Shown: positions 1-64,000, numbered from the stretch's first letter. The stretch: DNA of 64,000 nt from an uncultured Candidatus Binatia bacterium (GCA_965218425.1 OZ244621.1:672001-736000); one strand, 5' to 3'. The notes: generated by a model not told the origin, from the sequence alone. Numbers and translations are program-made.

Positions 1-210
1 CCGGCGCGCATCGGCGATCGAAGTCCCGGTCTTGACGCCGAATCTCTTGGCCGCCGCGTTGGCGGCGATCACGCAACTGTTTTTCGCCCCCGCAAACGGT
101 ATGACCCCGACGGGAAGGCCGTGCAGGCCGGGGTCCGCCTGCTCCTCGCAGGACGCAAAAAAGCCGTCAAAATCGATGTAGAGCCGCTCCGGCGCAGGTG
201 GCTGGCGCAT
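1..210 (-). CDS. Y-family DNA polymerase (DinB/Pol IV-like), 5' part only, runs off the window
   Basis: Manual translation from ATG at 210: MRQPPAPERLYIDFDGFFASCEEQADPGLHGLPVGV...SCVIAANAAAKRFGVKTG. This has the Y-family D-x-D-x-FF-ASxE and AKxxGV motifs. Confidence 0.85.
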   Translation of the reverse strand, partial: MRQPPAPERLYIDFDGFFASCEEQADPGLHGLPVGVIPFAGAKNSCVIAANAAAKRFGVKTGTSIADARR

Positions 211-305
211 AGTTCCCCCCAAGCGAAAAGAAAGCGAATATACGCATCATGAGCGGAAGATGCAAGTGGGGCGGTTTCGAACAGGATCGCTCAGGGGGAG
301 GCCGT

Positions 306-519
306 GGCGCCGGGACAAATTACGTGGATGGGGAGACGGAGGGATCACCTGCCGCGCTATGCCCAAGGCAAGGACGAGGGCAGTCCTCAAAGGCGCCGGC
401 GGTCTACGGCGATGCAGGGCTCGGCACGCTGCTCGGACACCGGCGGCATCGAGCACGGTCGTTGCACGGCCCTTTAACGGGCATTTAAGGGGCTTTGCAT
501 GGGCGGTTTACGGGTCGTT
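306..519 (+). repeat. ~200 bp dispersed repeat, copy 1 (copy 2 at 58750-58950)
   Basis: Shared blocks GGCGCCGGGACAA, GGATGGGGAGACGGA-GGATCACCTGCCGCGCTATGCC, CTACGGCGATGCA and GGCTTTGCATGGGCG-TTTACGGGTC. Confidence 0.85.
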
Positions 520-523
520 CCGC

Positions 524-577
524 AACTTTTGAGAAGGCGAGATGAATCATGTCAAATGTCAAGGTCTGACCCCACAA
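524..577 (-). repeat. GGGGTCA-type end, family 1 (short inverted copy)
   Basis: Reverse complement of the first ~55 nt of the 5291 and 7316 repeats (TTGTGGGG(G)TCAGACCTTGACATTTGACATG...). Confidence 0.9.
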
Positions 578-694
578 TTCGATCGTTTCAAGGCTTCTCC
601 CTTCTCTCCGAGGACTCTGAAACGCCACTCTATTCCAGCTCTGAATGGATGTCGATTTCGCGGGAACGTCACTTGCGTGATATACTTAAGAACT

Positions 695-1411
695 GTGTCT
701 ATCCATTCCTTAGTTCCTGACGCGAAGGCCCTGCTCGAACTTGAGCCCGAGGAGCTTGCAGGCGTCCTGATGGAATACCTCAACTCTCTTTCTCCCTCCG
801 ACCAGCAAAACCTAAACCGGTACAACTTCAGTCTCAATTCCACGGTTCAAGAGTATCCACAGGACCAGCAGGAAGATCTGAGTCAGGCCCTGATGGAGGC
901 GTGGGTCTGGCTTGAGCGTGAAGAGCTTCTAGTGCCTAAGCCTGGGTCAAAAGATGAGTGGGTGATCATCTCTCGCCGCGGTCGACAACTGAGAACACGC
1001 GATCAGGTGTACCATTACCGTCAAGTGAACCTGCTTCCCCATCACCAACTTCATCCTAGAATCGTACAAAAGGTGTGGGCATCGTTTCTGAGAGGCGACT
1101 ACGATACGGCGGTGTTTCAGGCATTCAAAGAGGTCGAAGTTCGGGTTCGGGAGGCCGCATAATGTGCAGACACGGACATCGGAGTCGCCTTGATGCGGAA
1201 AGCGTTCGGGAAACGCGGTCCTCTGGCAGACGTTTCGGCGCCAATGGCGGAACAGCAGGCGCTCTCTGATCTCTTTGCGGGAGCAATCGGATCTTACAAG
1301 AACCCCCACAGCCATCGCAGCGTGACCATCGACTCAAGCGAGGCTGCCGAGATGATCATGCTGTTCAGTCACCTGCTTTGCATTGTGGACAAGCGTTTGT
1401 CCAACGATTAG
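695..1411 (+). pseudogene. TIGR02391-family protein interrupted by an in-frame TAA (1160-1162)
   Basis: Motifs LMEAWVWLEREELL, YDTAVFQAFKEVEVRVR and LFAGAIGSYKNPHSHR. ORFs 542-1162 and 1190-1411 are in the same frame. Probable GTG start at 695. Confidence 0.75.
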
Positions 1412-1441
1412 TAGTGTATCAGTTTGGTCGGTCGGTACCCC

Positions 1442-1472
1442 TTGACAACCCTGACTCTGTCTGTTTTATGGT
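1442..1472 (+). promoter_or_regulatory. Possible sigma70 promoter for the leader ORF and metal uptake operon
   Basis: TTGACA at 1442-1447 and TATGGT at 1467-1472. The 19 nt spacer is long. Confidence 0.35.
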
Positions 1473-1478
1473 ACTATC

Positions 1479-1769
1479 ATGCTGTTTGCGGCGATGAAGG
1501 TAGTTCTCCATACTCAACGCCTGATCGGGGCCGCCCTTTTGCTGGCGGTTTTTCTCCTCCCCCTCCACCTCCATCCCGTTAACCCGCTGCTACTGATCAA
1601 CAAGGATTGTACCTGTTACTCGAGTGCGAGGACACAACTCGGCCTGCCTCATGCCAAAATCACAGTCGCACCCGTCATTCAATCCTTACCGCTTGTATTT
1701 CCAGAGTCTTTTTTTCTCGTTCCGCTTTTTGCCCAACCACACCCGAGCCGCGCCCCCCCTACCCTGTAA
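1479..1769 (+). CDS. DUF2946/CruR-like leader protein with HxH, CxC and a C-terminal RAPP motif
   Basis: Hydrophobic N-terminus, LHLH, CTC, ends PSRAPPTL. Lies directly upstream of a metal uptake operon. Confidence 0.7.
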   Translation: MLFAAMKVVLHTQRLIGAALLLAVFLLPLHLHPVNPLLLINKDCTCYSSARTQLGLPHAKITVAPVIQSLPLVFPESFFLVPLFAQPHPSRAPPTL

Positions 1770-1858
1770 CCGTTTCGTTTTTTCTTAAATCGATAGGGTA
1801 TTTTCTCCTTTCCTCATGAGCGAAGGGAGCGAACCGTTTGCATTTAGGGGGGAAATTC

Positions 1859-3169
1859 ATGATTTCTTTAAAAGAACGATCGTTTATGTCAGTGTGCGTA
1901 GTGTCGTGTTGCGTAACGTTGTTTGCCGGGGCGGGTTTGACCAAGGAGGACGAAGTTGCTTCTTTGAAAAAGCAGCTCAAGGCGATGCAGCAACAAACGC
2001 AGAAGTTACTCCTGCGGATCGAACGGATAGAACGAAAGTCGGAGAGATCAAGATCAGGGAACTCAGGGCAAGAGCCTGCTCAGAACCAGGCAAAACGGGA
2101 GAACGCCAGTGCGCCAAAGGGAGCGCAATCTAGCTCAACCACGTCTGATAGAGCACGCTCCATTTCCAGAGCCTTTAACCCCGCCGTCAGTGTGAATGGG
2201 TTGTTTCTCGGTGGCTGGGCTTCCTCGGTTGATGCCGATAACGAGCTGACGGGTCTGGACTTCCAGAATGGGTTCAACCTGCAGGAGGCAGAGTTTCGTT
2301 TCACTTCGGATGTGGATCCGTATTTCAATGCGGATATGACTGTGGCCGTCGCTCCAGAAGGAGATGTGGAGCTGGAGGAGGGATTCGTTACCTCGAATCA
2401 GCTTCCCGGAGACATCATGCCGCGTGGGTTAAGTCTTAAGATCGGAAAGTTTTTTACCGACTTCGGTAAACACAATTTGCTTCATAGTCATCAGTTTCCT
2501 TTCATTGACCGTCCCCTGGTGAGTGAATCCGTGTTTGGCGATGAAGGGCTCAATGAACCGGCAGTTGGTCTGAGCTATCTCTTCCCCGTCCCCTGGTTTT
2601 CCGAGTTCACCTTTCAAGGAATGCAGGGGGATAATTCCAACCTCTTTGTCCTTTCAGATGACGCTTCTCCTCAAGGGGCCTTCCTCGGCCACTGGAAGAA
2701 CTTCTTCGATCTCAGCGACGAAAGCACTCTTGAGTTTGGTAACTCCTATGTCGGCGGACGTAACTCCGGTTCGGGCTATTCGCAAGCTATCGGTGTCGAC
2801 CTAACTCTCAAGTGGATTCCTTTGAAACGCGCTCAGGATCGGGCCCTCATCTGGCAGAACGAATACATTTATTCTTCCGTCGATCGAGACGATAGCGCAC
2901 GGCGCGAGACGGGAGGACTGTATACTTCACTCCAGTATCGTCTCTCTCGTCTATGGTGGTTGCAGGGTCGCTACGATCTGCTTGGAGCCCCCAACTCCAG
3001 AGAGGGAATGGATCATAAATGGACGTTGCTCGCAGCTCTGGTGCCGAGCGAGTTTTCGGCCTTGAGATTGCAGTATAGCCGGACGCAACGGGAGTTTGGG
3101 GATGACATCGATCAGATTCTTTTTCAGCTGAACTACACCCTAGGCTCTCATCCGGCACACAAATATTAG
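1859..3169 (+). CDS. Putative outer-membrane metal uptake protein (zinc-regulated receptor/porin-like)
   Basis: Signal peptide, coiled coil, FNPAVSVNG, VDPYF, FGKHNLLHSHQFPF, C-terminal GSHPAHKY. G-rich SD before ATG 1859. Confidence 0.7.
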   Translation: MISLKERSFMSVCVVSCCVTLFAGAGLTKEDEVASLKKQLKAMQQQTQKLLLRIERIERKSERSRSGNSGQEPAQNQAKRENASAPKGAQSSSTTSDRARSISRAFNPAVSVNGLFLGGWASSVDADNELTGLDFQNGFNLQEAEFRFTSDVDPYFNADMTVAVAPEGDVELEEGFVTSNQLPGDIMPRGLSLKIGKFFTDFGKHNLLHSHQFPFIDRPLVSESVFGDEGLNEPAVGLSYLFPVPWFSEFTFQGMQGDNSNLFVLSDDASPQGAFLGHWKNFFDLSDESTLEFGNSYVGGRNSGSGYSQAIGVDLTLKWIPLKRAQDRALIWQNEYIYSSVDRDDSARRETGGLYTSLQYRLSRLWWLQGRYDLLGAPNSREGMDHKWTLLAALVPSEFSALRLQYSRTQREFGDDIDQILFQLNYTLGSHPAHKY

Positions 3170-3178
3170 GAGAAACCT

Positions 3179-4087
3179 ATGAAATGGTTTAGCGTATGGG
3201 TCTTCTCGGTTGTTTTCTTAACTTCTCCGCCGGCCCCTCTTGCGGGGAAGACTTTGTCTGTGGTCGCCACCACCACTGATCTTGCTGCCATCGCCGAGGC
3301 GTTGGGAGGTAAAAGGGTGAAAGTAAGAAGCGTCGCAAAGGGGGCCCAGGATCCCCATTACGTTGCCGCAAAGCCCAGCTACATGCGCTTGCTCAATCGA
3401 GCCGACCTGCTTCTTTATGTGGGACTACAGTTGGAAATTGGTTGGCTGTCCCTGTTGGTGGAAGGGGCTAGGAATCCGGGACTCGTCTCCCTTGATCTCT
3501 CCCGGGAAATCTCAGTCCTTGAAGTGCCTGGGGGGGAGGTGACCCGCGCGCAAGGTGACATTCACCCTGAGGGCAATCCCCATTACTGGCTTGACCCCAG
3601 GAACGGTTTCGTGATGGCGAGACGTATTGCCTTGCAGTTCAAGGCCCTGGCGCCCGATGATGGGCCTTATTTTGAACAGAGACTGAACCTTTTCGAGAAA
3701 AAGCTGCGGGATCGTATCCAAAAGTGGGAACAGCAGATGACGCCTTACCGTGGTCAGGAGATCGTTGCGTATCACAAGCAATGGGAGTACCTGGCGAATT
3801 GGTTGGGATTGTCCATTATTGGCTATGTGGAAGATAAACCGGGAATTCCACCGGCGCCAAAACATGTGGTCAGACTCACGCGCTCGATTCGGGAGCGTAA
3901 GGTCAAAGCACTGCTGGTTTCCAGCTTTATCAATCCGCGTATCCCGCAATCCGTGGCCCATAAGGCTGGGACAACCATGGTCATTCTTCCTGCATCCGTG
4001 GGAGGTGATAAGGGAGTGAAAACCTATAGCGATCTATTTGAATCTATTGTAGGAAGCCTGCTCTCAGTCCTAAAGCAAGGTCGGTGA
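3179..4087 (+). CDS. Zn/Mn ABC transporter substrate-binding protein (TroA/ZnuA family)
   Basis: QDPH, GNPHYWLDP and YH motifs; signal peptide. Confidence 0.9.
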   Translation: MKWFSVWVFSVVFLTSPPAPLAGKTLSVVATTTDLAAIAEALGGKRVKVRSVAKGAQDPHYVAAKPSYMRLLNRADLLLYVGLQLEIGWLSLLVEGARNPGLVSLDLSREISVLEVPGGEVTRAQGDIHPEGNPHYWLDPRNGFVMARRIALQFKALAPDDGPYFEQRLNLFEKKLRDRIQKWEQQMTPYRGQEIVAYHKQWEYLANWLGLSIIGYVEDKPGIPPAPKHVVRLTRSIRERKVKALLVSSFINPRIPQSVAHKAGTTMVILPASVGGDKGVKTYSDLFESIVGSLLSVLKQGR

Positions 4088-4093
4088 TCGTCC

Positions 4094-4924
4094 ATGATTG
4101 AGTTTATAAACATCATGGGCCCGGCCATAGCGGCGTGTTTCGTTCTAGTGGCCATTTATGTCTATTTCGGCATTCACATCGTTCGTCGCGGGGCGATTTT
4201 TGTTGATTTGGCCCTGGCGCAAGTAGCGGCCATGGGCGCTACTGTGGCATTTCTCGCGGGTTATCCGCTTGAAGGCGGCGTTGCTTATATTTTTTCCCTG
4301 GTTTTTGCCTTTTTAGGTTCGCTGGTTTTCACTTGGACCCGTGCCCAAGAGGGCAGGGTTCCAGAGGAAGCGATTATAGGCATTGTTTATGCTTTCTGCG
4401 CCGCCGCCGTGGTCCTCCTCGTAGATAAGGCCCCCCACGGCGCTGAGCATATAAAGTACTTACTTGTCGGAAACATCCTCTGGGTAAAATGGAATACCAT
4501 CGGGCAGATTTTCGCCGTGGCCGTAGTGGTTGGACTTTTCCATGTCGTATTTCGGCAAAAGTTCCTGCTGGTTTCGTTTGATCCGGAGCGGGGTCGCCGA
4601 CAAGGGATATCCGTTCCTCTCTGGGATCTCCTTTTTTATCTATCCTTGGCCTGGGTGGTGACTACTTCCGTCCAAATAGCGGGGGTGCTTCTCATCTTTT
4701 CATTCCTGATTGTACCGGCGGTCTGTGGGATCTTGTTTAGCGGCAGTTTTCGGCTGAGCCTCTTGGCGGGTTGGTTGGTGGGTGGCAGTGTGAGCCTGGC
4801 TGGGAGCTATCTCTCTTATGGTTGGGACCTCCCCACTGGAGCGTCCGTAATCTGCACCTTTGGGTTTGTCCTCTTTTGCCTCGTTGCACTGAAGAGACTC
4901 ATCTTGACCTGGCGACGGCCTTAA
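4094..4924 (+). CDS. Zn/Mn ABC transporter permease (ZnuB/ABC-3 family)
   Basis: Multi-TM protein with DLALAQ, EAIIG, LVGNIL and GVLLIFSFLIVPA. Confidence 0.9.
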   Translation: MIEFINIMGPAIAACFVLVAIYVYFGIHIVRRGAIFVDLALAQVAAMGATVAFLAGYPLEGGVAYIFSLVFAFLGSLVFTWTRAQEGRVPEEAIIGIVYAFCAAAVVLLVDKAPHGAEHIKYLLVGNILWVKWNTIGQIFAVAVVVGLFHVVFRQKFLLVSFDPERGRRQGISVPLWDLLFYLSLAWVVTTSVQIAGVLLIFSFLIVPAVCGILFSGSFRLSLLAGWLVGGSVSLAGSYLSYGWDLPTGASVICTFGFVLFCLVALKRLILTWRRP

Positions 4925-4951
4925 CTTATAAAAGGAGGAGGAGACTAGGCC

Positions 4952-5317
4952 ATGGGTGAAAACATATCCGCGAAAGAACTCCCGGAAATCCTACCTGTTT
5001 TTCCTCTGACGGGATCTTTGCTCTTGCCGGGAACCACCCTTCCTCTACATATTTTTGAGCCACGTTACCGCAACCTGGTGGAGGATGCACTGGGAAGCGA
5101 CAAGGTTTTCGGCATGATCCAGCCGTTTGCTCCTCAGGAAGACAATCGCCCCTTGCCCGGCGCTGAAAAGGAAATACCGCAACTCTACCATGTGGGATGT
5201 GCCGGCTTCATTGAAAAATGGGAAAAGACACCTGACGGGCGTTACGGAATCTATCTGCGTGGAGTTAATCGCTTTCGCATGGAAGAGGAATTGTGGGGGT
5301 CAGACCTTGACATTTGA
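4952..5317 (+). pseudogene. Lon N-terminal (substrate-binding) domain protein, truncated by the insertion at 5291
   Basis: LPVFPL, LLPGTTLPLHIFEPRY, DGRY, GVNRF. The tail WGSDLDI is encoded by the repeat. Confidence 0.85.
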
Positions 5318-5483
5318 CATGATTCATCTCGCCTTCTCAAAAGTTATTGAGGGAGCACAAAAGCTCTCCCGCCGCTGTCGCCCCCCAGGTTGCACTGTCC
5401 CGACACCACGGGGTGGCGGCTGCTGCAATATGCGTCAAGACGCCGTCGCATGACGTGGAGCGGCACGGCCATGTCGTCTTTTG
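5291..5483 (+). repeat. GGGGTCA-type end, family 1, ~193 bp (direct repeat of 7316-7509)
   Basis: Near-identical to 7316-7509 on direct alignment. Confidence 0.95.
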
Positions 5484-6218
5484 CGCCTCTCGCCGGACCC
5501 TCAGTCGCCCTCGGCGCATGCCGCCGCCGTAAGATCATCTCGAACCGTTCGGATGCCGTCACGACCCTTTGCGGTATTGCCGACTCAAGCTGTCTGGTCC
5601 CGATCCCGGTCCGCTTTACACACTCCGATTCATTGATTCCCGGTCTCGGCTCCCGCACACTCCCGCCGCAAGACGGGTGGATTCCCGTTAACTTGACGAT
5701 ACTGACGGAACACGGCGGGGCCGTGTCGCTGACGGGATCCGATACATTCGAGGCGTTTCTCAAAGCGGCATAAAGACCTGAGTTGATAGTGCCGGGAGCT
5801 TGCTCGGCTGGACGGATTCGACGATCACACTGAGATGGCGCTCCGGTTTCAAGCGAACCGTGGTCTGCCGTTCAATGGGGGTACCCAATCGATTTCAGCG
5901 ATAATGATTGATGGTCCGCGCACCGGTTTTGCCATGTGGAAGCAATCGTATGGACCCCGACCGGCTCCACCGACTTTCCCGCCGAAATACGACCCCGGAA
6001 ACAGCCGGGAAACGGCCCTTAAAAGCCGGTTATCCACAGCCTGTGAACAAATTTCCAACTATCTGATTCACCCAAAATTCGAGACCGGGCCAGCGTTCAA
6101 ATCCTGAAAAACAAGGGTTCCATCCCGCATCAGCCCACTTCCGGTCTTTTTCGTCGCCCTACATCAATCAGGGCAACCAGAAAACATTGAATCGTCAAAC
6201 GAGAAGATACCAGCCGAT

Positions 6219-6635
6219 CTAGGCTTTCTTGTGAAGGGCTTGGGGTTCTCCTGACTTCAGCGAAATGACTTGAGGCTCCTTGCCCTTCACGTTGCAGCGG
6301 CCCTCAAAAAACACGCCCTCCTCCATGATCAGGACGGGTGTTACTATATCGCCGACTACTCGGGCTGATTTTCGTAATTCGACACGTTCCTGCACAGTGA
6401 TATGGCCGGAGAATTGACCTGCCAGGATCGCCGTACCCGCTCGTACGTCGGCCTCTAGCCTTCCCGATTCGCTGACTATCAGGGTGTTGGAAGAGATCAG
6501 CTCTCCGCTGAATTTTCCGTTCACGATGAGGGTTCCAACAAACGTCAGGCGGCCTTCCATTTCACAGCCGTGATCGATAACCGACATCGCGGCGTGTTCG
6601 GGATTTGATTTGTGTTTGGACTTCCGAAACCTCAT
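6219..6635 (-). CDS. Bactofilin (polymer-forming cytoskeletal protein)
   Basis: Beta-helix repeats, V-G-I-T--L-MEEG--FEG-C. Confidence 0.9.
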   Translation of the reverse strand: MRFRKSKHKSNPEHAAMSVIDHGCEMEGRLTFVGTLIVNGKFSGELISSNTLIVSESGRLEADVRAGTAILAGQFSGHITVQERVELRKSARVVGDIVTPVLIMEEGVFFEGRCNVKGKEPQVISLKSGEPQALHKKA

Positions 6636-6661
6636 GGTTGAACCATCTCAATTATGCTCGG

Positions 6662-7105
6662 TTATGAATTGGGTTGATTGTTAGCGAGCTTCGTTTGTTC
6701 TCTTGGCTTCAGCAGGGTAGGATCTGCGGAGTGGCGTTCGGGAACGGCTTCAGAGCCCCGTTGCACCTTCACCACGTTGCCATTGAAGAAGCCGCCTTTG
6801 GATATTACGAGAGAATCCGTTTCGACGTTACCGCTTACGCGTCCCGTGGCCGTGATCTCGACAGTGCCGGTGGCGACCATATTACCCTCGTACTGCCCCA
6901 TAATGAGGGCGTCGGTCGTGCGGACGTCGGCGCGGACAATCCCCTTCTCGCCGATCACGAATCTGCCGCCTACATTGATTTCACCCGTGACTTCGCCCTT
7001 GATCTGGATCGATTCGGTAATATTAAATTTACCTTCCAGCCGGGCGCCTTCGCCGATAACGGTGAGGGGTGGAACTGAAGGATCGCGGCGTTTGTTTTTG
7101 AACAT
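6662..7105 (-). CDS. Bactofilin (polymer-forming cytoskeletal protein)
   Basis: TVIGEGARLEG, IGEKG, GGFFNG. Confidence 0.9.
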   Translation of the reverse strand: MFKNKRRDPSVPPLTVIGEGARLEGKFNITESIQIKGEVTGEINVGGRFVIGEKGIVRADVRTTDALIMGQYEGNMVATGTVEITATGRVSGNVETDSLVISKGGFFNGNVVKVQRGSEAVPERHSADPTLLKPREQTKLANNQPNS

Positions 7106-7132
7106 AAATGGATCTCCTCGGGCCTGGAATCA

Positions 7133-7148
7133 AGCACGGATCGTGCCA
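7133..7148 (-). promoter_or_regulatory. Sigma54 (-24/-12) promoter of the bactofilin pair
   Basis: Minus strand TGGCACGATCCGTGCT (GG-N10-GC), about 28 nt upstream of the ATG at 7105. Confidence 0.6.
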
Positions 7149-7315
7149 AAAGAATCCCGTTCACCTCTACATGATCACCATCTGACGGTCAAGTCCCATT
7201 TTTCCCGTAAAAGGCTGAGGCGTTGGATATCCTCTTTCCCACATCAGGCAACGGCCAGTTGAGCGGGAGAAGCCGTCATAGTCTCCATCGAGGTTGTTCG
7301 AGCTGCTTGATCACG

Positions 7316-7509
7316 TTGTGGGGGTCAGACCTTGACATTTGACATGATTCATCTTGCCTTCTCAAAAGTTATTGAGGGAGCACGAAAACTCTCCCGCCGC
7401 TGTCGCCCCCCCAGGTTGCACTGTCCCGACACCACGAGGTGGCGGCTGCTGCAATATGCGTCAAGACGCCGTCGCATGACGTGGAGCGGCTCGGCCATGT
7501 CGTCTTTTG
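7316..7509 (+). repeat. GGGGTCA-type end, family 1, ~194 bp
   Basis: Direct repeat of 5291-5483. Confidence 0.95.
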
Positions 7510-7809
7510 AAACCGCCGTCAGCCTTGCCCCTTTGCTATTCCGGGTTCCCTTCCCTTTCGGATTCCCGCTTGTATCGTGCCAATTCTCTCTTGGAATGTC
7601 CTGTCCTTTTGGACGCGGTGTTCTAATCGGCCCAACCCACGGCTCATCACCCCGGCATCACGGCTTGAATACCGGTGTGGGCGAACGGAAATAATTGGAA
7701 ATGGACCGGAAACCTGCCGGATTTTCCGGCCCGTTTAGGGCTCGAAAAACGGGCCTTAAATGGCCGTTAAATCGGGGCTGGCGTTCAAACCCCTGAAAAA
7801 CAAGGGTCT

Positions 7810-7869
7810 CATCCCGCATCATCCCGGTTCATCCCGCATCATCCCGGTTCATCCCGCATCATCCCACTT
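7810..7869 (+). repeat. Tandem 10-mer array, CATCCC(GCAT/GGTT/ACTT) x6
   Basis: Read directly. A related 2-unit version with the same upstream flank lies at 6093-6140. Confidence 0.9.
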
Positions 7870-7875
7870 AAAATC

Positions 7876-8027
7876 GGGGTCAGGTAACATGAAAAAGGGG
7901 TCAAGCTCCAGTAGGATGGTGGTTGTAACAGCCATCAAACCTGAAAGGAGAAGACCCCATGCTTTACGTCGGGATAGACTATCACAAACGATACGCTCAG
8001 CTAAATGCCATCGACGGGAAAGGGAGA
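7876..8027 (+). mobile_element. GGGGTCAGGTAACATG end fused to an IS110-family left end and truncated transposase start
   Basis: SD AGGAG, ATG 7959, MLYVGIDYHKRYAQLNAIDGKG (IS110 DEDD N-terminal GID-H-K motif). Other copies at 21155 and 59022. Confidence 0.75.
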
Positions 8028-8066
8028 GCCCGGGTCGATTCAGCCCGCCCCCGGTTTAAAAATTAC

Positions 8067-8372
8067 CTATGGCAGCGTGCGATTCCGCCCCGCGACAATG
8101 GACTTTACCCTTAGCTCCTTCCTATGCTGCTCGGCGTGCCACAGGTCATAGCTGGATTGCATATTCATCCATAGGTCCGAACTTGTGCCCAAGGCAAGGG
8201 AAAGCCTCACAGCCATCTCGGGACTGATCCCGCTGTGCTCGTTGACAAGCTCGGAAAGCGCCTTGCGGGAAACAGCCAGACGCCTGGCCGTCTCGGTAAT
8301 GGAGATACCCAAAGGCTCAATCCACTGTCTTAGCAAAACACCGCCGGGATGAGGGGGATTATGCATTCTCAT
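8067..8372 (-). CDS. higA: HigA-family antitoxin (HTH)
   Basis: [26 protein letters not shown]. Confidence 0.9.
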
Positions 8373-8381
8373 GACCACCTC

Positions 8382-8660
8382 CTAATGATGATCCACGTAA
8401 TCAACTACTTCGGCGTGTCCGCCAATGAAACGAAAGTCCACGCTCCAGTCTTTAGCAACATGCACAGACCAAACATTCGCACCACGAGGCTCCAATAGAT
8501 GCAAACGGAAACCAGGCGCCCCCATATCCTTGGCGGACGCGGCTGGGTCCAAAGTGGCTAAAATATCCCTGAGCTTGTCGGCATGCTTGGGCTGAATGCC
8601 TTTCTTGTTGCCGGTCTCGAAAAACCTCTCTGGCCCCTTGTGCTTGAAGCCCTTAATCAC
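8382..8660 (-). CDS. higB: HigB-family toxin (RelE/ParE superfamily)
   Basis: IKGFKHKG--RFFETG, PGFRLH-L, VDYVDHH; upstream of higA. Confidence 0.85.
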   Translation of the reverse strand: MIKGFKHKGPERFFETGNKKGIQPKHADKLRDILATLDPAASAKDMGAPGFRLHLLEPRGANVWSVHVAKDWSVDFRFIGGHAEVVDYVDHH

Positions 8661-8667
8661 CTGACGG

Positions 8668-8696
8668 GTTATAACTTGTCACGTAACAGGTTACAA
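8668..8696 (-). promoter_or_regulatory. higBA promoter with palindromic operator
   Basis: TTGTAA-17-TATAAC on the minus strand, overlapped by the imperfect palindrome TTGTCAC-N7-GTTACAA. Start site would be close to the GTG (near-leaderless). Confidence 0.6.
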
Positions 8697-8773
8697 GTCA
8701 TTGGGACCGGGGTCGCGTTCGACGATAGCACGCCGGGAACGGCGTTTTTTGCCGGACCCGAAGGTCCGGCCTA

Positions 8774-9272
8774 TCAGCCTTTGCCGTCCGCCAGGAACCA
8801 CTGGTACGGCCGGTAGGGATAGGTCCGGTAGTACTCGTAGGACCAGGTCTTGAACTCCGGGAAGTTCTTCAGCGCGTTGTGGTGGTAGACCGGGTTCGGC
8901 GCTTGAACCGTGCCGATGAACAGCAGGTTCCCGGTCATGTTCTTTACCAGGCGGGCGCCGAGCTTGGACGATTCCGCGCTTCCGACCGGCGTCGACTGGA
9001 AGGCGTCGATGTCCTCGCTGAGCTGTATCACATAGGCCGGTGGCTTCACGCCCTTGGTCCCGCCGCTTTCGATATATTCCGCCCACAGCATGCCGGTGCG
9101 GTGCCCGAAGTAGTTCTCGAAGGGAGCGACGAACAGTTCCTTGTTGCCAAGCACGATTGCCGGCGGCGATACCCTTCATGTCCTTGAGGGTGACCGGCGG
9201 GCAGGCGGCGACCGCTACGGCGCTCGTGAGTGCGCACGCGGCGCCGGCCGCGATGGAGACGAGCTTGTTCAT
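8774..9272 (-). pseudogene. Internally deleted ABC transporter substrate-binding protein (family 5-like)
   Basis: Signal peptide MNKLVSIAAGAAC... joined out of frame near 9155 to a C-terminal segment (GVKPP, NLLFIGTV, YPYRPYQWF). High GC. Confidence 0.6.
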
Positions 9273-9520
9273 GAAACCTCCCGGGGTTGGATTGTCACGC
9301 CGGGTCGGAGGGCGCCCCCCCGGCCGGCGCGCGCCACATTGCCTTCTACCGTAACCCCCATCTCACGGGCAGCTTCGATAATCGCCGCTATCGACCTTGA
9401 TCCCGCCCGCCAACAACGGACATCCGATTTTGGGCGACAGCCCGTTGCATCTTGTATTTAACGCGCGTTCCCAAGCCGACTCACGGTAGTAACAATGGGG
9501 TTAGGTTCACTCTAAACTCA

Positions 9521-10486
9521 TCACTTGGGACCGGACACCAGCAGATCTGAAATCAATTCTTTCAGTTGTGACGAGGGCGCCTCTGCGGAAGCAAGCATGT
9601 CTCGAAGGCGTTCTCCCCTTTCGGTCTGTTCGCCTGCGATCTGAATCAGCGCTTCGAAATTACATTCTTTTTCGGACCATTCCTTGGCGCAATAAAGCTG
9701 TTCCAGCAGCTTTGAGCGAAAGTCATACGCTCGACGATAGACGCCGCTGGCCGCAACAAATTCATCAACCACATCCGGCAGTTGGTACTGCGCCGACTCA
9801 CCGTTTGCAATCCTGGTTCTCAATTCGGTCGAAGTGAGTTTCCTCAATCCCTCGGGCAAGGTGAGGGGATAAACTCGGTCCTCGTAGACCTGGTTATCCT
9901 TTTTTGCGAGCAGCTCCTTGAGTTCTTTTTCACCCAGAGGGCCGCGGTTGGCGGCAATGAGCTCTACTTCAGCGAAGAGTCCCTTCAGGGCTCTATCTCT
10001 GTCCTGGTAATAGCGATGGTCAAGGATCTGTATCACCTTATCCATTCCGACTATGCAGAATAGCCTGGCCTTGTTTCCTAAAAGTGAGCGAAACGCCCTG
10101 GCCTGCTCGAAATAGAGACCTTTGTTGACCGCAGCCACTGACGCCCAGCCAAGTTCCCCGGCGATCAGCGACAGCAGGAGCAGCCGGTCCTCTAGCGAGA
10201 GACCTTCAACCTTTTCCTTGTCAATGGTGATCCGGCTCAAGGTGAAAAAGACGTGATCCAGTTGAAAACGATCTTTAGCGCAACGGGCCAGTTCAACATG
10301 GGCCAGGGTCGGAGGATTGAACGCGCCGCAAAGGATGCCGACACGGCCGGGAGCGGAATCTTTTGAAGGCTCGACAATGACTGCCTTGGGAGCAGCCTGG
10401 GGATTGAGTCCGTCGAGAATGTCTCGAAGTTGAAAGAGACGGCTCAGGTTATAAAATTCACCGGTTTCCAAGGAAACTCGCGCCAA
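9521..10486 (-). CDS. Nicotinate-nucleotide adenylyltransferase-like cytidylyltransferase
   Basis: GAFNPPTLAH, VGMD and TSTELR motifs. Confidence 0.75.
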   Translation of the reverse strand: MARVSLETGEFYNLSRLFQLRDILDGLNPQAAPKAVIVEPSKDSAPGRVGILCGAFNPPTLAHVELARCAKDRFQLDHVFFTLSRITIDKEKVEGLSLEDRLLLLSLIAGELGWASVAAVNKGLYFEQARAFRSLLGNKARLFCIVGMDKVIQILDHRYYQDRDRALKGLFAEVELIAANRGPLGEKELKELLAKKDNQVYEDRVYPLTLPEGLRKLTSTELRTRIANGESAQYQLPDVVDEFVAASGVYRRAYDFRSKLLEQLYCAKEWSEKECNFEALIQIAGEQTERGERLRDMLASAEAPSSQLKELISDLLVSGPK

Positions 10487-10494
10487 ACGGTTGG

Positions 10495-12828
10495 TTAGTT
10501 TCCTTTGGCTTTCGTCGCCTTGCCCTGGGCTTTTTCTTTTTCCTGCAAGGCACGCCAGATCTTTGGAGGAGAAAGGGGAAGATCGTGTATCCGTACGCCG
10601 ACGGCGTCCGCCACCGCGCTTGCCACCGCCGCGGCAACCGGAAGAACCCCCCCCTCTCCCATGCCCTTGGCGCCAAAGGGTCCCGGGCCATTGCCGTTCT
10701 CTATTAGATGAGAAGAGAAGCTCTCCGGAAGGTCGCCAAAGGTAGGCACGCGGTAATCGATCAGGTTGGGGTTCAGCAACTGTCCATCCTCATTATACTT
10801 CATCTCTTCAAAGATCGTATGACCAAGGGCCATGATGACGCCGCCCTCGTCCTGCCCCTCACACTGAAGCGGGTTGATGGCTTTTCCCACGTCGGATGCG
10901 GAAACGTACTTGAGTATCCGAATGACCCCCGTATCAGGATCCACTTCCACTTCGGCGCCGCCCCAACCGACTTCCCAAAAGGTGGTAGGGGAACCCAGGA
11001 TCGATTTCTTGCTTTTCTTATCCCGGTAGATCCCTCTCCCCACGATCCCTCCCCCACCGCTGCCGTAATATTCGAGAATCGCCTGGCTATATGGCAGCGC
11101 GCGACCCTTGGGGGCATAGACCTTGCCGTCCTTGAGGGTGAGTCGATCCGCCTTCACCCCCAAAACCTTCGCCCCGGCGCGGAGGAGTTGTTTCTTCACA
11201 TCCTGCGCGGCGCGCTGCACGGCCAGTCCCATAACCGTCATGGAACTGCTGGCGCTGGTGGAAACGTCATAGGGAGTGACGTTGGTATCCAACTCCGCCA
11301 CCGATACCCGGTCCAAGCTCACGGCTAACTCCTCGGCCGCCACCTGGCTCAGTGCCGTGCGGGAGCCCTGCCCCATCTCCACCGTAGCCGTCTCCACCAC
11401 GACGCTGCCGTCTGCAAACATTCTTACGGCCGCCTCTGCAACCTTATAGGTCCCGCCGCCGTCTTTGATGCAGCAGCTCAATCCTTTGCCGGTATTCGGC
11501 CTCGACGGTTTCCGCTTCCAGTCCAGGGCCTCCGCGATCTTCAGCAGACCTTCCTCGAGATCGCAGTCCACGGGCGAATCACCGGGGGTATAGGCCTCGC
11601 CTTTTTTAAGAAGGTTTTTGACGCGAAGCTCAAGGCGATCGATACCCAGCCGTTCGGCAATCAGATCCATTTGCGATTCGTAGGCCCAGGTGACCTGAAC
11701 CGCGCCAAATCCCCTGAAGGCGCCGGCCGGCACGGTGTTGGTATATACCCCGTGGGCATCCACCTTTGTGCGAGGAACACGATAGGGACCCAGGGAGCGA
11801 TAGCCGGCCTTTTGCGTAACCCTCGGACCGGCGTCCGCGTAGGCGCCGGTATCCATGTAAATCTCGCACTCCCTGGCGGTAAGACGCCCGTCTTTGTTCA
11901 CTCCGGTCTTGATCCGGACACGGGCCGGATGGCGTGTGACCGTCTTGAAGCTCTCCCCAACCGAGAGTGCGATTTTCACCGGGCGTCCGGTTTTCCACGA
12001 CAACGCCGCGGCGATGGGCTCCGTCTTGACATAGAGCTTGCCGCCGTAGGCCCCGCCCACCAGGGGAACCACGACCCGGACCCGGCTAAGGGGAAGCTTG
12101 AAGATTCCCGCAAGATGCTCGCGCAGCGTAAAGGGATCCTGACAGGAGGTCCATACGGTCAGTTGGCCCGCATCGAAATGGGCAAGGGTGGAGTGAGTTT
12201 CCATAGAAAAGTGCTGGACCTTGGCAAAGCGGAAGGTGTCTTCATAGACATAGTCGGAATTTTTGAAGCCATCCTCGACGTCCCCGCGACTGTAGCCGAA
12301 ATGGTAACAGACGTTGGTGCCTTTGAACCTTGGGGGCGCGCCGTACTTTGACCCTCGGAGTTCGGCTTTGACCGACTCGGTCTCGTGGACCAGCGGCGCG
12401 CCGGGAGCAAGCGCTTCATCGATAGTGGTTATATTAGGAAGGTCTTCATACTCCACATCGATCTGCGCCAAAGCTTCCTCCGCCACCGCCTCATCCGTTG
12501 CGAGCACGGCAGCCAGGGGATCCCCCACGAACCTCACCTTGTCCACCGCCACGACGGACTGATCCTTGTAGGTAGCCCCGTAGCGGTGATTCAGATCGGC
12601 AAGGTCGTCCCGGGTCAGCACCGTGATCACCCCGGGAAGGCTCTCCGCCTTGCTGGTGTCGATCCGGACCAACCTTGCATGGGGCACAGGGCTGCGTAAT
12701 ACCTTCCCGTAGGCCATGCCGGGCAGATCCAAATCCCCCGTGTATCGGGCCAATCCGTTCACCTTATCCACTCCATCCAGACGTGGGACATCATGGCCAG
12801 CAATCTTGAGGGTTTGCTTTGTTCTCAT
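10495..12828 (-). CDS. Xanthine dehydrogenase family molybdopterin-binding large subunit
   Basis: DKVNG-ARY, GGAYGGK, AFRGFG, EMGQG, GAKGMGE. Confidence 0.92.
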   Translation of the reverse strand: MRTKQTLKIAGHDVPRLDGVDKVNGLARYTGDLDLPGMAYGKVLRSPVPHARLVRIDTSKAESLPGVITVLTRDDLADLNHRYGATYKDQSVVAVDKVRFVGDPLAAVLATDEAVAEEALAQIDVEYEDLPNITTIDEALAPGAPLVHETESVKAELRGSKYGAPPRFKGTNVCYHFGYSRGDVEDGFKNSDYVYEDTFRFAKVQHFSMETHSTLAHFDAGQLTVWTSCQDPFTLREHLAGIFKLPLSRVRVVVPLVGGAYGGKLYVKTEPIAAALSWKTGRPVKIALSVGESFKTVTRHPARVRIKTGVNKDGRLTARECEIYMDTGAYADAGPRVTQKAGYRSLGPYRVPRTKVDAHGVYTNTVPAGAFRGFGAVQVTWAYESQMDLIAERLGIDRLELRVKNLLKKGEAYTPGDSPVDCDLEEGLLKIAEALDWKRKPSRPNTGKGLSCCIKDGGGTYKVAEAAVRMFADGSVVVETATVEMGQGSRTALSQVAAEELAVSLDRVSVAELDTNVTPYDVSTSASSSMTVMGLAVQRAAQDVKKQLLRAGAKVLGVKADRLTLKDGKVYAPKGRALPYSQAILEYYGSGGGGIVGRGIYRDKKSKKSILGSPTTFWEVGWGGAEVEVDPDTGVIRILKYVSASDVGKAINPLQCEGQDEGGVIMALGHTIFEEMKYNEDGQLLNPNLIDYRVPTFGDLPESFSSHLIENGNGPGPFGAKGMGEGGVLPVAAAVASAVADAVGVRIHDLPLSPPKIWRALQEKEKAQGKATKAKGN

Positions 12829-12860
12829 GGCTTGTTGCTAAAAGAATTCAATTAGATTTG

Positions 12861-12942
12861 TCGCGCCAGGACGCTAAGCTCGCAAAAGATAATATGATCC
12901 TAAATTCTCCGAACTTGGCGTCCTTTGCGTTTTTGCGTGAGA
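12861..12942. repeat. Imperfect inverted repeat of 9-mer (CGCAAAG/CTTTGCG) units
   Basis: CGCCAGGACGCTAAGCTCGCAAAAG ... CTTGGCGTCCTTTGCGTTTTTGCG. The same right arm recurs at 49354-49380. Confidence 0.6.
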
Positions 12943-12950
12943 CATTTTCT

Positions 12951-13097
12951 TTATCGGCGAATTTTCGGGCTGTCCTTCTCGGGAAAGTACCTGTCACAGA
13001 ACGGGCAGTGAAATTCCATGCCCGAGCCCAGCATATGGGGATGAGCAACAAATAATTTAGCGCACTTTGGACATGTGACTTCTATGGCCTGTCCCAT
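12951..13097 (-). CDS. Small 48-aa protein with two CxxC motifs (below the ORF-track cutoff)
   Basis: GAGGTG SD, then MGQAIEVTCPKCAKLFVAHPHMLGSGMEFHCPFCDRYFPEKDSPKIRR*. Confidence 0.75.
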   Translation of the reverse strand: MGQAIEVTCPKCAKLFVAHPHMLGSGMEFHCPFCDRYFPEKDSPKIRR

Positions 13098-13212
13098 GGT
13101 TCACCTCGTTATTCCTGTACCCGCAATTCGCATGATCGTCAACTGCTGACAGCCTCCCGACCTATGCCTTCGTCATTCGAACATACTATTCAACAGATAA
13201 CCGATATCCAAA

Positions 13213-14658
13213 CTATCCCCAGTAAGTTGTCCTGTCGAGGGGAATATGCCGCAACACCTCCCCGGGAATAAAATCCTCCAGCTTAACCCGTTCCATGGCG
13301 TCCTCAGGACACTTCGATACCTGGGAATAGGGATGATCCAGGGGACGGGTGGCGTCGATAATCATGCCGGATGTCTTGATCTCATCGACTAACGACGGAT
13401 CGAGGAAGTTGCCGCGAAACAGGGGTTGCAGGATGGAGACCTGCAGATGGGGTTGAACCCGGGTGGCCAGGGCCCACAGGATCTCCGTTGGATTGAAGAT
13501 GTCGATGTCGTCGTCAAACACGAATACGTTTTTTGCGTGGTCGAAAGTCATAGCCGCCGCGGCGGCACGGCCGGGGTCCCCCTCGGACATTTTTTTCATG
13601 GCAATAAAAATATTGTACCCGGCATGACGACCCATCTTGCAAACGGCCGTAACCCCCGGGACCGCCTCACGACAGCGGCGGAGATAGGCTCCTTCCCGGG
13701 GCAGATCCATCCACGGCTTGTCGCCTTCCGGTGTAATGACGGATTGATACATGGCCCCCTTGCGGTAATTAATCGCTCGCACCTCATAGTGGACGCAGGT
13801 GGTGTATCGTTGGGGCCCGAGGTATCCCGTCCACTCCCCAAAGGGCCCTTCCACCACGCGTTTGCCCGGGACAAGGGCGCCTTCAATTACAATTTCGGCA
13901 TCGGCGGGAATAAGCAGGTCCTCGCCAAAAGTCTCCGATGGCGTTAGACGCAGGGGTTCTTGAAAATAGCCGCCGATCACGTCGAACTCGCTCACCTCGA
14001 AAGGCCCGGTGTAACAGGCCCCCATATGATAGGCGGGGTGGTGGCCGAGAACCGTAGCCACCGGACATTCGAGTTTATTGTCCTCGTAATCCCGAAAGAT
14101 CCTCCACATGTGCCGGGGGGAAGCGTACAACGCGGTGGTGTTCTTCGACTTCACCTCGATTCGATGATAGGAGCAGTTATAGATGCCTGATCCTCGGTCC
14201 TTGGTGATGCTGGACAAAGTGATATAGGGCCCGCCGTCCATATAGTGGTGGCGCATAATCGGCAACTGGAACAAGTCCACCTCTTTGCCCGCCTTCACCA
14301 CTTCCTTGACCGGCGCTTCTTTTTTATCCACCACTACCGGCGGAATACGCTTTTCTTCTCGCTCCAAACAGATCCGGGCCATCTCCGCCCTGCTCTTTTC
14401 TTTGGAGAGACCCAGGGCGACCTGGGTCTTGCGCTGGGAGATCTCGCAGTTCATGACCAATTTAAACTCGCTTGCCTTTCCGTCCAGACCCAGAGCATGA
14501 TCGAACACCAGAATGGGAAACTTCTTCATCTCATCGAGGTGTTTGATGATGGCGGTCACATCGTAATGGGCCGGGTCCACCTTTTTATCGATCTGGACGA
14601 TCTCGTTGGGGATCTCCCTACGGCAGTCATCCAGGAAGGTCTGTAAACTCTTGGCCAT
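13213..14658 (-). CDS. UbiD-family (prFMN) decarboxylase
   Basis: DGGPY, catalytic R in SYHR, PADAEIVIEG, EGPFGE, DDDID, WALATR. Confidence 0.9.
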   Translation of the reverse strand: MAKSLQTFLDDCRREIPNEIVQIDKKVDPAHYDVTAIIKHLDEMKKFPILVFDHALGLDGKASEFKLVMNCEISQRKTQVALGLSKEKSRAEMARICLEREEKRIPPVVVDKKEAPVKEVVKAGKEVDLFQLPIMRHHYMDGGPYITLSSITKDRGSGIYNCSYHRIEVKSKNTTALYASPRHMWRIFRDYEDNKLECPVATVLGHHPAYHMGACYTGPFEVSEFDVIGGYFQEPLRLTPSETFGEDLLIPADAEIVIEGALVPGKRVVEGPFGEWTGYLGPQRYTTCVHYEVRAINYRKGAMYQSVITPEGDKPWMDLPREGAYLRRCREAVPGVTAVCKMGRHAGYNIFIAMKKMSEGDPGRAAAAAMTFDHAKNVFVFDDDIDIFNPTEILWALATRVQPHLQVSILQPLFRGNFLDPSLVDEIKTSGMIIDATRPLDHPYSQVSKCPEDAMERVKLEDFIPGEVLRHIPLDRTTYWG

Positions 14659-14984
14659 GAATCCTCCTCACTTGAATCATCTCCGTAAGTTAGGAGATGA
14701 GGAGCATGCAAAGTACTTATCGGGAACCCCTTTCCTTGTCAACGAACGCGCGAACACATTCAACCTTGAAAGCACTGACCGACCTGGGGAGCGGCCGTCC
14801 TCGGCAAGCGGGTGTTGAGGACCGAGTGGGAAAAACTCTGTCCTCGGTCCTGATTTGCCGATGGCTGAGAGCTGATGGCCATCTGTTGAGCTTCCCGCCG
14901 AGGGGCCGGTGAAGCGAGGGGATGGGAGGTTCCACTCATGGTTCGCCTTGAACAAGAAGGTGAGCGGGATTAAAATAACGAATC

Positions 14985-16583
14985 TTGCGACTCTCATTCA
15001 AATCGTACGGAGCAACCACCCTTGCCCTTTGCGCGCTCTTGATCCTTGGGTCTTGCACCTCTCCCCCGGAACAGGCTCGCGAAACCGTTTTTCGAGTCAA
15101 TCTAGGCACTGAACCCCCCAGCCTGGACTGGTCTCGGGCCACGGATCACGTCTCTTTCAACGTCGTGGTCAACTTGATGGTGGGCCTTACGGAGTTCGAC
15201 ATTGATTTGAGGCCTTCTCCCATGGTGGCATTGTCCTGGGAGGTTCTCGACGACGGGAAAAGACTTCTCTTTCATCTGCGGGACGACGTCCGCTGGAGCG
15301 ACGGCGAGCCCGTTCGCGCCCGGGATTTCGTCTATTCGTGGCGGCGGCTGCTGAATCCCGAAACCGCCTCCGAATACGCCTACATCCTTTTCGACATCGT
15401 AAACGCGGAGGAGTTCAACCAGGGCGAGGTCAAAAACCCGACCCGGGTGGGCGTGCGAGCCCTTGACGAGCGGACCCTGGAGGTTCGGCTCAAGAACCCG
15501 GCGCCCTACTTTCTTGCCATCACAACCTTCGAGGTTACCTTCCCACAACGTCAGGACGTGGTGGAAAAATTCGGCGACCGCTGGACAGATCCGGCCAACA
15601 TCGTCACCAACGGTCCCTTTCTGCTGGAATCCTGGAAGCATGAAAACGAGATCGAGCTCAGGGCCAACCCGGATTTTTACCTGGGCAAGCCCGCCATCGA
15701 TCGAGTCCGGATGGCCATGGTCAATGAGAAAACCACCGGCCTGGCCATGTACGAGAGAGACCAACTGGACTTTATCGACAACAAGAGTATCCCCATCTTC
15801 GAAAAACGACGCATCGCTCGACGCCCCGGCTACAAGGTCGTACCCCAGCTGAGGGGTTACTATTACGGCTTCGCCACTAACCGAAAACCCTTCGACGACG
15901 TGCGGGTCCGACAGGCCTTTGCCCTGGCCATCGACGCGCGGGTCTTTCCCAAAGTTCTCCACGGGGGAGAGCAGCCGACTAAATCCTGGATTCCACCCGG
16001 TATGCTCGCGTACAACAAGGAAATCGGCCTCTCGTTCAACCCCTCGGAAGCGAAACGCCTGTTAGCGGAAGCCGGTTACCCCAACGGTCGGGGTTTTCCG
16101 GAGACCACCCTGGGATACAACACCGATGAGACCCACAAGACGGTGGCTGAAGCGATCCAGGGCATGTGGAAGAAAAACCTCGGCGTGCTGGTTCGACTGG
16201 ACAATCAGGAATGGAAGGTCTATCTCAGCAGGCTCCTCCGAGACCCGCCCCATATATTTCGTCTGGGTTGGGGCGCCGATTATCCCGATCCCAACAACTT
16301 CATGAACCTCTTTACCTCCAATAGCGGGAACAACAACACCCGGTGGAAAAGCAAGCGCTACGACGAGCTGGTGGAGCGAGCGGCGCGGGAATTGGATGAC
16401 AAAAAACGGCTTGAGCTTTACAACGAGGCACAGCGCATTCTCTGCGAAACCGAGGTTCCCATCGTCCCCCTGTTCGTCACCACGGAAGCAACCATATTAA
16501 ACCCGCGCTTCACGGGTCTAGAATTTAATTCCATGGCGCGTCTCATGCTTCGTGACGTGCGCCTCAAGGAACCGTCGACCTGA
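14985..16583 (+). CDS. oppA: Oligopeptide ABC transporter substrate-binding lipoprotein
   Basis: LGSC lipobox, EPPSLD, WSDG-PV-A-DF-YSW, TNGPF, GWGADYPDP. Confidence 0.88.
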   Translation: MRLSFKSYGATTLALCALLILGSCTSPPEQARETVFRVNLGTEPPSLDWSRATDHVSFNVVVNLMVGLTEFDIDLRPSPMVALSWEVLDDGKRLLFHLRDDVRWSDGEPVRARDFVYSWRRLLNPETASEYAYILFDIVNAEEFNQGEVKNPTRVGVRALDERTLEVRLKNPAPYFLAITTFEVTFPQRQDVVEKFGDRWTDPANIVTNGPFLLESWKHENEIELRANPDFYLGKPAIDRVRMAMVNEKTTGLAMYERDQLDFIDNKSIPIFEKRRIARRPGYKVVPQLRGYYYGFATNRKPFDDVRVRQAFALAIDARVFPKVLHGGEQPTKSWIPPGMLAYNKEIGLSFNPSEAKRLLAEAGYPNGRGFPETTLGYNTDETHKTVAEAIQGMWKKNLGVLVRLDNQEWKVYLSRLLRDPPHIFRLGWGADYPDPNNFMNLFTSNSGNNNTRWKSKRYDELVERAARELDDKKRLELYNEAQRILCETEVPIVPLFVTTEATILNPRFTGLEFNSMARLMLRDVRLKEPST

Positions 16584-16587
16584 CCCC

Positions 16588-17505
16588 ATGGGTCGCTTTA
16601 TCCTCAAGCGCGTTTCCCACGGTCTCGCCGTTCTGTGGGCGGTGGCGACCCTGACCTTCATCCTCATGCACGTCACGCCCGGCGGGCCCTTTGATCGCGA
16701 GCAACGCCTTCCGCCCCAGGTGATGGCCAATCTGCATGCCAAGTACCACCTGGACCAGCCCCTGTGGAACCAGTACCTGCTCTACTTGAAAGGGCTCATT
16801 CGAGGTGATCTGGGCCCCTCCTACAAGTACCTTCATCGAACCGTGGCAGACATCGTGAGCTCCACCCTCCCCGTCTCCGCTCTGCTGGGATTTTTGGCCC
16901 TGGTCTTCGCCATCATGGTTTCATTGCCCACCGGCCTGCTGGCGGCCTGCTACCACAACTCTTGGGCGGACCGGTGGTGTTTGTTGCTGGCGACCCTCGG
17001 CATTTCGCTACCCAACTTCATCTTAGGGGCCCTTCTCATCTGGTTTTTTTCTCTGCAAATGGGCTGGTTTCAGGCGGGGCGGTGGGGTTCAGCGGATAGT
17101 ATGGTGCTACCGACCATAACCCTTGGCGCGGCCCCCGCGGCGTATCTATCCTATCTCCTTCGTTCTACCTTGATCGAGACCCTTGGCGAGGATTTCATCC
17201 GAACCGCCCGGGCCAAGGGCCTCAAGGAGACGGTGGTCCTCTTCAAGCATGCCCTGCGCAATTCCATCAATCCCGTGCTGACTGTCATGGGTCCTCTCCT
17301 CGCGGTCCTGGTCACGGGCTCCTTTGTGGTTGAGTTCGTTTTTGCCATTCCGGGAATGGGCCGGTTTTTTATTTCCGCGGTAACTGACCGCGATTATCCC
17401 ATGATCATGGGCGTCACCCTGGTTTATAGCGCGCTTCTGGTAGGCGCTAATTTAGCCGTTGACCTGCTCTACTCGGCCACTGATCCCAGGATCAAGTACC
17501 GTTGA
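16588..17505 (+). CDS. oppB: Oligopeptide ABC transporter permease
   Basis: PGGPF, GDLGPSY, FIRTARAKGL, DPRI. Confidence 0.9.
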   Translation: MGRFILKRVSHGLAVLWAVATLTFILMHVTPGGPFDREQRLPPQVMANLHAKYHLDQPLWNQYLLYLKGLIRGDLGPSYKYLHRTVADIVSSTLPVSALLGFLALVFAIMVSLPTGLLAACYHNSWADRWCLLLATLGISLPNFILGALLIWFFSLQMGWFQAGRWGSADSMVLPTITLGAAPAAYLSYLLRSTLIETLGEDFIRTARAKGLKETVVLFKHALRNSINPVLTVMGPLLAVLVTGSFVVEFVFAIPGMGRFFISAVTDRDYPMIMGVTLVYSALLVGANLAVDLLYSATDPRIKYR

Positions 17506-17515
17506 AGTGCCTCTT

Positions 17516-18379
17516 ATGGAATCGGCTAAAGGGTTATTGGCTATATGGAAGAGGCTCTGCCGGAATCAAACAGCCATGTGGAGCCTCGCCTTCATTGTGC
17601 TGGTGGTAATGGGGAGCTCCCTGGTTTCTCTGCTCTCTCCCTATAGTCCCGGAGGGCTGGATGAGGCCCACATTTTGGAGCGACCCAGCCTGAGCCATTG
17701 GATGGGAACAGACGGGTTGGGAAGGGACCTTTTGACCCGTATCCTGTACGGTGCGCGAGTCTCCCTCGCCGTCGGAGTGGGCACAACACTGCTGGCCCTC
17801 ATCATTGGAACGGCTTACGGCCTGGTTTCCGGCTACTCCGGGCCGCGTGTGGACAGCTTTCTCATGCGGATAGTCGATATCTTCTATAGTCTGCCCGATC
17901 TGCTGGTTTTCATTCTCTTATCGCTGGTTCTGGGGCGGAACGTCATCGGTCTCCTGGTCTCCCTGGGACTCGTGACCTGGGTGAGGTTTGCCCGAATTAC
18001 CAGGGGAGAGGTCCTACAGGTTAAGGAGTCCGTTTATGTCGAAGGGGCCAGAGCCATTGGCGCAAGCCACCCCAGAATCGTCCTGCGGCATATTCTACCC
18101 AACATCATGGGTCCCATTCTGGTGACCCTGACCTTTATGATCCCGGGGGTAATCCTCGCGGAATCCACTCTCAGCTTTATCGGTTTAGGGATTAACGACC
18201 CCTATGGGAACTGGGGAACTAGTTGGGGAACTCTGGCTCAGGACGGCTGGCGCGCCATGCGAACCTATCCTCATGTTATCTTCTTTCCGGCAATGGCAAT
18301 CTTCCTGACCATCCTGTCCTTCAACTTCCTGGGAAACACCCTCAGGGATGCCATGGACCCGAAGGATAGGATGAGGTAA
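17516..18379 (+). CDS. oppC: Oligopeptide ABC transporter permease
   Basis: HWMGTDGLGRD, EGARAIGAS, RHILPN, LRDAMDP. Confidence 0.9.
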   Translation: MESAKGLLAIWKRLCRNQTAMWSLAFIVLVVMGSSLVSLLSPYSPGGLDEAHILERPSLSHWMGTDGLGRDLLTRILYGARVSLAVGVGTTLLALIIGTAYGLVSGYSGPRVDSFLMRIVDIFYSLPDLLVFILLSLVLGRNVIGLLVSLGLVTWVRFARITRGEVLQVKESVYVEGARAIGASHPRIVLRHILPNIMGPILVTLTFMIPGVILAESTLSFIGLGINDPYGNWGTSWGTLAQDGWRAMRTYPHVIFFPAMAIFLTILSFNFLGNTLRDAMDPKDRMR

Positions 18380-18391
18380 TGGCCCTCACTT

Positions 18392-19282
18392 TTACTTTGA
18401 GGACGATTCCCCGGTGAAAGACGGCGCCTTACCCTGGAGCAAGGCGCCCATTTCGGCAGCAGGTAGGCGCAGGCCGACATAGAAGGGGCCGAAAAGCGCG
18501 TATATGGCGCTGGCTTCGTCGAAGCGCATCTCGTAGACGATCTTCTTGAACTCCAGGGGATCATCGGCAAAGAGGTCCACGCCCCACTCCCAGTCGTCAA
18601 ATCCCATGGACCCTGAGATGATCTGGTTGATCTTGCCGGCGTATCTCCGGCCCACCATGCCATGATCGTGGAGCATCCGCTGGCGATCCTTCATGGGAAC
18701 CTGAAACCAGTTTTGGCTTTCTCCCCGCTTCCTTCCCATGGGGTAGAAACAGAGATGCCGCCGGGGTGGAATCTTTGGCCACAGCCTGGGCGCCATGGCT
18801 TTGCGCTGCACAGCTAATTCCGCCTCCACCGCCTCGGCCCACTCAGGGGAACCGGGCAGGGTCCCTTTTTCCTTGAGCTCGCGGTAAAAACGGCCGGTCA
18901 TCTGGTACAGACCCAACTCCACCACCGAGAGATACGAAGTAGTGGGTTCCAGGAACCGGGCCAGGGGGAGATTGGCCAACCGCAGCTCTGCGCCGTTCAG
19001 CTCCTCAAGGGTCCGACGGAAGTGGAAGATCATGAGATCCCCTTTGTGTCCCAACAACGAAAAGAAAGCCGATTGCCCATCCTCACCCTGTTCCATTTTT
19101 TCCAGCGCGGAGGTGGTTTCTTTGATGACACGCTCCTGGTCGTGTGAAGTGAGATCCCTCCAATCAGACCAACGGATACGAAACATCTGGTGAAGGATAC
19201 TCCATCCATCCAAGGTCAGCGGAACCCCGGGCAAACCATCGTCTTGTGATTTTACTTTTTTGTTCACTTTTTCCCTTTCCAT
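18392..19282 (-). CDS. Heme-dependent peroxidase, coproheme decarboxylase (HemQ/ChdC)-like
   Basis: TLDGWSILH, CFYPM, HGMVGRRY, GFDDWEWGV, FKKIVYEMRFDE. Confidence 0.8.
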   Translation of the reverse strand: MEREKVNKKVKSQDDGLPGVPLTLDGWSILHQMFRIRWSDWRDLTSHDQERVIKETTSALEKMEQGEDGQSAFFSLLGHKGDLMIFHFRRTLEELNGAELRLANLPLARFLEPTTSYLSVVELGLYQMTGRFYRELKEKGTLPGSPEWAEAVEAELAVQRKAMAPRLWPKIPPRRHLCFYPMGRKRGESQNWFQVPMKDRQRMLHDHGMVGRRYAGKINQIISGSMGFDDWEWGVDLFADDPLEFKKIVYEMRFDEASAIYALFGPFYVGLRLPAAEMGALLQGKAPSFTGESSSK

Positions 19283-19348
19283 CGCCAACGCCTCATTTTA
19301 TCTTCATTCACTTGCCGGCTTCAACCCTGTTTGTTCTTGTCTCTCTTG
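19282..19348 (+). repeat. ~66 bp segment duplicated at 60174-60241
   Basis: Manual alignment gives about 4 substitutions and 1 indel. Confidence 0.85.
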
Positions 19349-19350
19349 GT

Positions 19351-19740
19351 AAAGGGGTCAAATCTTTTATTGACAAATAACATCTTCCGGATTTTCCAGC
19401 CGCCTCCGAAATCTTCTATCCACTTCATGCTTTAAGTGAATCCCATGGCACGCCCGGCCCACCGCACCGCAACTCTTCACTCCAGACTCCCTGGCTGCTT
19501 CCACCAACGTCATGTCGCTTAGCCTCTCATTAGGCACATCCCAACTTTCCTCCCCTCGTTCTCCCCTCCTCTGCGGCTCCTCACCAGATCTTCTACCCCC
19601 CATAGATCGTGTGCCTGTGAAACCGTCTTCAGAAATTCCCCATAGTCGCCCCTGCTTAGGAACACCTTTCGGCGGGCGGATCCTCGGTTCATCAAATGAT
19701 AGACCGCACCCCGATATTCAATGCGTAAGGGCCGTGACAT
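19351..19740 (-). mobile_element. Internally deleted RAYT-like Y1 (HUH) transposase with C-terminal HTH and its GGGGTCA end (family 2)
   Basis: N-terminus MSRPLRIEYRGAVYHLMNRG--RRKVF joined to a frameshifted C-terminal segment (MTLVEAARESGV...AV). The HUH core is missing. Ends ...TGTCAATAAAAGATTTGACCCCTTT. Confidence 0.8.
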
Positions 19741-20050
19741 TGATAGCCTTAATTGCGGATTTGCTCCAACGTCTGAAGCCGTTCCGTCTGCAATGTCACC
19801 ATCATCCTCCCATCTTCCCTGATTTGTAGACTTCAGGCTCATCTCTCGTTGGATTCCCTACCTCCCCTCAGGCTCACTTCTCATTGGACAAGACCCCCCC
19901 TTGACTAGAACTCCGCGAGGCTCTACCATGGCTTCGCGGCGAATGGGATGCGGGAACCGGCGGAGACATAACCGCTCCGGTTCACGACTTGGGGAAGCAG
20001 GTTCAAGTCTGCCCCCGTACAAGTTTACCCTACTAGATGGGAGGTCTCGG

Positions 20051-20932
20051 ATGGACAGGAATTCGATAGATCCAAAGGTTTACGATCTCTACGACGAGTA
20101 CTGCCATAGCCCGATGGACCGTCGTGAGTTTCTTCGCCGTGCCAGCGTCCTGGCCGTTGTCGGAGGGTCGGGGCTGTTGATGGCGCGGGCGCTGCTGCCC
20201 AACTACGCCAGGGCGCAGATGATCTCCTTCACCGACAAGCGCATCAAGGCGCGCTATGTCGGGTACGACTCGCCTGGCGGCAACTCCGGCAAGATGCGGG
20301 GGTATCTGGTCCAGCCGGCCGGTCCGGGTCCGTTTCCCGCCGTTGTGGTCATTCACGAGAACCGCGGCCTCAATCCGCACATCGAAGATGTCGCGCGGCG
20401 TGCCGCGGTCGCAGGGTTCCTCGCCCTGGCGCCCGACGGCCTTGCGCCGATCGGTGGCTATCCCGGCAATGACGACGAGGGCAAGACGATGCAGCGGAGC
20501 CTCGACAGAGGCAAACTGCGCACCGATCTTCTCAACAGCGCCAAGTATCTCAAAGCCCACGCGCTATCGAACGGGAAACTGGGGGCTACCGGCTTCTGCT
20601 TTGGCGGAGGCATAGTCAATTTTCTCGCGGTCCAGATGGGAAGCGATCTGAACGCCGGCGTGCCGTTCTATGGCTCCGCCCCAAAGGCGGCTGACGTCGC
20701 CAAGATCAAGGCGCCGCTCCTGATCCATTACGCGGAAAACGACCCGCGTATCAACAAGAAGGCCCCCGGCTTCATCGAGGCGCTGAAGGCCAACAGCGTA
20801 ACGCACGAGGCGCATACCTATCCCGGAACGCGCCACGGCTTTCACAACAATTCGACGCCGCGCTACGACGAAACCGCCGCAAAGCTTGCGTGGGAGCGGA
20901 CGGTCGCCTTCTTCAGGAAGCATCTGTCGTAG
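20051..20932 (+). CDS. Dienelactone hydrolase family (YghX-like) with Tat-like motif
   Basis: YDEYCH--MDRREF, HENRGLNPHI, GFCFGG, HGFHN. Confidence 0.9.
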   Translation: MDRNSIDPKVYDLYDEYCHSPMDRREFLRRASVLAVVGGSGLLMARALLPNYARAQMISFTDKRIKARYVGYDSPGGNSGKMRGYLVQPAGPGPFPAVVVIHENRGLNPHIEDVARRAAVAGFLALAPDGLAPIGGYPGNDDEGKTMQRSLDRGKLRTDLLNSAKYLKAHALSNGKLGATGFCFGGGIVNFLAVQMGSDLNAGVPFYGSAPKAADVAKIKAPLLIHYAENDPRINKKAPGFIEALKANSVTHEAHTYPGTRHGFHNNSTPRYDETAAKLAWERTVAFFRKHLS

Positions 20933-21007
20933 TCATCGTCGTCCATAGACTGAGGTGGGGTCGCTGACTGCCTGGACACAATGGCGTCCTTCATTCCGCT
21001 TTCCGTT

Positions 21008-21139
21008 AAAGGGATCAAATCTTTAGTTGACAATAACATCTTCCGGATTTTCCAGCCGCCTCCGAAATCTTCTATCCGCCTCACGCTTTAAGTGAATCCC
21101 ATGGCACGCCCAGCCCACCACACCGCAACTCTTCACTCC
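21008..21139 (+). repeat. GGGGTCA-type end, family 2 (RAYT 3' remnant)
   Basis: Diverged direct repeat of 19351-19483. Confidence 0.9.
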
Positions 21140-21154
21140 CAATTACCTGAAATT

Positions 21155-21217
21155 GGTGTCAGGTAACATGAAAAAGGGGTCAGCTCCAGCAGGATGGCGG
21201 TTGTAGCGGCCGTCAAA
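21155..21217 (+). mobile_element. Partial copy of the GG(G/T)GTCAGGTAACATG / IS110 left-end unit
   Basis: Aligns with 7876-7939. Confidence 0.75.
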
Positions 21218-21317
21218 TTCAACTCCGAAATGATCAAAACACGTTATCCCAAGACATGCCCCCTTCTACTCGGGATGGCGGCGTTCCAATGAGGGGGGAT
21301 TCGTGAGGCGCCGCCCG

Positions 21318-21430
21318 GCCCGATTCAACGGCCCTTTAAGGCCCGTTTTTCGAGCCCTGAATGCCCTTTAAAATCCAGCCGGTTTCCGGCCCGTTTCTAT
21401 CTAATTCTGCCGGAATTTCCAATTATTTCC
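21318..21430 (-). repeat. Inverted homologue of 7687-7777
   Basis: Shared GGAAATAATTGGAAAT and AGGGCTCGAAAAACGGGCCTTAAA-GGCCGTT-AATCGGG. Confidence 0.75.
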
Positions 21431-21822
21431 ATCCGCCCACAACGCCGCAGCCCAAGTCGCGGGGGTCATCAAAAAAGTCGTGGGATTCAAGGCCGAGCCG
21501 CTGCCGTTGCAGGCTGAGGCCGAAGCGTTCCATGGGACAGAAAGACGGGGCGGCGCCGAGGGTGAGTACGCGCGGACCGCGCCCCCAGATCCATGGGACA
21601 CTCCCCCGGATGGAGACCGAAGAAACTCCAAGCCGTCACCTGGCGATCTGCGAAAAAACAGGATGACACGCGGTACCTTCGCCCCGGACAATCTGAATCG
21701 GCGCTGATTCCCGAACCACCTTGGGCCTGCTTGGTCCGATTGCGCCGGCTGGCCCACTCGATCTCGGCCGGGGTGGGCCAAGGTATTGCGTAATGGCCGC
21801 CGGGGACATGATGGATGCGCGT

Positions 21823-21946
21823 ACCGTCGCAGGCGCCAACGCCGTCATCGCCCTGCGATGTTGCAAACTCAGCGGACGCTTCGAGAACTTCCGGGAACGA
21901 CGGGCCACCGCCGGAAAACGCACGATCACAAAACTGACCTGCTCCC
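21823..21946 (+). mobile_element. ISKra4-like transposase 3' remnant with terminal IR
   Basis: TVAGANAVIALRCCKLSGRFENF-ERR followed by TCACAAAACTGACCTGCTCCC. Family recognised from memory. Confidence 0.55.
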
Positions 21947-21982
21947 GCAAGCCGGACAGAAAGGGATAAGCCGCGTATGGGT

Positions 21983-22942
21983 TTACCGCAGTACGAACTG
22001 AACCGGGACAACCAGCACAACCTGTGTCCGATCCAAGCTGTCAGGAATCCGTGGTAGCGGCTGAGCGCGTTTGATCATTGCAATGGCCGCCCGGTCCAAT
22101 AAATCATAGCCGCTGCTCCTCTTGATCCGGTAATCCCGCAAGCGCCCGTCTCGATCTATCACGAAATAGAGATAAACCGTGCCTTCTTGACGGCGAGATC
22201 GGGCTCTTCTGGGATATTCTTTGTATTTCTCCAACCATGCTTGCAGCCGCGCCATGTAATCCGCCCGTGCGCCGGCCATGCCGCCGTCGCCGATGGAGCT
22301 GGGACCGGCCCCGGCACCCGATCGGCCAAGCGCACCCGGTACCGCAACCGATTCGATTTCCACGGCAGTCGCAACGGTCTCGGCCCGCGCGGCCTCGACA
22401 AGGGTCGCGGCGGCCGGGGTCACCGCCTCCACCTCCAGGGGATCCCGTGGCGGCGCACCGGCCTCCTCAGCCAGGCGCGGCGCCAAAGTCGGCTCGGGCG
22501 ACGTCGCTTCGACCAACTCCGCAGGCGACGCCTGTTCTACCGGCTGTGACGCAACCGATCCGATCTCCACGGCAGTCCCGGCGGTCTCGGCCCGCGCGGC
22601 CTCGACCTCGGCGGGCTTCACCATCTCCGGCACGACGGGTTCTATGGCCAGTGCCGGAACCGGCGCCGGTGACATTGTGACCGTCTTTTCACTAGGTCCT
22701 TGCAGGGCGGTTTCGGTGGCGACCACCCGCTCCGCCTCAAGTATCCTCGTGATCGTTCCGGCAACGCTGCCTGGTTGAGCGACGGCAGAGCCAAGCGATA
22801 TCTCGATCCCAGCCGGTTCGGTGCTCTCGGTACTTTCGGTCCAGCGGATATTCGGCTGCCACAACAGTCCCGCCATCACGATGACATGCATCAGCACGGC
22901 CGATGAAAACGCCATCATCCAATGGTACCGGCCGATTCGCAT
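21983..22942 (-). CDS. tonB: Energy transducer TonB
   Basis: N-terminal TM with S---H, Pro/Ala-rich linker with a 57 bp duplication (22343-22399 / 22550-22606), YPRRAR---QEG-V, SSG--LLD-AA. Confidence 0.85.
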   Translation of the reverse strand: MRIGRYHWMMAFSSAVLMHVIVMAGLLWQPNIRWTESTESTEPAGIEISLGSAVAQPGSVAGTITRILEAERVVATETALQGPSEKTVTMSPAPVPALAIEPVVPEMVKPAEVEAARAETAGTAVEIGSVASQPVEQASPAELVEATSPEPTLAPRLAEEAGAPPRDPLEVEAVTPAAATLVEAARAETVATAVEIESVAVPGALGRSGAGAGPSSIGDGGMAGARADYMARLQAWLEKYKEYPRRARSRRQEGTVYLYFVIDRDGRLRDYRIKRSSGYDLLDRAAIAMIKRAQPLPRIPDSLDRTQVVLVVPVQFVLR

Positions 22943-23012
22943 CAGCGTTTTCCGGGCAAGGTGAGAAGGTGGAGTTTCTCAACTCCGGCATCGCGCAACA
23001 ACTCCATCACAA
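22942..23012 (-). pseudogene. 3' fragment of an ExbD/TolR-like gene, cut at a GGGGTCA end
   Basis: VMELLRDAGVEKLHLLT*, with its stop overlapping the tonB start. Confidence 0.6.
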
Positions 23013-23028
23013 AGGGGTCAAATCTTTT

Positions 23029-24652
23029 CGGTCTGTTGCCCAAACGTCGGTTCAATAGCGCAATAGATCCAATCGAGCTATAACGTGTTTGTTTGCTCAA
23101 GCTATGACGGCTTGCTGCAAGACCATTGGATGGGGGGCCGCAAAGCGAATGGCCGCCCTCGTTGCTGCAGCCAATACGGCTCTGGGTTTTGGCCGTGTAT
23201 GAACAATCATCAGCTGGATGTTGTGCACAACGGCAATCAAGTAATCCTGAATCTGAACCCGCCAACGACCACGCCACCGCGCTCGTTTCAGTCCGTATCG
23301 TTTCCCTTGAGCAAACGATCGTTCCATGAAATGCTGACGAACCTTGATATCTCTTCTTGCTGCTTGACTCCGTGCCCGGCTACGCACGCTATCCAATATC
23401 TCCTGGCGCTCATGGCGTTTGATGGTTCGCCCCGCACTTTGACAGTGAGTGCATTGGAGCCGCAAGGCACACTGCTGACACACCCCGCGGCTCGTCACGT
23501 ACTCAAACGCTTTGCGCTCCACCCAGTGCTTACGCCGCCTAAGCGGTTGCCCTGCCGGACATGTATAAGTGTCGGTTTCTGGGTCATAAACAAACATACT
23601 TTCAGGAAATATCTTGCTCCGACGCTCCTGCTTATCCTGAGTCTGTTTCAATACCGCAATGTGAGCCATTACCCCACGGTCATAGCACTCCAGAAAATTA
23701 GCTGTAGTCCCGTACTTGCTGTCGGCTACCACCACCTGGGCACTGCGTTGGGTATGGGCCTGATGATCCTTAAGGAGATCTGTCATGCGATGTGCTTCAT
23801 TCTCATCCCCAGGGCCAACCATCGTCGCGGTAATCACCCCATACGCACCGTCAATCCCTCGGTGGGTCTGATAACGCAAATTAGAGTTCCCTTTCTTTCC
23901 CTTGCGTAGCACCGAGGCATCTGGATCGGTCGCCGACACGTAGCGCTGGTTGACAACGTTTTGCCGGGCAGGGTTCTGCGGTGGATCCTCATGCTTGTCC
24001 TCTCTTGCCTGTTCCCGCTCCTCCAATCGCCCCTCCAACTCCTTGTATGCTGGCCTCAGGTAACGTTTAAGCCCCTGGGTGTCTATGATCGAGTGGCTCG
24101 ATGCATCCGCAGCAATCAAACTGGAGTCGCAAAATAGCTTACTCCCGTCTACTAACCCGCTCTCCACACACTGCCACACTACTGGTTCGAAAAAGGAGCG
24201 AAACCACTCTACCCCCCAACGCCTCCTCGCCTTGCTCAGAACGCTGTGCTCGGGTATCTCCGAATCCAACTCCAATCCCAGAAACCACAACCAGTCCAGC
24301 CGCTCCGGTAATGTCGCCATCAACTCCCGCTCGCTACCAACGTTGTACAGCACCAAAAGCATCATCAGCTTTAATATCATTGGCGGTGCAATCGATACGT
24401 TGCCGTTGTATCCATATCGATCCTTGACTTCTTGGTACACAAAATCAAAATCCACCATCCGTGCTACTTTGCGTAACACGTGGTCCGCTCGTATTCGTTT
24501 CTCCAGATTGATCCCTGTGTAGAACAGTGAAGGCTGAGGGGGGGGTTGATGACCCATCATAGCTTTGCTCCCTAAGTACCGAAATAACTGAGAGCATTAT
24601 AACCAGAGGGCTCTCTTAACGCATTAAAAATATCGATTTAGGCAACAGACCG
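23029..24652 (-). mobile_element. IS1182-family insertion sequence, copy 1 (1624 bp)
   Basis: Terminal IR CGGTCTGTTGCC(C/T)AAA; essentially identical to 56102-57725. Confidence 0.92.
23097..24560 (-). CDS. IS1182-family DDE transposase
   Basis: SERELM, IPEHSVLSKAR, DSS, TDPDA, ADSKYG, YTCPAG, ERSFA--K. Confidence 0.92.
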   Translation of the reverse strand: MMGHQPPPQPSLFYTGINLEKRIRADHVLRKVARMVDFDFVYQEVKDRYGYNGNVSIAPPMILKLMMLLVLYNVGSERELMATLPERLDWLWFLGLELDSEIPEHSVLSKARRRWGVEWFRSFFEPVVWQCVESGLVDGSKLFCDSSLIAADASSHSIIDTQGLKRYLRPAYKELEGRLEEREQAREDKHEDPPQNPARQNVVNQRYVSATDPDASVLRKGKKGNSNLRYQTHRGIDGAYGVITATMVGPGDENEAHRMTDLLKDHQAHTQRSAQVVVADSKYGTTANFLECYDRGVMAHIAVLKQTQDKQERRSKIFPESMFVYDPETDTYTCPAGQPLRRRKHWVERKAFEYVTSRGVCQQCALRLQCTHCQSAGRTIKRHERQEILDSVRSRARSQAARRDIKVRQHFMERSFAQGKRYGLKRARWRGRWRVQIQDYLIAVVHNIQLMIVHTRPKPRAVLAAATRAAIRFAAPHPMVLQQAVIA

Positions 24653-24793
24653 CTTCGACTGCCCTTTTATCACCCGGTGGTGGAAGAGGGGCTACGCACG
24701 GCGCTCCGAAACCTGGCAATCAAGGTTAAAGCACCCCCTCCCAGTATCGAGTTGGCGTTATGTGGGGAAAGTGGAATTGAATGCTTAAGCTAG
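24653..24793 (+). pseudogene. C-terminal fragment of a dihydrolipoyl dehydrogenase-like oxidoreductase
   Basis: LRLPFYHPVVEEGLRTALR (HP----E active-site motif) begins at the IS end. Confidence 0.7.
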
Positions 24794-24811
24794 TTTGGGA
24801 GCCCCTTGTAC

Positions 24812-26164
24812 TCACAGAAGTTTTTCTTTCCAACGGCCTCGATAAAACCACAAGGCCATGGAACCTCCCCACACCGTAAATCCGCAGGACATGGCCATCC
24901 ACAAGCCGTTCTCCTGTAGATTAAATACATGGGGGAGTAGAAGGGCCGCACCAATCTGCACACCGGCCAAGGAGACTGCCGTGATCACCATTGGCGGAAC
25001 CGTGTCGCCGGATCCGCCTAGAGCCGCACCAAGAACCATGGCCGCGGCTAGAAACAAATAGAAGGGAGAGGTGATCTGAAGGAGTCTCGTGCCCTGGCGG
25101 ATCACTTCCGGATCTCGATTGAAAAGCCCTATGACACGGTCTCCGAAAAGCAAAAACACGATTGTGAAGCCCAACAGGATTGCGCCGTAGACAAAAAATG
25201 CGGCCCAGGCGGACTTTTCGGCTCGCTCGGGTTTGCGAGCTCCCAGGTTTTGACCCACCAAGGTTGAGGCGACACTTGCCATGCCCCAACCCGGTGACAG
25301 AACGATAATGAGCAAGCGGATGACGATTCCATAGGCGGCCAGAGTGTGGGTGCCGAAACTGGCAACGATCCTGATCATTGCTACAGCTGATACTGCACGG
25401 AACGAACGTTGGAAGGAGCGGGGAATTCCAATCCTAAGAATCTTCCAAAGCATGGTCCGATCCACGCGCATGGAGCGAAGCGAGACTTGAACGCCCCTGC
25501 ATCCGCGAAATAGAACGAAGACGAGGTACGAAGTGGCGCCCACATAGCATAAGACCAGACTGATGGCGGCCCCGTTCACACCCAGCGCAGGCACTGGACC
25601 CCAGCCAAACACAAGAATCGGTTCCAGGGTGACGGTAAGAAATGTCACCAGCAACATGGCCCGGGCGGGGATCCTAGCCTCGCCTGCACCTTGAAGGATC
25701 GCCATGATAGAATGGGCGAGCAAATATAGAGAAGCGCTCATGATGATGATGCGGAAGTAAGTAGAGGCCAATGGAACAACGGCGGGCGCGGCACCCAGCA
25801 TTATGGTTATGGGTCTTGCCAAGATCCCCCCCACGATAACGATGGGGAGAGAAATAAACAGCGCGAGGAATATCCCCTGTTGGGCCACATGAGACGCTTC
25901 CCCAAAATTCTTTGCCCCAACAGCGCGCGAGATGAGGGCCCGGAATCCCATGCTAGTCCCCGAGATAAAGGTCCAGAGAACGTCGAGTACGATCCCTCCA
26001 ATGGAGACAGCCGCAACGGCTTCTGGACCTAACTGGCCGACAAAATAGATGTCCGCAACACTCGAAAAGTTTTGCAGGAGACTGCCGACCACCATCGGAA
26101 CTGCCAGGAACCAAACCGCTCGGAAAATCGGCCCTTCGGTCAGATTGCGACTCTGTTCGTTCAC
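24812..26164 (-). CDS. MATE-family efflux transporter
   Basis: LTEGPI, AVGAK, GAGEARIP, LGVNGAA, VGQNLGA, GDTVPP. Confidence 0.9.
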   Translation of the reverse strand: MNEQSRNLTEGPIFRAVWFLAVPMVVGSLLQNFSSVADIYFVGQLGPEAVAAVSIGGIVLDVLWTFISGTSMGFRALISRAVGAKNFGEASHVAQQGIFLALFISLPIVIVGGILARPITIMLGAAPAVVPLASTYFRIIIMSASLYLLAHSIMAILQGAGEARIPARAMLLVTFLTVTLEPILVFGWGPVPALGVNGAAISLVLCYVGATSYLVFVLFRGCRGVQVSLRSMRVDRTMLWKILRIGIPRSFQRSFRAVSAVAMIRIVASFGTHTLAAYGIVIRLLIIVLSPGWGMASVASTLVGQNLGARKPERAEKSAWAAFFVYGAILLGFTIVFLLFGDRVIGLFNRDPEVIRQGTRLLQITSPFYLFLAAAMVLGAALGGSGDTVPPMVITAVSLAGVQIGAALLLPHVFNLQENGLWMAMSCGFTVWGGSMALWFYRGRWKEKLL

Positions 26165-26346
26165 GTTGAGCTAACCAAAATTTCCAGCATCTATTCTTAG
26201 CAAGGGAGCGCTGATCCTCCGGCCTCGCACCACCACCCACTCAGCGTAGTTAAAAGGAAGGTGAAGCGGTCCTTGCCAGCCTGCACCTGACCCCGGGTTC
26301 GTGCCCCCGCTCAACTGCGATCATCCCATGGGCAAGATGGTTGGTG

Positions 26347-27048
26347 TCAGGACAGGCTCTTCTCGATTCCAGCCTCGGCGATTCCATCAAGGTAGATCTT
26401 CCAAGCGATCATGGAATCCTCGGCAGCCTGCAGGGCCGCCTCTTTCTCATTATCCGCAGTCATATACTTTTCCAGTAACCGGACGGTGCCATCACTGTGG
26501 ACCCGGTCCACGGAATCGTGGAGGGTCCAGAATTCCATATCTTCCAGGGTAAGGCCGAGGTGACTTGTCCAATTCTCAGACTCCGCGGCGGAGAAATTTC
26601 CGCATTCCGGCTTATTGGTCCTCTCAAGCATCACCTTCGCCGCGGCACCTTCATACCAGGTACGATTCTTTGTCAGCGTCTCCCATGTGTGCAGCGCCAC
26701 AACGGTGGTGGGTAGCGGCTTAGCCTGCCAAATTTCATCGGCCGTGAGACCGATGGCGGCGCCTAATTGAAGTAGCAGATCGTAGTGGGAACGTCCTTCG
26801 ATTGCTTCCTCTTCGTAGAGGTTCTCGCCAACGATGAACTTCCGCAGCTCCATGTGAGGACAGTTCCCCACCACATAGGCCCAACAGCGCCGGCTGTGAC
26901 GGTTGAAAATCCCCCATTGCTGAACCAACACCCTGGCCCCCTCGACTCTCAGGCGGTCTTTCGAGTAAGCAAACCACTTCGATTTGGGATGATAGTTAGC
27001 AACGATTTTATCCAGCGCTTCAGCGAAAGGAGACTGTTGTCCACTCAT
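26347..27048 (-). CDS. Heme-oxygenase-like iron-containing redox enzyme (PqqC/TenA/CADD-like)
   Basis: ENLYEE-----SH and FWTLHDSVDRVH metal-ligand pattern. Confidence 0.75.
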   Translation of the reverse strand: MSGQQSPFAEALDKIVANYHPKSKWFAYSKDRLRVEGARVLVQQWGIFNRHSRRCWAYVVGNCPHMELRKFIVGENLYEEEAIEGRSHYDLLLQLGAAIGLTADEIWQAKPLPTTVVALHTWETLTKNRTWYEGAAAKVMLERTNKPECGNFSAAESENWTSHLGLTLEDMEFWTLHDSVDRVHSDGTVRLLEKYMTADNEKEAALQAAEDSMIAWKIYLDGIAEAGIEKSLS

Positions 27049-27695
27049 GGGTACCCCGCAATGCGATTGAATACGAACTCAACCTTCTGAAAATTAACCT
27101 ACGTTAGGCAACATGAGGTTGTCAACATCGCGTAGGCGTCCATTCCTGGCACTTTGCGCTTCGGGGACTTGCTTCGCTCCACGGGACTCCCGCAACGACC
27201 CATCGGGCCTGCACTCGTATGAACCTCCAGAGCTTCAAGGCTCCTCGTGGAGCGAGCTTCCGGCCGCAAGCAATAAGCCGTGAATATCCGAAGCTGAACG
27301 TTCGATACCCATGGCCTTACGTCTCGCTCCCCAGCGTCGCCTTGCGGTTTTGGGCGCAGGGGGCGTGGACCGAAGAGAGGGAGAGGTCCGGTACTGGAGG
27401 TTCAAGCCGTATTGGCACGTCGGATAAAATTAAGGGGCCTCGTGGCCGAGGTCCATCGGCTCCCGCTGAGGGGCACGTCCCCAATCCCTACCTCGCACGG
27501 GTAAATGAGCGTTCTCGCCGAGGAACCACTGAAGTGAAGGGACGCCAGCTCCTGTAAATGCAAGCTGAATCCGTTGCCAGGACTCAGGTTCTTAACTCAC
27601 GGAACCACACTTTTCGCGCTACAATTCTAGCAAGGTCAATCCTTGTTTGACTAAACGGAGGTTTCAATGTACGTAGGCCGCAAGGGAAAGAGGCA

Positions 27696-28682
27696 ATGGC
27701 GCAAACAGGAATTCTGGTGACCGGTGGAACAGGACTTGTAGGGGTCTATGCGGTAGCTATGCTCTTGGATCAAGGAGAACGGCCCGTTGTTTATGATGTG
27801 AAGCTGAACGAAAAGCTGCTCCACGCTGTGGGCGTGGACCCCAAAGCGGTCAGTTTGGTTCAGGGTGATATACTGGACTTGCCGGGGCTTAGATCCCTGA
27901 TCAAAAAAAACCATATCGACCGCGTAATCCACCTCGCGGCATCGCTGGGTGAGGAAGTGCAAAGACAACCCCACGTGGGCGCCCGGCTTAACGTCTTGGG
28001 AACGTTGAATGTCCTCGAAGCCGCACGGTTAGAGGGCATATCACGGGTGGTATACGGCAGTTCCGGGTCCGTCTACCTTGGTTCTCTTACCAAGGCAACC
28101 AAAAAGATTGACGAAACCATTCCCATCAATCCGCCGTCAATCTACGCCGCAACGAAAGCAAGTTCGGAATTGCTGGGTCATAGTTACGCACAGGGCTTCG
28201 GATTTGAGTTTATTATTGTCCGTTACGTCGGCGGTCTCTACGGACCATCCCCCGTATCTTTAAAGTCAACCCGGGAACAGGCCATTGGAGCCATGGTAAG
28301 GGCGGCCATCAAGGGCCAGCCCGCCTGCATCCAATGGCCCTATGGCCCATCGGAACTCGTGTATGGTAAGGACGCGGCAAAAGGGACTGTTCTGGCTTGC
28401 CTCAAGAGTAACCTTAAGGACCGTCTCTTTCACATCGGTAGTGGAGAATTGATAAGCGGAGATGACGTTGTTCAGGCACTGAAAAAACATTTTAACAACC
28501 TGAAAATCACGCTCAAAAAGAAAGGAAAGCCCCCCCTGCTCCACCCAGAATTGCAAACCTTAAACGATCATTCCCGCTCACGAGAGCGGCTTGGCTATGA
28601 GCCTGACTATCCGTTGGAAACCGCACTGAGTGACTACGCAGCCACCTTAAGAAAAATTGAAGCACCCTCGAGTCACCAGTAA
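27696..28682 (+). CDS. NAD-dependent epimerase/dehydratase (extended SDR)
   Basis: TGGTGLVG, HLAA, YAATK. Confidence 0.88.
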   Translation: MAQTGILVTGGTGLVGVYAVAMLLDQGERPVVYDVKLNEKLLHAVGVDPKAVSLVQGDILDLPGLRSLIKKNHIDRVIHLAASLGEEVQRQPHVGARLNVLGTLNVLEAARLEGISRVVYGSSGSVYLGSLTKATKKIDETIPINPPSIYAATKASSELLGHSYAQGFGFEFIIVRYVGGLYGPSPVSLKSTREQAIGAMVRAAIKGQPACIQWPYGPSELVYGKDAAKGTVLACLKSNLKDRLFHIGSGELISGDDVVQALKKHFNNLKITLKKKGKPPLLHPELQTLNDHSRSRERLGYEPDYPLETALSDYAATLRKIEAPSSHQ

Positions 28683-28705
28683 CTAAAAATGTTTCTGGAT
28701 TTTCC

Positions 28706-29896
28706 CTAGGAATTATCCAGATGGAAGAATTCCACGGCGTTACCCACCGTCATTTTGTACTGCTCGTCCTCGGGGACACCCACAAAGCTTTCCTCCAACA
28801 CGCGATTAGAGTTAGGCCAATCCGACTCGAGATGTGGAAAGTCGTTGGCCCACATGACCCGGTCCACTCCCATTTCTTGACGCGCAATGCGGACACCCGC
28901 CGGATTGCGATTGAATCCCCAATAGGCATGTTCCCTTGCGTACTCGCTTGGGAACTTGGCCAGTTGAGGCAGACCATAAACCCGCTCGACCCAGAAGCGC
29001 TGGCGGCCGTACTCGTTGTCCAGCTGATCCAACCAATTGGGAATCCAACCGATCTGGACCTCGGCGACATAGACGCTTAACTTCGGAAACCGGTCAAATA
29101 CTCCAGCCCAGATAAGCTGTGTGATTTGAATGGCCCCGCGAAAGCCGTACTTGTTGAACCGGTCCACCATATCCGGAACTGCAGCCTCGGGGTCCGGTTT
29201 CCGTACATAATTGAACGACGGTACAGGCGGAGGAGGCGCACCACGTTGCGGGAATCCAAACGCAACATGAATTGTCAGAGGCATCTGCATTTCAACCGTA
29301 GCCGTCCAAAACTGGTCGTCTTCCGGCGTGGGGAACCGCTTTCCTGAAGGGAAGGAGTTTAGGGCGATGGCCTTCAAGCCCAGTTTCTTGCAATGCTCCA
29401 GCTCAGCTATAGCGTCGCTCAAATTTGTCATGGGAATAACGCCCAACCCAATAAGACGATCCGGATTGCACGAGCAGTATTCCTCGGCCAACCAGTCATT
29501 GTAAGCGCGAATTACCGCTTTAAACGCATCGTCGTTCCTGATGCCGCGCCAAAAGGCGGGGCCCACATTGCCGGGAAACAACACCTCTGCGTCAACACCA
29601 TCCATGTCCTGCTCTTTCAGGCGTTGTTCGGGTGAGCCTGTTCCAGGCGAGTTTTCATAGTTCTCTCCTGGAAGGGGATCAAAGGGTCTTCGCTCCTCGT
29701 AGGGCCGGCCACAGGCGATGTTGGAAATTAGCCGCTCCAGAGGCTTGCCCTCCTGCAAGACCGCAAGTGTGCCGTCCTGGAGGGTAATCACCTGGGGGGC
29801 ATGATCCCGGTACTTCGCAGGGATTCGGTTCGTGTACCGATCGGGCCTGATCTCCAGGTGCGAATCCGCCGATATGCAATGATACTTCATTGTCAT
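28706..29896 (-). CDS. Amidohydrolase family 2 protein
   Basis: SADSH, QDMDGVD, AYNDW, WANDFPH. Confidence 0.88.
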   Translation of the reverse strand: MTMKYHCISADSHLEIRPDRYTNRIPAKYRDHAPQVITLQDGTLAVLQEGKPLERLISNIACGRPYEERRPFDPLPGENYENSPGTGSPEQRLKEQDMDGVDAEVLFPGNVGPAFWRGIRNDDAFKAVIRAYNDWLAEEYCSCNPDRLIGLGVIPMTNLSDAIAELEHCKKLGLKAIALNSFPSGKRFPTPEDDQFWTATVEMQMPLTIHVAFGFPQRGAPPPPVPSFNYVRKPDPEAAVPDMVDRFNKYGFRGAIQITQLIWAGVFDRFPKLSVYVAEVQIGWIPNWLDQLDNEYGRQRFWVERVYGLPQLAKFPSEYAREHAYWGFNRNPAGVRIARQEMGVDRVMWANDFPHLESDWPNSNRVLEESFVGVPEDEQYKMTVGNAVEFFHLDNS

Positions 29897-29907
29897 TCCT
29901 TTCCGTT

Positions 29908-30624
29908 CTATGGCCAGCGATTACGTAAATCCGGACGAACTTTCCAATAGTCTTCAAATGCCTTTGGACCGGCACGTTCGTAAACCCGGTGGTGGACCTG
30001 CTTCTCCGCATGGTGCATTACAACTCGCTCCGAGTATTGGGTGTGCAGCATTTCCCCTTCCGCCGCCAAACGATCGGCACCGGTAAGATCCTCCAAGTAC
30101 TGCTCCAGTTCCACGGAGTTCATGATATTACAACGGTAAACCAAACGTCCGTCCTTGTGGATCACGAACACGGCATTGGGCCAGATGCAGTAGTTCCGGT
30201 GGACCGTCCCTGCCAGGTCGTCCACCAGGATGGGTACCCGCACGTCTTCCAGCCGTTGGAGCTCCCGGGCATGGGAGGCCTTTTGCTCCCAAGAGGTATG
30301 GTGGGGGTAGTTTTCACCGGGGTGAGATTCCCGTGTATAGAGAAGGAAAAAAAAGACCCCCCGCTTCTCGCACTTTTCACTGAGGCGATTGAACGCTGGA
30401 ATTTCGTAGGCGCACATGGGGCTGGTAATCGCACCAGTCATAAAGACCACATGGCCCCGGGTTCGCAACTCGCTTAGCCGGAGGATTTTTCCATCAAGGT
30501 CCTTTACCTCAAATTCTGGGGCCGGAAAACCGACCTTGGAAGGCATTAAGGCCCCCGGATTTTCCGGTGCCGCCGCCCCAAAGACAAAGTCCGGTGTATT
30601 ATACGCACGTTCTTCTTCGGTCAT
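29908..30624 (-). CDS. Thioredoxin-fold iodothyronine-deiodinase-like protein
   Basis: APEF---LDG, GAITSPMC, YTRESHPGE, VDDL-G-VH--Y--WPN. Confidence 0.7.
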   Translation of the reverse strand: MTEEERAYNTPDFVFGAAAPENPGALMPSKVGFPAPEFEVKDLDGKILRLSELRTRGHVVFMTGAITSPMCAYEIPAFNRLSEKCEKRGVFFFLLYTRESHPGENYPHHTSWEQKASHARELQRLEDVRVPILVDDLAGTVHRNYCIWPNAVFVIHKDGRLVYRCNIMNSVELEQYLEDLTGADRLAAEGEMLHTQYSERVVMHHAEKQVHHRVYERAGPKAFEDYWKVRPDLRNRWP

Positions 30625-30634
30625 TGATCCGCTT

Positions 30635-31657
30635 CTATCCTTTCCCTTCCTCTCGGTAAACTCCCATGGCCTCCAGCATCGGTCGGTCGGTTGTGGAAAA
30701 GAGGATGGCGGGCTTGTCACCCGAGCCGTTCACATGCCGATGCCAACTCCAATTGGGAACTACGAAGAAGTCCCCTTCCTCCCACGAGACCTTTTCTCCC
30801 TCCACCTCCGTAACGCCGTTTCCCTGAAAGGCGTGGTACAGGTGATTGGCGGTGTGACGGTGCTCCACTGTTCCATCACCCTCCTCCAGCATCTGGATCC
30901 AGCAGGAAAAGGTGGGGAAGGTGGGCCCACCATTGGGGTTACGGTATTCTAAAACACGCCCATCGTACGGGCTCTTATCACCCGGGAGCATTTCACGGAG
31001 AGCCGGCAAGGTCTCTCCCCACTTGTACACCAGTTTTTTCACGCTTTTGCCTGGAGGGGCAAGTGTGGTTGGGTTACGCACCACGTTGTCCACCGGGCTG
31101 TTAAAGAGCCTCACGTCTTCAGCAGGATGGGGCTCTTGAAACATGGTCCGCAACATTCCCATCAGACCGACGTCGAGACAGTCAATCCATACTGCGTCCC
31201 GCTCCGTTTCATTGACGTGGTTATGCCATCCCCAATTGGGTTGGATCAGCATGTCGCCACGTTCCATTACACATTTCTCACCGTTGGTAATCGTGTAAAC
31301 GTCCTTGCCGCCTTCCAGGACAAAGCGAATGGCTGCAGCCGTGTGCCGATGGGAATAGACCGCTTCCCCCGCCTTCACCAATTGCACGGCCATCCCCAGC
31401 GTATGGCTGGCACCGTAGGTCATATTGGGGTGGACGAGTTGGAGAACCCGGCGGGCCCCCATGTAATTGGTGGGGATCAGCCTTGCTGCCGCGTCCAATC
31501 CCTCCCTGATCTTGGACCATTTCCAGAGTTTTGGCGGACCGAAGGGTTTTGGCGCACGAATGATGTCCTCTCCCGAAGCCCAAAGGCCTCTCATGGATTC
31601 CTTTTCTAGTTCCTCATTGAAATCATTCAGCTCCGTGATTTCTTGCCATGTTGTCAT
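30635..31657 (-). CDS. Gentisate 1,2-dioxygenase-like bicupin
   Basis: WKW, RRVL-LVHP, HRHT--AIRF, WHNH, YRNP-GG, HRH, WHRH. Confidence 0.85.
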   Translation of the reverse strand: MTTWQEITELNDFNEELEKESMRGLWASGEDIIRAPKPFGPPKLWKWSKIREGLDAAARLIPTNYMGARRVLQLVHPNMTYGASHTLGMAVQLVKAGEAVYSHRHTAAAIRFVLEGGKDVYTITNGEKCVMERGDMLIQPNWGWHNHVNETERDAVWIDCLDVGLMGMLRTMFQEPHPAEDVRLFNSPVDNVVRNPTTLAPPGKSVKKLVYKWGETLPALREMLPGDKSPYDGRVLEYRNPNGGPTFPTFSCWIQMLEEGDGTVEHRHTANHLYHAFQGNGVTEVEGEKVSWEEGDFFVVPNWSWHRHVNGSGDKPAILFSTTDRPMLEAMGVYREEGKG

Positions 31658-31826
31658 GGTAGCCCCTTTGCAAAATTACTTGCGCCTGGTTAAAGCAACC
31701 CAACTATTCAAATTGATGTAATTTTTATATCGCCAGGAAAAGGCCATTGTCAACCTGCAGTCCCAAACAACGAGACAACTAGGTCACAGGAATGAAACTG
31801 TCTTTTCTTATTCAGACTCGGGCGCA

Positions 31827-33137
31827 TTGACGAATCTTGGCCGTCCGGCTACACTCCATTTCTTTTTGGATGAAAGTACAGGATTGGAAGAGCTCGGCGA
31901 AACAAATCAAGAAGATAAAGTCGTTACCGTCCACCCCTGGTCGTCTCTCCTCATACGTGACTTCGTTTTGATTTGGACCTCAGGACTGTTTGCGGCCACC
32001 GCATCCCAGATGCGGCAAGTCGCCATTCTTTATCAGGTGTATCAACTTTCCGGGTCTTCCATAAAGCTGGGCCTAACAGGTTTTTTTCAGTCTCTCCCCT
32101 TTATCATCTTCGGACTTGTGGGCGGAATCCTGGCCGATGTCGTTGATAGAAAAAAGCTCATTATGTCCGCTCAGCTCCTTAACCTGCTGCCTGCCTTCGC
32201 CCTAGGAGCCTTGACCATCAGCGGTAGAGTTCAGGTTTGGCATATCTACGTTTTCACCGTGTTGACTTCTCTGGTACAGGTGTTTGGCCAACCTGCCCGT
32301 ATGGCTCTCATCCCGGGCTTGGTGCCTCGAACCCACCTGATGAATGCGGTGACACTCAACACCCTGACCCACCAGGCTAGTCTGCTCTTTGGCCCTGCAC
32401 TGGCGGGGTTATTCATCGATCGCATCGGACTGGAACACACTTATTTCCTCAGCGCCGCCCTATTCGCCCCGGCCATTTTCGCCGTCATGGGCATCAAGGC
32501 TCCCGGTAGACCCGCCGGAGCCCGTCGCAAGATTGGGCTTCAGAACGCAGTTGAGGGAGTACGCTTTATCTGGGTCCAGCGAATTATACTTTCACTACTG
32601 CTCTTGGACTTCGGAACTATTCTGGTGGGATTCTATCAACCCTTGCTCCCCATTTTTGCCATCGACGTGTTTCGGGTAGGTGCCAGCGGCTTGGGGCTTT
32701 TATACTCCGCACCCGCCATAGGCCTATTGTTGGGTTCGGCATCGCTGCTATTGCTGGGGGACATCAAGAGGAAAGGAGCCATTGCAGTGGTCGCTGCGCT
32801 CCTGTTCGCGGGGAACCTGGGACTGTTGGGGTCCGCGCCGTGGTTCTGGTTGGGGCTAATGGCCGTTGGAGCGCTAGGTTTTACCGACGCCATCAGCGTG
32901 ACCATGCGACGCACTGTAGTGCAACTTCTGGCACCCGACAACATGCGGGGCCGGGCATCCAGTCTTATTACCGTCTTTGCTCAGGGGGCAAATGCCATGG
33001 GGGCCCTGATCGCAGGCACCGCTGCGGCCTTTTTAGGAGCACCCAAAGCCTTGATGTTGGGAAGCGTACTTTGCGTCATCGTAATTTTTAGCATCAGCCG
33101 TGCTATTCCCCAGCTATGGCTCTACCGCTCGGAATAA
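31827..33137 (+). CDS. MFS transporter (EntS/DHA3-like); start uncertain
   Basis: GGILADVVDRKK and MRGR motifs; multi-TM. Confidence 0.85.
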   Translation: MTNLGRPATLHFFLDESTGLEELGETNQEDKVVTVHPWSSLLIRDFVLIWTSGLFAATASQMRQVAILYQVYQLSGSSIKLGLTGFFQSLPFIIFGLVGGILADVVDRKKLIMSAQLLNLLPAFALGALTISGRVQVWHIYVFTVLTSLVQVFGQPARMALIPGLVPRTHLMNAVTLNTLTHQASLLFGPALAGLFIDRIGLEHTYFLSAALFAPAIFAVMGIKAPGRPAGARRKIGLQNAVEGVRFIWVQRIILSLLLLDFGTILVGFYQPLLPIFAIDVFRVGASGLGLLYSAPAIGLLLGSASLLLLGDIKRKGAIAVVAALLFAGNLGLLGSAPWFWLGLMAVGALGFTDAISVTMRRTVVQLLAPDNMRGRASSLITVFAQGANAMGALIAGTAAAFLGAPKALMLGSVLCVIVIFSISRAIPQLWLYRSE

Positions 33138-33417
33138 CCTCCCCCCAAGAAAGTTTGTCTCGCCAAGACGCCAGGGGAACCAGTAGGCAAAAAGCAGCTA
33201 GCAGAAAACCGTGAAACCAGCGCTAAGCGTTCAGTTTAGGGTGTGGAGAGTAGGGTATAGGGTTCGAACTTCAGCTCTTCATACTCCCTACACCCTGCAC
33301 CATTTCTTAATCCCCACCCAGCCCTCCGCACTCGTTGTTTGTCACTGATTGGTCGCCTTGCGCCATGCGCTTTGCTGCTTAGGCTCAGCACTCGCTACTC
33401 AGTACTTAGTCTGCCTT

Positions 33418-34848
33418 CTAGGGCAGACCGAAGTCACCCCAGCGAGCCGCTATCTTTGCCATGTATTCCCTGCTTGACTTATTAATGGGTGGAAGGGTCT
33501 CAAACTTAAATTTGAAACTTGCATTGATGCCAGTGGGATCAGGGATATCGTTATCGATATCCATCATGGCATTTCTTCCGCCCCTTGGCCGTACATCTTG
33601 CTCTGACTGGCGGATCGCCTTGCCCTTGAATATATCCTGGTCGTTACGAACACCGGTCACGACCCGCCACATGACATCGTTCCAGTTGCGCAAATCACAG
33701 TCGTCGTCTACCAGAATCACCCAGCGGTTAGGGGCAATGGCCCAGGCCGTCTCAATGATCCGCTTTGGCTCCTCTGGGTCCTTGACATCGGCAGCAATGA
33801 TGGCACCACCCCAACTCCGTCCGCCCAACTCCGGAAAGTAGGCTTCTTTTACGTTCTCCATGCCCTTTTCGCCCTGCAGGCGTGCCTGGAAGGCGCCCGA
33901 GCGGAACAGCCACCTGGGGTAGTCTTCTTCCAATAGACAAATGATTCCGTAAGTAATCGGGTCCTTTCGGTGCGTAATGCAGCTAACCTTCATGGGAAAG
34001 GCATCGAGGTTTTGTCCATAAAATCCTCCCGCCTCCCCATGGGGACCCTCCACCATACGAGCATTTACCGCAATCTCTCCCTCAATCACATATTCCGCTT
34101 GGGCTGGCACTAGTAGATCGTTGGTTTCGCATTTCACCAACTCCGTTGGGCTTCTCCTCCACGCTCCCGCCGCTTCGTACTCCATGTTCCCTTGAGCATC
34201 CACATACACCGGACTCCCGGAAGCAAGAGTGAGCAGCGGATCCATTCCCATAACCACGGCAATAGGGGTAGGCTGTCCCTTTTTTTCGTTCCGGATAATA
34301 TCTCTATGAAGTTGACCAGAAACTGTCATGGTATTTTTATCTACGATCATGCAACGGTAGGTCCCCATATTCAAAATGCCGGTGTCCGGGTCGCGGGTGA
34401 TCACACCTGCAGAGGTGCCGAGATACTGCCCGCCGTCAAGCTCATGCCACCAAGGCGTCGGAATCTCCAGCAGGTCCACGTCGCCTCCCAAGCAGATCTC
34501 TTCTTTGCAGGGACCGGTTTGCACCGTCACGGAAGGAAGCCGATGATTGTGGCCATCTACAATGGCGGCATAGATCTTGTCGGGATCGGGATGGGTGTTG
34601 AAGGCTATGGCAAGCTGCTCCACAGAATAGATGATGTTACTCACCAAGGGTTTACCTTCATAGCCCTTGATATTATCAAAGACCAGTCCGGGACCTTTTC
34701 GCTCCATGGCACGTGTACAGATAGCACCGATCTCGTGCTTCAGTTCCACCGGTGCCTTAATGTGGGTCAGCAATCCAGCTTTATCGAGAAGCTGGAGGTA
34801 CTCCCTGAGATCACGGTAGCCTACTTTCTGTCTTTCCAATGTTGCCAT
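33418..34848 (-). CDS. UbiD-family (prFMN) decarboxylase
   Basis: DLREY, DGGQYLGT, NMGTYR, VPAQAEYVIEG, EGPHGE, VDDD. Confidence 0.88.
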   Translation of the reverse strand: MATLERQKVGYRDLREYLQLLDKAGLLTHIKAPVELKHEIGAICTRAMERKGPGLVFDNIKGYEGKPLVSNIIYSVEQLAIAFNTHPDPDKIYAAIVDGHNHRLPSVTVQTGPCKEEICLGGDVDLLEIPTPWWHELDGGQYLGTSAGVITRDPDTGILNMGTYRCMIVDKNTMTVSGQLHRDIIRNEKKGQPTPIAVVMGMDPLLTLASGSPVYVDAQGNMEYEAAGAWRRSPTELVKCETNDLLVPAQAEYVIEGEIAVNARMVEGPHGEAGGFYGQNLDAFPMKVSCITHRKDPITYGIICLLEEDYPRWLFRSGAFQARLQGEKGMENVKEAYFPELGGRSWGGAIIAADVKDPEEPKRIIETAWAIAPNRWVILVDDDCDLRNWNDVMWRVVTGVRNDQDIFKGKAIRQSEQDVRPRGGRNAMMDIDNDIPDPTGINASFKFKFETLPPINKSSREYMAKIAARWGDFGLP

Positions 34849-34903
34849 TTCCTGCTCCTTTCAGAACCCAACCTTAAACAATCATGAAACCCTCGTTACG
34901 AGG

Positions 34904-35251
34904 TTAATCCGCTGCGGGCGACATCTCAGAAACCACACGACCTAGCAACGGTGAAGTGTCTCTGAGCCTTAAAATCTGTATACGCAACGTATCTTCCGTA
35001 ACCATCCGAGTATGGCAACTGACGCGAGTATTACCCACCTGCACTTCTACCTCCGAATGTTCGATCATATTTTGCGTCCGGTGCTTGTTCTCGATGCTGG
35101 CGGTCGTGGCATAGAACTTGCCGTCGAAATAGATCAGGTTGATCTCTACTGTCCTGGGCAACCCCGTCCGTTTCCCTCTGGTGGTAAGTGTTCCTACAAA
35201 GACAGATGGATCTCCTAGCTCCATGGAAATCGAAGAATGGCCCGGACTCAT
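34904..35251 (-). CDS. Split-barrel deazaflavin(F420)-dependent nitroreductase-like protein
   Basis: LTTRGKRTGLPRT motif. Confidence 0.6.
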   Translation of the reverse strand: MSPGHSSISMELGDPSVFVGTLTTRGKRTGLPRTVEINLIYFDGKFYATTASIENKHRTQNMIEHSEVEVQVGNTRVSCHTRMVTEDTLRIQILRLRDTSPLLGRVVSEMSPAAD

Positions 35252-36993
35252 ATATGCCTTATTCCCACTTGCAATCCGAATCTCCGCGCGACCAAAGCTA
35301 CCCCTGCCGTTAGAACCACGATCACAAGGCTGACGATCCCGGCACCCTCCAGGTCCGCGCCGTCGGAACGGGACATGAGTTCCAGGGCAAGGATGGACAG
35401 GGTTTTCGTGCCACGCTCGGCGAGCAAGATGATGCTAGAGGTCGTACCGGCGGCAATAACGAAATTGAAAACGCCGATGAGAACAAGGGTCGGCATGAGC
35501 AGAGGGACCCAGATCCTGAAATAGGTGGACCACCACCCGGAGCCCAACACCCGGGCGGCTTCTTCCATGTCGGATCCCATTTGTAGATAAACCCCCTTGA
35601 TGAGCTGGGTGCTGGTGAGCTTGCCCTGTAAAATCACAACCAGCACCAGGGCATACATGGTTCCGTAGAGTGGCGTCAGAATGGGCGTTCCCAGGAAGAG
35701 CCACAATAGCCCAAGGCCCGAAAGGATGCCGGGCATGGCGGTGGACATCCATAACAGTGAGTCCAATACGGTTCGTCCGCGCCACTGGGTGCGCACCAAT
35801 ACGTATCCCACAAGGGAAAAGAGAACCGGGCTCACCACCGCCGTGGAGAGGCTGAGCACGAATGTGTTTATCAGCGAGCTGAGGAAAAAATGATCCGTCA
35901 GGACTTCCTGGTAATGGCGCAGGGTAAAGAGGGGCTTGCTGGTAAACCACCCCACTCGGGTCATGAAACTCCCCCCAATGAGCGTCAATACGGGTACAAT
36001 GGTTAAAAGCGCTACGATTGATACGACCATCGCTTGCACAAGCCGCCGCCACGGCCCGAGATGGATGAGTCCAGGTTTGAACCGGCCCGTGACTACTGTA
36101 TAGCGCTTGCGTGAAATCAGCCACCGCTGGGTCGGTACGATAATCGCGATAATCGCAAGAACAATACTCGCCAGAGCCGTGGCCGCACCATAGTTGGGCG
36201 GGTCGAAGAATCGCACGAACTGGAAGATCTTGGTTGAGTATACGTAGAAGTTGATGGGGGTGCCGAGGATCTGCTCAGTTTCAAAGGATTGAAAGACGCG
36301 CACGAGAGAGAGCATGAAGACCAAGATGATTGGAGGGACCATCACGGGAAAGGTGACCCGGATCATAGTCTGAAAATTGCTCGCGCCGGCTGTCCGACTT
36401 GCCTCTTCAAGGGCGCTATCCATGTTCCTGAACGCAGGTGTCAAAAGCATCACAGTGCCTGAAATGGTATTGGCCATTAAATGGGTCCAGATAATCCCGC
36501 CAACGCTGTAGATGTTAAAGGGGCTATCTTCCACGAAGGGGAGAAACCCCACGAGTCTGTTCAAGAGCCCCACGTCCGGATCTAGGAGGAATACCCACCC
36601 CACAGTGGTGGATATACTGGGCAGCATAAATGACAGCCAGAACATGAACTCAAGCCCGCGGCTACTTGGAATATCGGTACGGGCCAAAGTCCAGGCAATG
36701 AGAACGCCAACGGGAAAGCCGATCCCCGTATAGGCAAAATAGACCACAAAAGTGTTACCAAGTGCTCTTAGGATGTCCGGCTGGGAAAAGGCAAAGATCC
36801 AGTTCTCCAGGGACCAGACCGCCGGCTGCCCCGCCGCTGCGACATTGAAGCTGTTCACCAGCACTACGGCAATGGGCGCAAAGATCCAAAATCCGAAGCC
36901 GACAATCATCACGGCCATCACGAAGGTAGCCGTACTGATCCAGGACGGCGACGATGGCCAGGGGGTCGCCTGTGCCGACAATGCTTTAGCCAT
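35248..36993 (-). CDS. ABC transporter permease (FbpB-like, two modules)
   Basis: LEEASRTAGAS and MEEAARVLGS EAA loops. Confidence 0.9.
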   Translation of the reverse strand: MAKALSAQATPWPSSPSWISTATFVMAVMIVGFGFWIFAPIAVVLVNSFNVAAAGQPAVWSLENWIFAFSQPDILRALGNTFVVYFAYTGIGFPVGVLIAWTLARTDIPSSRGLEFMFWLSFMLPSISTTVGWVFLLDPDVGLLNRLVGFLPFVEDSPFNIYSVGGIIWTHLMANTISGTVMLLTPAFRNMDSALEEASRTAGASNFQTMIRVTFPVMVPPIILVFMLSLVRVFQSFETEQILGTPINFYVYSTKIFQFVRFFDPPNYGAATALASIVLAIIAIIVPTQRWLISRKRYTVVTGRFKPGLIHLGPWRRLVQAMVVSIVALLTIVPVLTLIGGSFMTRVGWFTSKPLFTLRHYQEVLTDHFFLSSLINTFVLSLSTAVVSPVLFSLVGYVLVRTQWRGRTVLDSLLWMSTAMPGILSGLGLLWLFLGTPILTPLYGTMYALVLVVILQGKLTSTQLIKGVYLQMGSDMEEAARVLGSGWWSTYFRIWVPLLMPTLVLIGVFNFVIAAGTTSSIILLAERGTKTLSILALELMSRSDGADLEGAGIVSLVIVVLTAGVALVARRFGLQVGIRHI

Positions 36994-37031
36994 TGTGAAA
37001 CCTCAACACAATCTGTGCTCCAAAGTTGTTA

Positions 37032-38156
37032 TTACTTGCCAACAGACGCAAGCGCTTTTCGGGTTACGCTCATGGCCTGGGCGAGAAGCTCCTGGTAGTC
37101 TCTCTGGCTGCCCATCATGAGATATTTCCTGCCCTTCTCGCGACGGTTGTCGGGAAAGACTTTATCCAGCGGCAAATCGTCACGCAGGGACTGGTCTCCA
37201 GAACCCTCCTGCATCATATTTTGCCCCGCCCGCGTCAGCCACCAGTTGGCGAAAAATTTCTGCGCGTTCGGGTGGGGAGGACGATCCAGCACATACAGCG
37301 CCCCGCCGCCGGGGCTAATTCGAGACGCTTCTTTGAGGTAGTGCGGGAAAGCGTTCTCCACCGGGTGGCCTTCTCTCTTGAGCCGACGCACTTCGTTGCC
37401 GCATGCAAAGAGGCAAAACGCATATTTGCCCAGGGCCAGCTTTTCCCCGGCCTGACGCGCGCTTCTTGTCACTGTAACATCCATTTCCGTCAGCAGTCGG
37501 CGCAACCACTCCCCGCCCAGAGACAAGTAAAAAAAGGCCGTAGAGCCGGACACCCCCACGGTGCGTGGATCCCGCATGATGATCTTGCCCTTCCACTTAG
37601 GTTTCAGCAGATCGAAGTAGGACTGGATCTCCTTTGGGTCGACTTTCTTGGTATTGTAGGTCAGGTCGGCCTTGGACGCATTACCCCGAAATCCCAGGAC
37701 GGACTCTTTCCGTGAGTCGAACCAGTGAAGCTGGTTTTTGAACCATCCCTTCGTATCGATGACCTCAGGGAAGAACAGCATGGGTTTCAAAGGCTGGATG
37801 GTACCCGTGGGTATCAGCGTAGGAATCGCAGGGTTCAATCCTCCCATCCACACGTCGAGGGTGTATCTTCCCGCCCTGCGCTCGGCGAGCACTTTTGGCG
37901 CCTGTTCCCGGGAGGACCCAGTGGAGAAAGTGACCTTGATATTGTACTTCTTCTCAAACTCCGGCATTAACTTGCCGATTCCCCTGCCGAGACCGCAACA
38001 GATAAATGCCTGCAGCTCACCTTCTTTTTGAGCCGCCTTGAGGAGTTTGTTCTGCTCCTCTTGGAATCCGCCCTGAACGGATACCGGCGAGGCGGCGATG
38101 CCTAATAGGCATACAATCGCCAGTGGTTTAAGGCTTAGAGTTATTTTGCCAATCAT
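37032..38156 (-). CDS. ABC transporter substrate-binding protein (paralogue 1)
   Basis: Signal peptide, AQKEG, YNT, LLKPKWKGKI, PHPNA. Confidence 0.85.
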   Translation of the reverse strand: MIGKITLSLKPLAIVCLLGIAASPVSVQGGFQEEQNKLLKAAQKEGELQAFICCGLGRGIGKLMPEFEKKYNIKVTFSTGSSREQAPKVLAERRAGRYTLDVWMGGLNPAIPTLIPTGTIQPLKPMLFFPEVIDTKGWFKNQLHWFDSRKESVLGFRGNASKADLTYNTKKVDPKEIQSYFDLLKPKWKGKIIMRDPRTVGVSGSTAFFYLSLGGEWLRRLLTEMDVTVTRSARQAGEKLALGKYAFCLFACGNEVRRLKREGHPVENAFPHYLKEASRISPGGGALYVLDRPPHPNAQKFFANWWLTRAGQNMMQEGSGDQSLRDDLPLDKVFPDNRREKGRKYLMMGSQRDYQELLAQAMSVTRKALASVGK

Positions 38157-38241
38157 AGAGCACCTCCTACGACATCAATAAGCTATATTTAGGCTTACGC
38201 TATAACACTGAAAATTAACGAGGCAAAATAGTCGCCGGATT

Positions 38242-39366
38242 TCATTTACCGGCAGATTCCAATGCTTTACGAGCTACCTTCATGGCGTCATTTAGTATCT
38301 CGGCATAATTGTCTTGGCTGCCCAATACAATGTAGTCCTTACCCTTCTCGCGACGATTCTCCGGGTAGACGGCGTCAATGGGAATATCCTCACGAAGGGA
38401 ATGGTCGCCGGAAGCCCGCTGCATCATGATCTGCCCTTGCTTGCCCATCCACCAGTTCACAAAGAACTTCATGGCATTTGGGTTCGGCGCCTGGTCCAGC
38501 ACGTAGAGAGCTCCCCCCCCGGGGCTGACTCGAGAAGCTTCCTTCAGATAGTGCGGAAAGGCGTTTTCCACCGGATGGCCTTCCCTCTTCAACCTGCGCA
38601 CCTCTCCACCGCAGGCAAACATGCAGAATGCGTATTTACCGAGTGCCAGTTGTTCGGCTGCCTGACGGGCGCTCTTGGACAATCTGACATCCATTTCCGT
38701 GAGGAGCCTTCGTATCCACTCGTCACCGAGAGATAGATGGAAGAACGCCGTGGAGCCGGATACGCCCTGCATGCGCGGGTCACGCATAATGATCTTGCCC
38801 TTCCACTTGGGTTTCAACAGATCGAAGTAGGACTGGATCTCCTTGGGGTCCACCAGCTTTTTGTTGTAGGTGATATCTGCCTTTGCTGCGTTGCCCCGAA
38901 ATCCGAGAACGAATTTTCTTTGTGGGTCAAACCAGTGCAGGCGTTTTTGGAACCACACATTGTTGTCCAAAACCTCCGGAGAGAAAAGCAACGGCTTCAG
39001 AGGGACGATGACGCCCTGCGGTATGAACTGGGGCACGGACGGATTCAACCCCCCCATCCACACGTCCAACGTGTACCTTCCGGCTCTGCGCTCTGCGAGC
39101 ACTTTGGGTACTTGCTCACGGGAGGAGCCGGTGGAAAAGGTCACATCGATCTTGTACTTCTTTTCAAACTCGGGCATCAACTTGCCGATACCCCTGCCAA
39201 CGCCGCAACAGATAAAGGCCTGTAGCTGACCTTCCTTTTGAGCCGCCTTGAGGAATTTGCTCTGCTCCTCCTGATAACCACTTCTGGCGGGTAAAGGCAT
39301 GGCAGCAAAAGCAAAAAGAGTCATCACCGTTAGAACCGCGACCTTCAAACTAAGCTTTCGAAACAT
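38242..39366 (-). CDS. ABC transporter substrate-binding protein (paralogue 2)
   Basis: Highly similar to 37032-38156 along its length. Confidence 0.85.
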   Translation of the reverse strand: MFRKLSLKVAVLTVMTLFAFAAMPLPARSGYQEEQSKFLKAAQKEGQLQAFICCGVGRGIGKLMPEFEKKYKIDVTFSTGSSREQVPKVLAERRAGRYTLDVWMGGLNPSVPQFIPQGVIVPLKPLLFSPEVLDNNVWFQKRLHWFDPQRKFVLGFRGNAAKADITYNKKLVDPKEIQSYFDLLKPKWKGKIIMRDPRMQGVSGSTAFFHLSLGDEWIRRLLTEMDVRLSKSARQAAEQLALGKYAFCMFACGGEVRRLKREGHPVENAFPHYLKEASRVSPGGGALYVLDQAPNPNAMKFFVNWWMGKQGQIMMQRASGDHSLREDIPIDAVYPENRREKGKDYIVLGSQDNYAEILNDAMKVARKALESAGK

Positions 39367-39402
39367 AGCAACTCCTCCCAATTATTTGACCGTTGTTACT
39401 TC

Positions 39403-40677
39403 TTATGCTTTCATCGGAACTTCAGCTTTTCGCGTGTGGTCTTTCCAATTCACCGTGGAGGGAATGACCTCCGAGATCACCACTAGATGCGGGAACTTGT
39501 TAAGCTTGGGATCTCGAACCACGTGAGTTGGATCTTTTCCCTCTTGAACCTCTTTCATGGCCTGCAGGATCTGTTTACGGGTCGCCACAATGGCCTTATC
39601 CGAGGAAACCACGTGTTCCTGAGTCCGGTTTTGGATCGGACCCTGGCTCTGCGTCGCATAGGCATCATGACTGGGAAAATGATGACCCAAACCAGTGTAG
39701 GTCTTTGTCTTGAGCTCTTCGCGATCCTGCATATAGCGGTTACCTTGATTGCGGATCAACTTGTAATCCGGAGTTCTGTGGGACCCCTCTCTCCCCAACA
39801 GTTGATCGCTCACCGGTTTTTCCCTGCTGAAGGAGAACACGTACTTCCAGTGATGGGTGTCGTCAATCGGCACATGCCAGTTGACTGAATAACCTGCCCC
39901 TCCGGTGGGTCCTGGAAAGGCGCTGAGGTTAGGAAGGATAAAATTCGACACCCTGAGATAGTTCTTGTCAGATCCGCTCCTCCTAAGAGTAGAAATCCTC
40001 ACCCCGAAGTCCGTGAACTCCACCTCTATGTTCGGAGCCAGGTCTTTGCCGTAAAGGGTGTTGATGGAAGAGGCGGTGCCACGAACCTGCCTGTTCCGGT
40101 CACGCTCCGTTTGCTCCAGATTGCGATGCAGGAAGGACAGGTGCACCGGGTCGATATTCCCCTCGTTGGACTGCAAGTAGTTACATTCGTGAAAGTACTT
40201 TGTGACCACCGAATAACCAGCCGGAGCGTTCAAGAACTCATAGGCCGGCAGCAGGGGGCTTTCGCCGGGGCCCAAATACGCGAATATGACCCCCGCAGCC
40301 TCCTGACACGGGTAGGCGGGGTGGCGCACTGAGTCACGGTGCTCACCCCCTCTGGATTCCCCAGGCTGATCCAGGCAGCGGCCATGAATGTCGTACAGCC
40401 AACCATGGTAGATGCACCTCAAACCGCCATCTTCCACGCGGCCATAGCTCAGGTCCGCTCCCCTGTGGGAACAATGTATCCCTAGCAGCCCGGGACGTCC
40501 CCGATCGTCCCTAAACAGGATAAGATCCTCGCCCAACAGCCTTACCGGCAACGGCGCCCCCCCAGGTGGGAGTTCCTCCGAGAGGGCCGCGGGTTGCCAG
40601 TACCGTCGCATCAGCTCACCACATGGTGTGCCAGGCATGGTCCTCGTCAGCAGATCATTGTCCTCTTGGCTAATCAT
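39403..40677 (-). CDS. Rieske oxygenase alpha subunit (phthalate 4,5-dioxygenase-like)
   Basis: CSH-x16-CIYH Rieske site, EGNIDPVH-SFLH, D--ATQSQG. Confidence 0.9.
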   Translation of the reverse strand: MISQEDNDLLTRTMPGTPCGELMRRYWQPAALSEELPPGGAPLPVRLLGEDLILFRDDRGRPGLLGIHCSHRGADLSYGRVEDGGLRCIYHGWLYDIHGRCLDQPGESRGGEHRDSVRHPAYPCQEAAGVIFAYLGPGESPLLPAYEFLNAPAGYSVVTKYFHECNYLQSNEGNIDPVHLSFLHRNLEQTERDRNRQVRGTASSINTLYGKDLAPNIEVEFTDFGVRISTLRRSGSDKNYLRVSNFILPNLSAFPGPTGGAGYSVNWHVPIDDTHHWKYVFSFSREKPVSDQLLGREGSHRTPDYKLIRNQGNRYMQDREELKTKTYTGLGHHFPSHDAYATQSQGPIQNRTQEHVVSSDKAIVATRKQILQAMKEVQEGKDPTHVVRDPKLNKFPHLVVISEVIPSTVNWKDHTRKAEVPMKA

Positions 40678-41262
40678 AGTTCCCTCACTTGATTTTGGTT
40701 TCGAAAGCACAAATAGCACACAGTATTAGAGTGTCAATCAAAACAATTAGGTGGCCTGCCCCAGCGGAGGGCACTCCAAGGACAAAAGATGCACTGATAG
40801 CGAACAAAAGAGCACAGGATTCAAAGTCACGGGCCGAATGAAAATTCCAGGTTGTCCTGGAACTCTTCCATTTTGCCTGATGTTAGGTTCGAATAGGGAA
40901 AGGACAAGCGCAACGTTCCTCAGCAAGAGTCATCACTAGTTAAGGGAAAAAAATTCTCAAAATTAGACGCGTCAGAGAAATCCAAAGTAAGCAGTAGGCA
41001 AACCTGAATTAAGAAGACCCAGGCGGAGGGGGTAATTTCATATTGTTTGCTGTCTTGTAATCCTTAGTCCGAATTGCTGCCAGCTGGTTTTGCTTTGTGC
41101 TTTGCGTCTTCGCTTTCGTCTTGACCCTGCGGCCCTTCCTTATTAAAAGGGAAAGGCAGTCAAAATGAGGACATTCGAGCCCCCGATGGCTTGCCTGCCC
41201 ATATCGGTCTCAAGCAGATCGAGATGGAAATTTCCTTATCATCAAGGGAAGGAGATACGGTT

Positions 41263-42210
41263 ATGATTCTGATCACAGGCGGTCTGGGTTTTATCGGCCT
41301 CCACACCGCCAGGCGATTCCTGGACGTAGGAGAGAAGGTGGTGCTCACGCAATTCCGGGTGCGTCGAGAGCCTGACTTCATCAAAGACGAGATCGGCAAG
41401 CGTGTGTTCATCGAGAGGTTGGACGTCACCAGCGCTCACGATGTCATCGACGTGGTCAGGAAGCACCAAGTAACAGGCGTCGTGCACCTGGCTGTCCCCG
41501 CCCTGGCGGCGTTGTCCGCAGCAGAGGATTATCGGGTTAACGTGATGGGATTCCTGAACATCCTGGAGGCGGCTAGGGTATCAGATGTCAAACGCGTGAC
41601 GTGGGGTAGCTCAATTTCCGTTTATGGTGGTATCCCTGAGGGCCCCTTCCACGAAGACACCCTCCTACCCGTTGAGTCCCGCAATCCCACGGAGACATTT
41701 AAGAAGGCACTGGAGATCCTGGGGGCACACTATGCCAATCGCACGGGACTCGATGTAGTGGCTATGCGAATCGGCGGTCCCTTTGGTCCGCTCTACCATA
41801 CGCTGGCCGCGGCCACGAGCCGGATCTGTCATGCAGCGGTCAAAGGTACCCCGGCGGATTTCAAAGGTACCCGCACCGGCGTGCCCCACGAGAATGATGA
41901 GGTGGGCGCGTTCTATGTCAAGGACTGTGCCACGGGAATCCAGCTTCTTCAGATGGCCGATAAGCTACCACACCGCACTTACAACATCAGCGGCGACGGT
42001 CCACATACCTACCGTGAGTTTACGGAGGCGGTCAAGAAAGTAGTTCCTGGCGCCCAAGTGGAACTCGAGCCCGGACTGGGCCCTCGGCAAAGGACCAACG
42101 CCTACATGGAAATCAACCGGATGAGAGAAGATGTGGGCTTTAAACCCGATTACGACCTGGAGCGGGGAGTTGCGGACTACATCGGGTGGCTACGAAAAAA
42201 TCCAGTCTAA
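41263..42210 (+). CDS. NAD-dependent epimerase/dehydratase
   Basis: GGAG SD; TGGLGFIG, HLA. The catalytic YxxxK reads TETFK (no Tyr). Confidence 0.85.
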   Translation: MILITGGLGFIGLHTARRFLDVGEKVVLTQFRVRREPDFIKDEIGKRVFIERLDVTSAHDVIDVVRKHQVTGVVHLAVPALAALSAAEDYRVNVMGFLNILEAARVSDVKRVTWGSSISVYGGIPEGPFHEDTLLPVESRNPTETFKKALEILGAHYANRTGLDVVAMRIGGPFGPLYHTLAAATSRICHAAVKGTPADFKGTRTGVPHENDEVGAFYVKDCATGIQLLQMADKLPHRTYNISGDGPHTYREFTEAVKKVVPGAQVELEPGLGPRQRTNAYMEINRMREDVGFKPDYDLERGVADYIGWLRKNPV

Positions 42211-42363
42211 CCTAGACCAGTGTATGCCGTCGGCTGCAAAAGTTCTGAGAGGCCCGATTACCCGCACCACATATCGTTTCGCGCACAGGAGTAGGGAGGA
42301 ATATTCCCAAATCCCTTAACGGCTATGCCATGAGGCCGCAAGAACAAGCCCGCGGCACGGGGT

Positions 42364-42630
42364 TTACCCGGAAACAGGAAGGAAGGTTTTTCTGAGGCTA
42401 TAAATGGCGTCGTTTGCGTTGCGCAAATGACCGCTTAGTTTTCTGATGACATTCAGCATAATCTTTGTGCCGAGAGTCGGGTATTCCTGAATGAGCTTCA
42501 CGATTTCTTTTTCACCCCAAGCCAAGACTCTTGTATTCTGATCTCCCGCAGCGACGGCCGAGGCGGATCTTGGTTGTCCATCAACGCGGACATCTCTCCA
42601 AACAGCTCACCATCTTTCACTTTCCCTAAG
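42364..42630 (-). pseudogene. Frameshifted cyclic-nucleotide-binding domain fragment
   Basis: GELFGEMS in one frame and DGQPRSASAVA in another; no 5' end. Confidence 0.7.
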
Positions 42631-42741
42631 CAGGCAGATGCGCGATAGCACTTTGGTATCCACCGGTCTCCCTCCTTGTGAACTCTAAACTCGCCGAGTC
42701 ACGCCCTGCACCCTTTTAGTGTCTCAGTTTGTGGTAATTTT

Positions 42742-43335
42742 TCAAAATGGGTGTGCCCGGGCCGCACCAAGGGTTAGAGGCAGCCACTGCCAGTGAGCCG
42801 CTTTGAGTCTCCGACTGAATACAAGCCAAATCAGTGCGGCGGGAATAAACAGCACGATCATGTATTTTGAACAGAACCCGAGCCCCAGGAAGCAACCGAA
42901 AGCACCGTACCATCGAGGGTCCCCGCTTTCCATTGCCTTGAGCATGGCTAGCAGGGACAGGGACCAGAAAAACATCAGGGGGGTGTCCGGCGTTGCGATC
43001 AGCGAACCCATGCCGAAAAACGGAGAGGTCAGGCTAAGGCACAACCACCAGAAAAGCTGTCGCTCACTCATGATGGGTCGCAGGATTTTAAGCCAAATTA
43101 AAAAAGTCCCATGGCCCAGAATGACCGAGGGCCAACGAACGGTGTGAAAAAGCGGCTCCAGTGGGGTGCCGAGTAAAAACAGCCAGGCCACGAACGGTGG
43201 ATGATTCAGGTAACTGAGTTGAAGGTGCCTAGTCCAAACCCAGTAGTAGACCTCGTCGTCGTAGAGAGGGATAAAGGCGGTGAGAAGTAGCTTGATCACC
43301 AGCGCGACAAGCCATATTTTGAGTAGAATGTTCAC
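42742..43335 (-). pseudogene. GT39/ArnT-like glycosyltransferase, N-terminal part only
   Basis: DEVYYW-W, YLNHPP, TPDTP, SKY; ends at 197 aa. Confidence 0.7.
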
Positions 43336-43365
43336 AGACTAGGATGGGGTCTAGGATTGTTTAAT

Positions 43366-45036
43366 TCATGAGCCGCGCAGCACAAAGTAGCGGTAGCGAC
43401 CCGCTACAAGCTCATGGATAATCCGAGCGCGCCAGTTTGCCTTTTCTTTGCCGTAGATCTTGGCGGCGGTTCTTTGGTGCAAAAGTACTACGGATTTGGG
43501 ATGCTCACGCAGAAATCGTTCGATCTCCTCTTTGTTGTTCAACAGCCTGACCAGGGCACCGGTGTGAAACCCAAATGCCCCCATCTTGGAGAATCCCCGT
43601 GCTGGAAAGGCTAGACCAAACTGCTTTTCAGAGCCGATTTGCTCCCGAATCCATCGCCCCGCGGGGGCGTAGGTCTTGGCTGGATTGATGGTTGGCATAA
43701 CCCAGGTGAAGCCGACGAAGTAGATGGGAAAAAAGGCAACGGCCATGCGATAAAAGGCTCCCGGTAAGTCTCCGCGACGCCACGCACCCAACACCCATAT
43801 CCCCCCGGATAGACTTATCACGCCCAGGGCGAGGCTCGGGAGCCGCATACTCAGAGCGATGTTTTTATACAGGGGGTCCAGATCCAGTCGGGCCATAACG
43901 GGTCCTGTACCCACAAAGCTAATGAAACAGACCACTCCCCCCGAGATGAGCAGTACGGTATAAAACGCCACCAACACACGCGCCGGACGGGAGTCTCTCA
44001 AACCGACGTCAGCCCCCACTTCGATGGTAGTCCTAATCCACGGCGCCATCAGAAGTGCAATGGCAGGATATGCGGGCAGCAGGTACATCTGCCGCTTGGT
44101 TACCGCGATGGACAGAAACACGAAGAAGGCGGCGAACCACCAAATCACGAGCTGGGTGTGGCGGTCCTGCCACAACCTATTTCGATAAATCCGCCATAGT
44201 GCAAAGGGTAAGAGGGGCGTCCAGGGTGCAAGATCGTAACCAATCGCAACGAAATAATAGTAGAACGGCCTTTCGTGCATACGTGCACCGCTGAGAAAAC
44301 GACCGAAGTTTTGAGCCCACAGCTCATAAAGCATGTTGTCCGAGCCCATCTCCTTCGCGCAAGCTACGAACCAGGGTACATAAATGGCCAGGCTGATGAG
44401 GGACAGAGGGGCAAGCTCCAGAAGCGGCCGCCATTCACGCCGCGCCCCGTGCCAGAGAGTGAGCACAAGGCCTGGCAATAACAACCCCAAGGGTCCCTTT
44501 GTCAATAGAGCCAAGCCCAACAGGGCAAACCCAGCCGCCCTGGGCCACCAGCGTATTCCATCGCCAACACCGCCAGCGTAGACGAGCAGTCCGGTGCCAA
44601 TAAAGAAGCTGAACAGCATGTCGGTGCGGTAGCCAACGGCCTGCAGTGCGAACTGGGAGAAGGTTAAGAGGAGAAAACCGGCCCAAAGCCCTGTTTTCCC
44701 ATCGTACCAACGGGACCCCACGGCACAGGTTACAAGCACAAGGCAAATGGCAGCTAGCGCGGAAGGCAACCGTAGAGTGAACTGATTCATACCACCCAGC
44801 ACGGTGGATGAGATGCTGCCCGCCCAGTATATGAGCGGCGGATAGTCCACCCATATGACTCCCATGCGCCTTGGCGCAATCCAGTCACCGCTCACAAACA
44901 TGGCCTGGGCCACCTCGGCGATGTTAGGCTCATCGGGGTACCACAGATCAAACAAACCGATGCATCCGACGTACAGAGCAGCGCCAAGGAGACCAAGCAG
45001 GAGCAGCCGGTACTGAATTAGAAAGCTTGGCATCAC
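43366..45036 (-). CDS. ArnT-like (GT39/GT83) membrane glycosyltransferase
   Basis: PDEP, GDWI-P, PPL-YW, RLPSA, TKGP, PFYYY, KRQMYLLP. Confidence 0.88.
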   Translation of the reverse strand: MMPSFLIQYRLLLLGLLGAALYVGCIGLFDLWYPDEPNIAEVAQAMFVSGDWIAPRRMGVIWVDYPPLIYWAGSISSTVLGGMNQFTLRLPSALAAICLVLVTCAVGSRWYDGKTGLWAGFLLLTFSQFALQAVGYRTDMLFSFFIGTGLLVYAGGVGDGIRWWPRAAGFALLGLALLTKGPLGLLLPGLVLTLWHGARREWRPLLELAPLSLISLAIYVPWFVACAKEMGSDNMLYELWAQNFGRFLSGARMHERPFYYYFVAIGYDLAPWTPLLPFALWRIYRNRLWQDRHTQLVIWWFAAFFVFLSIAVTKRQMYLLPAYPAIALLMAPWIRTTIEVGADVGLRDSRPARVLVAFYTVLLISGGVVCFISFVGTGPVMARLDLDPLYKNIALSMRLPSLALGVISLSGGIWVLGAWRRGDLPGAFYRMAVAFFPIYFVGFTWVMPTINPAKTYAPAGRWIREQIGSEKQFGLAFPARGFSKMGAFGFHTGALVRLLNNKEEIERFLREHPKSVVLLHQRTAAKIYGKEKANWRARIIHELVAGRYRYFVLRGS

Positions 45037-45188
45037 TCTAAGATATTTCCCAAATGGATAAAGGGCAAACCAAAATCAATGAAGGACTATGGACGGCCTT
45101 CACGTGCAAGAGACCTTAAGTGACACTACCGTTGGGTTGACATAACTCCCACGTTGGCGAATACTGTTTACACCCGACGAGGACAAAC

Positions 45189-46535
45189 ATGAGCTATAAC
45201 GCTTGGTTTCAATGTATCAACGGCTGTCCCGGACAGTTCAGCTTGCTCGAGAGCATCTACCGCTGCCCCTCCTGCAACAACCTCCTAGAGGTGCAGCACG
45301 ATATGGAAGCACTCAAGACGAGGGCTCCTTCCGCATGGATGAGGCTCTTCGACGATCGCTTACATCAAAACGAGTATCCCTACGGTTCAGGAGTTTGGGC
45401 CAAGAAGGAATGGGTGGTCCCCTTCATCGATAACGAGAACATCGTATCCACCTATGAAGGGAACAGCAACCTGTTTTGGGCAAACCGATACGGCAAGCAG
45501 ATCCACGTGGAGGACCTTTGGGTCAAGCAATGCGGCAACTCGCATACCGCATCCTTCAAAGACCTGGGCATGACGGTGCTAGTCTCCGTGGTCAAGCAAA
45601 TGATCGCCAATGGCTCACCCATCGATGTGGCGGCTTGCGCCTCCACAGGAGACACTTCGGCGGCGCTGGCTGCCTATTGCGCCGCAGCAGGGATACCCGC
45701 AGTGGTATTGCTTCCACGCGACAAGGTGTCACCCGCCCAACTGGTACAACCGCTGGCCAACGGCGCCCTCGTGTTATCCCTGGACACGGATTTCGACGGC
45801 TGCATGGCCGTGGTGCAGAAGATCACCGCTGACCCGCGTGTCTATCTGGCAAATTCCATGAACAGCCTGCGAATCGAAGGTCAGAAGACCGTGGCCATCG
45901 AGATCGTGCAACAGTTTGATTGGGAAGTGCCCGACTGGATCGTCATCCCCGGCGGCAACCTCGGAAACGTGAGCGCCCTGGGTAACGGATTTCTCATGCT
46001 CCACGATCTCGGTCTGGTTTCCAAGCTGCCGCGCATCTGCGTTGCACAGTCTCAAAACGCAAACCCCCTCTATCGCTCGTTCCTGAAGGGCTTTGAAAGC
46101 TTCAAACCCATGACGGCGAAGATGACCCTTGCCAGTGCCATACAAATCGGGAACCCCGTCAGCTATCAACGCGCCATTCGAACCCTGCAACGATTCAACG
46201 GCGTGGTGGAGCAGGCCTCGGAACAGGAGCTTGTGGATGAGTCCGCGCGCGCGGACCGCACGGGCATGTTCAATTGTCCTCACACAGGGGTTGCTTTGGC
46301 GGCACTTCGAAAGCTCGTGGACCGAAAGATCATCCGATCCCATGAACGAGTGGTGGTGATCTCCACCGCTCACGGGCTCAAGTTCGCCGATCAGAAGATC
46401 GCCTATCATCAAAGCAGTCTAGAGGGCATACGCTCGAGTCATGGCAACAAGCCCGTGGATATGAAACCCGATGTAAAGCCTGTGACAGACGCCATTCAGC
46501 GGCATGTGGAGAGGGTGCGACTCCTTGAAGGGTAA
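45189..46535 (+). CDS. thrC: Threonine synthase (plant-type subfamily)
   Basis: SFKDLGM (PLP lysine), [26 protein letters not shown]. Confidence 0.92.
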
Positions 46536-47830
46536 TGAAAGACCGAAAGACCGAAAATAGCGGTACGCCGTCGCCAACCCATGGAACCGAGGGTACCAGG
46601 AAAACTCCCAAGGACGAACCTGGAACCGCCAGTGGATCACCCGCGCAGGCGTGCAAGGAAAAGAGAGGGATCAGTACCCTTGCCGTGCATGCCGGTGAGC
46701 CACACCCAAAGCCAGGGAACGCTCTTGCCACACCCATTATCCAAACCGCCACCTACACCTTCGCCGACACTGAGGAGCTCAGCGCTCATTTTGAACGACG
46801 CATCGAACGTGAAGAATACGGCCGCTACGGAAATCCGACTCAGCGCACCGCCGAGCGAAAGTTAGCGATTCTCGATGGCGCCGAGGATTGCCTTCTATTT
46901 GCGAGTGGAATGGCCGCCATCACAACAACCCTCTTCGCCGTGCTTTCGCGGGGCTCCCATGTGGTGGTGACGGATGATTCTTACCGTCGCACCCGTCAGT
47001 TCTTGACCCAGATCCTGCAGCGCTACGGCATCGAAGTGTCTACCGCACCCGCGGGCGACTATGTGGCCATGGAGGATGCGATCCGTCCCACGACCCGGGT
47101 CCTCCTGAGCGAGTCCCCAACAAACCCCTACAACTATGTTCTCGACATGGAACGGTTTTCCGAAATTGGCAAGAGGCATCGGGTAAAGACCATCATCGAT
47201 GCCACTTTCGCGACTCCTTTTAACCAGCGCCCCCTAGAGTTCGGCATTGATCTGGTGTTCCATTCTGCGACTAAATATTTGGGTGGACACAATGACCTGT
47301 TGGCTGGAGCGGTTCTGGGATCCGAAGCCATTATCGATGGGATCCGGTCCCTACAAGCCGTCACTGGGGCCGTGGTGGATCCCTTCGCCGCCTACCTCCT
47401 GGTTCGCGGCCTCAAGACCTTTGCGCTACGGGTGGAGCGGCAAAACGCCAATGCTCAGGCCCTTGCAGAGTTTCTGGCCAAGCACCCTCGCATAAATGCA
47501 GTTCATTACCCCGGTTTACCCAGCCACCCCCAGCACGAGGTGGCCAAACGGCAGATGAAAGGTTTCGGTGGGGTGGTTTCCTTCGAGGTAAAAGGAGACC
47601 AAAAAGCCACCTCCCGCATCGTGGACTCGTGTCGCATTCCTCAAATTGCTCCCTCCCTGGGCGGCGTTGAGAGTCTGATCGAACAGCCCGCCTTAATGAG
47701 CTTCTATGAGTTCACCACCGAAGAACGCCTTTTGGTGGGGATCAGGGACAACCTGATCCGATACTCGGTGGGCATCGAAGATGTGGAAGATCTCATCGCC
47801 GATCTCGCCAACGCCCTCGACCAACGGTAA
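46535..47830 (+). CDS. metB: Cystathionine gamma-synthase (plant-type)
   Basis: YGRYGNPT, SGM, ESPTNP, HSATKYLGGH, IAPSLGGVES; start overlaps the thrC stop. Confidence 0.8.
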   Translation: MKDRKTENSGTPSPTHGTEGTRKTPKDEPGTASGSPAQACKEKRGISTLAVHAGEPHPKPGNALATPIIQTATYTFADTEELSAHFERRIEREEYGRYGNPTQRTAERKLAILDGAEDCLLFASGMAAITTTLFAVLSRGSHVVVTDDSYRRTRQFLTQILQRYGIEVSTAPAGDYVAMEDAIRPTTRVLLSESPTNPYNYVLDMERFSEIGKRHRVKTIIDATFATPFNQRPLEFGIDLVFHSATKYLGGHNDLLAGAVLGSEAIIDGIRSLQAVTGAVVDPFAAYLLVRGLKTFALRVERQNANAQALAEFLAKHPRINAVHYPGLPSHPQHEVAKRQMKGFGGVVSFEVKGDQKATSRIVDSCRIPQIAPSLGGVESLIEQPALMSFYEFTTEERLLVGIRDNLIRYSVGIEDVEDLIADLANALDQR

Positions 47831-47955
47831 CTCACTCACGACGAGACCCGATCCATCCTAATCTCGTGTTGACATCAACAAACCTTATCGAATAGTGTCT
47901 CTCTGACCAATCCTTAGAATTAGATTTCTATATATCCGCAAGGGGAGGAAGTCCT

Positions 47956-49002
47956 ATGCCCACCATAGATGCTGATGCCCATGTTATCGAGACAGACCAC
48001 ACCTGGGATTTTATGGACGAAGCCGAGGTCAAGTACCGGCCTGTTAATTTAGCCACTACCGATCAGGGTTCCAACCGGCTTTACTGGATCATCGATGGTA
48101 AGCTCAAGCTCCGTCGTTCCAATATCGGCTTGGATACCACGGAAACCTCCCGGGAGATGCTCGATGTGGAGGCGCGCCTGAAGCATATGGACCAGCTGGG
48201 CGTGGACATTCAAGTGCTCTACCCCACAATCTTTACGCGCAAGATGGCGGACAACCCTGCGGCGGACCTGGCTTTGGCCAAGAGCTACAACCGGTGGATG
48301 GCTGAAATTTGGAGTCAGGCGAAAGAGCGACTGCGCTGGGTGGCTGTTCCACCCTTGCTGGACCTGTCCAAGGCCCCTGAGGCGTTAGAGTTCGCCAAGG
48401 AGAACGGGGCTTGTGGGGTCTTCATGCGCGGTTTTGAAGGAGACCGTCACCTTTCCGACCCTTATTTCTTTCCTTTGTACGCCTTGGCAAGCAATCTAGA
48501 CATGCCCATCTGTATTCACGCCGGCAACGCTAATCCGGAGGTGGTCAACTTCCTTGGAGTAGGCGAATCGCGCGGGAGCTTTTTAATTTCAAAAATTCCC
48601 GTTATGGGGAGCTTCCATAGCTTGGTCTTTGGCCAGGTACCTTCAAAGTTTCCCGGGCTCAGGTTCGCCTTTGTTGAAGCCAGTTCCCAGTGGGTACCAT
48701 ATGTTTTGCATGACGTGGTCCGGCGCACTGCGCACCGCGCGGGGAAACACCTACAAGGGAAAATGACAGATCAGGTTCTACGGGAAAACAGGCTTTACGT
48801 TGCCTGCCAGACGGACGACGATATCCCTTACGTCCTCAGTTATGCAGGGGAGGACAACCTGATCATGGGGACTGACTACGGTCATGCCGACACGGCAGCG
48901 GAGCTTGAAGCCATTTCCACCTTCAGAAAAACATGCCCAGTGGATCGTCGCATTGTGGACAAGATCCTCGACCACAACGCCGCCGCGCTCTACGGGCTAT
49001 AA
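47956..49002 (+). CDS. Amidohydrolase family 2 protein
   Basis: DADAH, MDQLGVD, YNRW, GTDYGH. Confidence 0.85.
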   Translation: MPTIDADAHVIETDHTWDFMDEAEVKYRPVNLATTDQGSNRLYWIIDGKLKLRRSNIGLDTTETSREMLDVEARLKHMDQLGVDIQVLYPTIFTRKMADNPAADLALAKSYNRWMAEIWSQAKERLRWVAVPPLLDLSKAPEALEFAKENGACGVFMRGFEGDRHLSDPYFFPLYALASNLDMPICIHAGNANPEVVNFLGVGESRGSFLISKIPVMGSFHSLVFGQVPSKFPGLRFAFVEASSQWVPYVLHDVVRRTAHRAGKHLQGKMTDQVLRENRLYVACQTDDDIPYVLSYAGEDNLIMGTDYGHADTAAELEAISTFRKTCPVDRRIVDKILDHNAAALYGL

Positions 49003-49199
49003 TTCTCTATGTTGGAGCTTTATCATAATTATACGTTTGTTGTGGGGCCAAGGTACGCTCCGCCCTGGAGGAAAAAGGCACGGAGTCATGGCCCCAGGTA
49101 AAAACCATCCTGCAATAAAATTAACGGCTCCACTCTTACCCGATAGAATATTAAACAGAACGACTGCAATAAAGTTTTTCGCCCCAAGATACCCCGGAT

Positions 49200-49380
49200 T
49201 AAAATCCGAAATCCCAAGCTCGAAATTTCAAACAAACCAAAACGTTCAAATCTAAAAATCAAAATCCAAAACAAACTTGTTTAGAATTTCATGTTTCTCG
49301 GTCATTTGGAATTGTTTCGAATTTCGGATTTCGAAATTGTAATTTTAATTATACTTGGCGTCCTTTGCGCCTTTGCGCGG
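49200..49380. repeat. AT-rich imperfect inverted heptamer repeat plus a 9-mer arm, between convergent genes
   Basis: AAATCCGAAAT...TCGAAAT versus TTTCGAATTTCGGATTTCG, then CTTGGCGTCCTTTGCGCCTTTGCG. Confidence 0.65.
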
Positions 49381-49445
49381 GTCACCTCTTGCCCAACTGT
49401 GTAATCCAAATTTCATTCGCACATTGGAAACACCTTTGGCTACGG

Positions 49446-50414
49446 TCATGCCGATTTAACTCCTCCTGTAAGGCCTCGCTTTGTGCGCTTCACGGATTTC
49501 CGCTGGCTCGGTTTTTTGCCCGAGAAACCTCTGCGCAACAGACCCCTTTCAGTAAAGGACTTGATGATTTCCACCAGCGGCTCTGCTCGTGCCTCTGACC
49601 CCGCGCCCTCGCCGGGTTTGAGCGCAGCTATCCCCTTCAACACCTTTTCCACGCCTGGCACCACCATGGGATTTAACCCGTAATGATGGTAGGTCTCACG
49701 GAGCTCCACCATTTCCTCGGCCCTACGTCCTGCGTGCAATGGTAAGGAGAGCATTGACTGGCCAACTTTACTGGCGATGCCGGGGTAGCTCCTTTCATAG
49801 TCCTGCAGGGTTTCACTCAACAAGCCAAGTTTTTCCGCACCCACCAGCAGCTCGGTGAAAAGACCAGCCAGTCCCTTGCTCAAACCCGCATGGAGCACTT
49901 TGAATGCCGAGGCCTGTGTGGACTCCGTCCCAAGGACCTTGACCCGTAGCCCCAATTCGTTCAGCGGAAGGAGGCTGCTAGCGTGATCCCCTGAAACATA
50001 AACCACTGTACCCTGGTCGATCTTCGCGGCGCCACCGAGGATGCAGCCGTCAACGAACCTGGCGTCGGCACGGGTCAGTAGCCGGCCTATCTCCGCCGCC
50101 GTCATAGGCGAGATGGCATTGGCATCCACATAGAGAAGATCACTTCGCCCGCTTTTCGTAAGGGCCCGGGCCACACCCTGTGCAACCGGCCTTGCCGCGA
50201 AGGGCACCACAATTGAAACAATAAGATCAGCGCGGGAAACCAGTCCCTCCAGCGATGAGACCTGTTCCACGCCGACACTTTCAGCACGCTTTCGTGTTGC
50301 TTCACTTCTGTCGCCCGTATAGGTCAAGACTTTTACCCTGTGAGCGCCCAAGGTACGGGCCCAGTGGTAGCCCATCTCTCCAATGCTGAGAATTCCAATC
50401 TGATTGAACGCCAT
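49446..50414 (-). CDS. NAD(P)-dependent oxidoreductase (6PGDH/HIBADH-like, DUF1932)
   Basis: SIGEMG, DANAISP, VDGCI-G, HAGRRAEEM. Confidence 0.8.
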   Translation of the reverse strand: MAFNQIGILSIGEMGYHWARTLGAHRVKVLTYTGDRSEATRKRAESVGVEQVSSLEGLVSRADLIVSIVVPFAARPVAQGVARALTKSGRSDLLYVDANAISPMTAAEIGRLLTRADARFVDGCILGGAAKIDQGTVVYVSGDHASSLLPLNELGLRVKVLGTESTQASAFKVLHAGLSKGLAGLFTELLVGAEKLGLLSETLQDYERSYPGIASKVGQSMLSLPLHAGRRAEEMVELRETYHHYGLNPMVVPGVEKVLKGIAALKPGEGAGSEARAEPLVEIIKSFTERGLLRRGFSGKKPSQRKSVKRTKRGLTGGVKSA

Positions 50415-50651
50415 AGTTACCTCATTTCTCTTGGTTCGCATTCTTCGTGAAACGTCTTCTTAACTGCCTCATTGATCAATACCCGGCTAGAGATGGACGA
50501 GTCAAGATGAACTGAGCGGTGGTTGAGGAAGGCAGTACTTGACCGGAAGATTCAGGTGAAATAAATAGGTCGGGCATTTTACAGTTCAAGAATAGAAGTT
50601 AGGGACCTGGAAGAGCGGTGAGCTAATGGGCGAAAAAAATGTCGACACTTA

Positions 50652-51741
50652 TGGAGAGCCGCATAATATAATGACATTGGATAAGAACTTAATGTATAGT
50701 GGTGGTATGGGAAACCCACTTGGAGTGCGACGGGACTTTGAAGCATTGGAGCGGCGGTGGATGGAGGCGGGGAGGCTGTTGAAGCGAGGGCTGTCGGAGG
50801 CGGAGGTGGCGCGTTGGGTGGGAGTGCACCGCCAGTCGGTGAATCGATGGGCGCGGCAGTTGGCCGAGAGCGGCAGAGCCGGGCTCAAGCAGGCGGGGCG
50901 TGCCGGACGCAAGCCGCGACTGAGCCCGGCGGATCTGAAGAAGATCGAGGGCGGTTTGAAACGGGGACCCGAAGCGCTGGGGTACGACACGAGCCTGTGG
51001 ACCGCAAGGCGAGTGGCCCACTTGATTGGGGAAGCCTGCGGAGTCACATACCATCCGGGCCATGTTTGGCGGATATTGCGGCAGTTGGGGTGGAGTTGCC
51101 AGCGGCCGACGGGACGTGCCTTGGAACGAGATGAAGAGGCGATCCGGCAGTGGAAGAAGAAGCGCTGGCCGGAGATTAAAAAAAAGCCCGAAACGAGGGG
51201 CGAACCATAGTGTTCGTGGACGAAAGCGGGCTGAGCGAGCGGCCGAATCGGTATCGTACGTGGTCGCCCCGAGGACAGACGCCAGTGCTGCAATATCACT
51301 TCAACTGGAAGAGTCTGTCGGCCATCGCCGGAGTCACCTGGTGGCGCTTGTACTTTCGAGTGTATCCGGGAGCCATCAAGAGCCCCCAGATCATCGAATT
51401 CCTGAAGCACTTGATGCGTCATGTTTCCGGGCCGCTGCTGGTAGTGTGGGACGGACTGCCCAGCCACCGGAGCCGGTTGGTTCGGGACTTTGTTGCCGCT
51501 ACCGAAGGCGCGTTGGTGCTGGAACGGTTGCCGGCCTATGCACCGGAACTGAATCCCGTCGAATACCTCTGGGGATACTGGAAGCATCATGAACTGCCCA
51601 ACTTCTGTGCCAAGGACTTCGCTCAACTCAGCCACCATGCTCGTCGCGCCCTTTGCCGAATGCGCCGCAGGCCTCGTCTCGTTACCGCCTTCTGGAAACA
51701 GTCCAGCCTTTTCTGATGTCATTATATTATACGAGGATCAA
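50652..51741 (+). mobile_element. IS630-family insertion sequence with TA duplication
   Basis: TA at 50650-50651 and 51742-51743. 26 bp imperfect IRs share ATAATATAATGACAT. Confidence 0.9.
50707..51716 (+). CDS. IS630 transposase, two ORFs joined by a probable -1 frameshift at A8G (51178-51186)
   Basis: HTH ORF plus DDE ORF (VDES, WDG---H, YAPELNPVE). The -1 frame reads KARNEGRTIVFVDES. Confidence 0.88.
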
Positions 51742-53974
51742 TAAAGCCGTAGGGGCACCTGTTCCCAGGGCGGAAGGACCTCAAAAGGTCACCGGTCAGG
51801 CCGTTTATACAGCGGACGTAAAACTTCCAGGCATGCTCTGGGGCAAGATTCTTCGTAGCTCCCATCCCCACGCTCGCATTCGTCGTATTGATACTGCCAA
51901 GGCCCGCCAAGTGACCGGTGTCAGGGCCATTGTCACCGGTCTGGATATCTCCGGCCGGCTCATGGGTAAGTTGATTCGTGACATGCCTGTTCTCTGCTGG
52001 GACGTGGTTCGATTTATCGGAGATCGAGTTGCCGCCGTGGCTGCTGACACACCCGAAGCCGCAGACGAAGCTCTGGAGCTGATCTCCGTGGACTACGAGG
52101 AGCTAGAAGCGGTCTACGATCCCATCAAGGCCATGGAACTTGACGCTCCACGCATCCATGAAAACGTCGCTGGCTACGACGGTGCCCCTAAAACCCGACT
52201 CGCCGCAGATGTACCCAATGGCCTGACGCGACTGGCGTGGCAGAAGGGCGACGTGAAGCAAGGACTTCGTGCGGCTGACATGGTATTGGAGCATACATTT
52301 CGTATCCCCGGCCGGCACCAAGGTTATATCGAGCCTCACGCTACCGTCGTCGCTATCGAACCCAATGGCAAGATTCAAGTCTGGGCTTCCACCAAACACC
52401 CCTTTGGCAATCGTTCTCAAATGGCAAAGACCCTGGAAATCCCGGAGGACCGAATCTGTTTTAATGCCGTGAATTTGGGGGGAGAGTTTGGGGGAAAAGG
52501 GGACGCGTCAGATGCAGCCGTTGCCTATTTTCTTGCCCAGCAGGCGGCAAGGCCGGTGAAAATGGTCATGACCTCGGCTGAGGAGCTTACTGCGGGTAAT
52601 CCGGCCCATCCCACAGTGGTCACCGTGAAATCCGGAGTAACGCGAGATGGCCGCATCACCGCCCGTTCTCTACGGGCCGTCCACGCAAGCGGCGCCTACG
52701 GCGCCCTTAAGCCCAATGCTACCCTGTCCACGTGGAATTATGTCGGCGGACCCTACCGGGTGGATCATGCCTATTCGGAGTTTTTTCAGATCTACACGAA
52801 CACGGTGCCTGGCGGCTATTTTCGTGGGCCGGGCGGCCTGGCCACCTTCTTTGCCCTGGAATCACACACAGACATCGTTGCCAAGGAGTTGGGCATGGAC
52901 CCCGCCGAATTCCGGCTTAAAAACCTCATTGGCGAAGGCGAAAAGGACACCACAGGGCAGCGGCTCCAGAGTGTGAGATTCCGTGAGGTCCTTCAAGCAG
53001 CGTTGACTGCGGCTAGTTGGAAGGTATCCAAGCCACACGCCAACCGAGGAAAAGGCATTGCGCTGTTTGGGCGCCACACTGGTGCCGGCGATGCCGGGGT
53101 GGCCGTCACTGCTGAACCCGACGGCACCTTCACCGTCATAAGCCCAACGTTTGATCAGGGAGCTGGCGCTCATACCATCTTGCAGCAACTCGTGGCTGAC
53201 GAAATGACAGTCCCCCTCACGCAAGTAAGAGTCACAGCGGGGAACACAGACACTGCTCCCTACGATTCCGGCGCCCGGTCCAGCCGGGGAACCTACGTTG
53301 CAAGCCACGCGGTCATCGAAGCGTGCGGGCAGCTTCGCACCGATCTCTTGTCAAAAGCAGCCCAACTATTGGAATGCCAACCGGAAGAAGTGGACTTTCA
53401 AAATGGTAAGTTTCGACTTCGAGAGGACCCGAACCAACAAGTGGGTCTGAGACAACTCCTAGTTCGAACTCAGGGTCCCCTCACTGTCACCGTGCAAGAG
53501 AATCTTCCTCAACCTACCGATGTAACCTACTTCTGCGCACAGGTTGCCGACGTGGAGGTGAATCCGCAAACCGGAACCCTACGGGTGCACCGCATCGTGA
53601 CCGCCCACGACGTAGGAACAATTATAAACCCCATCATGCACCAGGGCCAAATCGAGGGTGGCGTTGTCATGGGCTTGGGCCAAGCCTGCATGGAAGAACT
53701 GATTATAGAGAATGGCCGGGTGACCAATGCTAACGCCGGCGACTATAAAATGCCCACGGTAGCGGACATCCCTAAACTCAAAACAGTCCTTGTACGCTCT
53801 GGGGGCGGCCCGGCGCCCTACCATGCCAAGGCCATTGGCGAACTGTCCAACAACAGTCCTCCGGCTGCCATCGCCAACGCCGTAGCCAATGGCGTAGGGG
53901 TACGACTATTCGAGCTGCCTATCACCGCTGAACGCATTTACAATGCACTGCGTGGCGATAATGCACGTCAATAA
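51716..53974 (+). CDS. Xanthine dehydrogenase family large subunit; native start at 50639 separated by IS630
   Basis: KVTGQAVY, GGEFGGK, YFRGPG, DQG, GQIEGG, KAIGE. Removing the IS restores MSTLKAVGAPVPR. Confidence 0.85.
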   Translation: MSLYYTRINKAVGAPVPRAEGPQKVTGQAVYTADVKLPGMLWGKILRSSHPHARIRRIDTAKARQVTGVRAIVTGLDISGRLMGKLIRDMPVLCWDVVRFIGDRVAAVAADTPEAADEALELISVDYEELEAVYDPIKAMELDAPRIHENVAGYDGAPKTRLAADVPNGLTRLAWQKGDVKQGLRAADMVLEHTFRIPGRHQGYIEPHATVVAIEPNGKIQVWASTKHPFGNRSQMAKTLEIPEDRICFNAVNLGGEFGGKGDASDAAVAYFLAQQAARPVKMVMTSAEELTAGNPAHPTVVTVKSGVTRDGRITARSLRAVHASGAYGALKPNATLSTWNYVGGPYRVDHAYSEFFQIYTNTVPGGYFRGPGGLATFFALESHTDIVAKELGMDPAEFRLKNLIGEGEKDTTGQRLQSVRFREVLQAALTAASWKVSKPHANRGKGIALFGRHTGAGDAGVAVTAEPDGTFTVISPTFDQGAGAHTILQQLVADEMTVPLTQVRVTAGNTDTAPYDSGARSSRGTYVASHAVIEACGQLRTDLLSKAAQLLECQPEEVDFQNGKFRLREDPNQQVGLRQLLVRTQGPLTVTVQENLPQPTDVTYFCAQVADVEVNPQTGTLRVHRIVTAHDVGTIINPIMHQGQIEGGVVMGLGQACMEELIIENGRVTNANAGDYKMPTVADIPKLKTVLVRSGGGPAPYHAKAIGELSNNSPPAAIANAVANGVGVRLFELPITAERIYNALRGDNARQ

Positions 53975-54032
53975 ACACTGACCGAACACAATGATCTATC
54001 GACGTGGGAATCCATCCTCGAATCAGAATCCG

Positions 54033-54061
54033 TTGACAATCAAACGCTCTCTTGTTAGTTT
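54033..54061 (+). promoter_or_regulatory. Sigma70-like promoter
   Basis: TTGACA-17-TAGTTT with an extended TG, upstream of the LLM gene. Confidence 0.5.
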
Positions 54062-54082
54062 CTTCCCTCTTGGTGATTTAGG

Positions 54083-55162
54083 ATGAAATTTGCGCATTTT
54101 TCACATTGCTGGAACAAACCCGGCATGACTGCGGCTCAGCGCTACGAGCAGCTGTGGCGCGAACTGGCGCTCGCCGACGAGCTTGGATTCGAATTCGGAT
54201 TTACTGTGGAGCATCATTTCAACCCACGGGAGAGTTGTATGGTCTCCCCACCGGTCTATTGCACCGCCGGCGCCGTCCACACGCGACAGATGCGCCTCGG
54301 TCCCATGGGTTATGTGGTCCCCCTCTACGATCCTCTGCGCATCGCCGAGGAGGCGGCGGCACTGGACAATGCCACCAACGGCCGCCTGGAACTCGGCCTC
54401 GTTTCGGGAATCATACCTGACTTCTTTGGACCCTATAAGGCAGACTTTCAGAACCGCAGGGCCATCGCCAACGAGGGAATGGCCCTGGTAAAAACCGCAC
54501 TCACCTCGCAGGGCGCATTCAACTTCGAGGGAGACTTTCACCAGTATAAAGATGTAATCATGTCAGTGAAGCCACTACAGAAGCCGCACCCGCCGTTCTG
54601 GATGCAGTCCCGGGATGCCGACACGTTGGCGCTATTGGCCAAGGAGGGTGTCCACACCGGTTATCTATTCTTCCTGCCCAGAGCGGACACGGCGCCGCGG
54701 TACCGTCAGTATTTGCAATGGTGGCAACAGGCCGGACACCCGGACAAACCAAATATCGGTTACTGGGCCTTGGTGTACGTGGATGAGACGGACGAAAAAG
54801 CACGAGCCCAGGCTGCGCCCCATATCGTCCATGCATTTACCAAGGTCTTCGGTACGACACCTGATGGCAGGATCCCCCACTTACGGCTGGCTGAAAACTA
54901 TGAAAAGAGAGGAGAACCGGGGGCAGCCGAGATTGCCAGGAACCTGATTGACGTTAACTACCTCCTCGATCGCAATCTCGCGTTCGTGGGTTCTCCGGAT
55001 ACTGTGGCCCGCCAATTGAAGGCTGCCGCAGGTGAAGGACTTTTCAATACTATCTTTGGAGAGTTTAATTTTGGGGCCCTGGCCGAAGAAGATCTCATGC
55101 GCTCCATCAAACTCTTCGGCACCGAAGTTTTACCCCGCCTGCGGGATTACCGCCCGTACTAG
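54083..55162 (+). CDS. Luciferase-like (LLM) flavin-dependent oxidoreductase
   Basis: EHHF, PLRIAEE---LD---GRLELG, PLQKPHPP, GSPD-V. Confidence 0.9.
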   Translation: MKFAHFSHCWNKPGMTAAQRYEQLWRELALADELGFEFGFTVEHHFNPRESCMVSPPVYCTAGAVHTRQMRLGPMGYVVPLYDPLRIAEEAAALDNATNGRLELGLVSGIIPDFFGPYKADFQNRRAIANEGMALVKTALTSQGAFNFEGDFHQYKDVIMSVKPLQKPHPPFWMQSRDADTLALLAKEGVHTGYLFFLPRADTAPRYRQYLQWWQQAGHPDKPNIGYWALVYVDETDEKARAQAAPHIVHAFTKVFGTTPDGRIPHLRLAENYEKRGEPGAAEIARNLIDVNYLLDRNLAFVGSPDTVARQLKAAAGEGLFNTIFGEFNFGALAEEDLMRSIKLFGTEVLPRLRDYRPY

Positions 55163-55812
55163 TAAGAACTTACTGCAGAAGCGCCGGATTGCTCTTCCCC
55201 TTGGGGTGAAAATTTGTCAATTCTGTTTGGCCTCGGAGCCGCTCTGGGCCTGGCTTTGCTCAGTGATGGGCCGCTAGAATGAAATTAAAGAGCTATTTAA
55301 AAGTGTCCTACGGGTTGTTGGACGAAGAAAAACGGCGGCCCTGATGTGGACCGCCCCCTTCAGTTTGCACGTTGCCATCCGGCTTCATGGGAAAGAGCCG
55401 GGGGAGCCATTCGACTCTTCCTGGCTCGGATTGTATGTGCAGCGGTGGGTCAGCTCAGAGTTACCCTAAAGCAGCCCCCCTACAAGGATTTATGCCGACA
55501 CTATGGTCCGTACGTTCCTTCTCCTGGGATGCCGAAACATAACCATACCTCCGGCGTCGCATAAACTCGGCAACTCTCATCCATGCCCCTGTCGCAGATA
55601 CCGGGCAGTTGGTTTTCATCCCTGTTGTTACACGGGCGGATGAATCCCTGCAAAATTATAGGAGATTCTTTTGAGGCTGTTTTTATTCAGCCCAATGGAG
55701 GTAGAAAAATCTTACCCCATAAATGCTGTTTGCCTCGGCTGGGGACTGTCACAAGGCATCTAACTGCCTGCAATCTTTTCAGAACAATCAGAAACTAGCT
55801 GATTGGTGGGAA

Positions 55813-55853
55813 AGGTAAGTTTTTTCTTACCTGAGGTAATATAAATCTTACCT
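55813..55853. promoter_or_regulatory. Tandem palindromic binding sites AGGTAA-N7-CTTACCT (candidate enhancer UAS)
   Basis: Two palindromes 21 bp apart; a third degenerate copy at 55700-55716. Confidence 0.55.
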
Positions 55854-56052
55854 TTTCTTTGGGTCGAGCTGGTCTATGTGAGACCGCTCCCTAGTGTTAG
55901 GAAGGCGAATACACCGACATCATCTGGAAAAGAGCTGTCAATTATCCCCAGAACGCAATTAAACGACGCATTGATTGCATCTTGTCAAAGCCGAACTAAA
56001 AGGCTTACAAAGCGTGCAGCGTTTGCAGGTTTTGGGTTGGATTTCTCTTGTT

Positions 56053-56069
56053 AAGGCAACGGCATTGCA
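56053..56069 (+). promoter_or_regulatory. Sigma54 -24/-12 promoter with no downstream gene
   Basis: AGGCAACGGCATTGCA (GG-N10-GC). Confidence 0.5.
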
Positions 56070-56101
56070 ACAGAATCATGCAAAATACTGACAGGTCAAT
56101 A

Positions 56102-57725
56102 CGGTCTGTTGCCCAAACGTCGGTTCAATAGCGCAATAGATCCAATCGAGCTATAACGTGTTTGTTTGCTCAAGCTATGACGGCTTGCTGCAAGACCATT
56201 GGATGGGGGGCCGCAAAGCGAATGGCCGCCCTCGTTGCTGCAGCCAATACGGCTCTGGGTTTTGGCCGTGTATGAACAATCATCAGCTGGATGTTGTGCA
56301 CAACGGCAATCAAGTAATCCTGAATCTGAACCCGCCAACGACCACGCCACCGCGCTCGTTTCAGTCCGTATCGTTTCCCTTGAGCAAACGATCGTTCCAT
56401 GAAATGCTGACGAACCTTGATATCTCTTCTTGCTGCTTGACTCCGTGCCCGGCTACGCACGCTATCCAATATCTCCTGGCGCTCATGGCGTTTGATGGTT
56501 CGCCCCGCACTTTGACAGTGAGTGCATTGGAGCCGCAAGGCACACTGCTGACACACCCCGCGGCTCGTCACGTACTCAAACGCTTTGCGCTCCACCCAGT
56601 GCTTACGCCGCCTAAGCGGTTGCCCTGCCGGACATGTATAAGTGTCGGTTTCTGGGTCATAAACAAACATACTTTCAGGAAATATCTTGCTCCGACGCTC
56701 CTGCTTATCCTGAGTCTGTTTCAATACCGCAATGTGAGCCATTACCCCACGGTCATAGCACTCCAGAAAATTAGCTGTAGTCCCGTACTTGCTGTCGGCT
56801 ACCACCACCTGGGCACTGCGTTGGGTATGGGCCTGATGATCCTTAAGGAGATCTGTCATGCGATGTGCTTCATTCTCATCCCCAGGGCCAACCATCGTCG
56901 CGGTAATCACCCCATACGCACCGTCAATCCCTCGGTGGGTCTGATAACGCAAATTAGAGTTCCCTTTCTTTCCCTTGCGTAGCACCGAGGCATCTGGATC
57001 GGTCGCCGACACGTAGCGCTGGTTGACAACGTTTTGCCGGGCAGGGTTCTGCGGTGGATCCTCATGCTTGTCCTCTCTTGCCTGTTCCCGCTCCTCCAAT
57101 CGCCCCTCCAACTCCTTGTATGCTGGCCTCAGGTAACGTTTAAGCCCCTGGGTGTCTATGATCGAGTGGCTCGATGCATCCGCAGCAATCAAACTGGAGT
57201 CGCAAAATAGCTTACTCCCGTCTACTAACCCGCTCTCCACACACTGCCACACTACTGGTTCGAAAAAGGAGCGAAACCACTCTACCCCCCAACGCCTCCT
57301 CGCCTTGCTCAGAACGCTGTGCTCGGGTATCTCCGAATCCAACTCCAATCCCAGAAACCACAACCAGTCCAGCCGCTCCGGTAATGTCGCCATCAACTCC
57401 CGCTCGCTACCAACGTTGTACAGCACCAAAAGCATCATCAGCTTTAATATCATTGGCGGTGCAATCGATACGTTGCCGTTGTATCCATATCGATCCTTGA
57501 CTTCTTGGTACACAAAATCAAAATCCACCATCCGTGCTACTTTGCGTAACACGTGGTCCGCTCGTATTCGTTTCTCCAGATTGATCCCTGTGTAGAACAG
57601 TGAAGGCTGAGGGGGGGGTTGATGACCCATCATAGCTTTGCTCCCTAAGTACCGAAATAACTGAGAGCATTATAACCAGAGGGCTCTCTTAACGCATTAA
57701 AAATATCGATTTGGGCAACAGACCG
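56102..57725 (-). mobile_element. IS1182-family insertion sequence, copy 2
   Basis: Perfect 16 bp IR CGGTCTGTTGCCCAAA. Confidence 0.92.
56170..57633 (-). CDS. IS1182-family transposase
   Basis: Protein identical to 23097-24560. Confidence 0.92.
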   Translation of the reverse strand: MMGHQPPPQPSLFYTGINLEKRIRADHVLRKVARMVDFDFVYQEVKDRYGYNGNVSIAPPMILKLMMLLVLYNVGSERELMATLPERLDWLWFLGLELDSEIPEHSVLSKARRRWGVEWFRSFFEPVVWQCVESGLVDGSKLFCDSSLIAADASSHSIIDTQGLKRYLRPAYKELEGRLEEREQAREDKHEDPPQNPARQNVVNQRYVSATDPDASVLRKGKKGNSNLRYQTHRGIDGAYGVITATMVGPGDENEAHRMTDLLKDHQAHTQRSAQVVVADSKYGTTANFLECYDRGVMAHIAVLKQTQDKQERRSKIFPESMFVYDPETDTYTCPAGQPLRRRKHWVERKAFEYVTSRGVCQQCALRLQCTHCQSAGRTIKRHERQEILDSVRSRARSQAARRDIKVRQHFMERSFAQGKRYGLKRARWRGRWRVQIQDYLIAVVHNIQLMIVHTRPKPRAVLAAATRAAIRFAAPHPMVLQQAVIA

Positions 57726-57996
57726 AAAAGACTTGACCCCTTCGCCATTTACGCCAGAAATCAGCCATCGGGTCATGCGGGTCAGCTTTAGGCGCCCGCG
57801 CCCGGCACGAAGGCTCCTCCACGGCAGAGTTTAAACACCCGATAGGATACGCGAACCTCACACGATTTGTGAAACTAAAAGATTTTGGGGTATGGGATAT
57901 TTCAATTTGGGCAAATGCGCGGCGGTGGCGTTGTCAGACTAACTGGATAAGGATTCGACCCGCCGACGAGGCAGACCGGACACAGGGGACATCAGC

Positions 57997-58034
57997 GATG
58001 TACCCTTGACGTACATCATCCAACTTGTTATCTT
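57997..58034 (+). promoter_or_regulatory. higBA promoter and operator
   Basis: TTGACG-17-TATCTT, with GATGTAC-N7-GTACATC spanning the -35 element. Confidence 0.6.
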
Positions 58035-58042
58035 GGCAGGAA

Positions 58043-58330
58043 GTGATCCTCGGCTATCGAGACAGGAAGACGCGGGCGTTCGCCGAAGGACGGTCGGTCA
58101 AGGCGTTCCGCAGCTTCGAGAGCCAGGCCGCGAGACGGCTCGCCATCCTGAATGCTGCGCCTTCGCTCGATACCCTGCGGTCCCTGCCGGGAAACCACCT
58201 CGAAGCGCTCAGGGGCGACAGAATGGGCCGGTACTCCATTCGCATCAATCGGCAATGGAGACTGTGTTTCGAGTGGCCGGCCGGCCAGGCAGGACCGCAC
58301 AACGTTGAGATCGTGGACTACCACGGATGA
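58043..58330 (+). CDS. higB: HigB-family toxin
   Basis: RRL--L-AA, PGNHLEALRGDR-GRYSIRIN-QWR, VEIVDYH. Confidence 0.9.
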   Translation: MILGYRDRKTRAFAEGRSVKAFRSFESQAARRLAILNAAPSLDTLRSLPGNHLEALRGDRMGRYSIRINRQWRLCFEWPAGQAGPHNVEIVDYHG

Positions 58331-58346
58331 CAAGGAGGAAGGTCCG

Positions 58347-58664
58347 ATGTTCATGAGAGCAGTGCATCCCGGCGAGATCCTGAAGGGCGAGCTGGAAGAA
58401 CTGGGGATCACCCCGACGGAGTTCGCACGGCAGATTGACGTGCCCCCTAACCGGGTGAGCCAGATCATCGCAGGCAAGCGTTCGGTCACCGGCGACACCG
58501 CGCTACGCTTCGGCCACTGGTTCGGCGGCGACCCCCAATTCTGGCTCAACCTTCAGGCGCAGTACGACCTGGTTCAAGCCCACAGGGAGACGGGCGCCGA
58601 GATCCGCCATCTGCCGACCAGGGCCGGAACTCCGGGTAAGGGTGCCGCGCCGGGAATCGCATGA
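58347..58664 (+). CDS. higA: HigA-family antitoxin
   Basis: VHPGEIL, GKRSVTGDTALRF, FWLNLQ--YDL. Confidence 0.9.
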   Translation: MFMRAVHPGEILKGELEELGITPTEFARQIDVPPNRVSQIIAGKRSVTGDTALRFGHWFGGDPQFWLNLQAQYDLVQAHRETGAEIRHLPTRAGTPGKGAAPGIA

Positions 58665-58749
58665 ACGGCAGCGAGAGCAAGGGTGCGGCTCGAGCAACGG
58701 GACGGGACCGATGAGGAAAGCGGACGGCGCGGTCGTGGAACCGGCGCGC

Positions 58750-58950
58750 GGCGCCGGGACAAGTTGCGCGGATGGGGAGACGGACGGATCACCTGCCGCG
58801 CTATGCCAAGGGCAGGGGCGGGCAGTCTTCGGAGGTGCCGGCGATCTACGGCGATGCAAGGCTCGGCAAGCTGCCCAGGCATCTGAGGCATTGAGCGCGG
58901 TCGATGCACGGCCCTTCCAGAGGCTTTGCATGGGCGATTTACGGGTCATT
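58750..58950 (+). repeat. ~200 bp dispersed repeat, copy 2 (see 306-519)
   Basis: Manual alignment. Confidence 0.85.
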
Positions 58951-59021
58951 TCGCCCCGGAATTTCTCGGATTTTCCCAGCCATTTTCAATTATTTTTGAT
59001 CCGCTGCGCCGACGAGCGCCT

Positions 59022-59162
59022 CGTCGATGGCATTTAGCTGAGCGTATCGTTTGTGACAGTCTATCCCGACGTAAAGCATGGGGTCTTCTCCTTTCAGGTA
59101 TGACGGCCGCTACAACCACCATCCTACTGGAGCTTGACGCCTTTTTCATGTTACCTGACCCC
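59022..59162 (-). mobile_element. GGGGTCAGGTAACATG / IS110 left-end unit with truncated transposase start
   Basis: Reverse complement aligns with 7876-8016; encodes MLYVGIDCHKRYAQLNAID. Confidence 0.8.
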
Positions 59163-59313
59163 CCATTACCGCGACGGGGAATCCGGAAGTAGAAACTGGA
59201 AGACCCTGACAGACTGATCTGGGCCTGAGTCGCCGGGCGAAAGCGGCGGTGGAGATGGATTCGAGTACACAGATCCCTCGCAGCGACGGGTGCTGTTCGC
59301 CGTGTAGCGGCTG

Positions 59314-59850
59314 TCAGTGCCGGTAGCCCCTGAGCCGGTCGTAACCCTCAATCTGCTCGCCCGTGAGTTCGCGGGTACTCTCGATGTGCGCGAGCAAGTG
59401 GATCGCCTGAAGCTGTCCGCGCATGATGCCTAGATGTTCGGTAACGCGCTTCACTTCCGCCGCCGTCGGCTGTCCTGAAGTAAACAGGTTCGCAAGGTGG
59501 AACTCCGCTTTGAGTATGTCTTCACCTTTGGCAATTGCCTGGGTGCTCATCTTCTTATGAATCGCCTCGATACGCTCGATCTGTGCGTGGTTGAGATCGA
59601 GTTCCGACATGAGTTCGAGAAGATGCTTCGGCCCAGGGAAGTGGTTCAACTCGGCGGCTCGCGCAAGGCCCATGCCTTCGCCGTTCCGCAACTCGCGCAC
59701 TTCATCGGGCGTAAGGCTTGAAACTTCGGTGCTCTGAGCATGCGCATAGGACGATGTCTTGTGAGTATGCTGTGCCAGTGCGGAAGTTGAAGCGGCGGCG
59801 AACAGGCTGATCCAGCCAAACAGCCTGAACATGGCGGTAGGTGTCGTCAT
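59314..59850 (-). CDS. Periplasmic Spy/CpxP-like (heavy-metal sensor-like) protein
   Basis: Signal peptide, GMGLARAAELNHFPGPKH, LT-EQ--GY--LRGY. Confidence 0.7.
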   Translation of the reverse strand: MTTPTAMFRLFGWISLFAAASTSALAQHTHKTSSYAHAQSTEVSSLTPDEVRELRNGEGMGLARAAELNHFPGPKHLLELMSELDLNHAQIERIEAIHKKMSTQAIAKGEDILKAEFHLANLFTSGQPTAAEVKRVTEHLGIMRGQLQAIHLLAHIESTRELTGEQIEGYDRLRGYRH

Positions 59851-59992
59851 TGATCGACTCCGTGATCGAGAAACGGGAGACCGGCACTGTTGCCTGCTTC
59901 AGAACCCGGCCGCCGCGCCAGCCTCTTTCCAGGTCCTGGGTCTCTGTCTGCTCTCATCGGTTCTCACCTCCACGCCCTACACTAATTCCAAT

Positions 59993-60173
59993 AAAGGGGT
60001 CAAATCTTTTATTGACAAATAACATCTTCCGGATTTTCCAGCCGCCTCCGAAATCTTCCATCCGCCTCACGCTTTAATTGAATCCCATGGCGCGTCCAGC
60101 CCACCGCACCGTAACTCTTCACTCCAGACTCCCCGGCTGCTTCCACCAACGTCATATCGCTTAGCCTCTTCAT
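59993..60173 (+). repeat. GGGGTCA-type end, family 2 (RAYT 3' remnant)
   Basis: Direct repeat of 19351-19530. Confidence 0.9.
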
Positions 60174-60287
60174 TCGCCGACGCCTCATTTTTATCTTCAT
60201 CCACTTGCCGGCTTCAACCCCGTTTGTTCTTGTCTCTTTTGAGTATTGACTCGCCATTGTGCCGGTTTTTCTTTATCTCACAAAGGG

Positions 60288-60500
60288 ATGCGTTGGGTCG
60301 CAATCCCGCTAGCCCTTGCCGTTCTTTTCATTTCCGTCAGCGCCACTCAAGCACGATCTCCCCGAATCCGGGAGACTACCCTCGAAAACGGGCTCAAGGT
60401 GTTTGTTCTGGAGAATCACAAGAGCCCCGCTGTCACCTTCCAGGTACCTCAGGGGAAGATCCACGAATACATCCCCAACGGCGAACCGGCCGTTCGGTAG
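60288..60500 (+). pseudogene. M16 (pitrilysin-like) peptidase N-terminal stub
   Basis: Signal peptide, ETTLENGLKV---ENHKSPAVTFQV, then loses similarity before the HxxEH motif. Confidence 0.7.
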
Positions 60501-60578
60501 TCTTCTCACTTTCCCGTCCTCACCTCTTTCCCAATTTCATACTCTGCTCTAAAATTGTTTCCATAGGAGCGCCAAGCG

Positions 60579-61916
60579 TTGGCAAAGGAAAAGGCACTAG
60601 CAATTATAAAGCGGCTGCGCGACGAAAAACACCAGGCATTCCTGGCCGGCGGCTGTGTGCGGGACGATCTCCTGGGAAGGGCTGCCAAAGACTACGATAT
60701 TGCCACGGACGCCCAACCCGGCGAAGTCCAGCGCATCTTTCCTCAAACCATTCCCCTGGGAACCCAATTCGGCGTGGTCCTGGTGGTTCTGGAGGGGGAA
60801 TCCTTTGCTGTAACCACCTTTCGCTTCGACGGTCCCTACCTCGACGGGCGCCACCCCAGCCATGTGCGCTTCGGCAGCATGGAAGAGGATATCAGGCGAC
60901 GGGACTTTACCATCAATGGGATGCTGTACGACACCTACGAGAACCGCGTCATCGATCTGGTTGGCGGTGCAGAAGATCTGCGCAGGGGCGTCGTCCGCGC
61001 CATCGGAGACCCCCGCCGGCGATTTGAAGAAGACCGCCTTCGCATGGTCAGGGCCGTACGTTTCGCGGCAGGCCTCGGATTCACCATTGAAGAGAACACT
61101 TTAAGGGCCATCCAAGGAGAGGCCCCATCCATTATCCAGGTTGCGTGGGAGCGAATTGGTGAAGAGACCACCCGAGTGTTGACCGAGGGCGGGGCCAGGA
61201 GAGGTTTCGAGCTCTTGGACACCACAGGGCTGCTAGGCGCCCTGATACCCGAGGTGGTGGCGCTAAAGGGTGTCGAGCAGAGTCCAGAATATCACCCCGA
61301 GGGAAACGTCTTTACCCACACAATGGGGCTGCTCGGTCATCTTACCGCTCCCGCGGAGACCCTTGCCTACGGCTGCCTCTTCCACGACATTGCCAAGCCA
61401 CCCTGTTTCGAACGGCGGGGCGATAAAATCACTTTTTACAATCATACCGAGAAAGGCGCCGAAATGGCCGTGGAGATCCTAAAACGGCTGAAGCGAAGCC
61501 GGACGGTTTGGGAGAGGGTGGCTTTCCTGGTGAAAAATCACCTGCGATACACCCAGGCGCCGAAGATGCGCCTGAGCACCTTGAAGAGGTTTTTACGCGA
61601 GGATGCCATAGAGGAATTGTTGGAGCTCTGCCGGATCGATGCCCTTTCCGCCAATGGAGATCTCCAGTACTACAATTTCTGCAGGCAGAAGCTGGCGGAG
61701 CTCAACGAGGAAGAGATTCACCCCTCCCCGCTGCTCAGGGGTAAAGACCTCATTGCAATGGGCTTCTCTCCGGGGCCAATATTTCGGGAGATTCTTAAGC
61801 AGATTGAAGAGGGTCAGCTAAACGGTGAAATTTTGAGCAGGGACCAGGCAATGGACTGGATAAGAAAAGAATATGGCAACCCAAAGGAGGAACGGGGTAA
61901 AATCGAGGTAAAATAA
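60579..61916 (+). CDS. cca: Class II tRNA nucleotidyltransferase (CCA-type) with HD domain
   Basis: GGCVRD-LLG, DYD, RRDFTING, EDRLR--RA-RF, Q---YHPEG, HD. Confidence 0.85.
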   Translation: MAKEKALAIIKRLRDEKHQAFLAGGCVRDDLLGRAAKDYDIATDAQPGEVQRIFPQTIPLGTQFGVVLVVLEGESFAVTTFRFDGPYLDGRHPSHVRFGSMEEDIRRRDFTINGMLYDTYENRVIDLVGGAEDLRRGVVRAIGDPRRRFEEDRLRMVRAVRFAAGLGFTIEENTLRAIQGEAPSIIQVAWERIGEETTRVLTEGGARRGFELLDTTGLLGALIPEVVALKGVEQSPEYHPEGNVFTHTMGLLGHLTAPAETLAYGCLFHDIAKPPCFERRGDKITFYNHTEKGAEMAVEILKRLKRSRTVWERVAFLVKNHLRYTQAPKMRLSTLKRFLREDAIEELLELCRIDALSANGDLQYYNFCRQKLAELNEEEIHPSPLLRGKDLIAMGFSPGPIFREILKQIEEGQLNGEILSRDQAMDWIRKEYGNPKEERGKIEVK

Positions 61917-61936
61917 CCTGGTCGAACTTTTCCAGG

Positions 61937-62749
61937 CTATGAACCCGGATCTTCATGATGGGGCACCTTAAGGGCCAAACACTTCGCGCTGCCGCCTGCT
62001 TTAATAAACTCGCTCAGGGGGGTCTCGTAGACGGAGAAGCCCTGTTTTTCTAAGCTTGATCGTACTTCAGGGCAACCATCGTTCATGACGATGTTCGTGC
62101 CATCCACGATTGCATTGCAAGCAAACCTCTTGGCCTCGGCTTCCGGCACAGGGATGAGAGTTGGGATGCGACTTTCCAGCACTTTGATACCGTAAGGGTC
62201 AAAGGCGCCGGGGAAAAACAGCGCCCGGTTGCCCCCCAAAGGACAAAAACACGTGTCTAGATGATAGAACCACTCATTGGTCAGCTCCAGCGACAAGACC
62301 TCTCGTTGGAGCAGCTCTGCGATTTTATGGTGCGGTTGGATATCGGATCGGATATGGTAACCGGCATAGAAACTATCCCCGCAAAGCAGGAGGTCCCCTT
62401 CTCCTTCGAAAAACTCCTCCCCCGCAATATTGACAATCTCGTAGCCTCTTACCTGGAACCATTCCTCAAACTGAGACGCCTCTCCCCTTCTGACCTCGTG
62501 GCGGAATTTGCTCGGGAAAAATGTTTCGTTCCAAACCAGGCCAGCGTTGGCGGTGAAGACCATGTCGGGAAGGCCAGGTACGGGTTCCGCCAGCACAACC
62601 TCTACATCCAGCCGATCCTGAAGAAGTCGCGAAAGCAGTCTCCATTGTTCTTTCGCCAAATCAGTATCACTGGGTTCATTGCGCCTCATCCAGGGGTTAA
62701 TCTCGTATACGATGCCATAGTATATGGGAGGACACATCAGCAGTCGCAT
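61937..62749 (-). CDS. Amidinotransferase/DDAH superfamily, arginine dihydrolase-like
   Basis: YEINPWM, PDMVFTAN, FEGEGD, YHLDTC, GGSAKC. Confidence 0.85.
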   Translation of the reverse strand: MRLLMCPPIYYGIVYEINPWMRRNEPSDTDLAKEQWRLLSRLLQDRLDVEVVLAEPVPGLPDMVFTANAGLVWNETFFPSKFRHEVRRGEASQFEEWFQVRGYEIVNIAGEEFFEGEGDLLLCGDSFYAGYHIRSDIQPHHKIAELLQREVLSLELTNEWFYHLDTCFCPLGGNRALFFPGAFDPYGIKVLESRIPTLIPVPEAEAKRFACNAIVDGTNIVMNDGCPEVRSSLEKQGFSVYETPLSEFIKAGGSAKCLALKVPHHEDPGS

Positions 62750-62794
62750 GGTTAAACTCCACTAATTCCAAATGATTGTGTTCGGTTCGGCCCG

Positions 62795-64000
62795 TTAGTT
62801 TTTCCTCTTGCCTTTATCCTTTTTACCTTGGCTCCTTGTCTTTCCCGATGCGATCGATTTTTCTTCACCCAGGTATTGGCAGAGTTCTCTCAAAAATGAT
62901 TCCACGTCCGTTACCAATCCAATGGCTTGAAAGGTGCCGCGGTCCGTCAGCTTCGTGACCACCGCCGGGTTGATGTCGACGCAGACGGTTTTTACGCTGG
63001 CCGGAAGCAAATTGCCCGTGGCGATGGCATGGAGTGTGGTGGCCATCATCAGGGCAAGGCTTGCCCCGCGCGCCTTTTCCCTCATGAGTTCTTGTGCCTT
63101 GAGGGTATCGGTCACCACATCCGGGAGAGGCCCGTCATCACGAATGGATCCCGCCAGGAGGAAATCCGCCCCTTTCTTTACACAGCTATAGAGGATTCCC
63201 TTGGTCAGAATCCCCTGCTCCACGGCCTGCCGTATCCCGCCCGCCCTGCGGATTCGGTTGATGGCCCACAGGTGGTGCTCATGCCCCTCGGCGGCCCGGA
63301 TCTTTTTATCCAAATAAACCCCCAGGGAGGTCCCATAAAGGGCGGCTTCGATGTCATGAACCGCGAGCCCATTCCCGGCAAACAGCACATGGACATAACC
63401 CCCATCGATCATTTGCGCGATGTATTGAGATGCGCCCGTATGGACCAACCCCGGACCCGCAACCGCCAGGACCTTGCCGCCATCGCGACGGATTCTTTTC
63501 ATGGACTCGGCGATTTCCCGGATCAAAATACCCTTGGGTCTCTCGGTGGACACCGGGCTCGACATAAACTCGAACACCTCACGGGAGACCCGACGCTCCA
63601 CAGGGAGAATTTTGACTCCACGATGACCCACCACGATGGCATCTCCCTTTTTCACCCTGTGAATGGGAATGGTCTCCGCCCGTGCGCGGGCGGGGTCCAC
63701 ACGAATTCCACAGTCCATCTCCGGAGACTGGACATCGATCCAATGATCATTGAACCGGACCTGAGTCTGAAGATTCGTGGTGGCGTAAAATTTGTCCGGA
63801 AAGACCCCGTCCATCGGCGCCGATGCTAACCGCACCGGCTTCTTTTCCTCTTCTATGGGTAAGGCGCCATGCTCCTTGATCCGGGCCAGGACGTGGTCCA
63901 ACATCTCACGGTTGCGACCCTCAATGGAAATCTTCGCGTAACTTCGATCGTTACGGCGATGCCCCACCTGCACCTCAAGAATCTCAAACTCTCCCCCAAG
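62795..64000 (-). CDS. TIGR00300 (LOR/SDH-like) protein, ornithine cyclodeaminase-like; 5' end outside the window
   Basis: FY-TTN, EMDC, FEFMSS-VSTE, GNGLAVHDIE, AGSIRDDGPL, TKL-DRG. Confidence 0.85.
   Translation of the reverse strand, partial: LGGEFEILEVQVGHRRNDRSYAKISIEGRNREMLDHVLARIKEHGALPIEEEKKPVRLASAPMDGVFPDKFYATTNLQTQVRFNDHWIDVQSPEMDCGIRVDPARARAETIPIHRVKKGDAIVVGHRGVKILPVERRVSREVFEFMSSPVSTERPKGILIREIAESMKRIRRDGGKVLAVAGPGLVHTGASQYIAQMIDGGYVHVLFAGNGLAVHDIEAALYGTSLGVYLDKKIRAAEGHEHHLWAINRIRRAGGIRQAVEQGILTKGILYSCVKKGADFLLAGSIRDDGPLPDVVTDTLKAQELMREKARGASLALMMATTLHAIATGNLLPASVKTVCVDINPAVVTKLTDRGTFQAIGLVTDVESFLRELCQYLGEEKSIASGKTRSQGKKDKGKRKN

Follow-up and report, generated by a model that had tools for sequence, protein, structure and literature searches.

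Terminal repeats of TIRtrons in the islands of an uncultured Candidatus Binatia bacterium: candidate joining of single ends to copied host DNA

TIRtrons and their enzyme TIRYT were described in 2013 (Di Nocera et al., PMC3733652) and 2018 (Quentin et al., PMC6006769), in the latter as TnpA-REP subclass 2.1. TIRYT is RAYT group 1 (PMC5581495), an equivalence stated in bioRxiv 2020.03.09.984088, and this largest RAYT group covers 150 species in 21 classes (PMC5581495). The described elements resemble those reported here in their Y1-HUH gene, DnaA-type C-terminal helix-turn-helix (HTH) domain, GGGGWSAS-type inverted repeats that sometimes extend into the end of the gene, further genomic repeats that stand alone, in pairs or in clusters, and lack of REP hairpins. 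The available text of both papers (PMC3733652, PMC6006769) gives no mechanism, cut position, empty sites or flank capture, and the literature searched, mostly outside subscription journals, yielded no report of an experimentally examined TIRYT mechanism or capture and no experimental treatment of hairpin-free use of inverted repeats by a single-strand HUH enzyme. What appears new against the TIRtron descriptions is the junction geometry, the one-sided copies of host DNA, the stacks of ends across families and the three end-targeting types of insertion sequence (IS). The elements themselves, taken for a new system in a sequence-only reading of this DNA, are an already described one.

The TnpA of IS200/IS605 shares the Y1_Tnp (PF01797) domain, but is ~150 aa long and is associated with subterminal hairpins, whereas the proteins here have ~320 aa, an HTH and inverted repeats. 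IS91/ISCR elements and Helitrons, as examples of one-ended capture, combine HUH chemistry, absence of target duplication, one fixed end 3′ of the gene and capture of neighbouring DNA. They have another transposase family; TIRtrons have two inverted ends, and the copies documented here lie outside the end, without a transposase gene. RAYT/TnpA-REP enzymes with REP, BIME or REPIN sequences are of the same catalytic family, and for the E. coli enzyme, which in vitro exchanges single strands of specific sites with those of loose ones, it was suggested that flanking genes may be sequestered (PMC3333891); here, in contrast, there is no palindromic REP, an extra HTH domain is present and the corresponding profile, NF047646, remains below cut-off. 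Laurenceau et al. (bioRxiv 10.1101/2020.03.09.984088) reported subclass 2.1 TnpA-REP in prochlorosin clusters and proposed diversifying recombination. Those clusters likewise hold full genes and many C-terminal fragments among variable genes; however, the authors found no inverted repeats and later saw no strong evidence of causality, whereas explicit repeats are present here, with arbitrary host DNA as cargo.

The window, the whole stretch of 64,000 nt analysed, belongs to a genome (G000) with two intact TIRYT genes. TIRYT-A is flanked by F5 repeats, an imperfect pair; TIRYT-B is located outside the islands:

C1:1404076-1405066 of G000: TIRYT-B, intact cognate of end family F1, with perfect 17-bp repeats and its stop codon within the repeat

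The F2 cognate is an intact 319-aa gene in a relative (G001), absent from G000, with the repeat GGGGTCAA, one position off the GGGGWSAS consensus. The proposed origin of the ends from a Y1-HUH enzyme with a C-terminal HTH is thus borne out for F1 and F2, with an intact gene ending in the motif in G000 and G001, respectively, whereas no F3 cognate gene was found. Both intact G000 genes match PF01797 above cut-off, H59-x-H61 and Y118 are invariant in 10/10 aligned proteins, and PF08299 (Bac_DnaA_C) is matched by both with E values of 4e-4 and 1e-5, under the gathering score. A TIRYT profile matches DnaA domain IV structures (E 6e-14); searches of the PDB with single sequences and profiles returned DnaA matches and no TnpA structures, and a Pfam scan returned Y1_Tnp alone, with no IS91-type transposase. 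The cut-offs of NF047646 (REP-associated tyrosine transposase; 65.5 and 73.2 bits against 80) and NF033573 (IS200/IS605 TnpA; 15-17 against 55) were not reached. Because of this domain architecture and the repeats, the elements are assigned to TIRtrons/TIRYT, TnpA-REP subclass 2.1, the intact genes encoding a Y1-HUH domain with a DnaA-type HTH between GGGGTCA-type repeats.

Motif positions are those of the first letter of the GGGGTCA-type repeat in the window:

F1 motif starts: 573(-), 5296, 7321
F2 motif starts: 19354, 21011 (GGGATCA variant), 23014, 57740(-), 59996
F3 motif starts: 7876, 21155, 59162(-)

The coordinates first given for these three families all hold. The families rest on 20-400 bp of common sequence at 85-100% identity and, judged from sequence, are genuine terminal inverted repeats (TIRs) of TIRtrons; enrichment of the GG[GT]GTCA heptamer was dropped as evidence, with 25 occurrences in the window against 19.5 expected and a maximum of 28 in 30 Markov simulations. 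Genome-wide, G000 has 201 ends after merging of duplicates (F1 19+2, F2 18, F3 39, F3b 39, F5 58), the remaining 26 being defined solely by an adjoining IS; F5 is missing from the earlier list. The ends are spread over ~12 islands; clusters amounting to 286 kb of the 4.46 Mb hold 179 of them, and no tRNA or integrase anchor was seen for the islands of the window.

Most solo ends are 3′ ends of TIRYT-like genes: 66 against 4 were classified as 3′ and 5′ (105/175 have no possible 3′/5′ class), and tblastn gave 55 against 17 loci. Among metagenome loci (a 17-nt F1 pattern gave 131 stretches, from which 73 non-redundant loci were analysed), F1-type ends adjoining a gene were 5′ in 21 and 3′ in 11; a 27-nt F1 pattern had no match in the metagenome contigs. 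The F3 pattern was found in 3/301 genomes, all of one family, and no cognate gene was found there. The repeat has a small GTCA...TGAC dyad and no stable hairpin, and six strands of three ends folded no better than shuffles (z -0.8 to +1.6); a REPIN-like mode was therefore discarded, since single ends do not fold. A purely one-ended system is contradicted by 21 two-ended F5...F3 miniature elements (MITEs) of 197-274 bp. As anticipated, short target duplications in 22 TIRtrons did not exceed those in shuffles.

The left islands of the window (524-8034) contain the following features:

524-577, minus strand: F1 end, 3′ TIR of a TIRYT-B-like gene plus outer linker; reads ...IMSNVKV-stop into the repeat
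1427-5293: duplicated Zn-ABC/LonN operon, 99.0% to C1:1795494-1799364
5291-5483, plus strand: F1 end and 188-bp stub, running into sequence that other copies replace by an F5 end
6165-7315: bactofilin-pair block, 97% to C1:2792033-2793184, stopping at the F1 outer edge
7316-7690, plus strand: stack of an F1 stub (7316-7509) and an F5 end (motif 7515), the F5 being the 3′ end of a TIRYT-A-like gene
7876-8034, plus strand: F3 end, composed of F3 and F3b with 21 nt between them, and the start of a short ORF

The copied LonN breaks off near codon 113, where the F1 end has its outer edge (5293). At the native Zn-ABC/LonN locus, syntenic and single copy in G001, LonN is intact and there is no end and no scar. 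The 1426/1427 junction is bridged in run X1, and X2 and X3 reach 30 nt past it, slightly short of the bridging threshold; no contig bridging 5293/5296 was among the matches listed. The ORF start MLYVGIDYHK in the 7876-8034 element is one that we take to resemble IS110. Profiles of ISKra4 and IS110, to which pieces had been ascribed, gave no match on the small pieces searched; the large IS is of the IS1182 family (NF033551, 306 bits against a cut-off of 270).

The second region is an insert at 19349-60173:

19277-19348, plus strand: host sequence X, left copy, upstream of a chlorite-dismutase-family gene; single copy in G001
19349-19754, minus strand: internally deleted TIRYT (F2), 3′ TIR at 19354 with 5-nt linker; no catalytic core, no 5′ TIR
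21008-21217, plus strand: stack of an F2 stub (144 bp) and the F3 end at 21155; same junction 4x in G000, 1x in G001
21247-23010: tonB-fragment block, 98% to C1:2756144-2758546, there ending in an uninterrupted F2 end
23011-23028, plus strand: F2 3′ TIR stub, cut by IS1182 after 15 bp
23029-24652, minus strand: IS1182-family element, copy a
24653-56101: native block of 31 kb, translocated from elsewhere in the chromosome and flanked by two identical copies of IS1182
56102-57725, minus strand: IS1182-family element, copy b
57726-57743, minus strand: F2 5′ TIR stub, cut by IS1182 after 15 bp
59020-59162, minus strand: F3 end
59993-60173, plus strand: F2 end, 180-bp stub, joined to X via ~4 nt microhomology
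60172-60241, plus strand: right copy of host sequence X, 93% identical to the left one; runs on, as in G001, into the native gene downstream

The insert is joined precisely at an end on one side and through microhomology on the other, with a duplication of ~70 bp, and the expected empty site was found in two relatives, G001 and G002, both of which lack the insert; the native X-Y source is intact, without end or scar. The TIRYT at 19351-19754 consists of a 146-bp N-terminal and a 232-bp C-terminal piece, 80% identical to the 319-aa G001 gene, and has lost ~590 bp including the HUH motif and catalytic Tyr, which marks this copy as a non-autonomous remnant. Family 2 had been identified with the 3′ end of a RAYT-like gene at 19351, which this remnant supports, but 57726-57743 is this element's 5′ repeat. 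Similarly, the inner length of ends is variable as claimed, but the shortest ‘ends’ of ~18 bp are stubs cut by IS1182. In G001 the 31-kb block is contiguous with the equivalent of G000 C1:4375015, where G000 retains an IS1182, a comparison indicating that the block moved via IS1182 copies and is not TIRYT cargo; the whole 41-kb insert as TIRYT cargo was thereby ruled out. Where the peptidase is deleted, at ~60440, the junction likewise carries no end.

Association of ends with duplicated host DNA was assessed with a breakpoint test, which asks for an end-free second copy of the outer flank whose homology stops at the outer edge of the end, and which was used in place of an earlier flank control that counted copies running through the site. 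Positives were 16/146 outermost ends, or 11/117 after removal of 26 IS-defined and 3 confounded ends, against 51/2400 island positions and 8/1500 genome positions (Fisher p 9e-5), so that ends adjoin truncated, duplicated host genes beyond chance, as had been proposed; for the other 106/117 the genome contains no second copy that is free of an end. F1, whose copies are the most uniform and for which an intact enzyme matches, gave 5/18. Homology in the 11 positives stops 2-5 nt outside GGGGTCA, and one positive matches a dispersed repeat. The far junction is without an end in 9/11, although far junctions may stem from later events; a pattern of one fixed and one variable end was seen at 9/11 junction pairs, but two-ended MITEs are common. 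Copy direction was established for two cases, and three further source regions were not resolvable in G001. At loci of the relatives, 12/44 ends break against an end-free G000 allele, with a gap of 2-9 nt (mode 5). The outer boundary, described as fixed, is one at which breaks do cluster, not exactly at GGGG but across a linker of 2-5 nt, and up to 9 nt in relatives.

We consider it slightly better than even (probability roughly 0.55) that TIRYT acting in trans keeps using TIRtron terminal repeats, singly and in pairs. In sequence, the ends are attached to other DNA at 2-5 nt outside the motif, no target duplication accompanies these joints, and ends are stacked head-to-tail on one another; in the two checked cases the attached DNA is copied from native host sequence, the original of which remains intact. 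Some lone ends lie precisely against duplicated, cut-off host genes, which suggests that a single end is enough to copy adjacent DNA into variable islands. The HTH would bind the repeat, and the HUH domain would nick one strand ~5 nt outside it and transfer this strand to another nicked one, which would belong to a further end or to a site selected loosely (frequently with G at -6); the single-strand crossover would be resolved by replication with microhomology template switch. Two ends would yield a MITE or TIRtron move, a nearby target a stack or adjacent deletion, and a distant target would place copied DNA from the target's flank, 70 bp to 3.9 kb long, next to the end. Islands would be built jointly, because DDE IS favouring the same motif (IS1182, IS3-type) and homologous recombination would add larger rearrangements. 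A rather doubtful possibility is that TIRYT is an HUH recombinase with the terminal repeat as a portable attachment site, which would join a single end ~5 nt outside GGGGTCA to an end or host DNA, copying host genes into islands and rearranging cassettes bounded by ends, all with no integrase, hairpin or target duplication.

Ordinary two-ended TIRtron or MITE insertions, later broken by deletions, DDE IS and homologous recombination, would make lone ends old insertion points and duplicated blocks segments moved between repeats. The two-ended MITEs, the intact TIRtrons and a repeat-bounded 1.3-kb unit at C1:2039739-2041079 agree with this, as do the IS1182-borne 31-kb block, the divergence of 5-20% between copies, hence old and recombined, and the cutting of ends at fixed positions by IS1182 and an IS3-type element; IS in general cause adjacent deletions and recombine (PMC11708052). 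However, the native sources (LonN operon, X-Y) are intact and unscarred, the return junction at 60173 combines microhomology and a 70-bp duplication with no second repeat, and the strong 3′ bias is unexpected from symmetric decay, making this account somewhat unlikely. No clean two-ended empty site was found: G001 holds ~1.6 kb of other native DNA at TIRYT-B, and at locus L079 the flanks are too diverged for comparison.

The stacks bear on an integron-like cassette system, in which ends would be attachment sites and cassettes set free between directly oriented ends would be taken up again at other ends. Stacks in head-to-tail order, their junctions fixed, also occur at other sites in G001 and G002, and in G001 (locus L076) a TIRtron separated by a 55-bp spacer from a resident end now holds that end's outer flank. 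Eight F1->F5 stacks have one common junction, where divergence steps from 4.7% in the 90 bp upstream to 16.4% in the 90 bp downstream. Like the flank swap at L076, this step also counts for the favoured reading of TIRYT acting on single ends. Gene conversion nevertheless remains compatible with these data, because F2->F3 stacks (n=4) lack the contrast (9.4 vs 10.5%) and Mantel tests for end swapping were all non-significant, positive controls included. Consecutive ends are same-direction in 57 cases, inward in 34 and outward in 27, but 57/118 is about the 50% expected by chance. Cargo is often truncated (LonN, tonB), no fixed insertion platform lies beside a TIRYT gene, TIRYT-B being outside the islands, and no IntI integrase with an attI beside the array was recognised, the only one of five PF00589 matches in the genome to lie near the window being a 61-position fragment below cut-off at C1:662006; such a system is improbable.

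That the ends are passive, patched into breaks or recombination hot spots with TIRYT in no current role, is very improbable: the linker does vary from 2 to 9 nt, no intact F2 or F3 enzyme is present in G000 and capture into existing breaks has been proposed for other IS (PMC11708052), but breaks cluster a few nt from the outer edge and not within the common repeat, and the terminal 10 nt of F1 are unchanged in 17/17 distinct flanks. Assembly chimeras can practically be dismissed, for although the single-contig assembly is repeat-rich and its read type not given, the junctions at 19349 (independent runs X1, X2, X3), 60173 (X1, X3) and 1426/1427 are present in contigs of independent studies, and the same stacks exist in G001 and G002.

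The mechanism proposed for TIRYT is directly testable, because the genome offers an intact enzyme, an exact repeat and a predicted cut window of -2 to -5 (probably -5), together with natural products whose source alleles are unaltered, and with relatives in which the site is empty. If the portable-attachment-site reading is true, it would constitute a third HUH gene-capture route beside IS91/ISCR and Helitrons, active in a bacterial transposase family that is widespread, and several IS families would have specialised in inserting into TIRYT ends. If one-ended copying is true, these common elements would provide a short-site DNA-joining enzyme of possible technical use, and the duplication and truncation of genes and the turnover of islands would have a source that has so far gone unrecognised.

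The genome under study, G000, a 4.46-Mb single-contig genome (contig C1), has PF01797 matches at four loci, and a TIRYT remnant lies in the window, which covers C1:672001-736000.

PF01797 loci of G000 and the window remnant of TIRYT, the Y1-HUH and DnaA-type HTH transposase of elements with terminal inverted repeats (TIRtrons); F1 to F5 are families of GGGGTCA-type ends
C1:1404076-1405066, TIRYT-B, perfect 17-bp F1 repeats, stop codon within the right repeat
C1:2583260-2584294, TIRYT-A, F5 repeats
Third PF01797 locus, a frameshifted TIRYT copy
Fourth PF01797 locus, a short IS200-like ORF
Window 19349-19754, TIRYT remnant (F2), lacking ~590 bp that contained the catalytic core

Both intact TIRYT proteins match Y1_Tnp and, weakly, Bac_DnaA_C; the H-x-H motif and the RYIHLNP tyrosine are unchanged across 10/10 aligned relatives, and the TIRYT profile matches DnaA domain IV structures. 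The remnant has an intact 319-aa cognate in a relative, G001. TIRYT-B stands in place of ~1.5 kb between two ORFs that we take to be rsmI-like and modA-like, at a site with other genes in G001 and a similar gap in a second relative, G002. The both-end motif was found in 22 of 80 related loci, and short direct repeats flanking these showed no excess over shuffled pairs (none in 15/22, versus 69%). This element class is already known, and its descriptions give it GGGGWSAS repeats (PMC3733652; PMC6006769); by their sequences, the G000 elements are assigned to it.

The sequence-only reading had proposed one-ended HUH gene capture by GGGGTCA ends with a RAYT acting in trans, and all of the ends it listed were found again at their window positions. 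The families are defined by 20-400 bp of common sequence, unlike the bare heptamer, which is not enriched in the window (25 versus 19.5 expected). A seed search of G000 yielded 201 ends after duplicate merging, 179 of which lie in clusters totalling 286 kb.

Ends in G000 by family
F1, 19, plus 2 partner ends
F2, 18
F3, 39
F3b, 39
F5, the fourth family, 58
Known solely from adjoining IS, 26

Among classified ends, 3' ends outnumber 5' ends by 66 to 4, with 105 ends falling in no class, and tblastn loci are C-terminal in 55 cases versus N-terminal in 17. The F1 stubs encode a terminus ...IMSNVKV-stop, resembling the ...LSNVKV-stop of TIRYT-B. A cognate gene for F3 was found in none of the 301 genomes searched, three of which have the F3 pattern, and folding of single ends revealed no hairpin. 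Immediately outside the F3 end at 7876 are tandem 10-bp repeats (window 7792-7868; shorter version at 6103-6141), and a TIGR02391-like gene (window 542-1411), interrupted by a stop near 1160, adjoins the outer side of the F1 end at 573.

Ends occur in several arrangements. Two-ended forms are the intact genes together with 21 MITEs of the F5...F3 type (197-274 bp) and an F1-bounded 1.3-kb unit. Head-to-tail stacks with fixed junctions include F3->F3b (34 times), F1->F5 (~193 bp, 8 times) and F2->F3 (~145 bp, 4 times), and the same stacks are present at different sites in G001 and G002. Public runs X2 and X3 contain a joint 5412->7315, in which a 117-bp F1 stub is followed by another F1 outer edge; this stack is uncatalogued in G000, and its short side measures 30 letters. 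Metagenome contigs carry very short two-ended F1-type units of ~70-150 bp (L183, L223, L218, L241, L200) and 37-57 bp tandem repeats consisting of an end plus 8-9 nt of its own flank (L208, L222).

A third form is the stub cut by another IS. At cut ends IS1182 starts 15 bp inside the motif, which accounts for the 18-bp 'ends' at window 23011 and 57726; the former has an uncut allele at C1:2758532. Stubs of 15 bp from differing GGGGTCA families recur before IS1182-type ends in G000 and G001, as at window 23029-24652 and 56102-57725 and at the relics C1:219487, 661678, 1560580, 1938757 and 2469956. A GGGGTCA-like motif (<=1 mismatch) lies 10 bp ahead of the left end in 11/17 G000 copies of another element, presumably IS3-type to judge from its ends. 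This element makes 3-bp duplications (copies at C1:250317, 435093, 2779693 and 3880352, for example), and its copy at C1:2779693 has a true F2 end as target. A further IS in G001 is located after TGACC, inside the terminal repeat, at 13/18 left junctions seen (L076, L078, L080, L083, L089, L093 and others), an insertion that disables TIRtron ends.

The direction of copying could be set for two blocks; three further source regions were compared without a polarity outcome. Window 1427-5293 matches C1:1795494-1799364 at 99.0% identity, and the window copy of LonN ends at the F1 edge while the native gene continues; in G001 the source region is single-copy and syntenic over both junctions. The insert at 19349-60173, missing from G001 and G002, has as its left boundary the F2 edge plus 5 nt and on its right an F2 stub joined via ~4 nt of microhomology, and it duplicated ~70 bp of host DNA.

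One-sided joining of an end to copied DNA predicts that its outer flank recurs elsewhere without an end, the homology breaking off at the end. This breakpoint pattern was seen at 16/146 outermost ends, versus 51/2400 random island and 8/1500 random genome positions. After removal of 26 IS-defined and 3 confounded ends, 11/117 were positive (Fisher p 9e-5) and the remaining 106/117 showed no pattern. Homology to the end-free copy stops 2-5 nt ahead of GGGG, and the far junction lacks an end in 9/11 positive blocks. Of 44 ends in relatives' loci, 12 show a break relative to an end-free G000 allele, with a gap of 2-9 nt (mode 5); three of the 12 breaks are at junctions inside stacks. Flank composition is biased to -6, with G at that position in 22/33 F3 and 27/45 F5 ends. 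The members of three direct pairs on metagenome contigs have 8-9 nt of outer flank in common, and the predicted cut position may therefore vary by family.

A few observations hint at exchange between ends. The eight F1->F5 stacks with one common junction diverge by 4.7% upstream versus 16.4% downstream (control 5.3 versus 4.7%). The F2->F3 stacks have no divergence step at the junction and Mantel tests on stacks were uninformative, so gene conversion is a possible account of the divergence. In a single case, a G001 TIRtron adjoins a resident end across 55 bp and has as outer flank that end's flank in G000, the product that would be expected if a circle of element plus flank had integrated at an end. 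The sequence at G000 C1:2538095-2538308 lies just 3' of an integrase frame of 450 codons; it is found again, joined to F1 and F3 ends, in G001 as well as in islands of G000.

The island picture of the sequence-only reading needs correction, for most of the 41-kb insert and for the 2.9-kb peptidase deletion at ~60440, whose junction shows a 16-bp overlap but lacks an end. In G001, window 24653-56101 has a colinear counterpart at C5:327113-359055; there it comes after the sequence found at G000 C1:4375015, a position at which G000 has IS1182. In the window it is flanked by two identical IS1182 copies, and 31 of the 41 kb therefore moved through IS1182 itself or through recombination of its copies. 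On this colinearity and these copies, we dropped the 31 kb as TIRYT-associated, and the TIRYT-associated insert is put at ~9.5 kb. The left island spans C1:646569-681468, a site that in G001 is taken by a different island, one that likewise holds an F2 remnant. Neither an intact integrase nor a tRNA was found to anchor the window's islands.

Island segments of G000 (C1:1579741-1591308, 3534798-3536848, 2305369-2312167, 1702852-1705365) are 95-99% identical to G001 versus ~85-89% for the backbone, suggesting recent transfer between the two species; one such segment, of 11.5 kb, begins at an F3 end, and its outer flanks differ between G000 and G001. Each window island carries one higBA-type toxin-antitoxin pair (8067-8660 and 58031-58664, the second's toxin read by eye). 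Window 50649-51744 is a repeat-bounded element with 37-bp inverted arms and ~19 copies genome-wide, whose 357-aa minus-strand ORF had no match in Pfam and NCBIfam searches. At window 27139-27623 is a dispersed ~250-350 bp repeat that G000 and G001 carry dozens of times and that is unrelated to GGGGTCA ends. Near-identical 5-kb and 13-kb duplications (C1:1-5096 and 3289962-3306887 versus the contig end) involve both contig ends and are possibly an assembly feature.

Two-ended insertion with later decay, a tentative second choice, accounts for the MITEs and for the large moves but agrees poorly with the intact sources and with the 3' bias. A dedicated cassette system is doubtful, weakened by truncated cargo and near-random end orientation (same-direction 57/118), and it is most improbable that the ends are passive. 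That the joints are assembly chimeras is hardly credible; contigs of three studies bridge the left insert junction (19349), the right (60173) is seen in two, and junction 1426/1427 is bridged in X1, with no bridge for 5293/5296 among the matches listed from public runs.

A search of open-access literature and preprint main texts found neither a tested TIRYT mechanism nor a report of one-sided copying at TIRtron ends. In picocyanobacteria, a preprint describes C-terminal fragments of the same TnpA-REP subclass scattered among variable genes, leaving causality open (bioRxiv 10.1101/2020.03.09.984088). The sequences themselves show the joints, the lack of duplications, the intact sources and the stacks. 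What TIRYT does, which strand polarity applies and how the crossover is resolved are proposed by analogy with TnpA-REP strand exchange (PMC3333891). In our best reading, to which we give a probability of roughly 0.55, TIRYT supplied in trans would nick ~5 nt outside the repeat, and the nicked strand would be passed to another end or a loose target in a one-strand transfer, the resulting crossover being resolved via replication.
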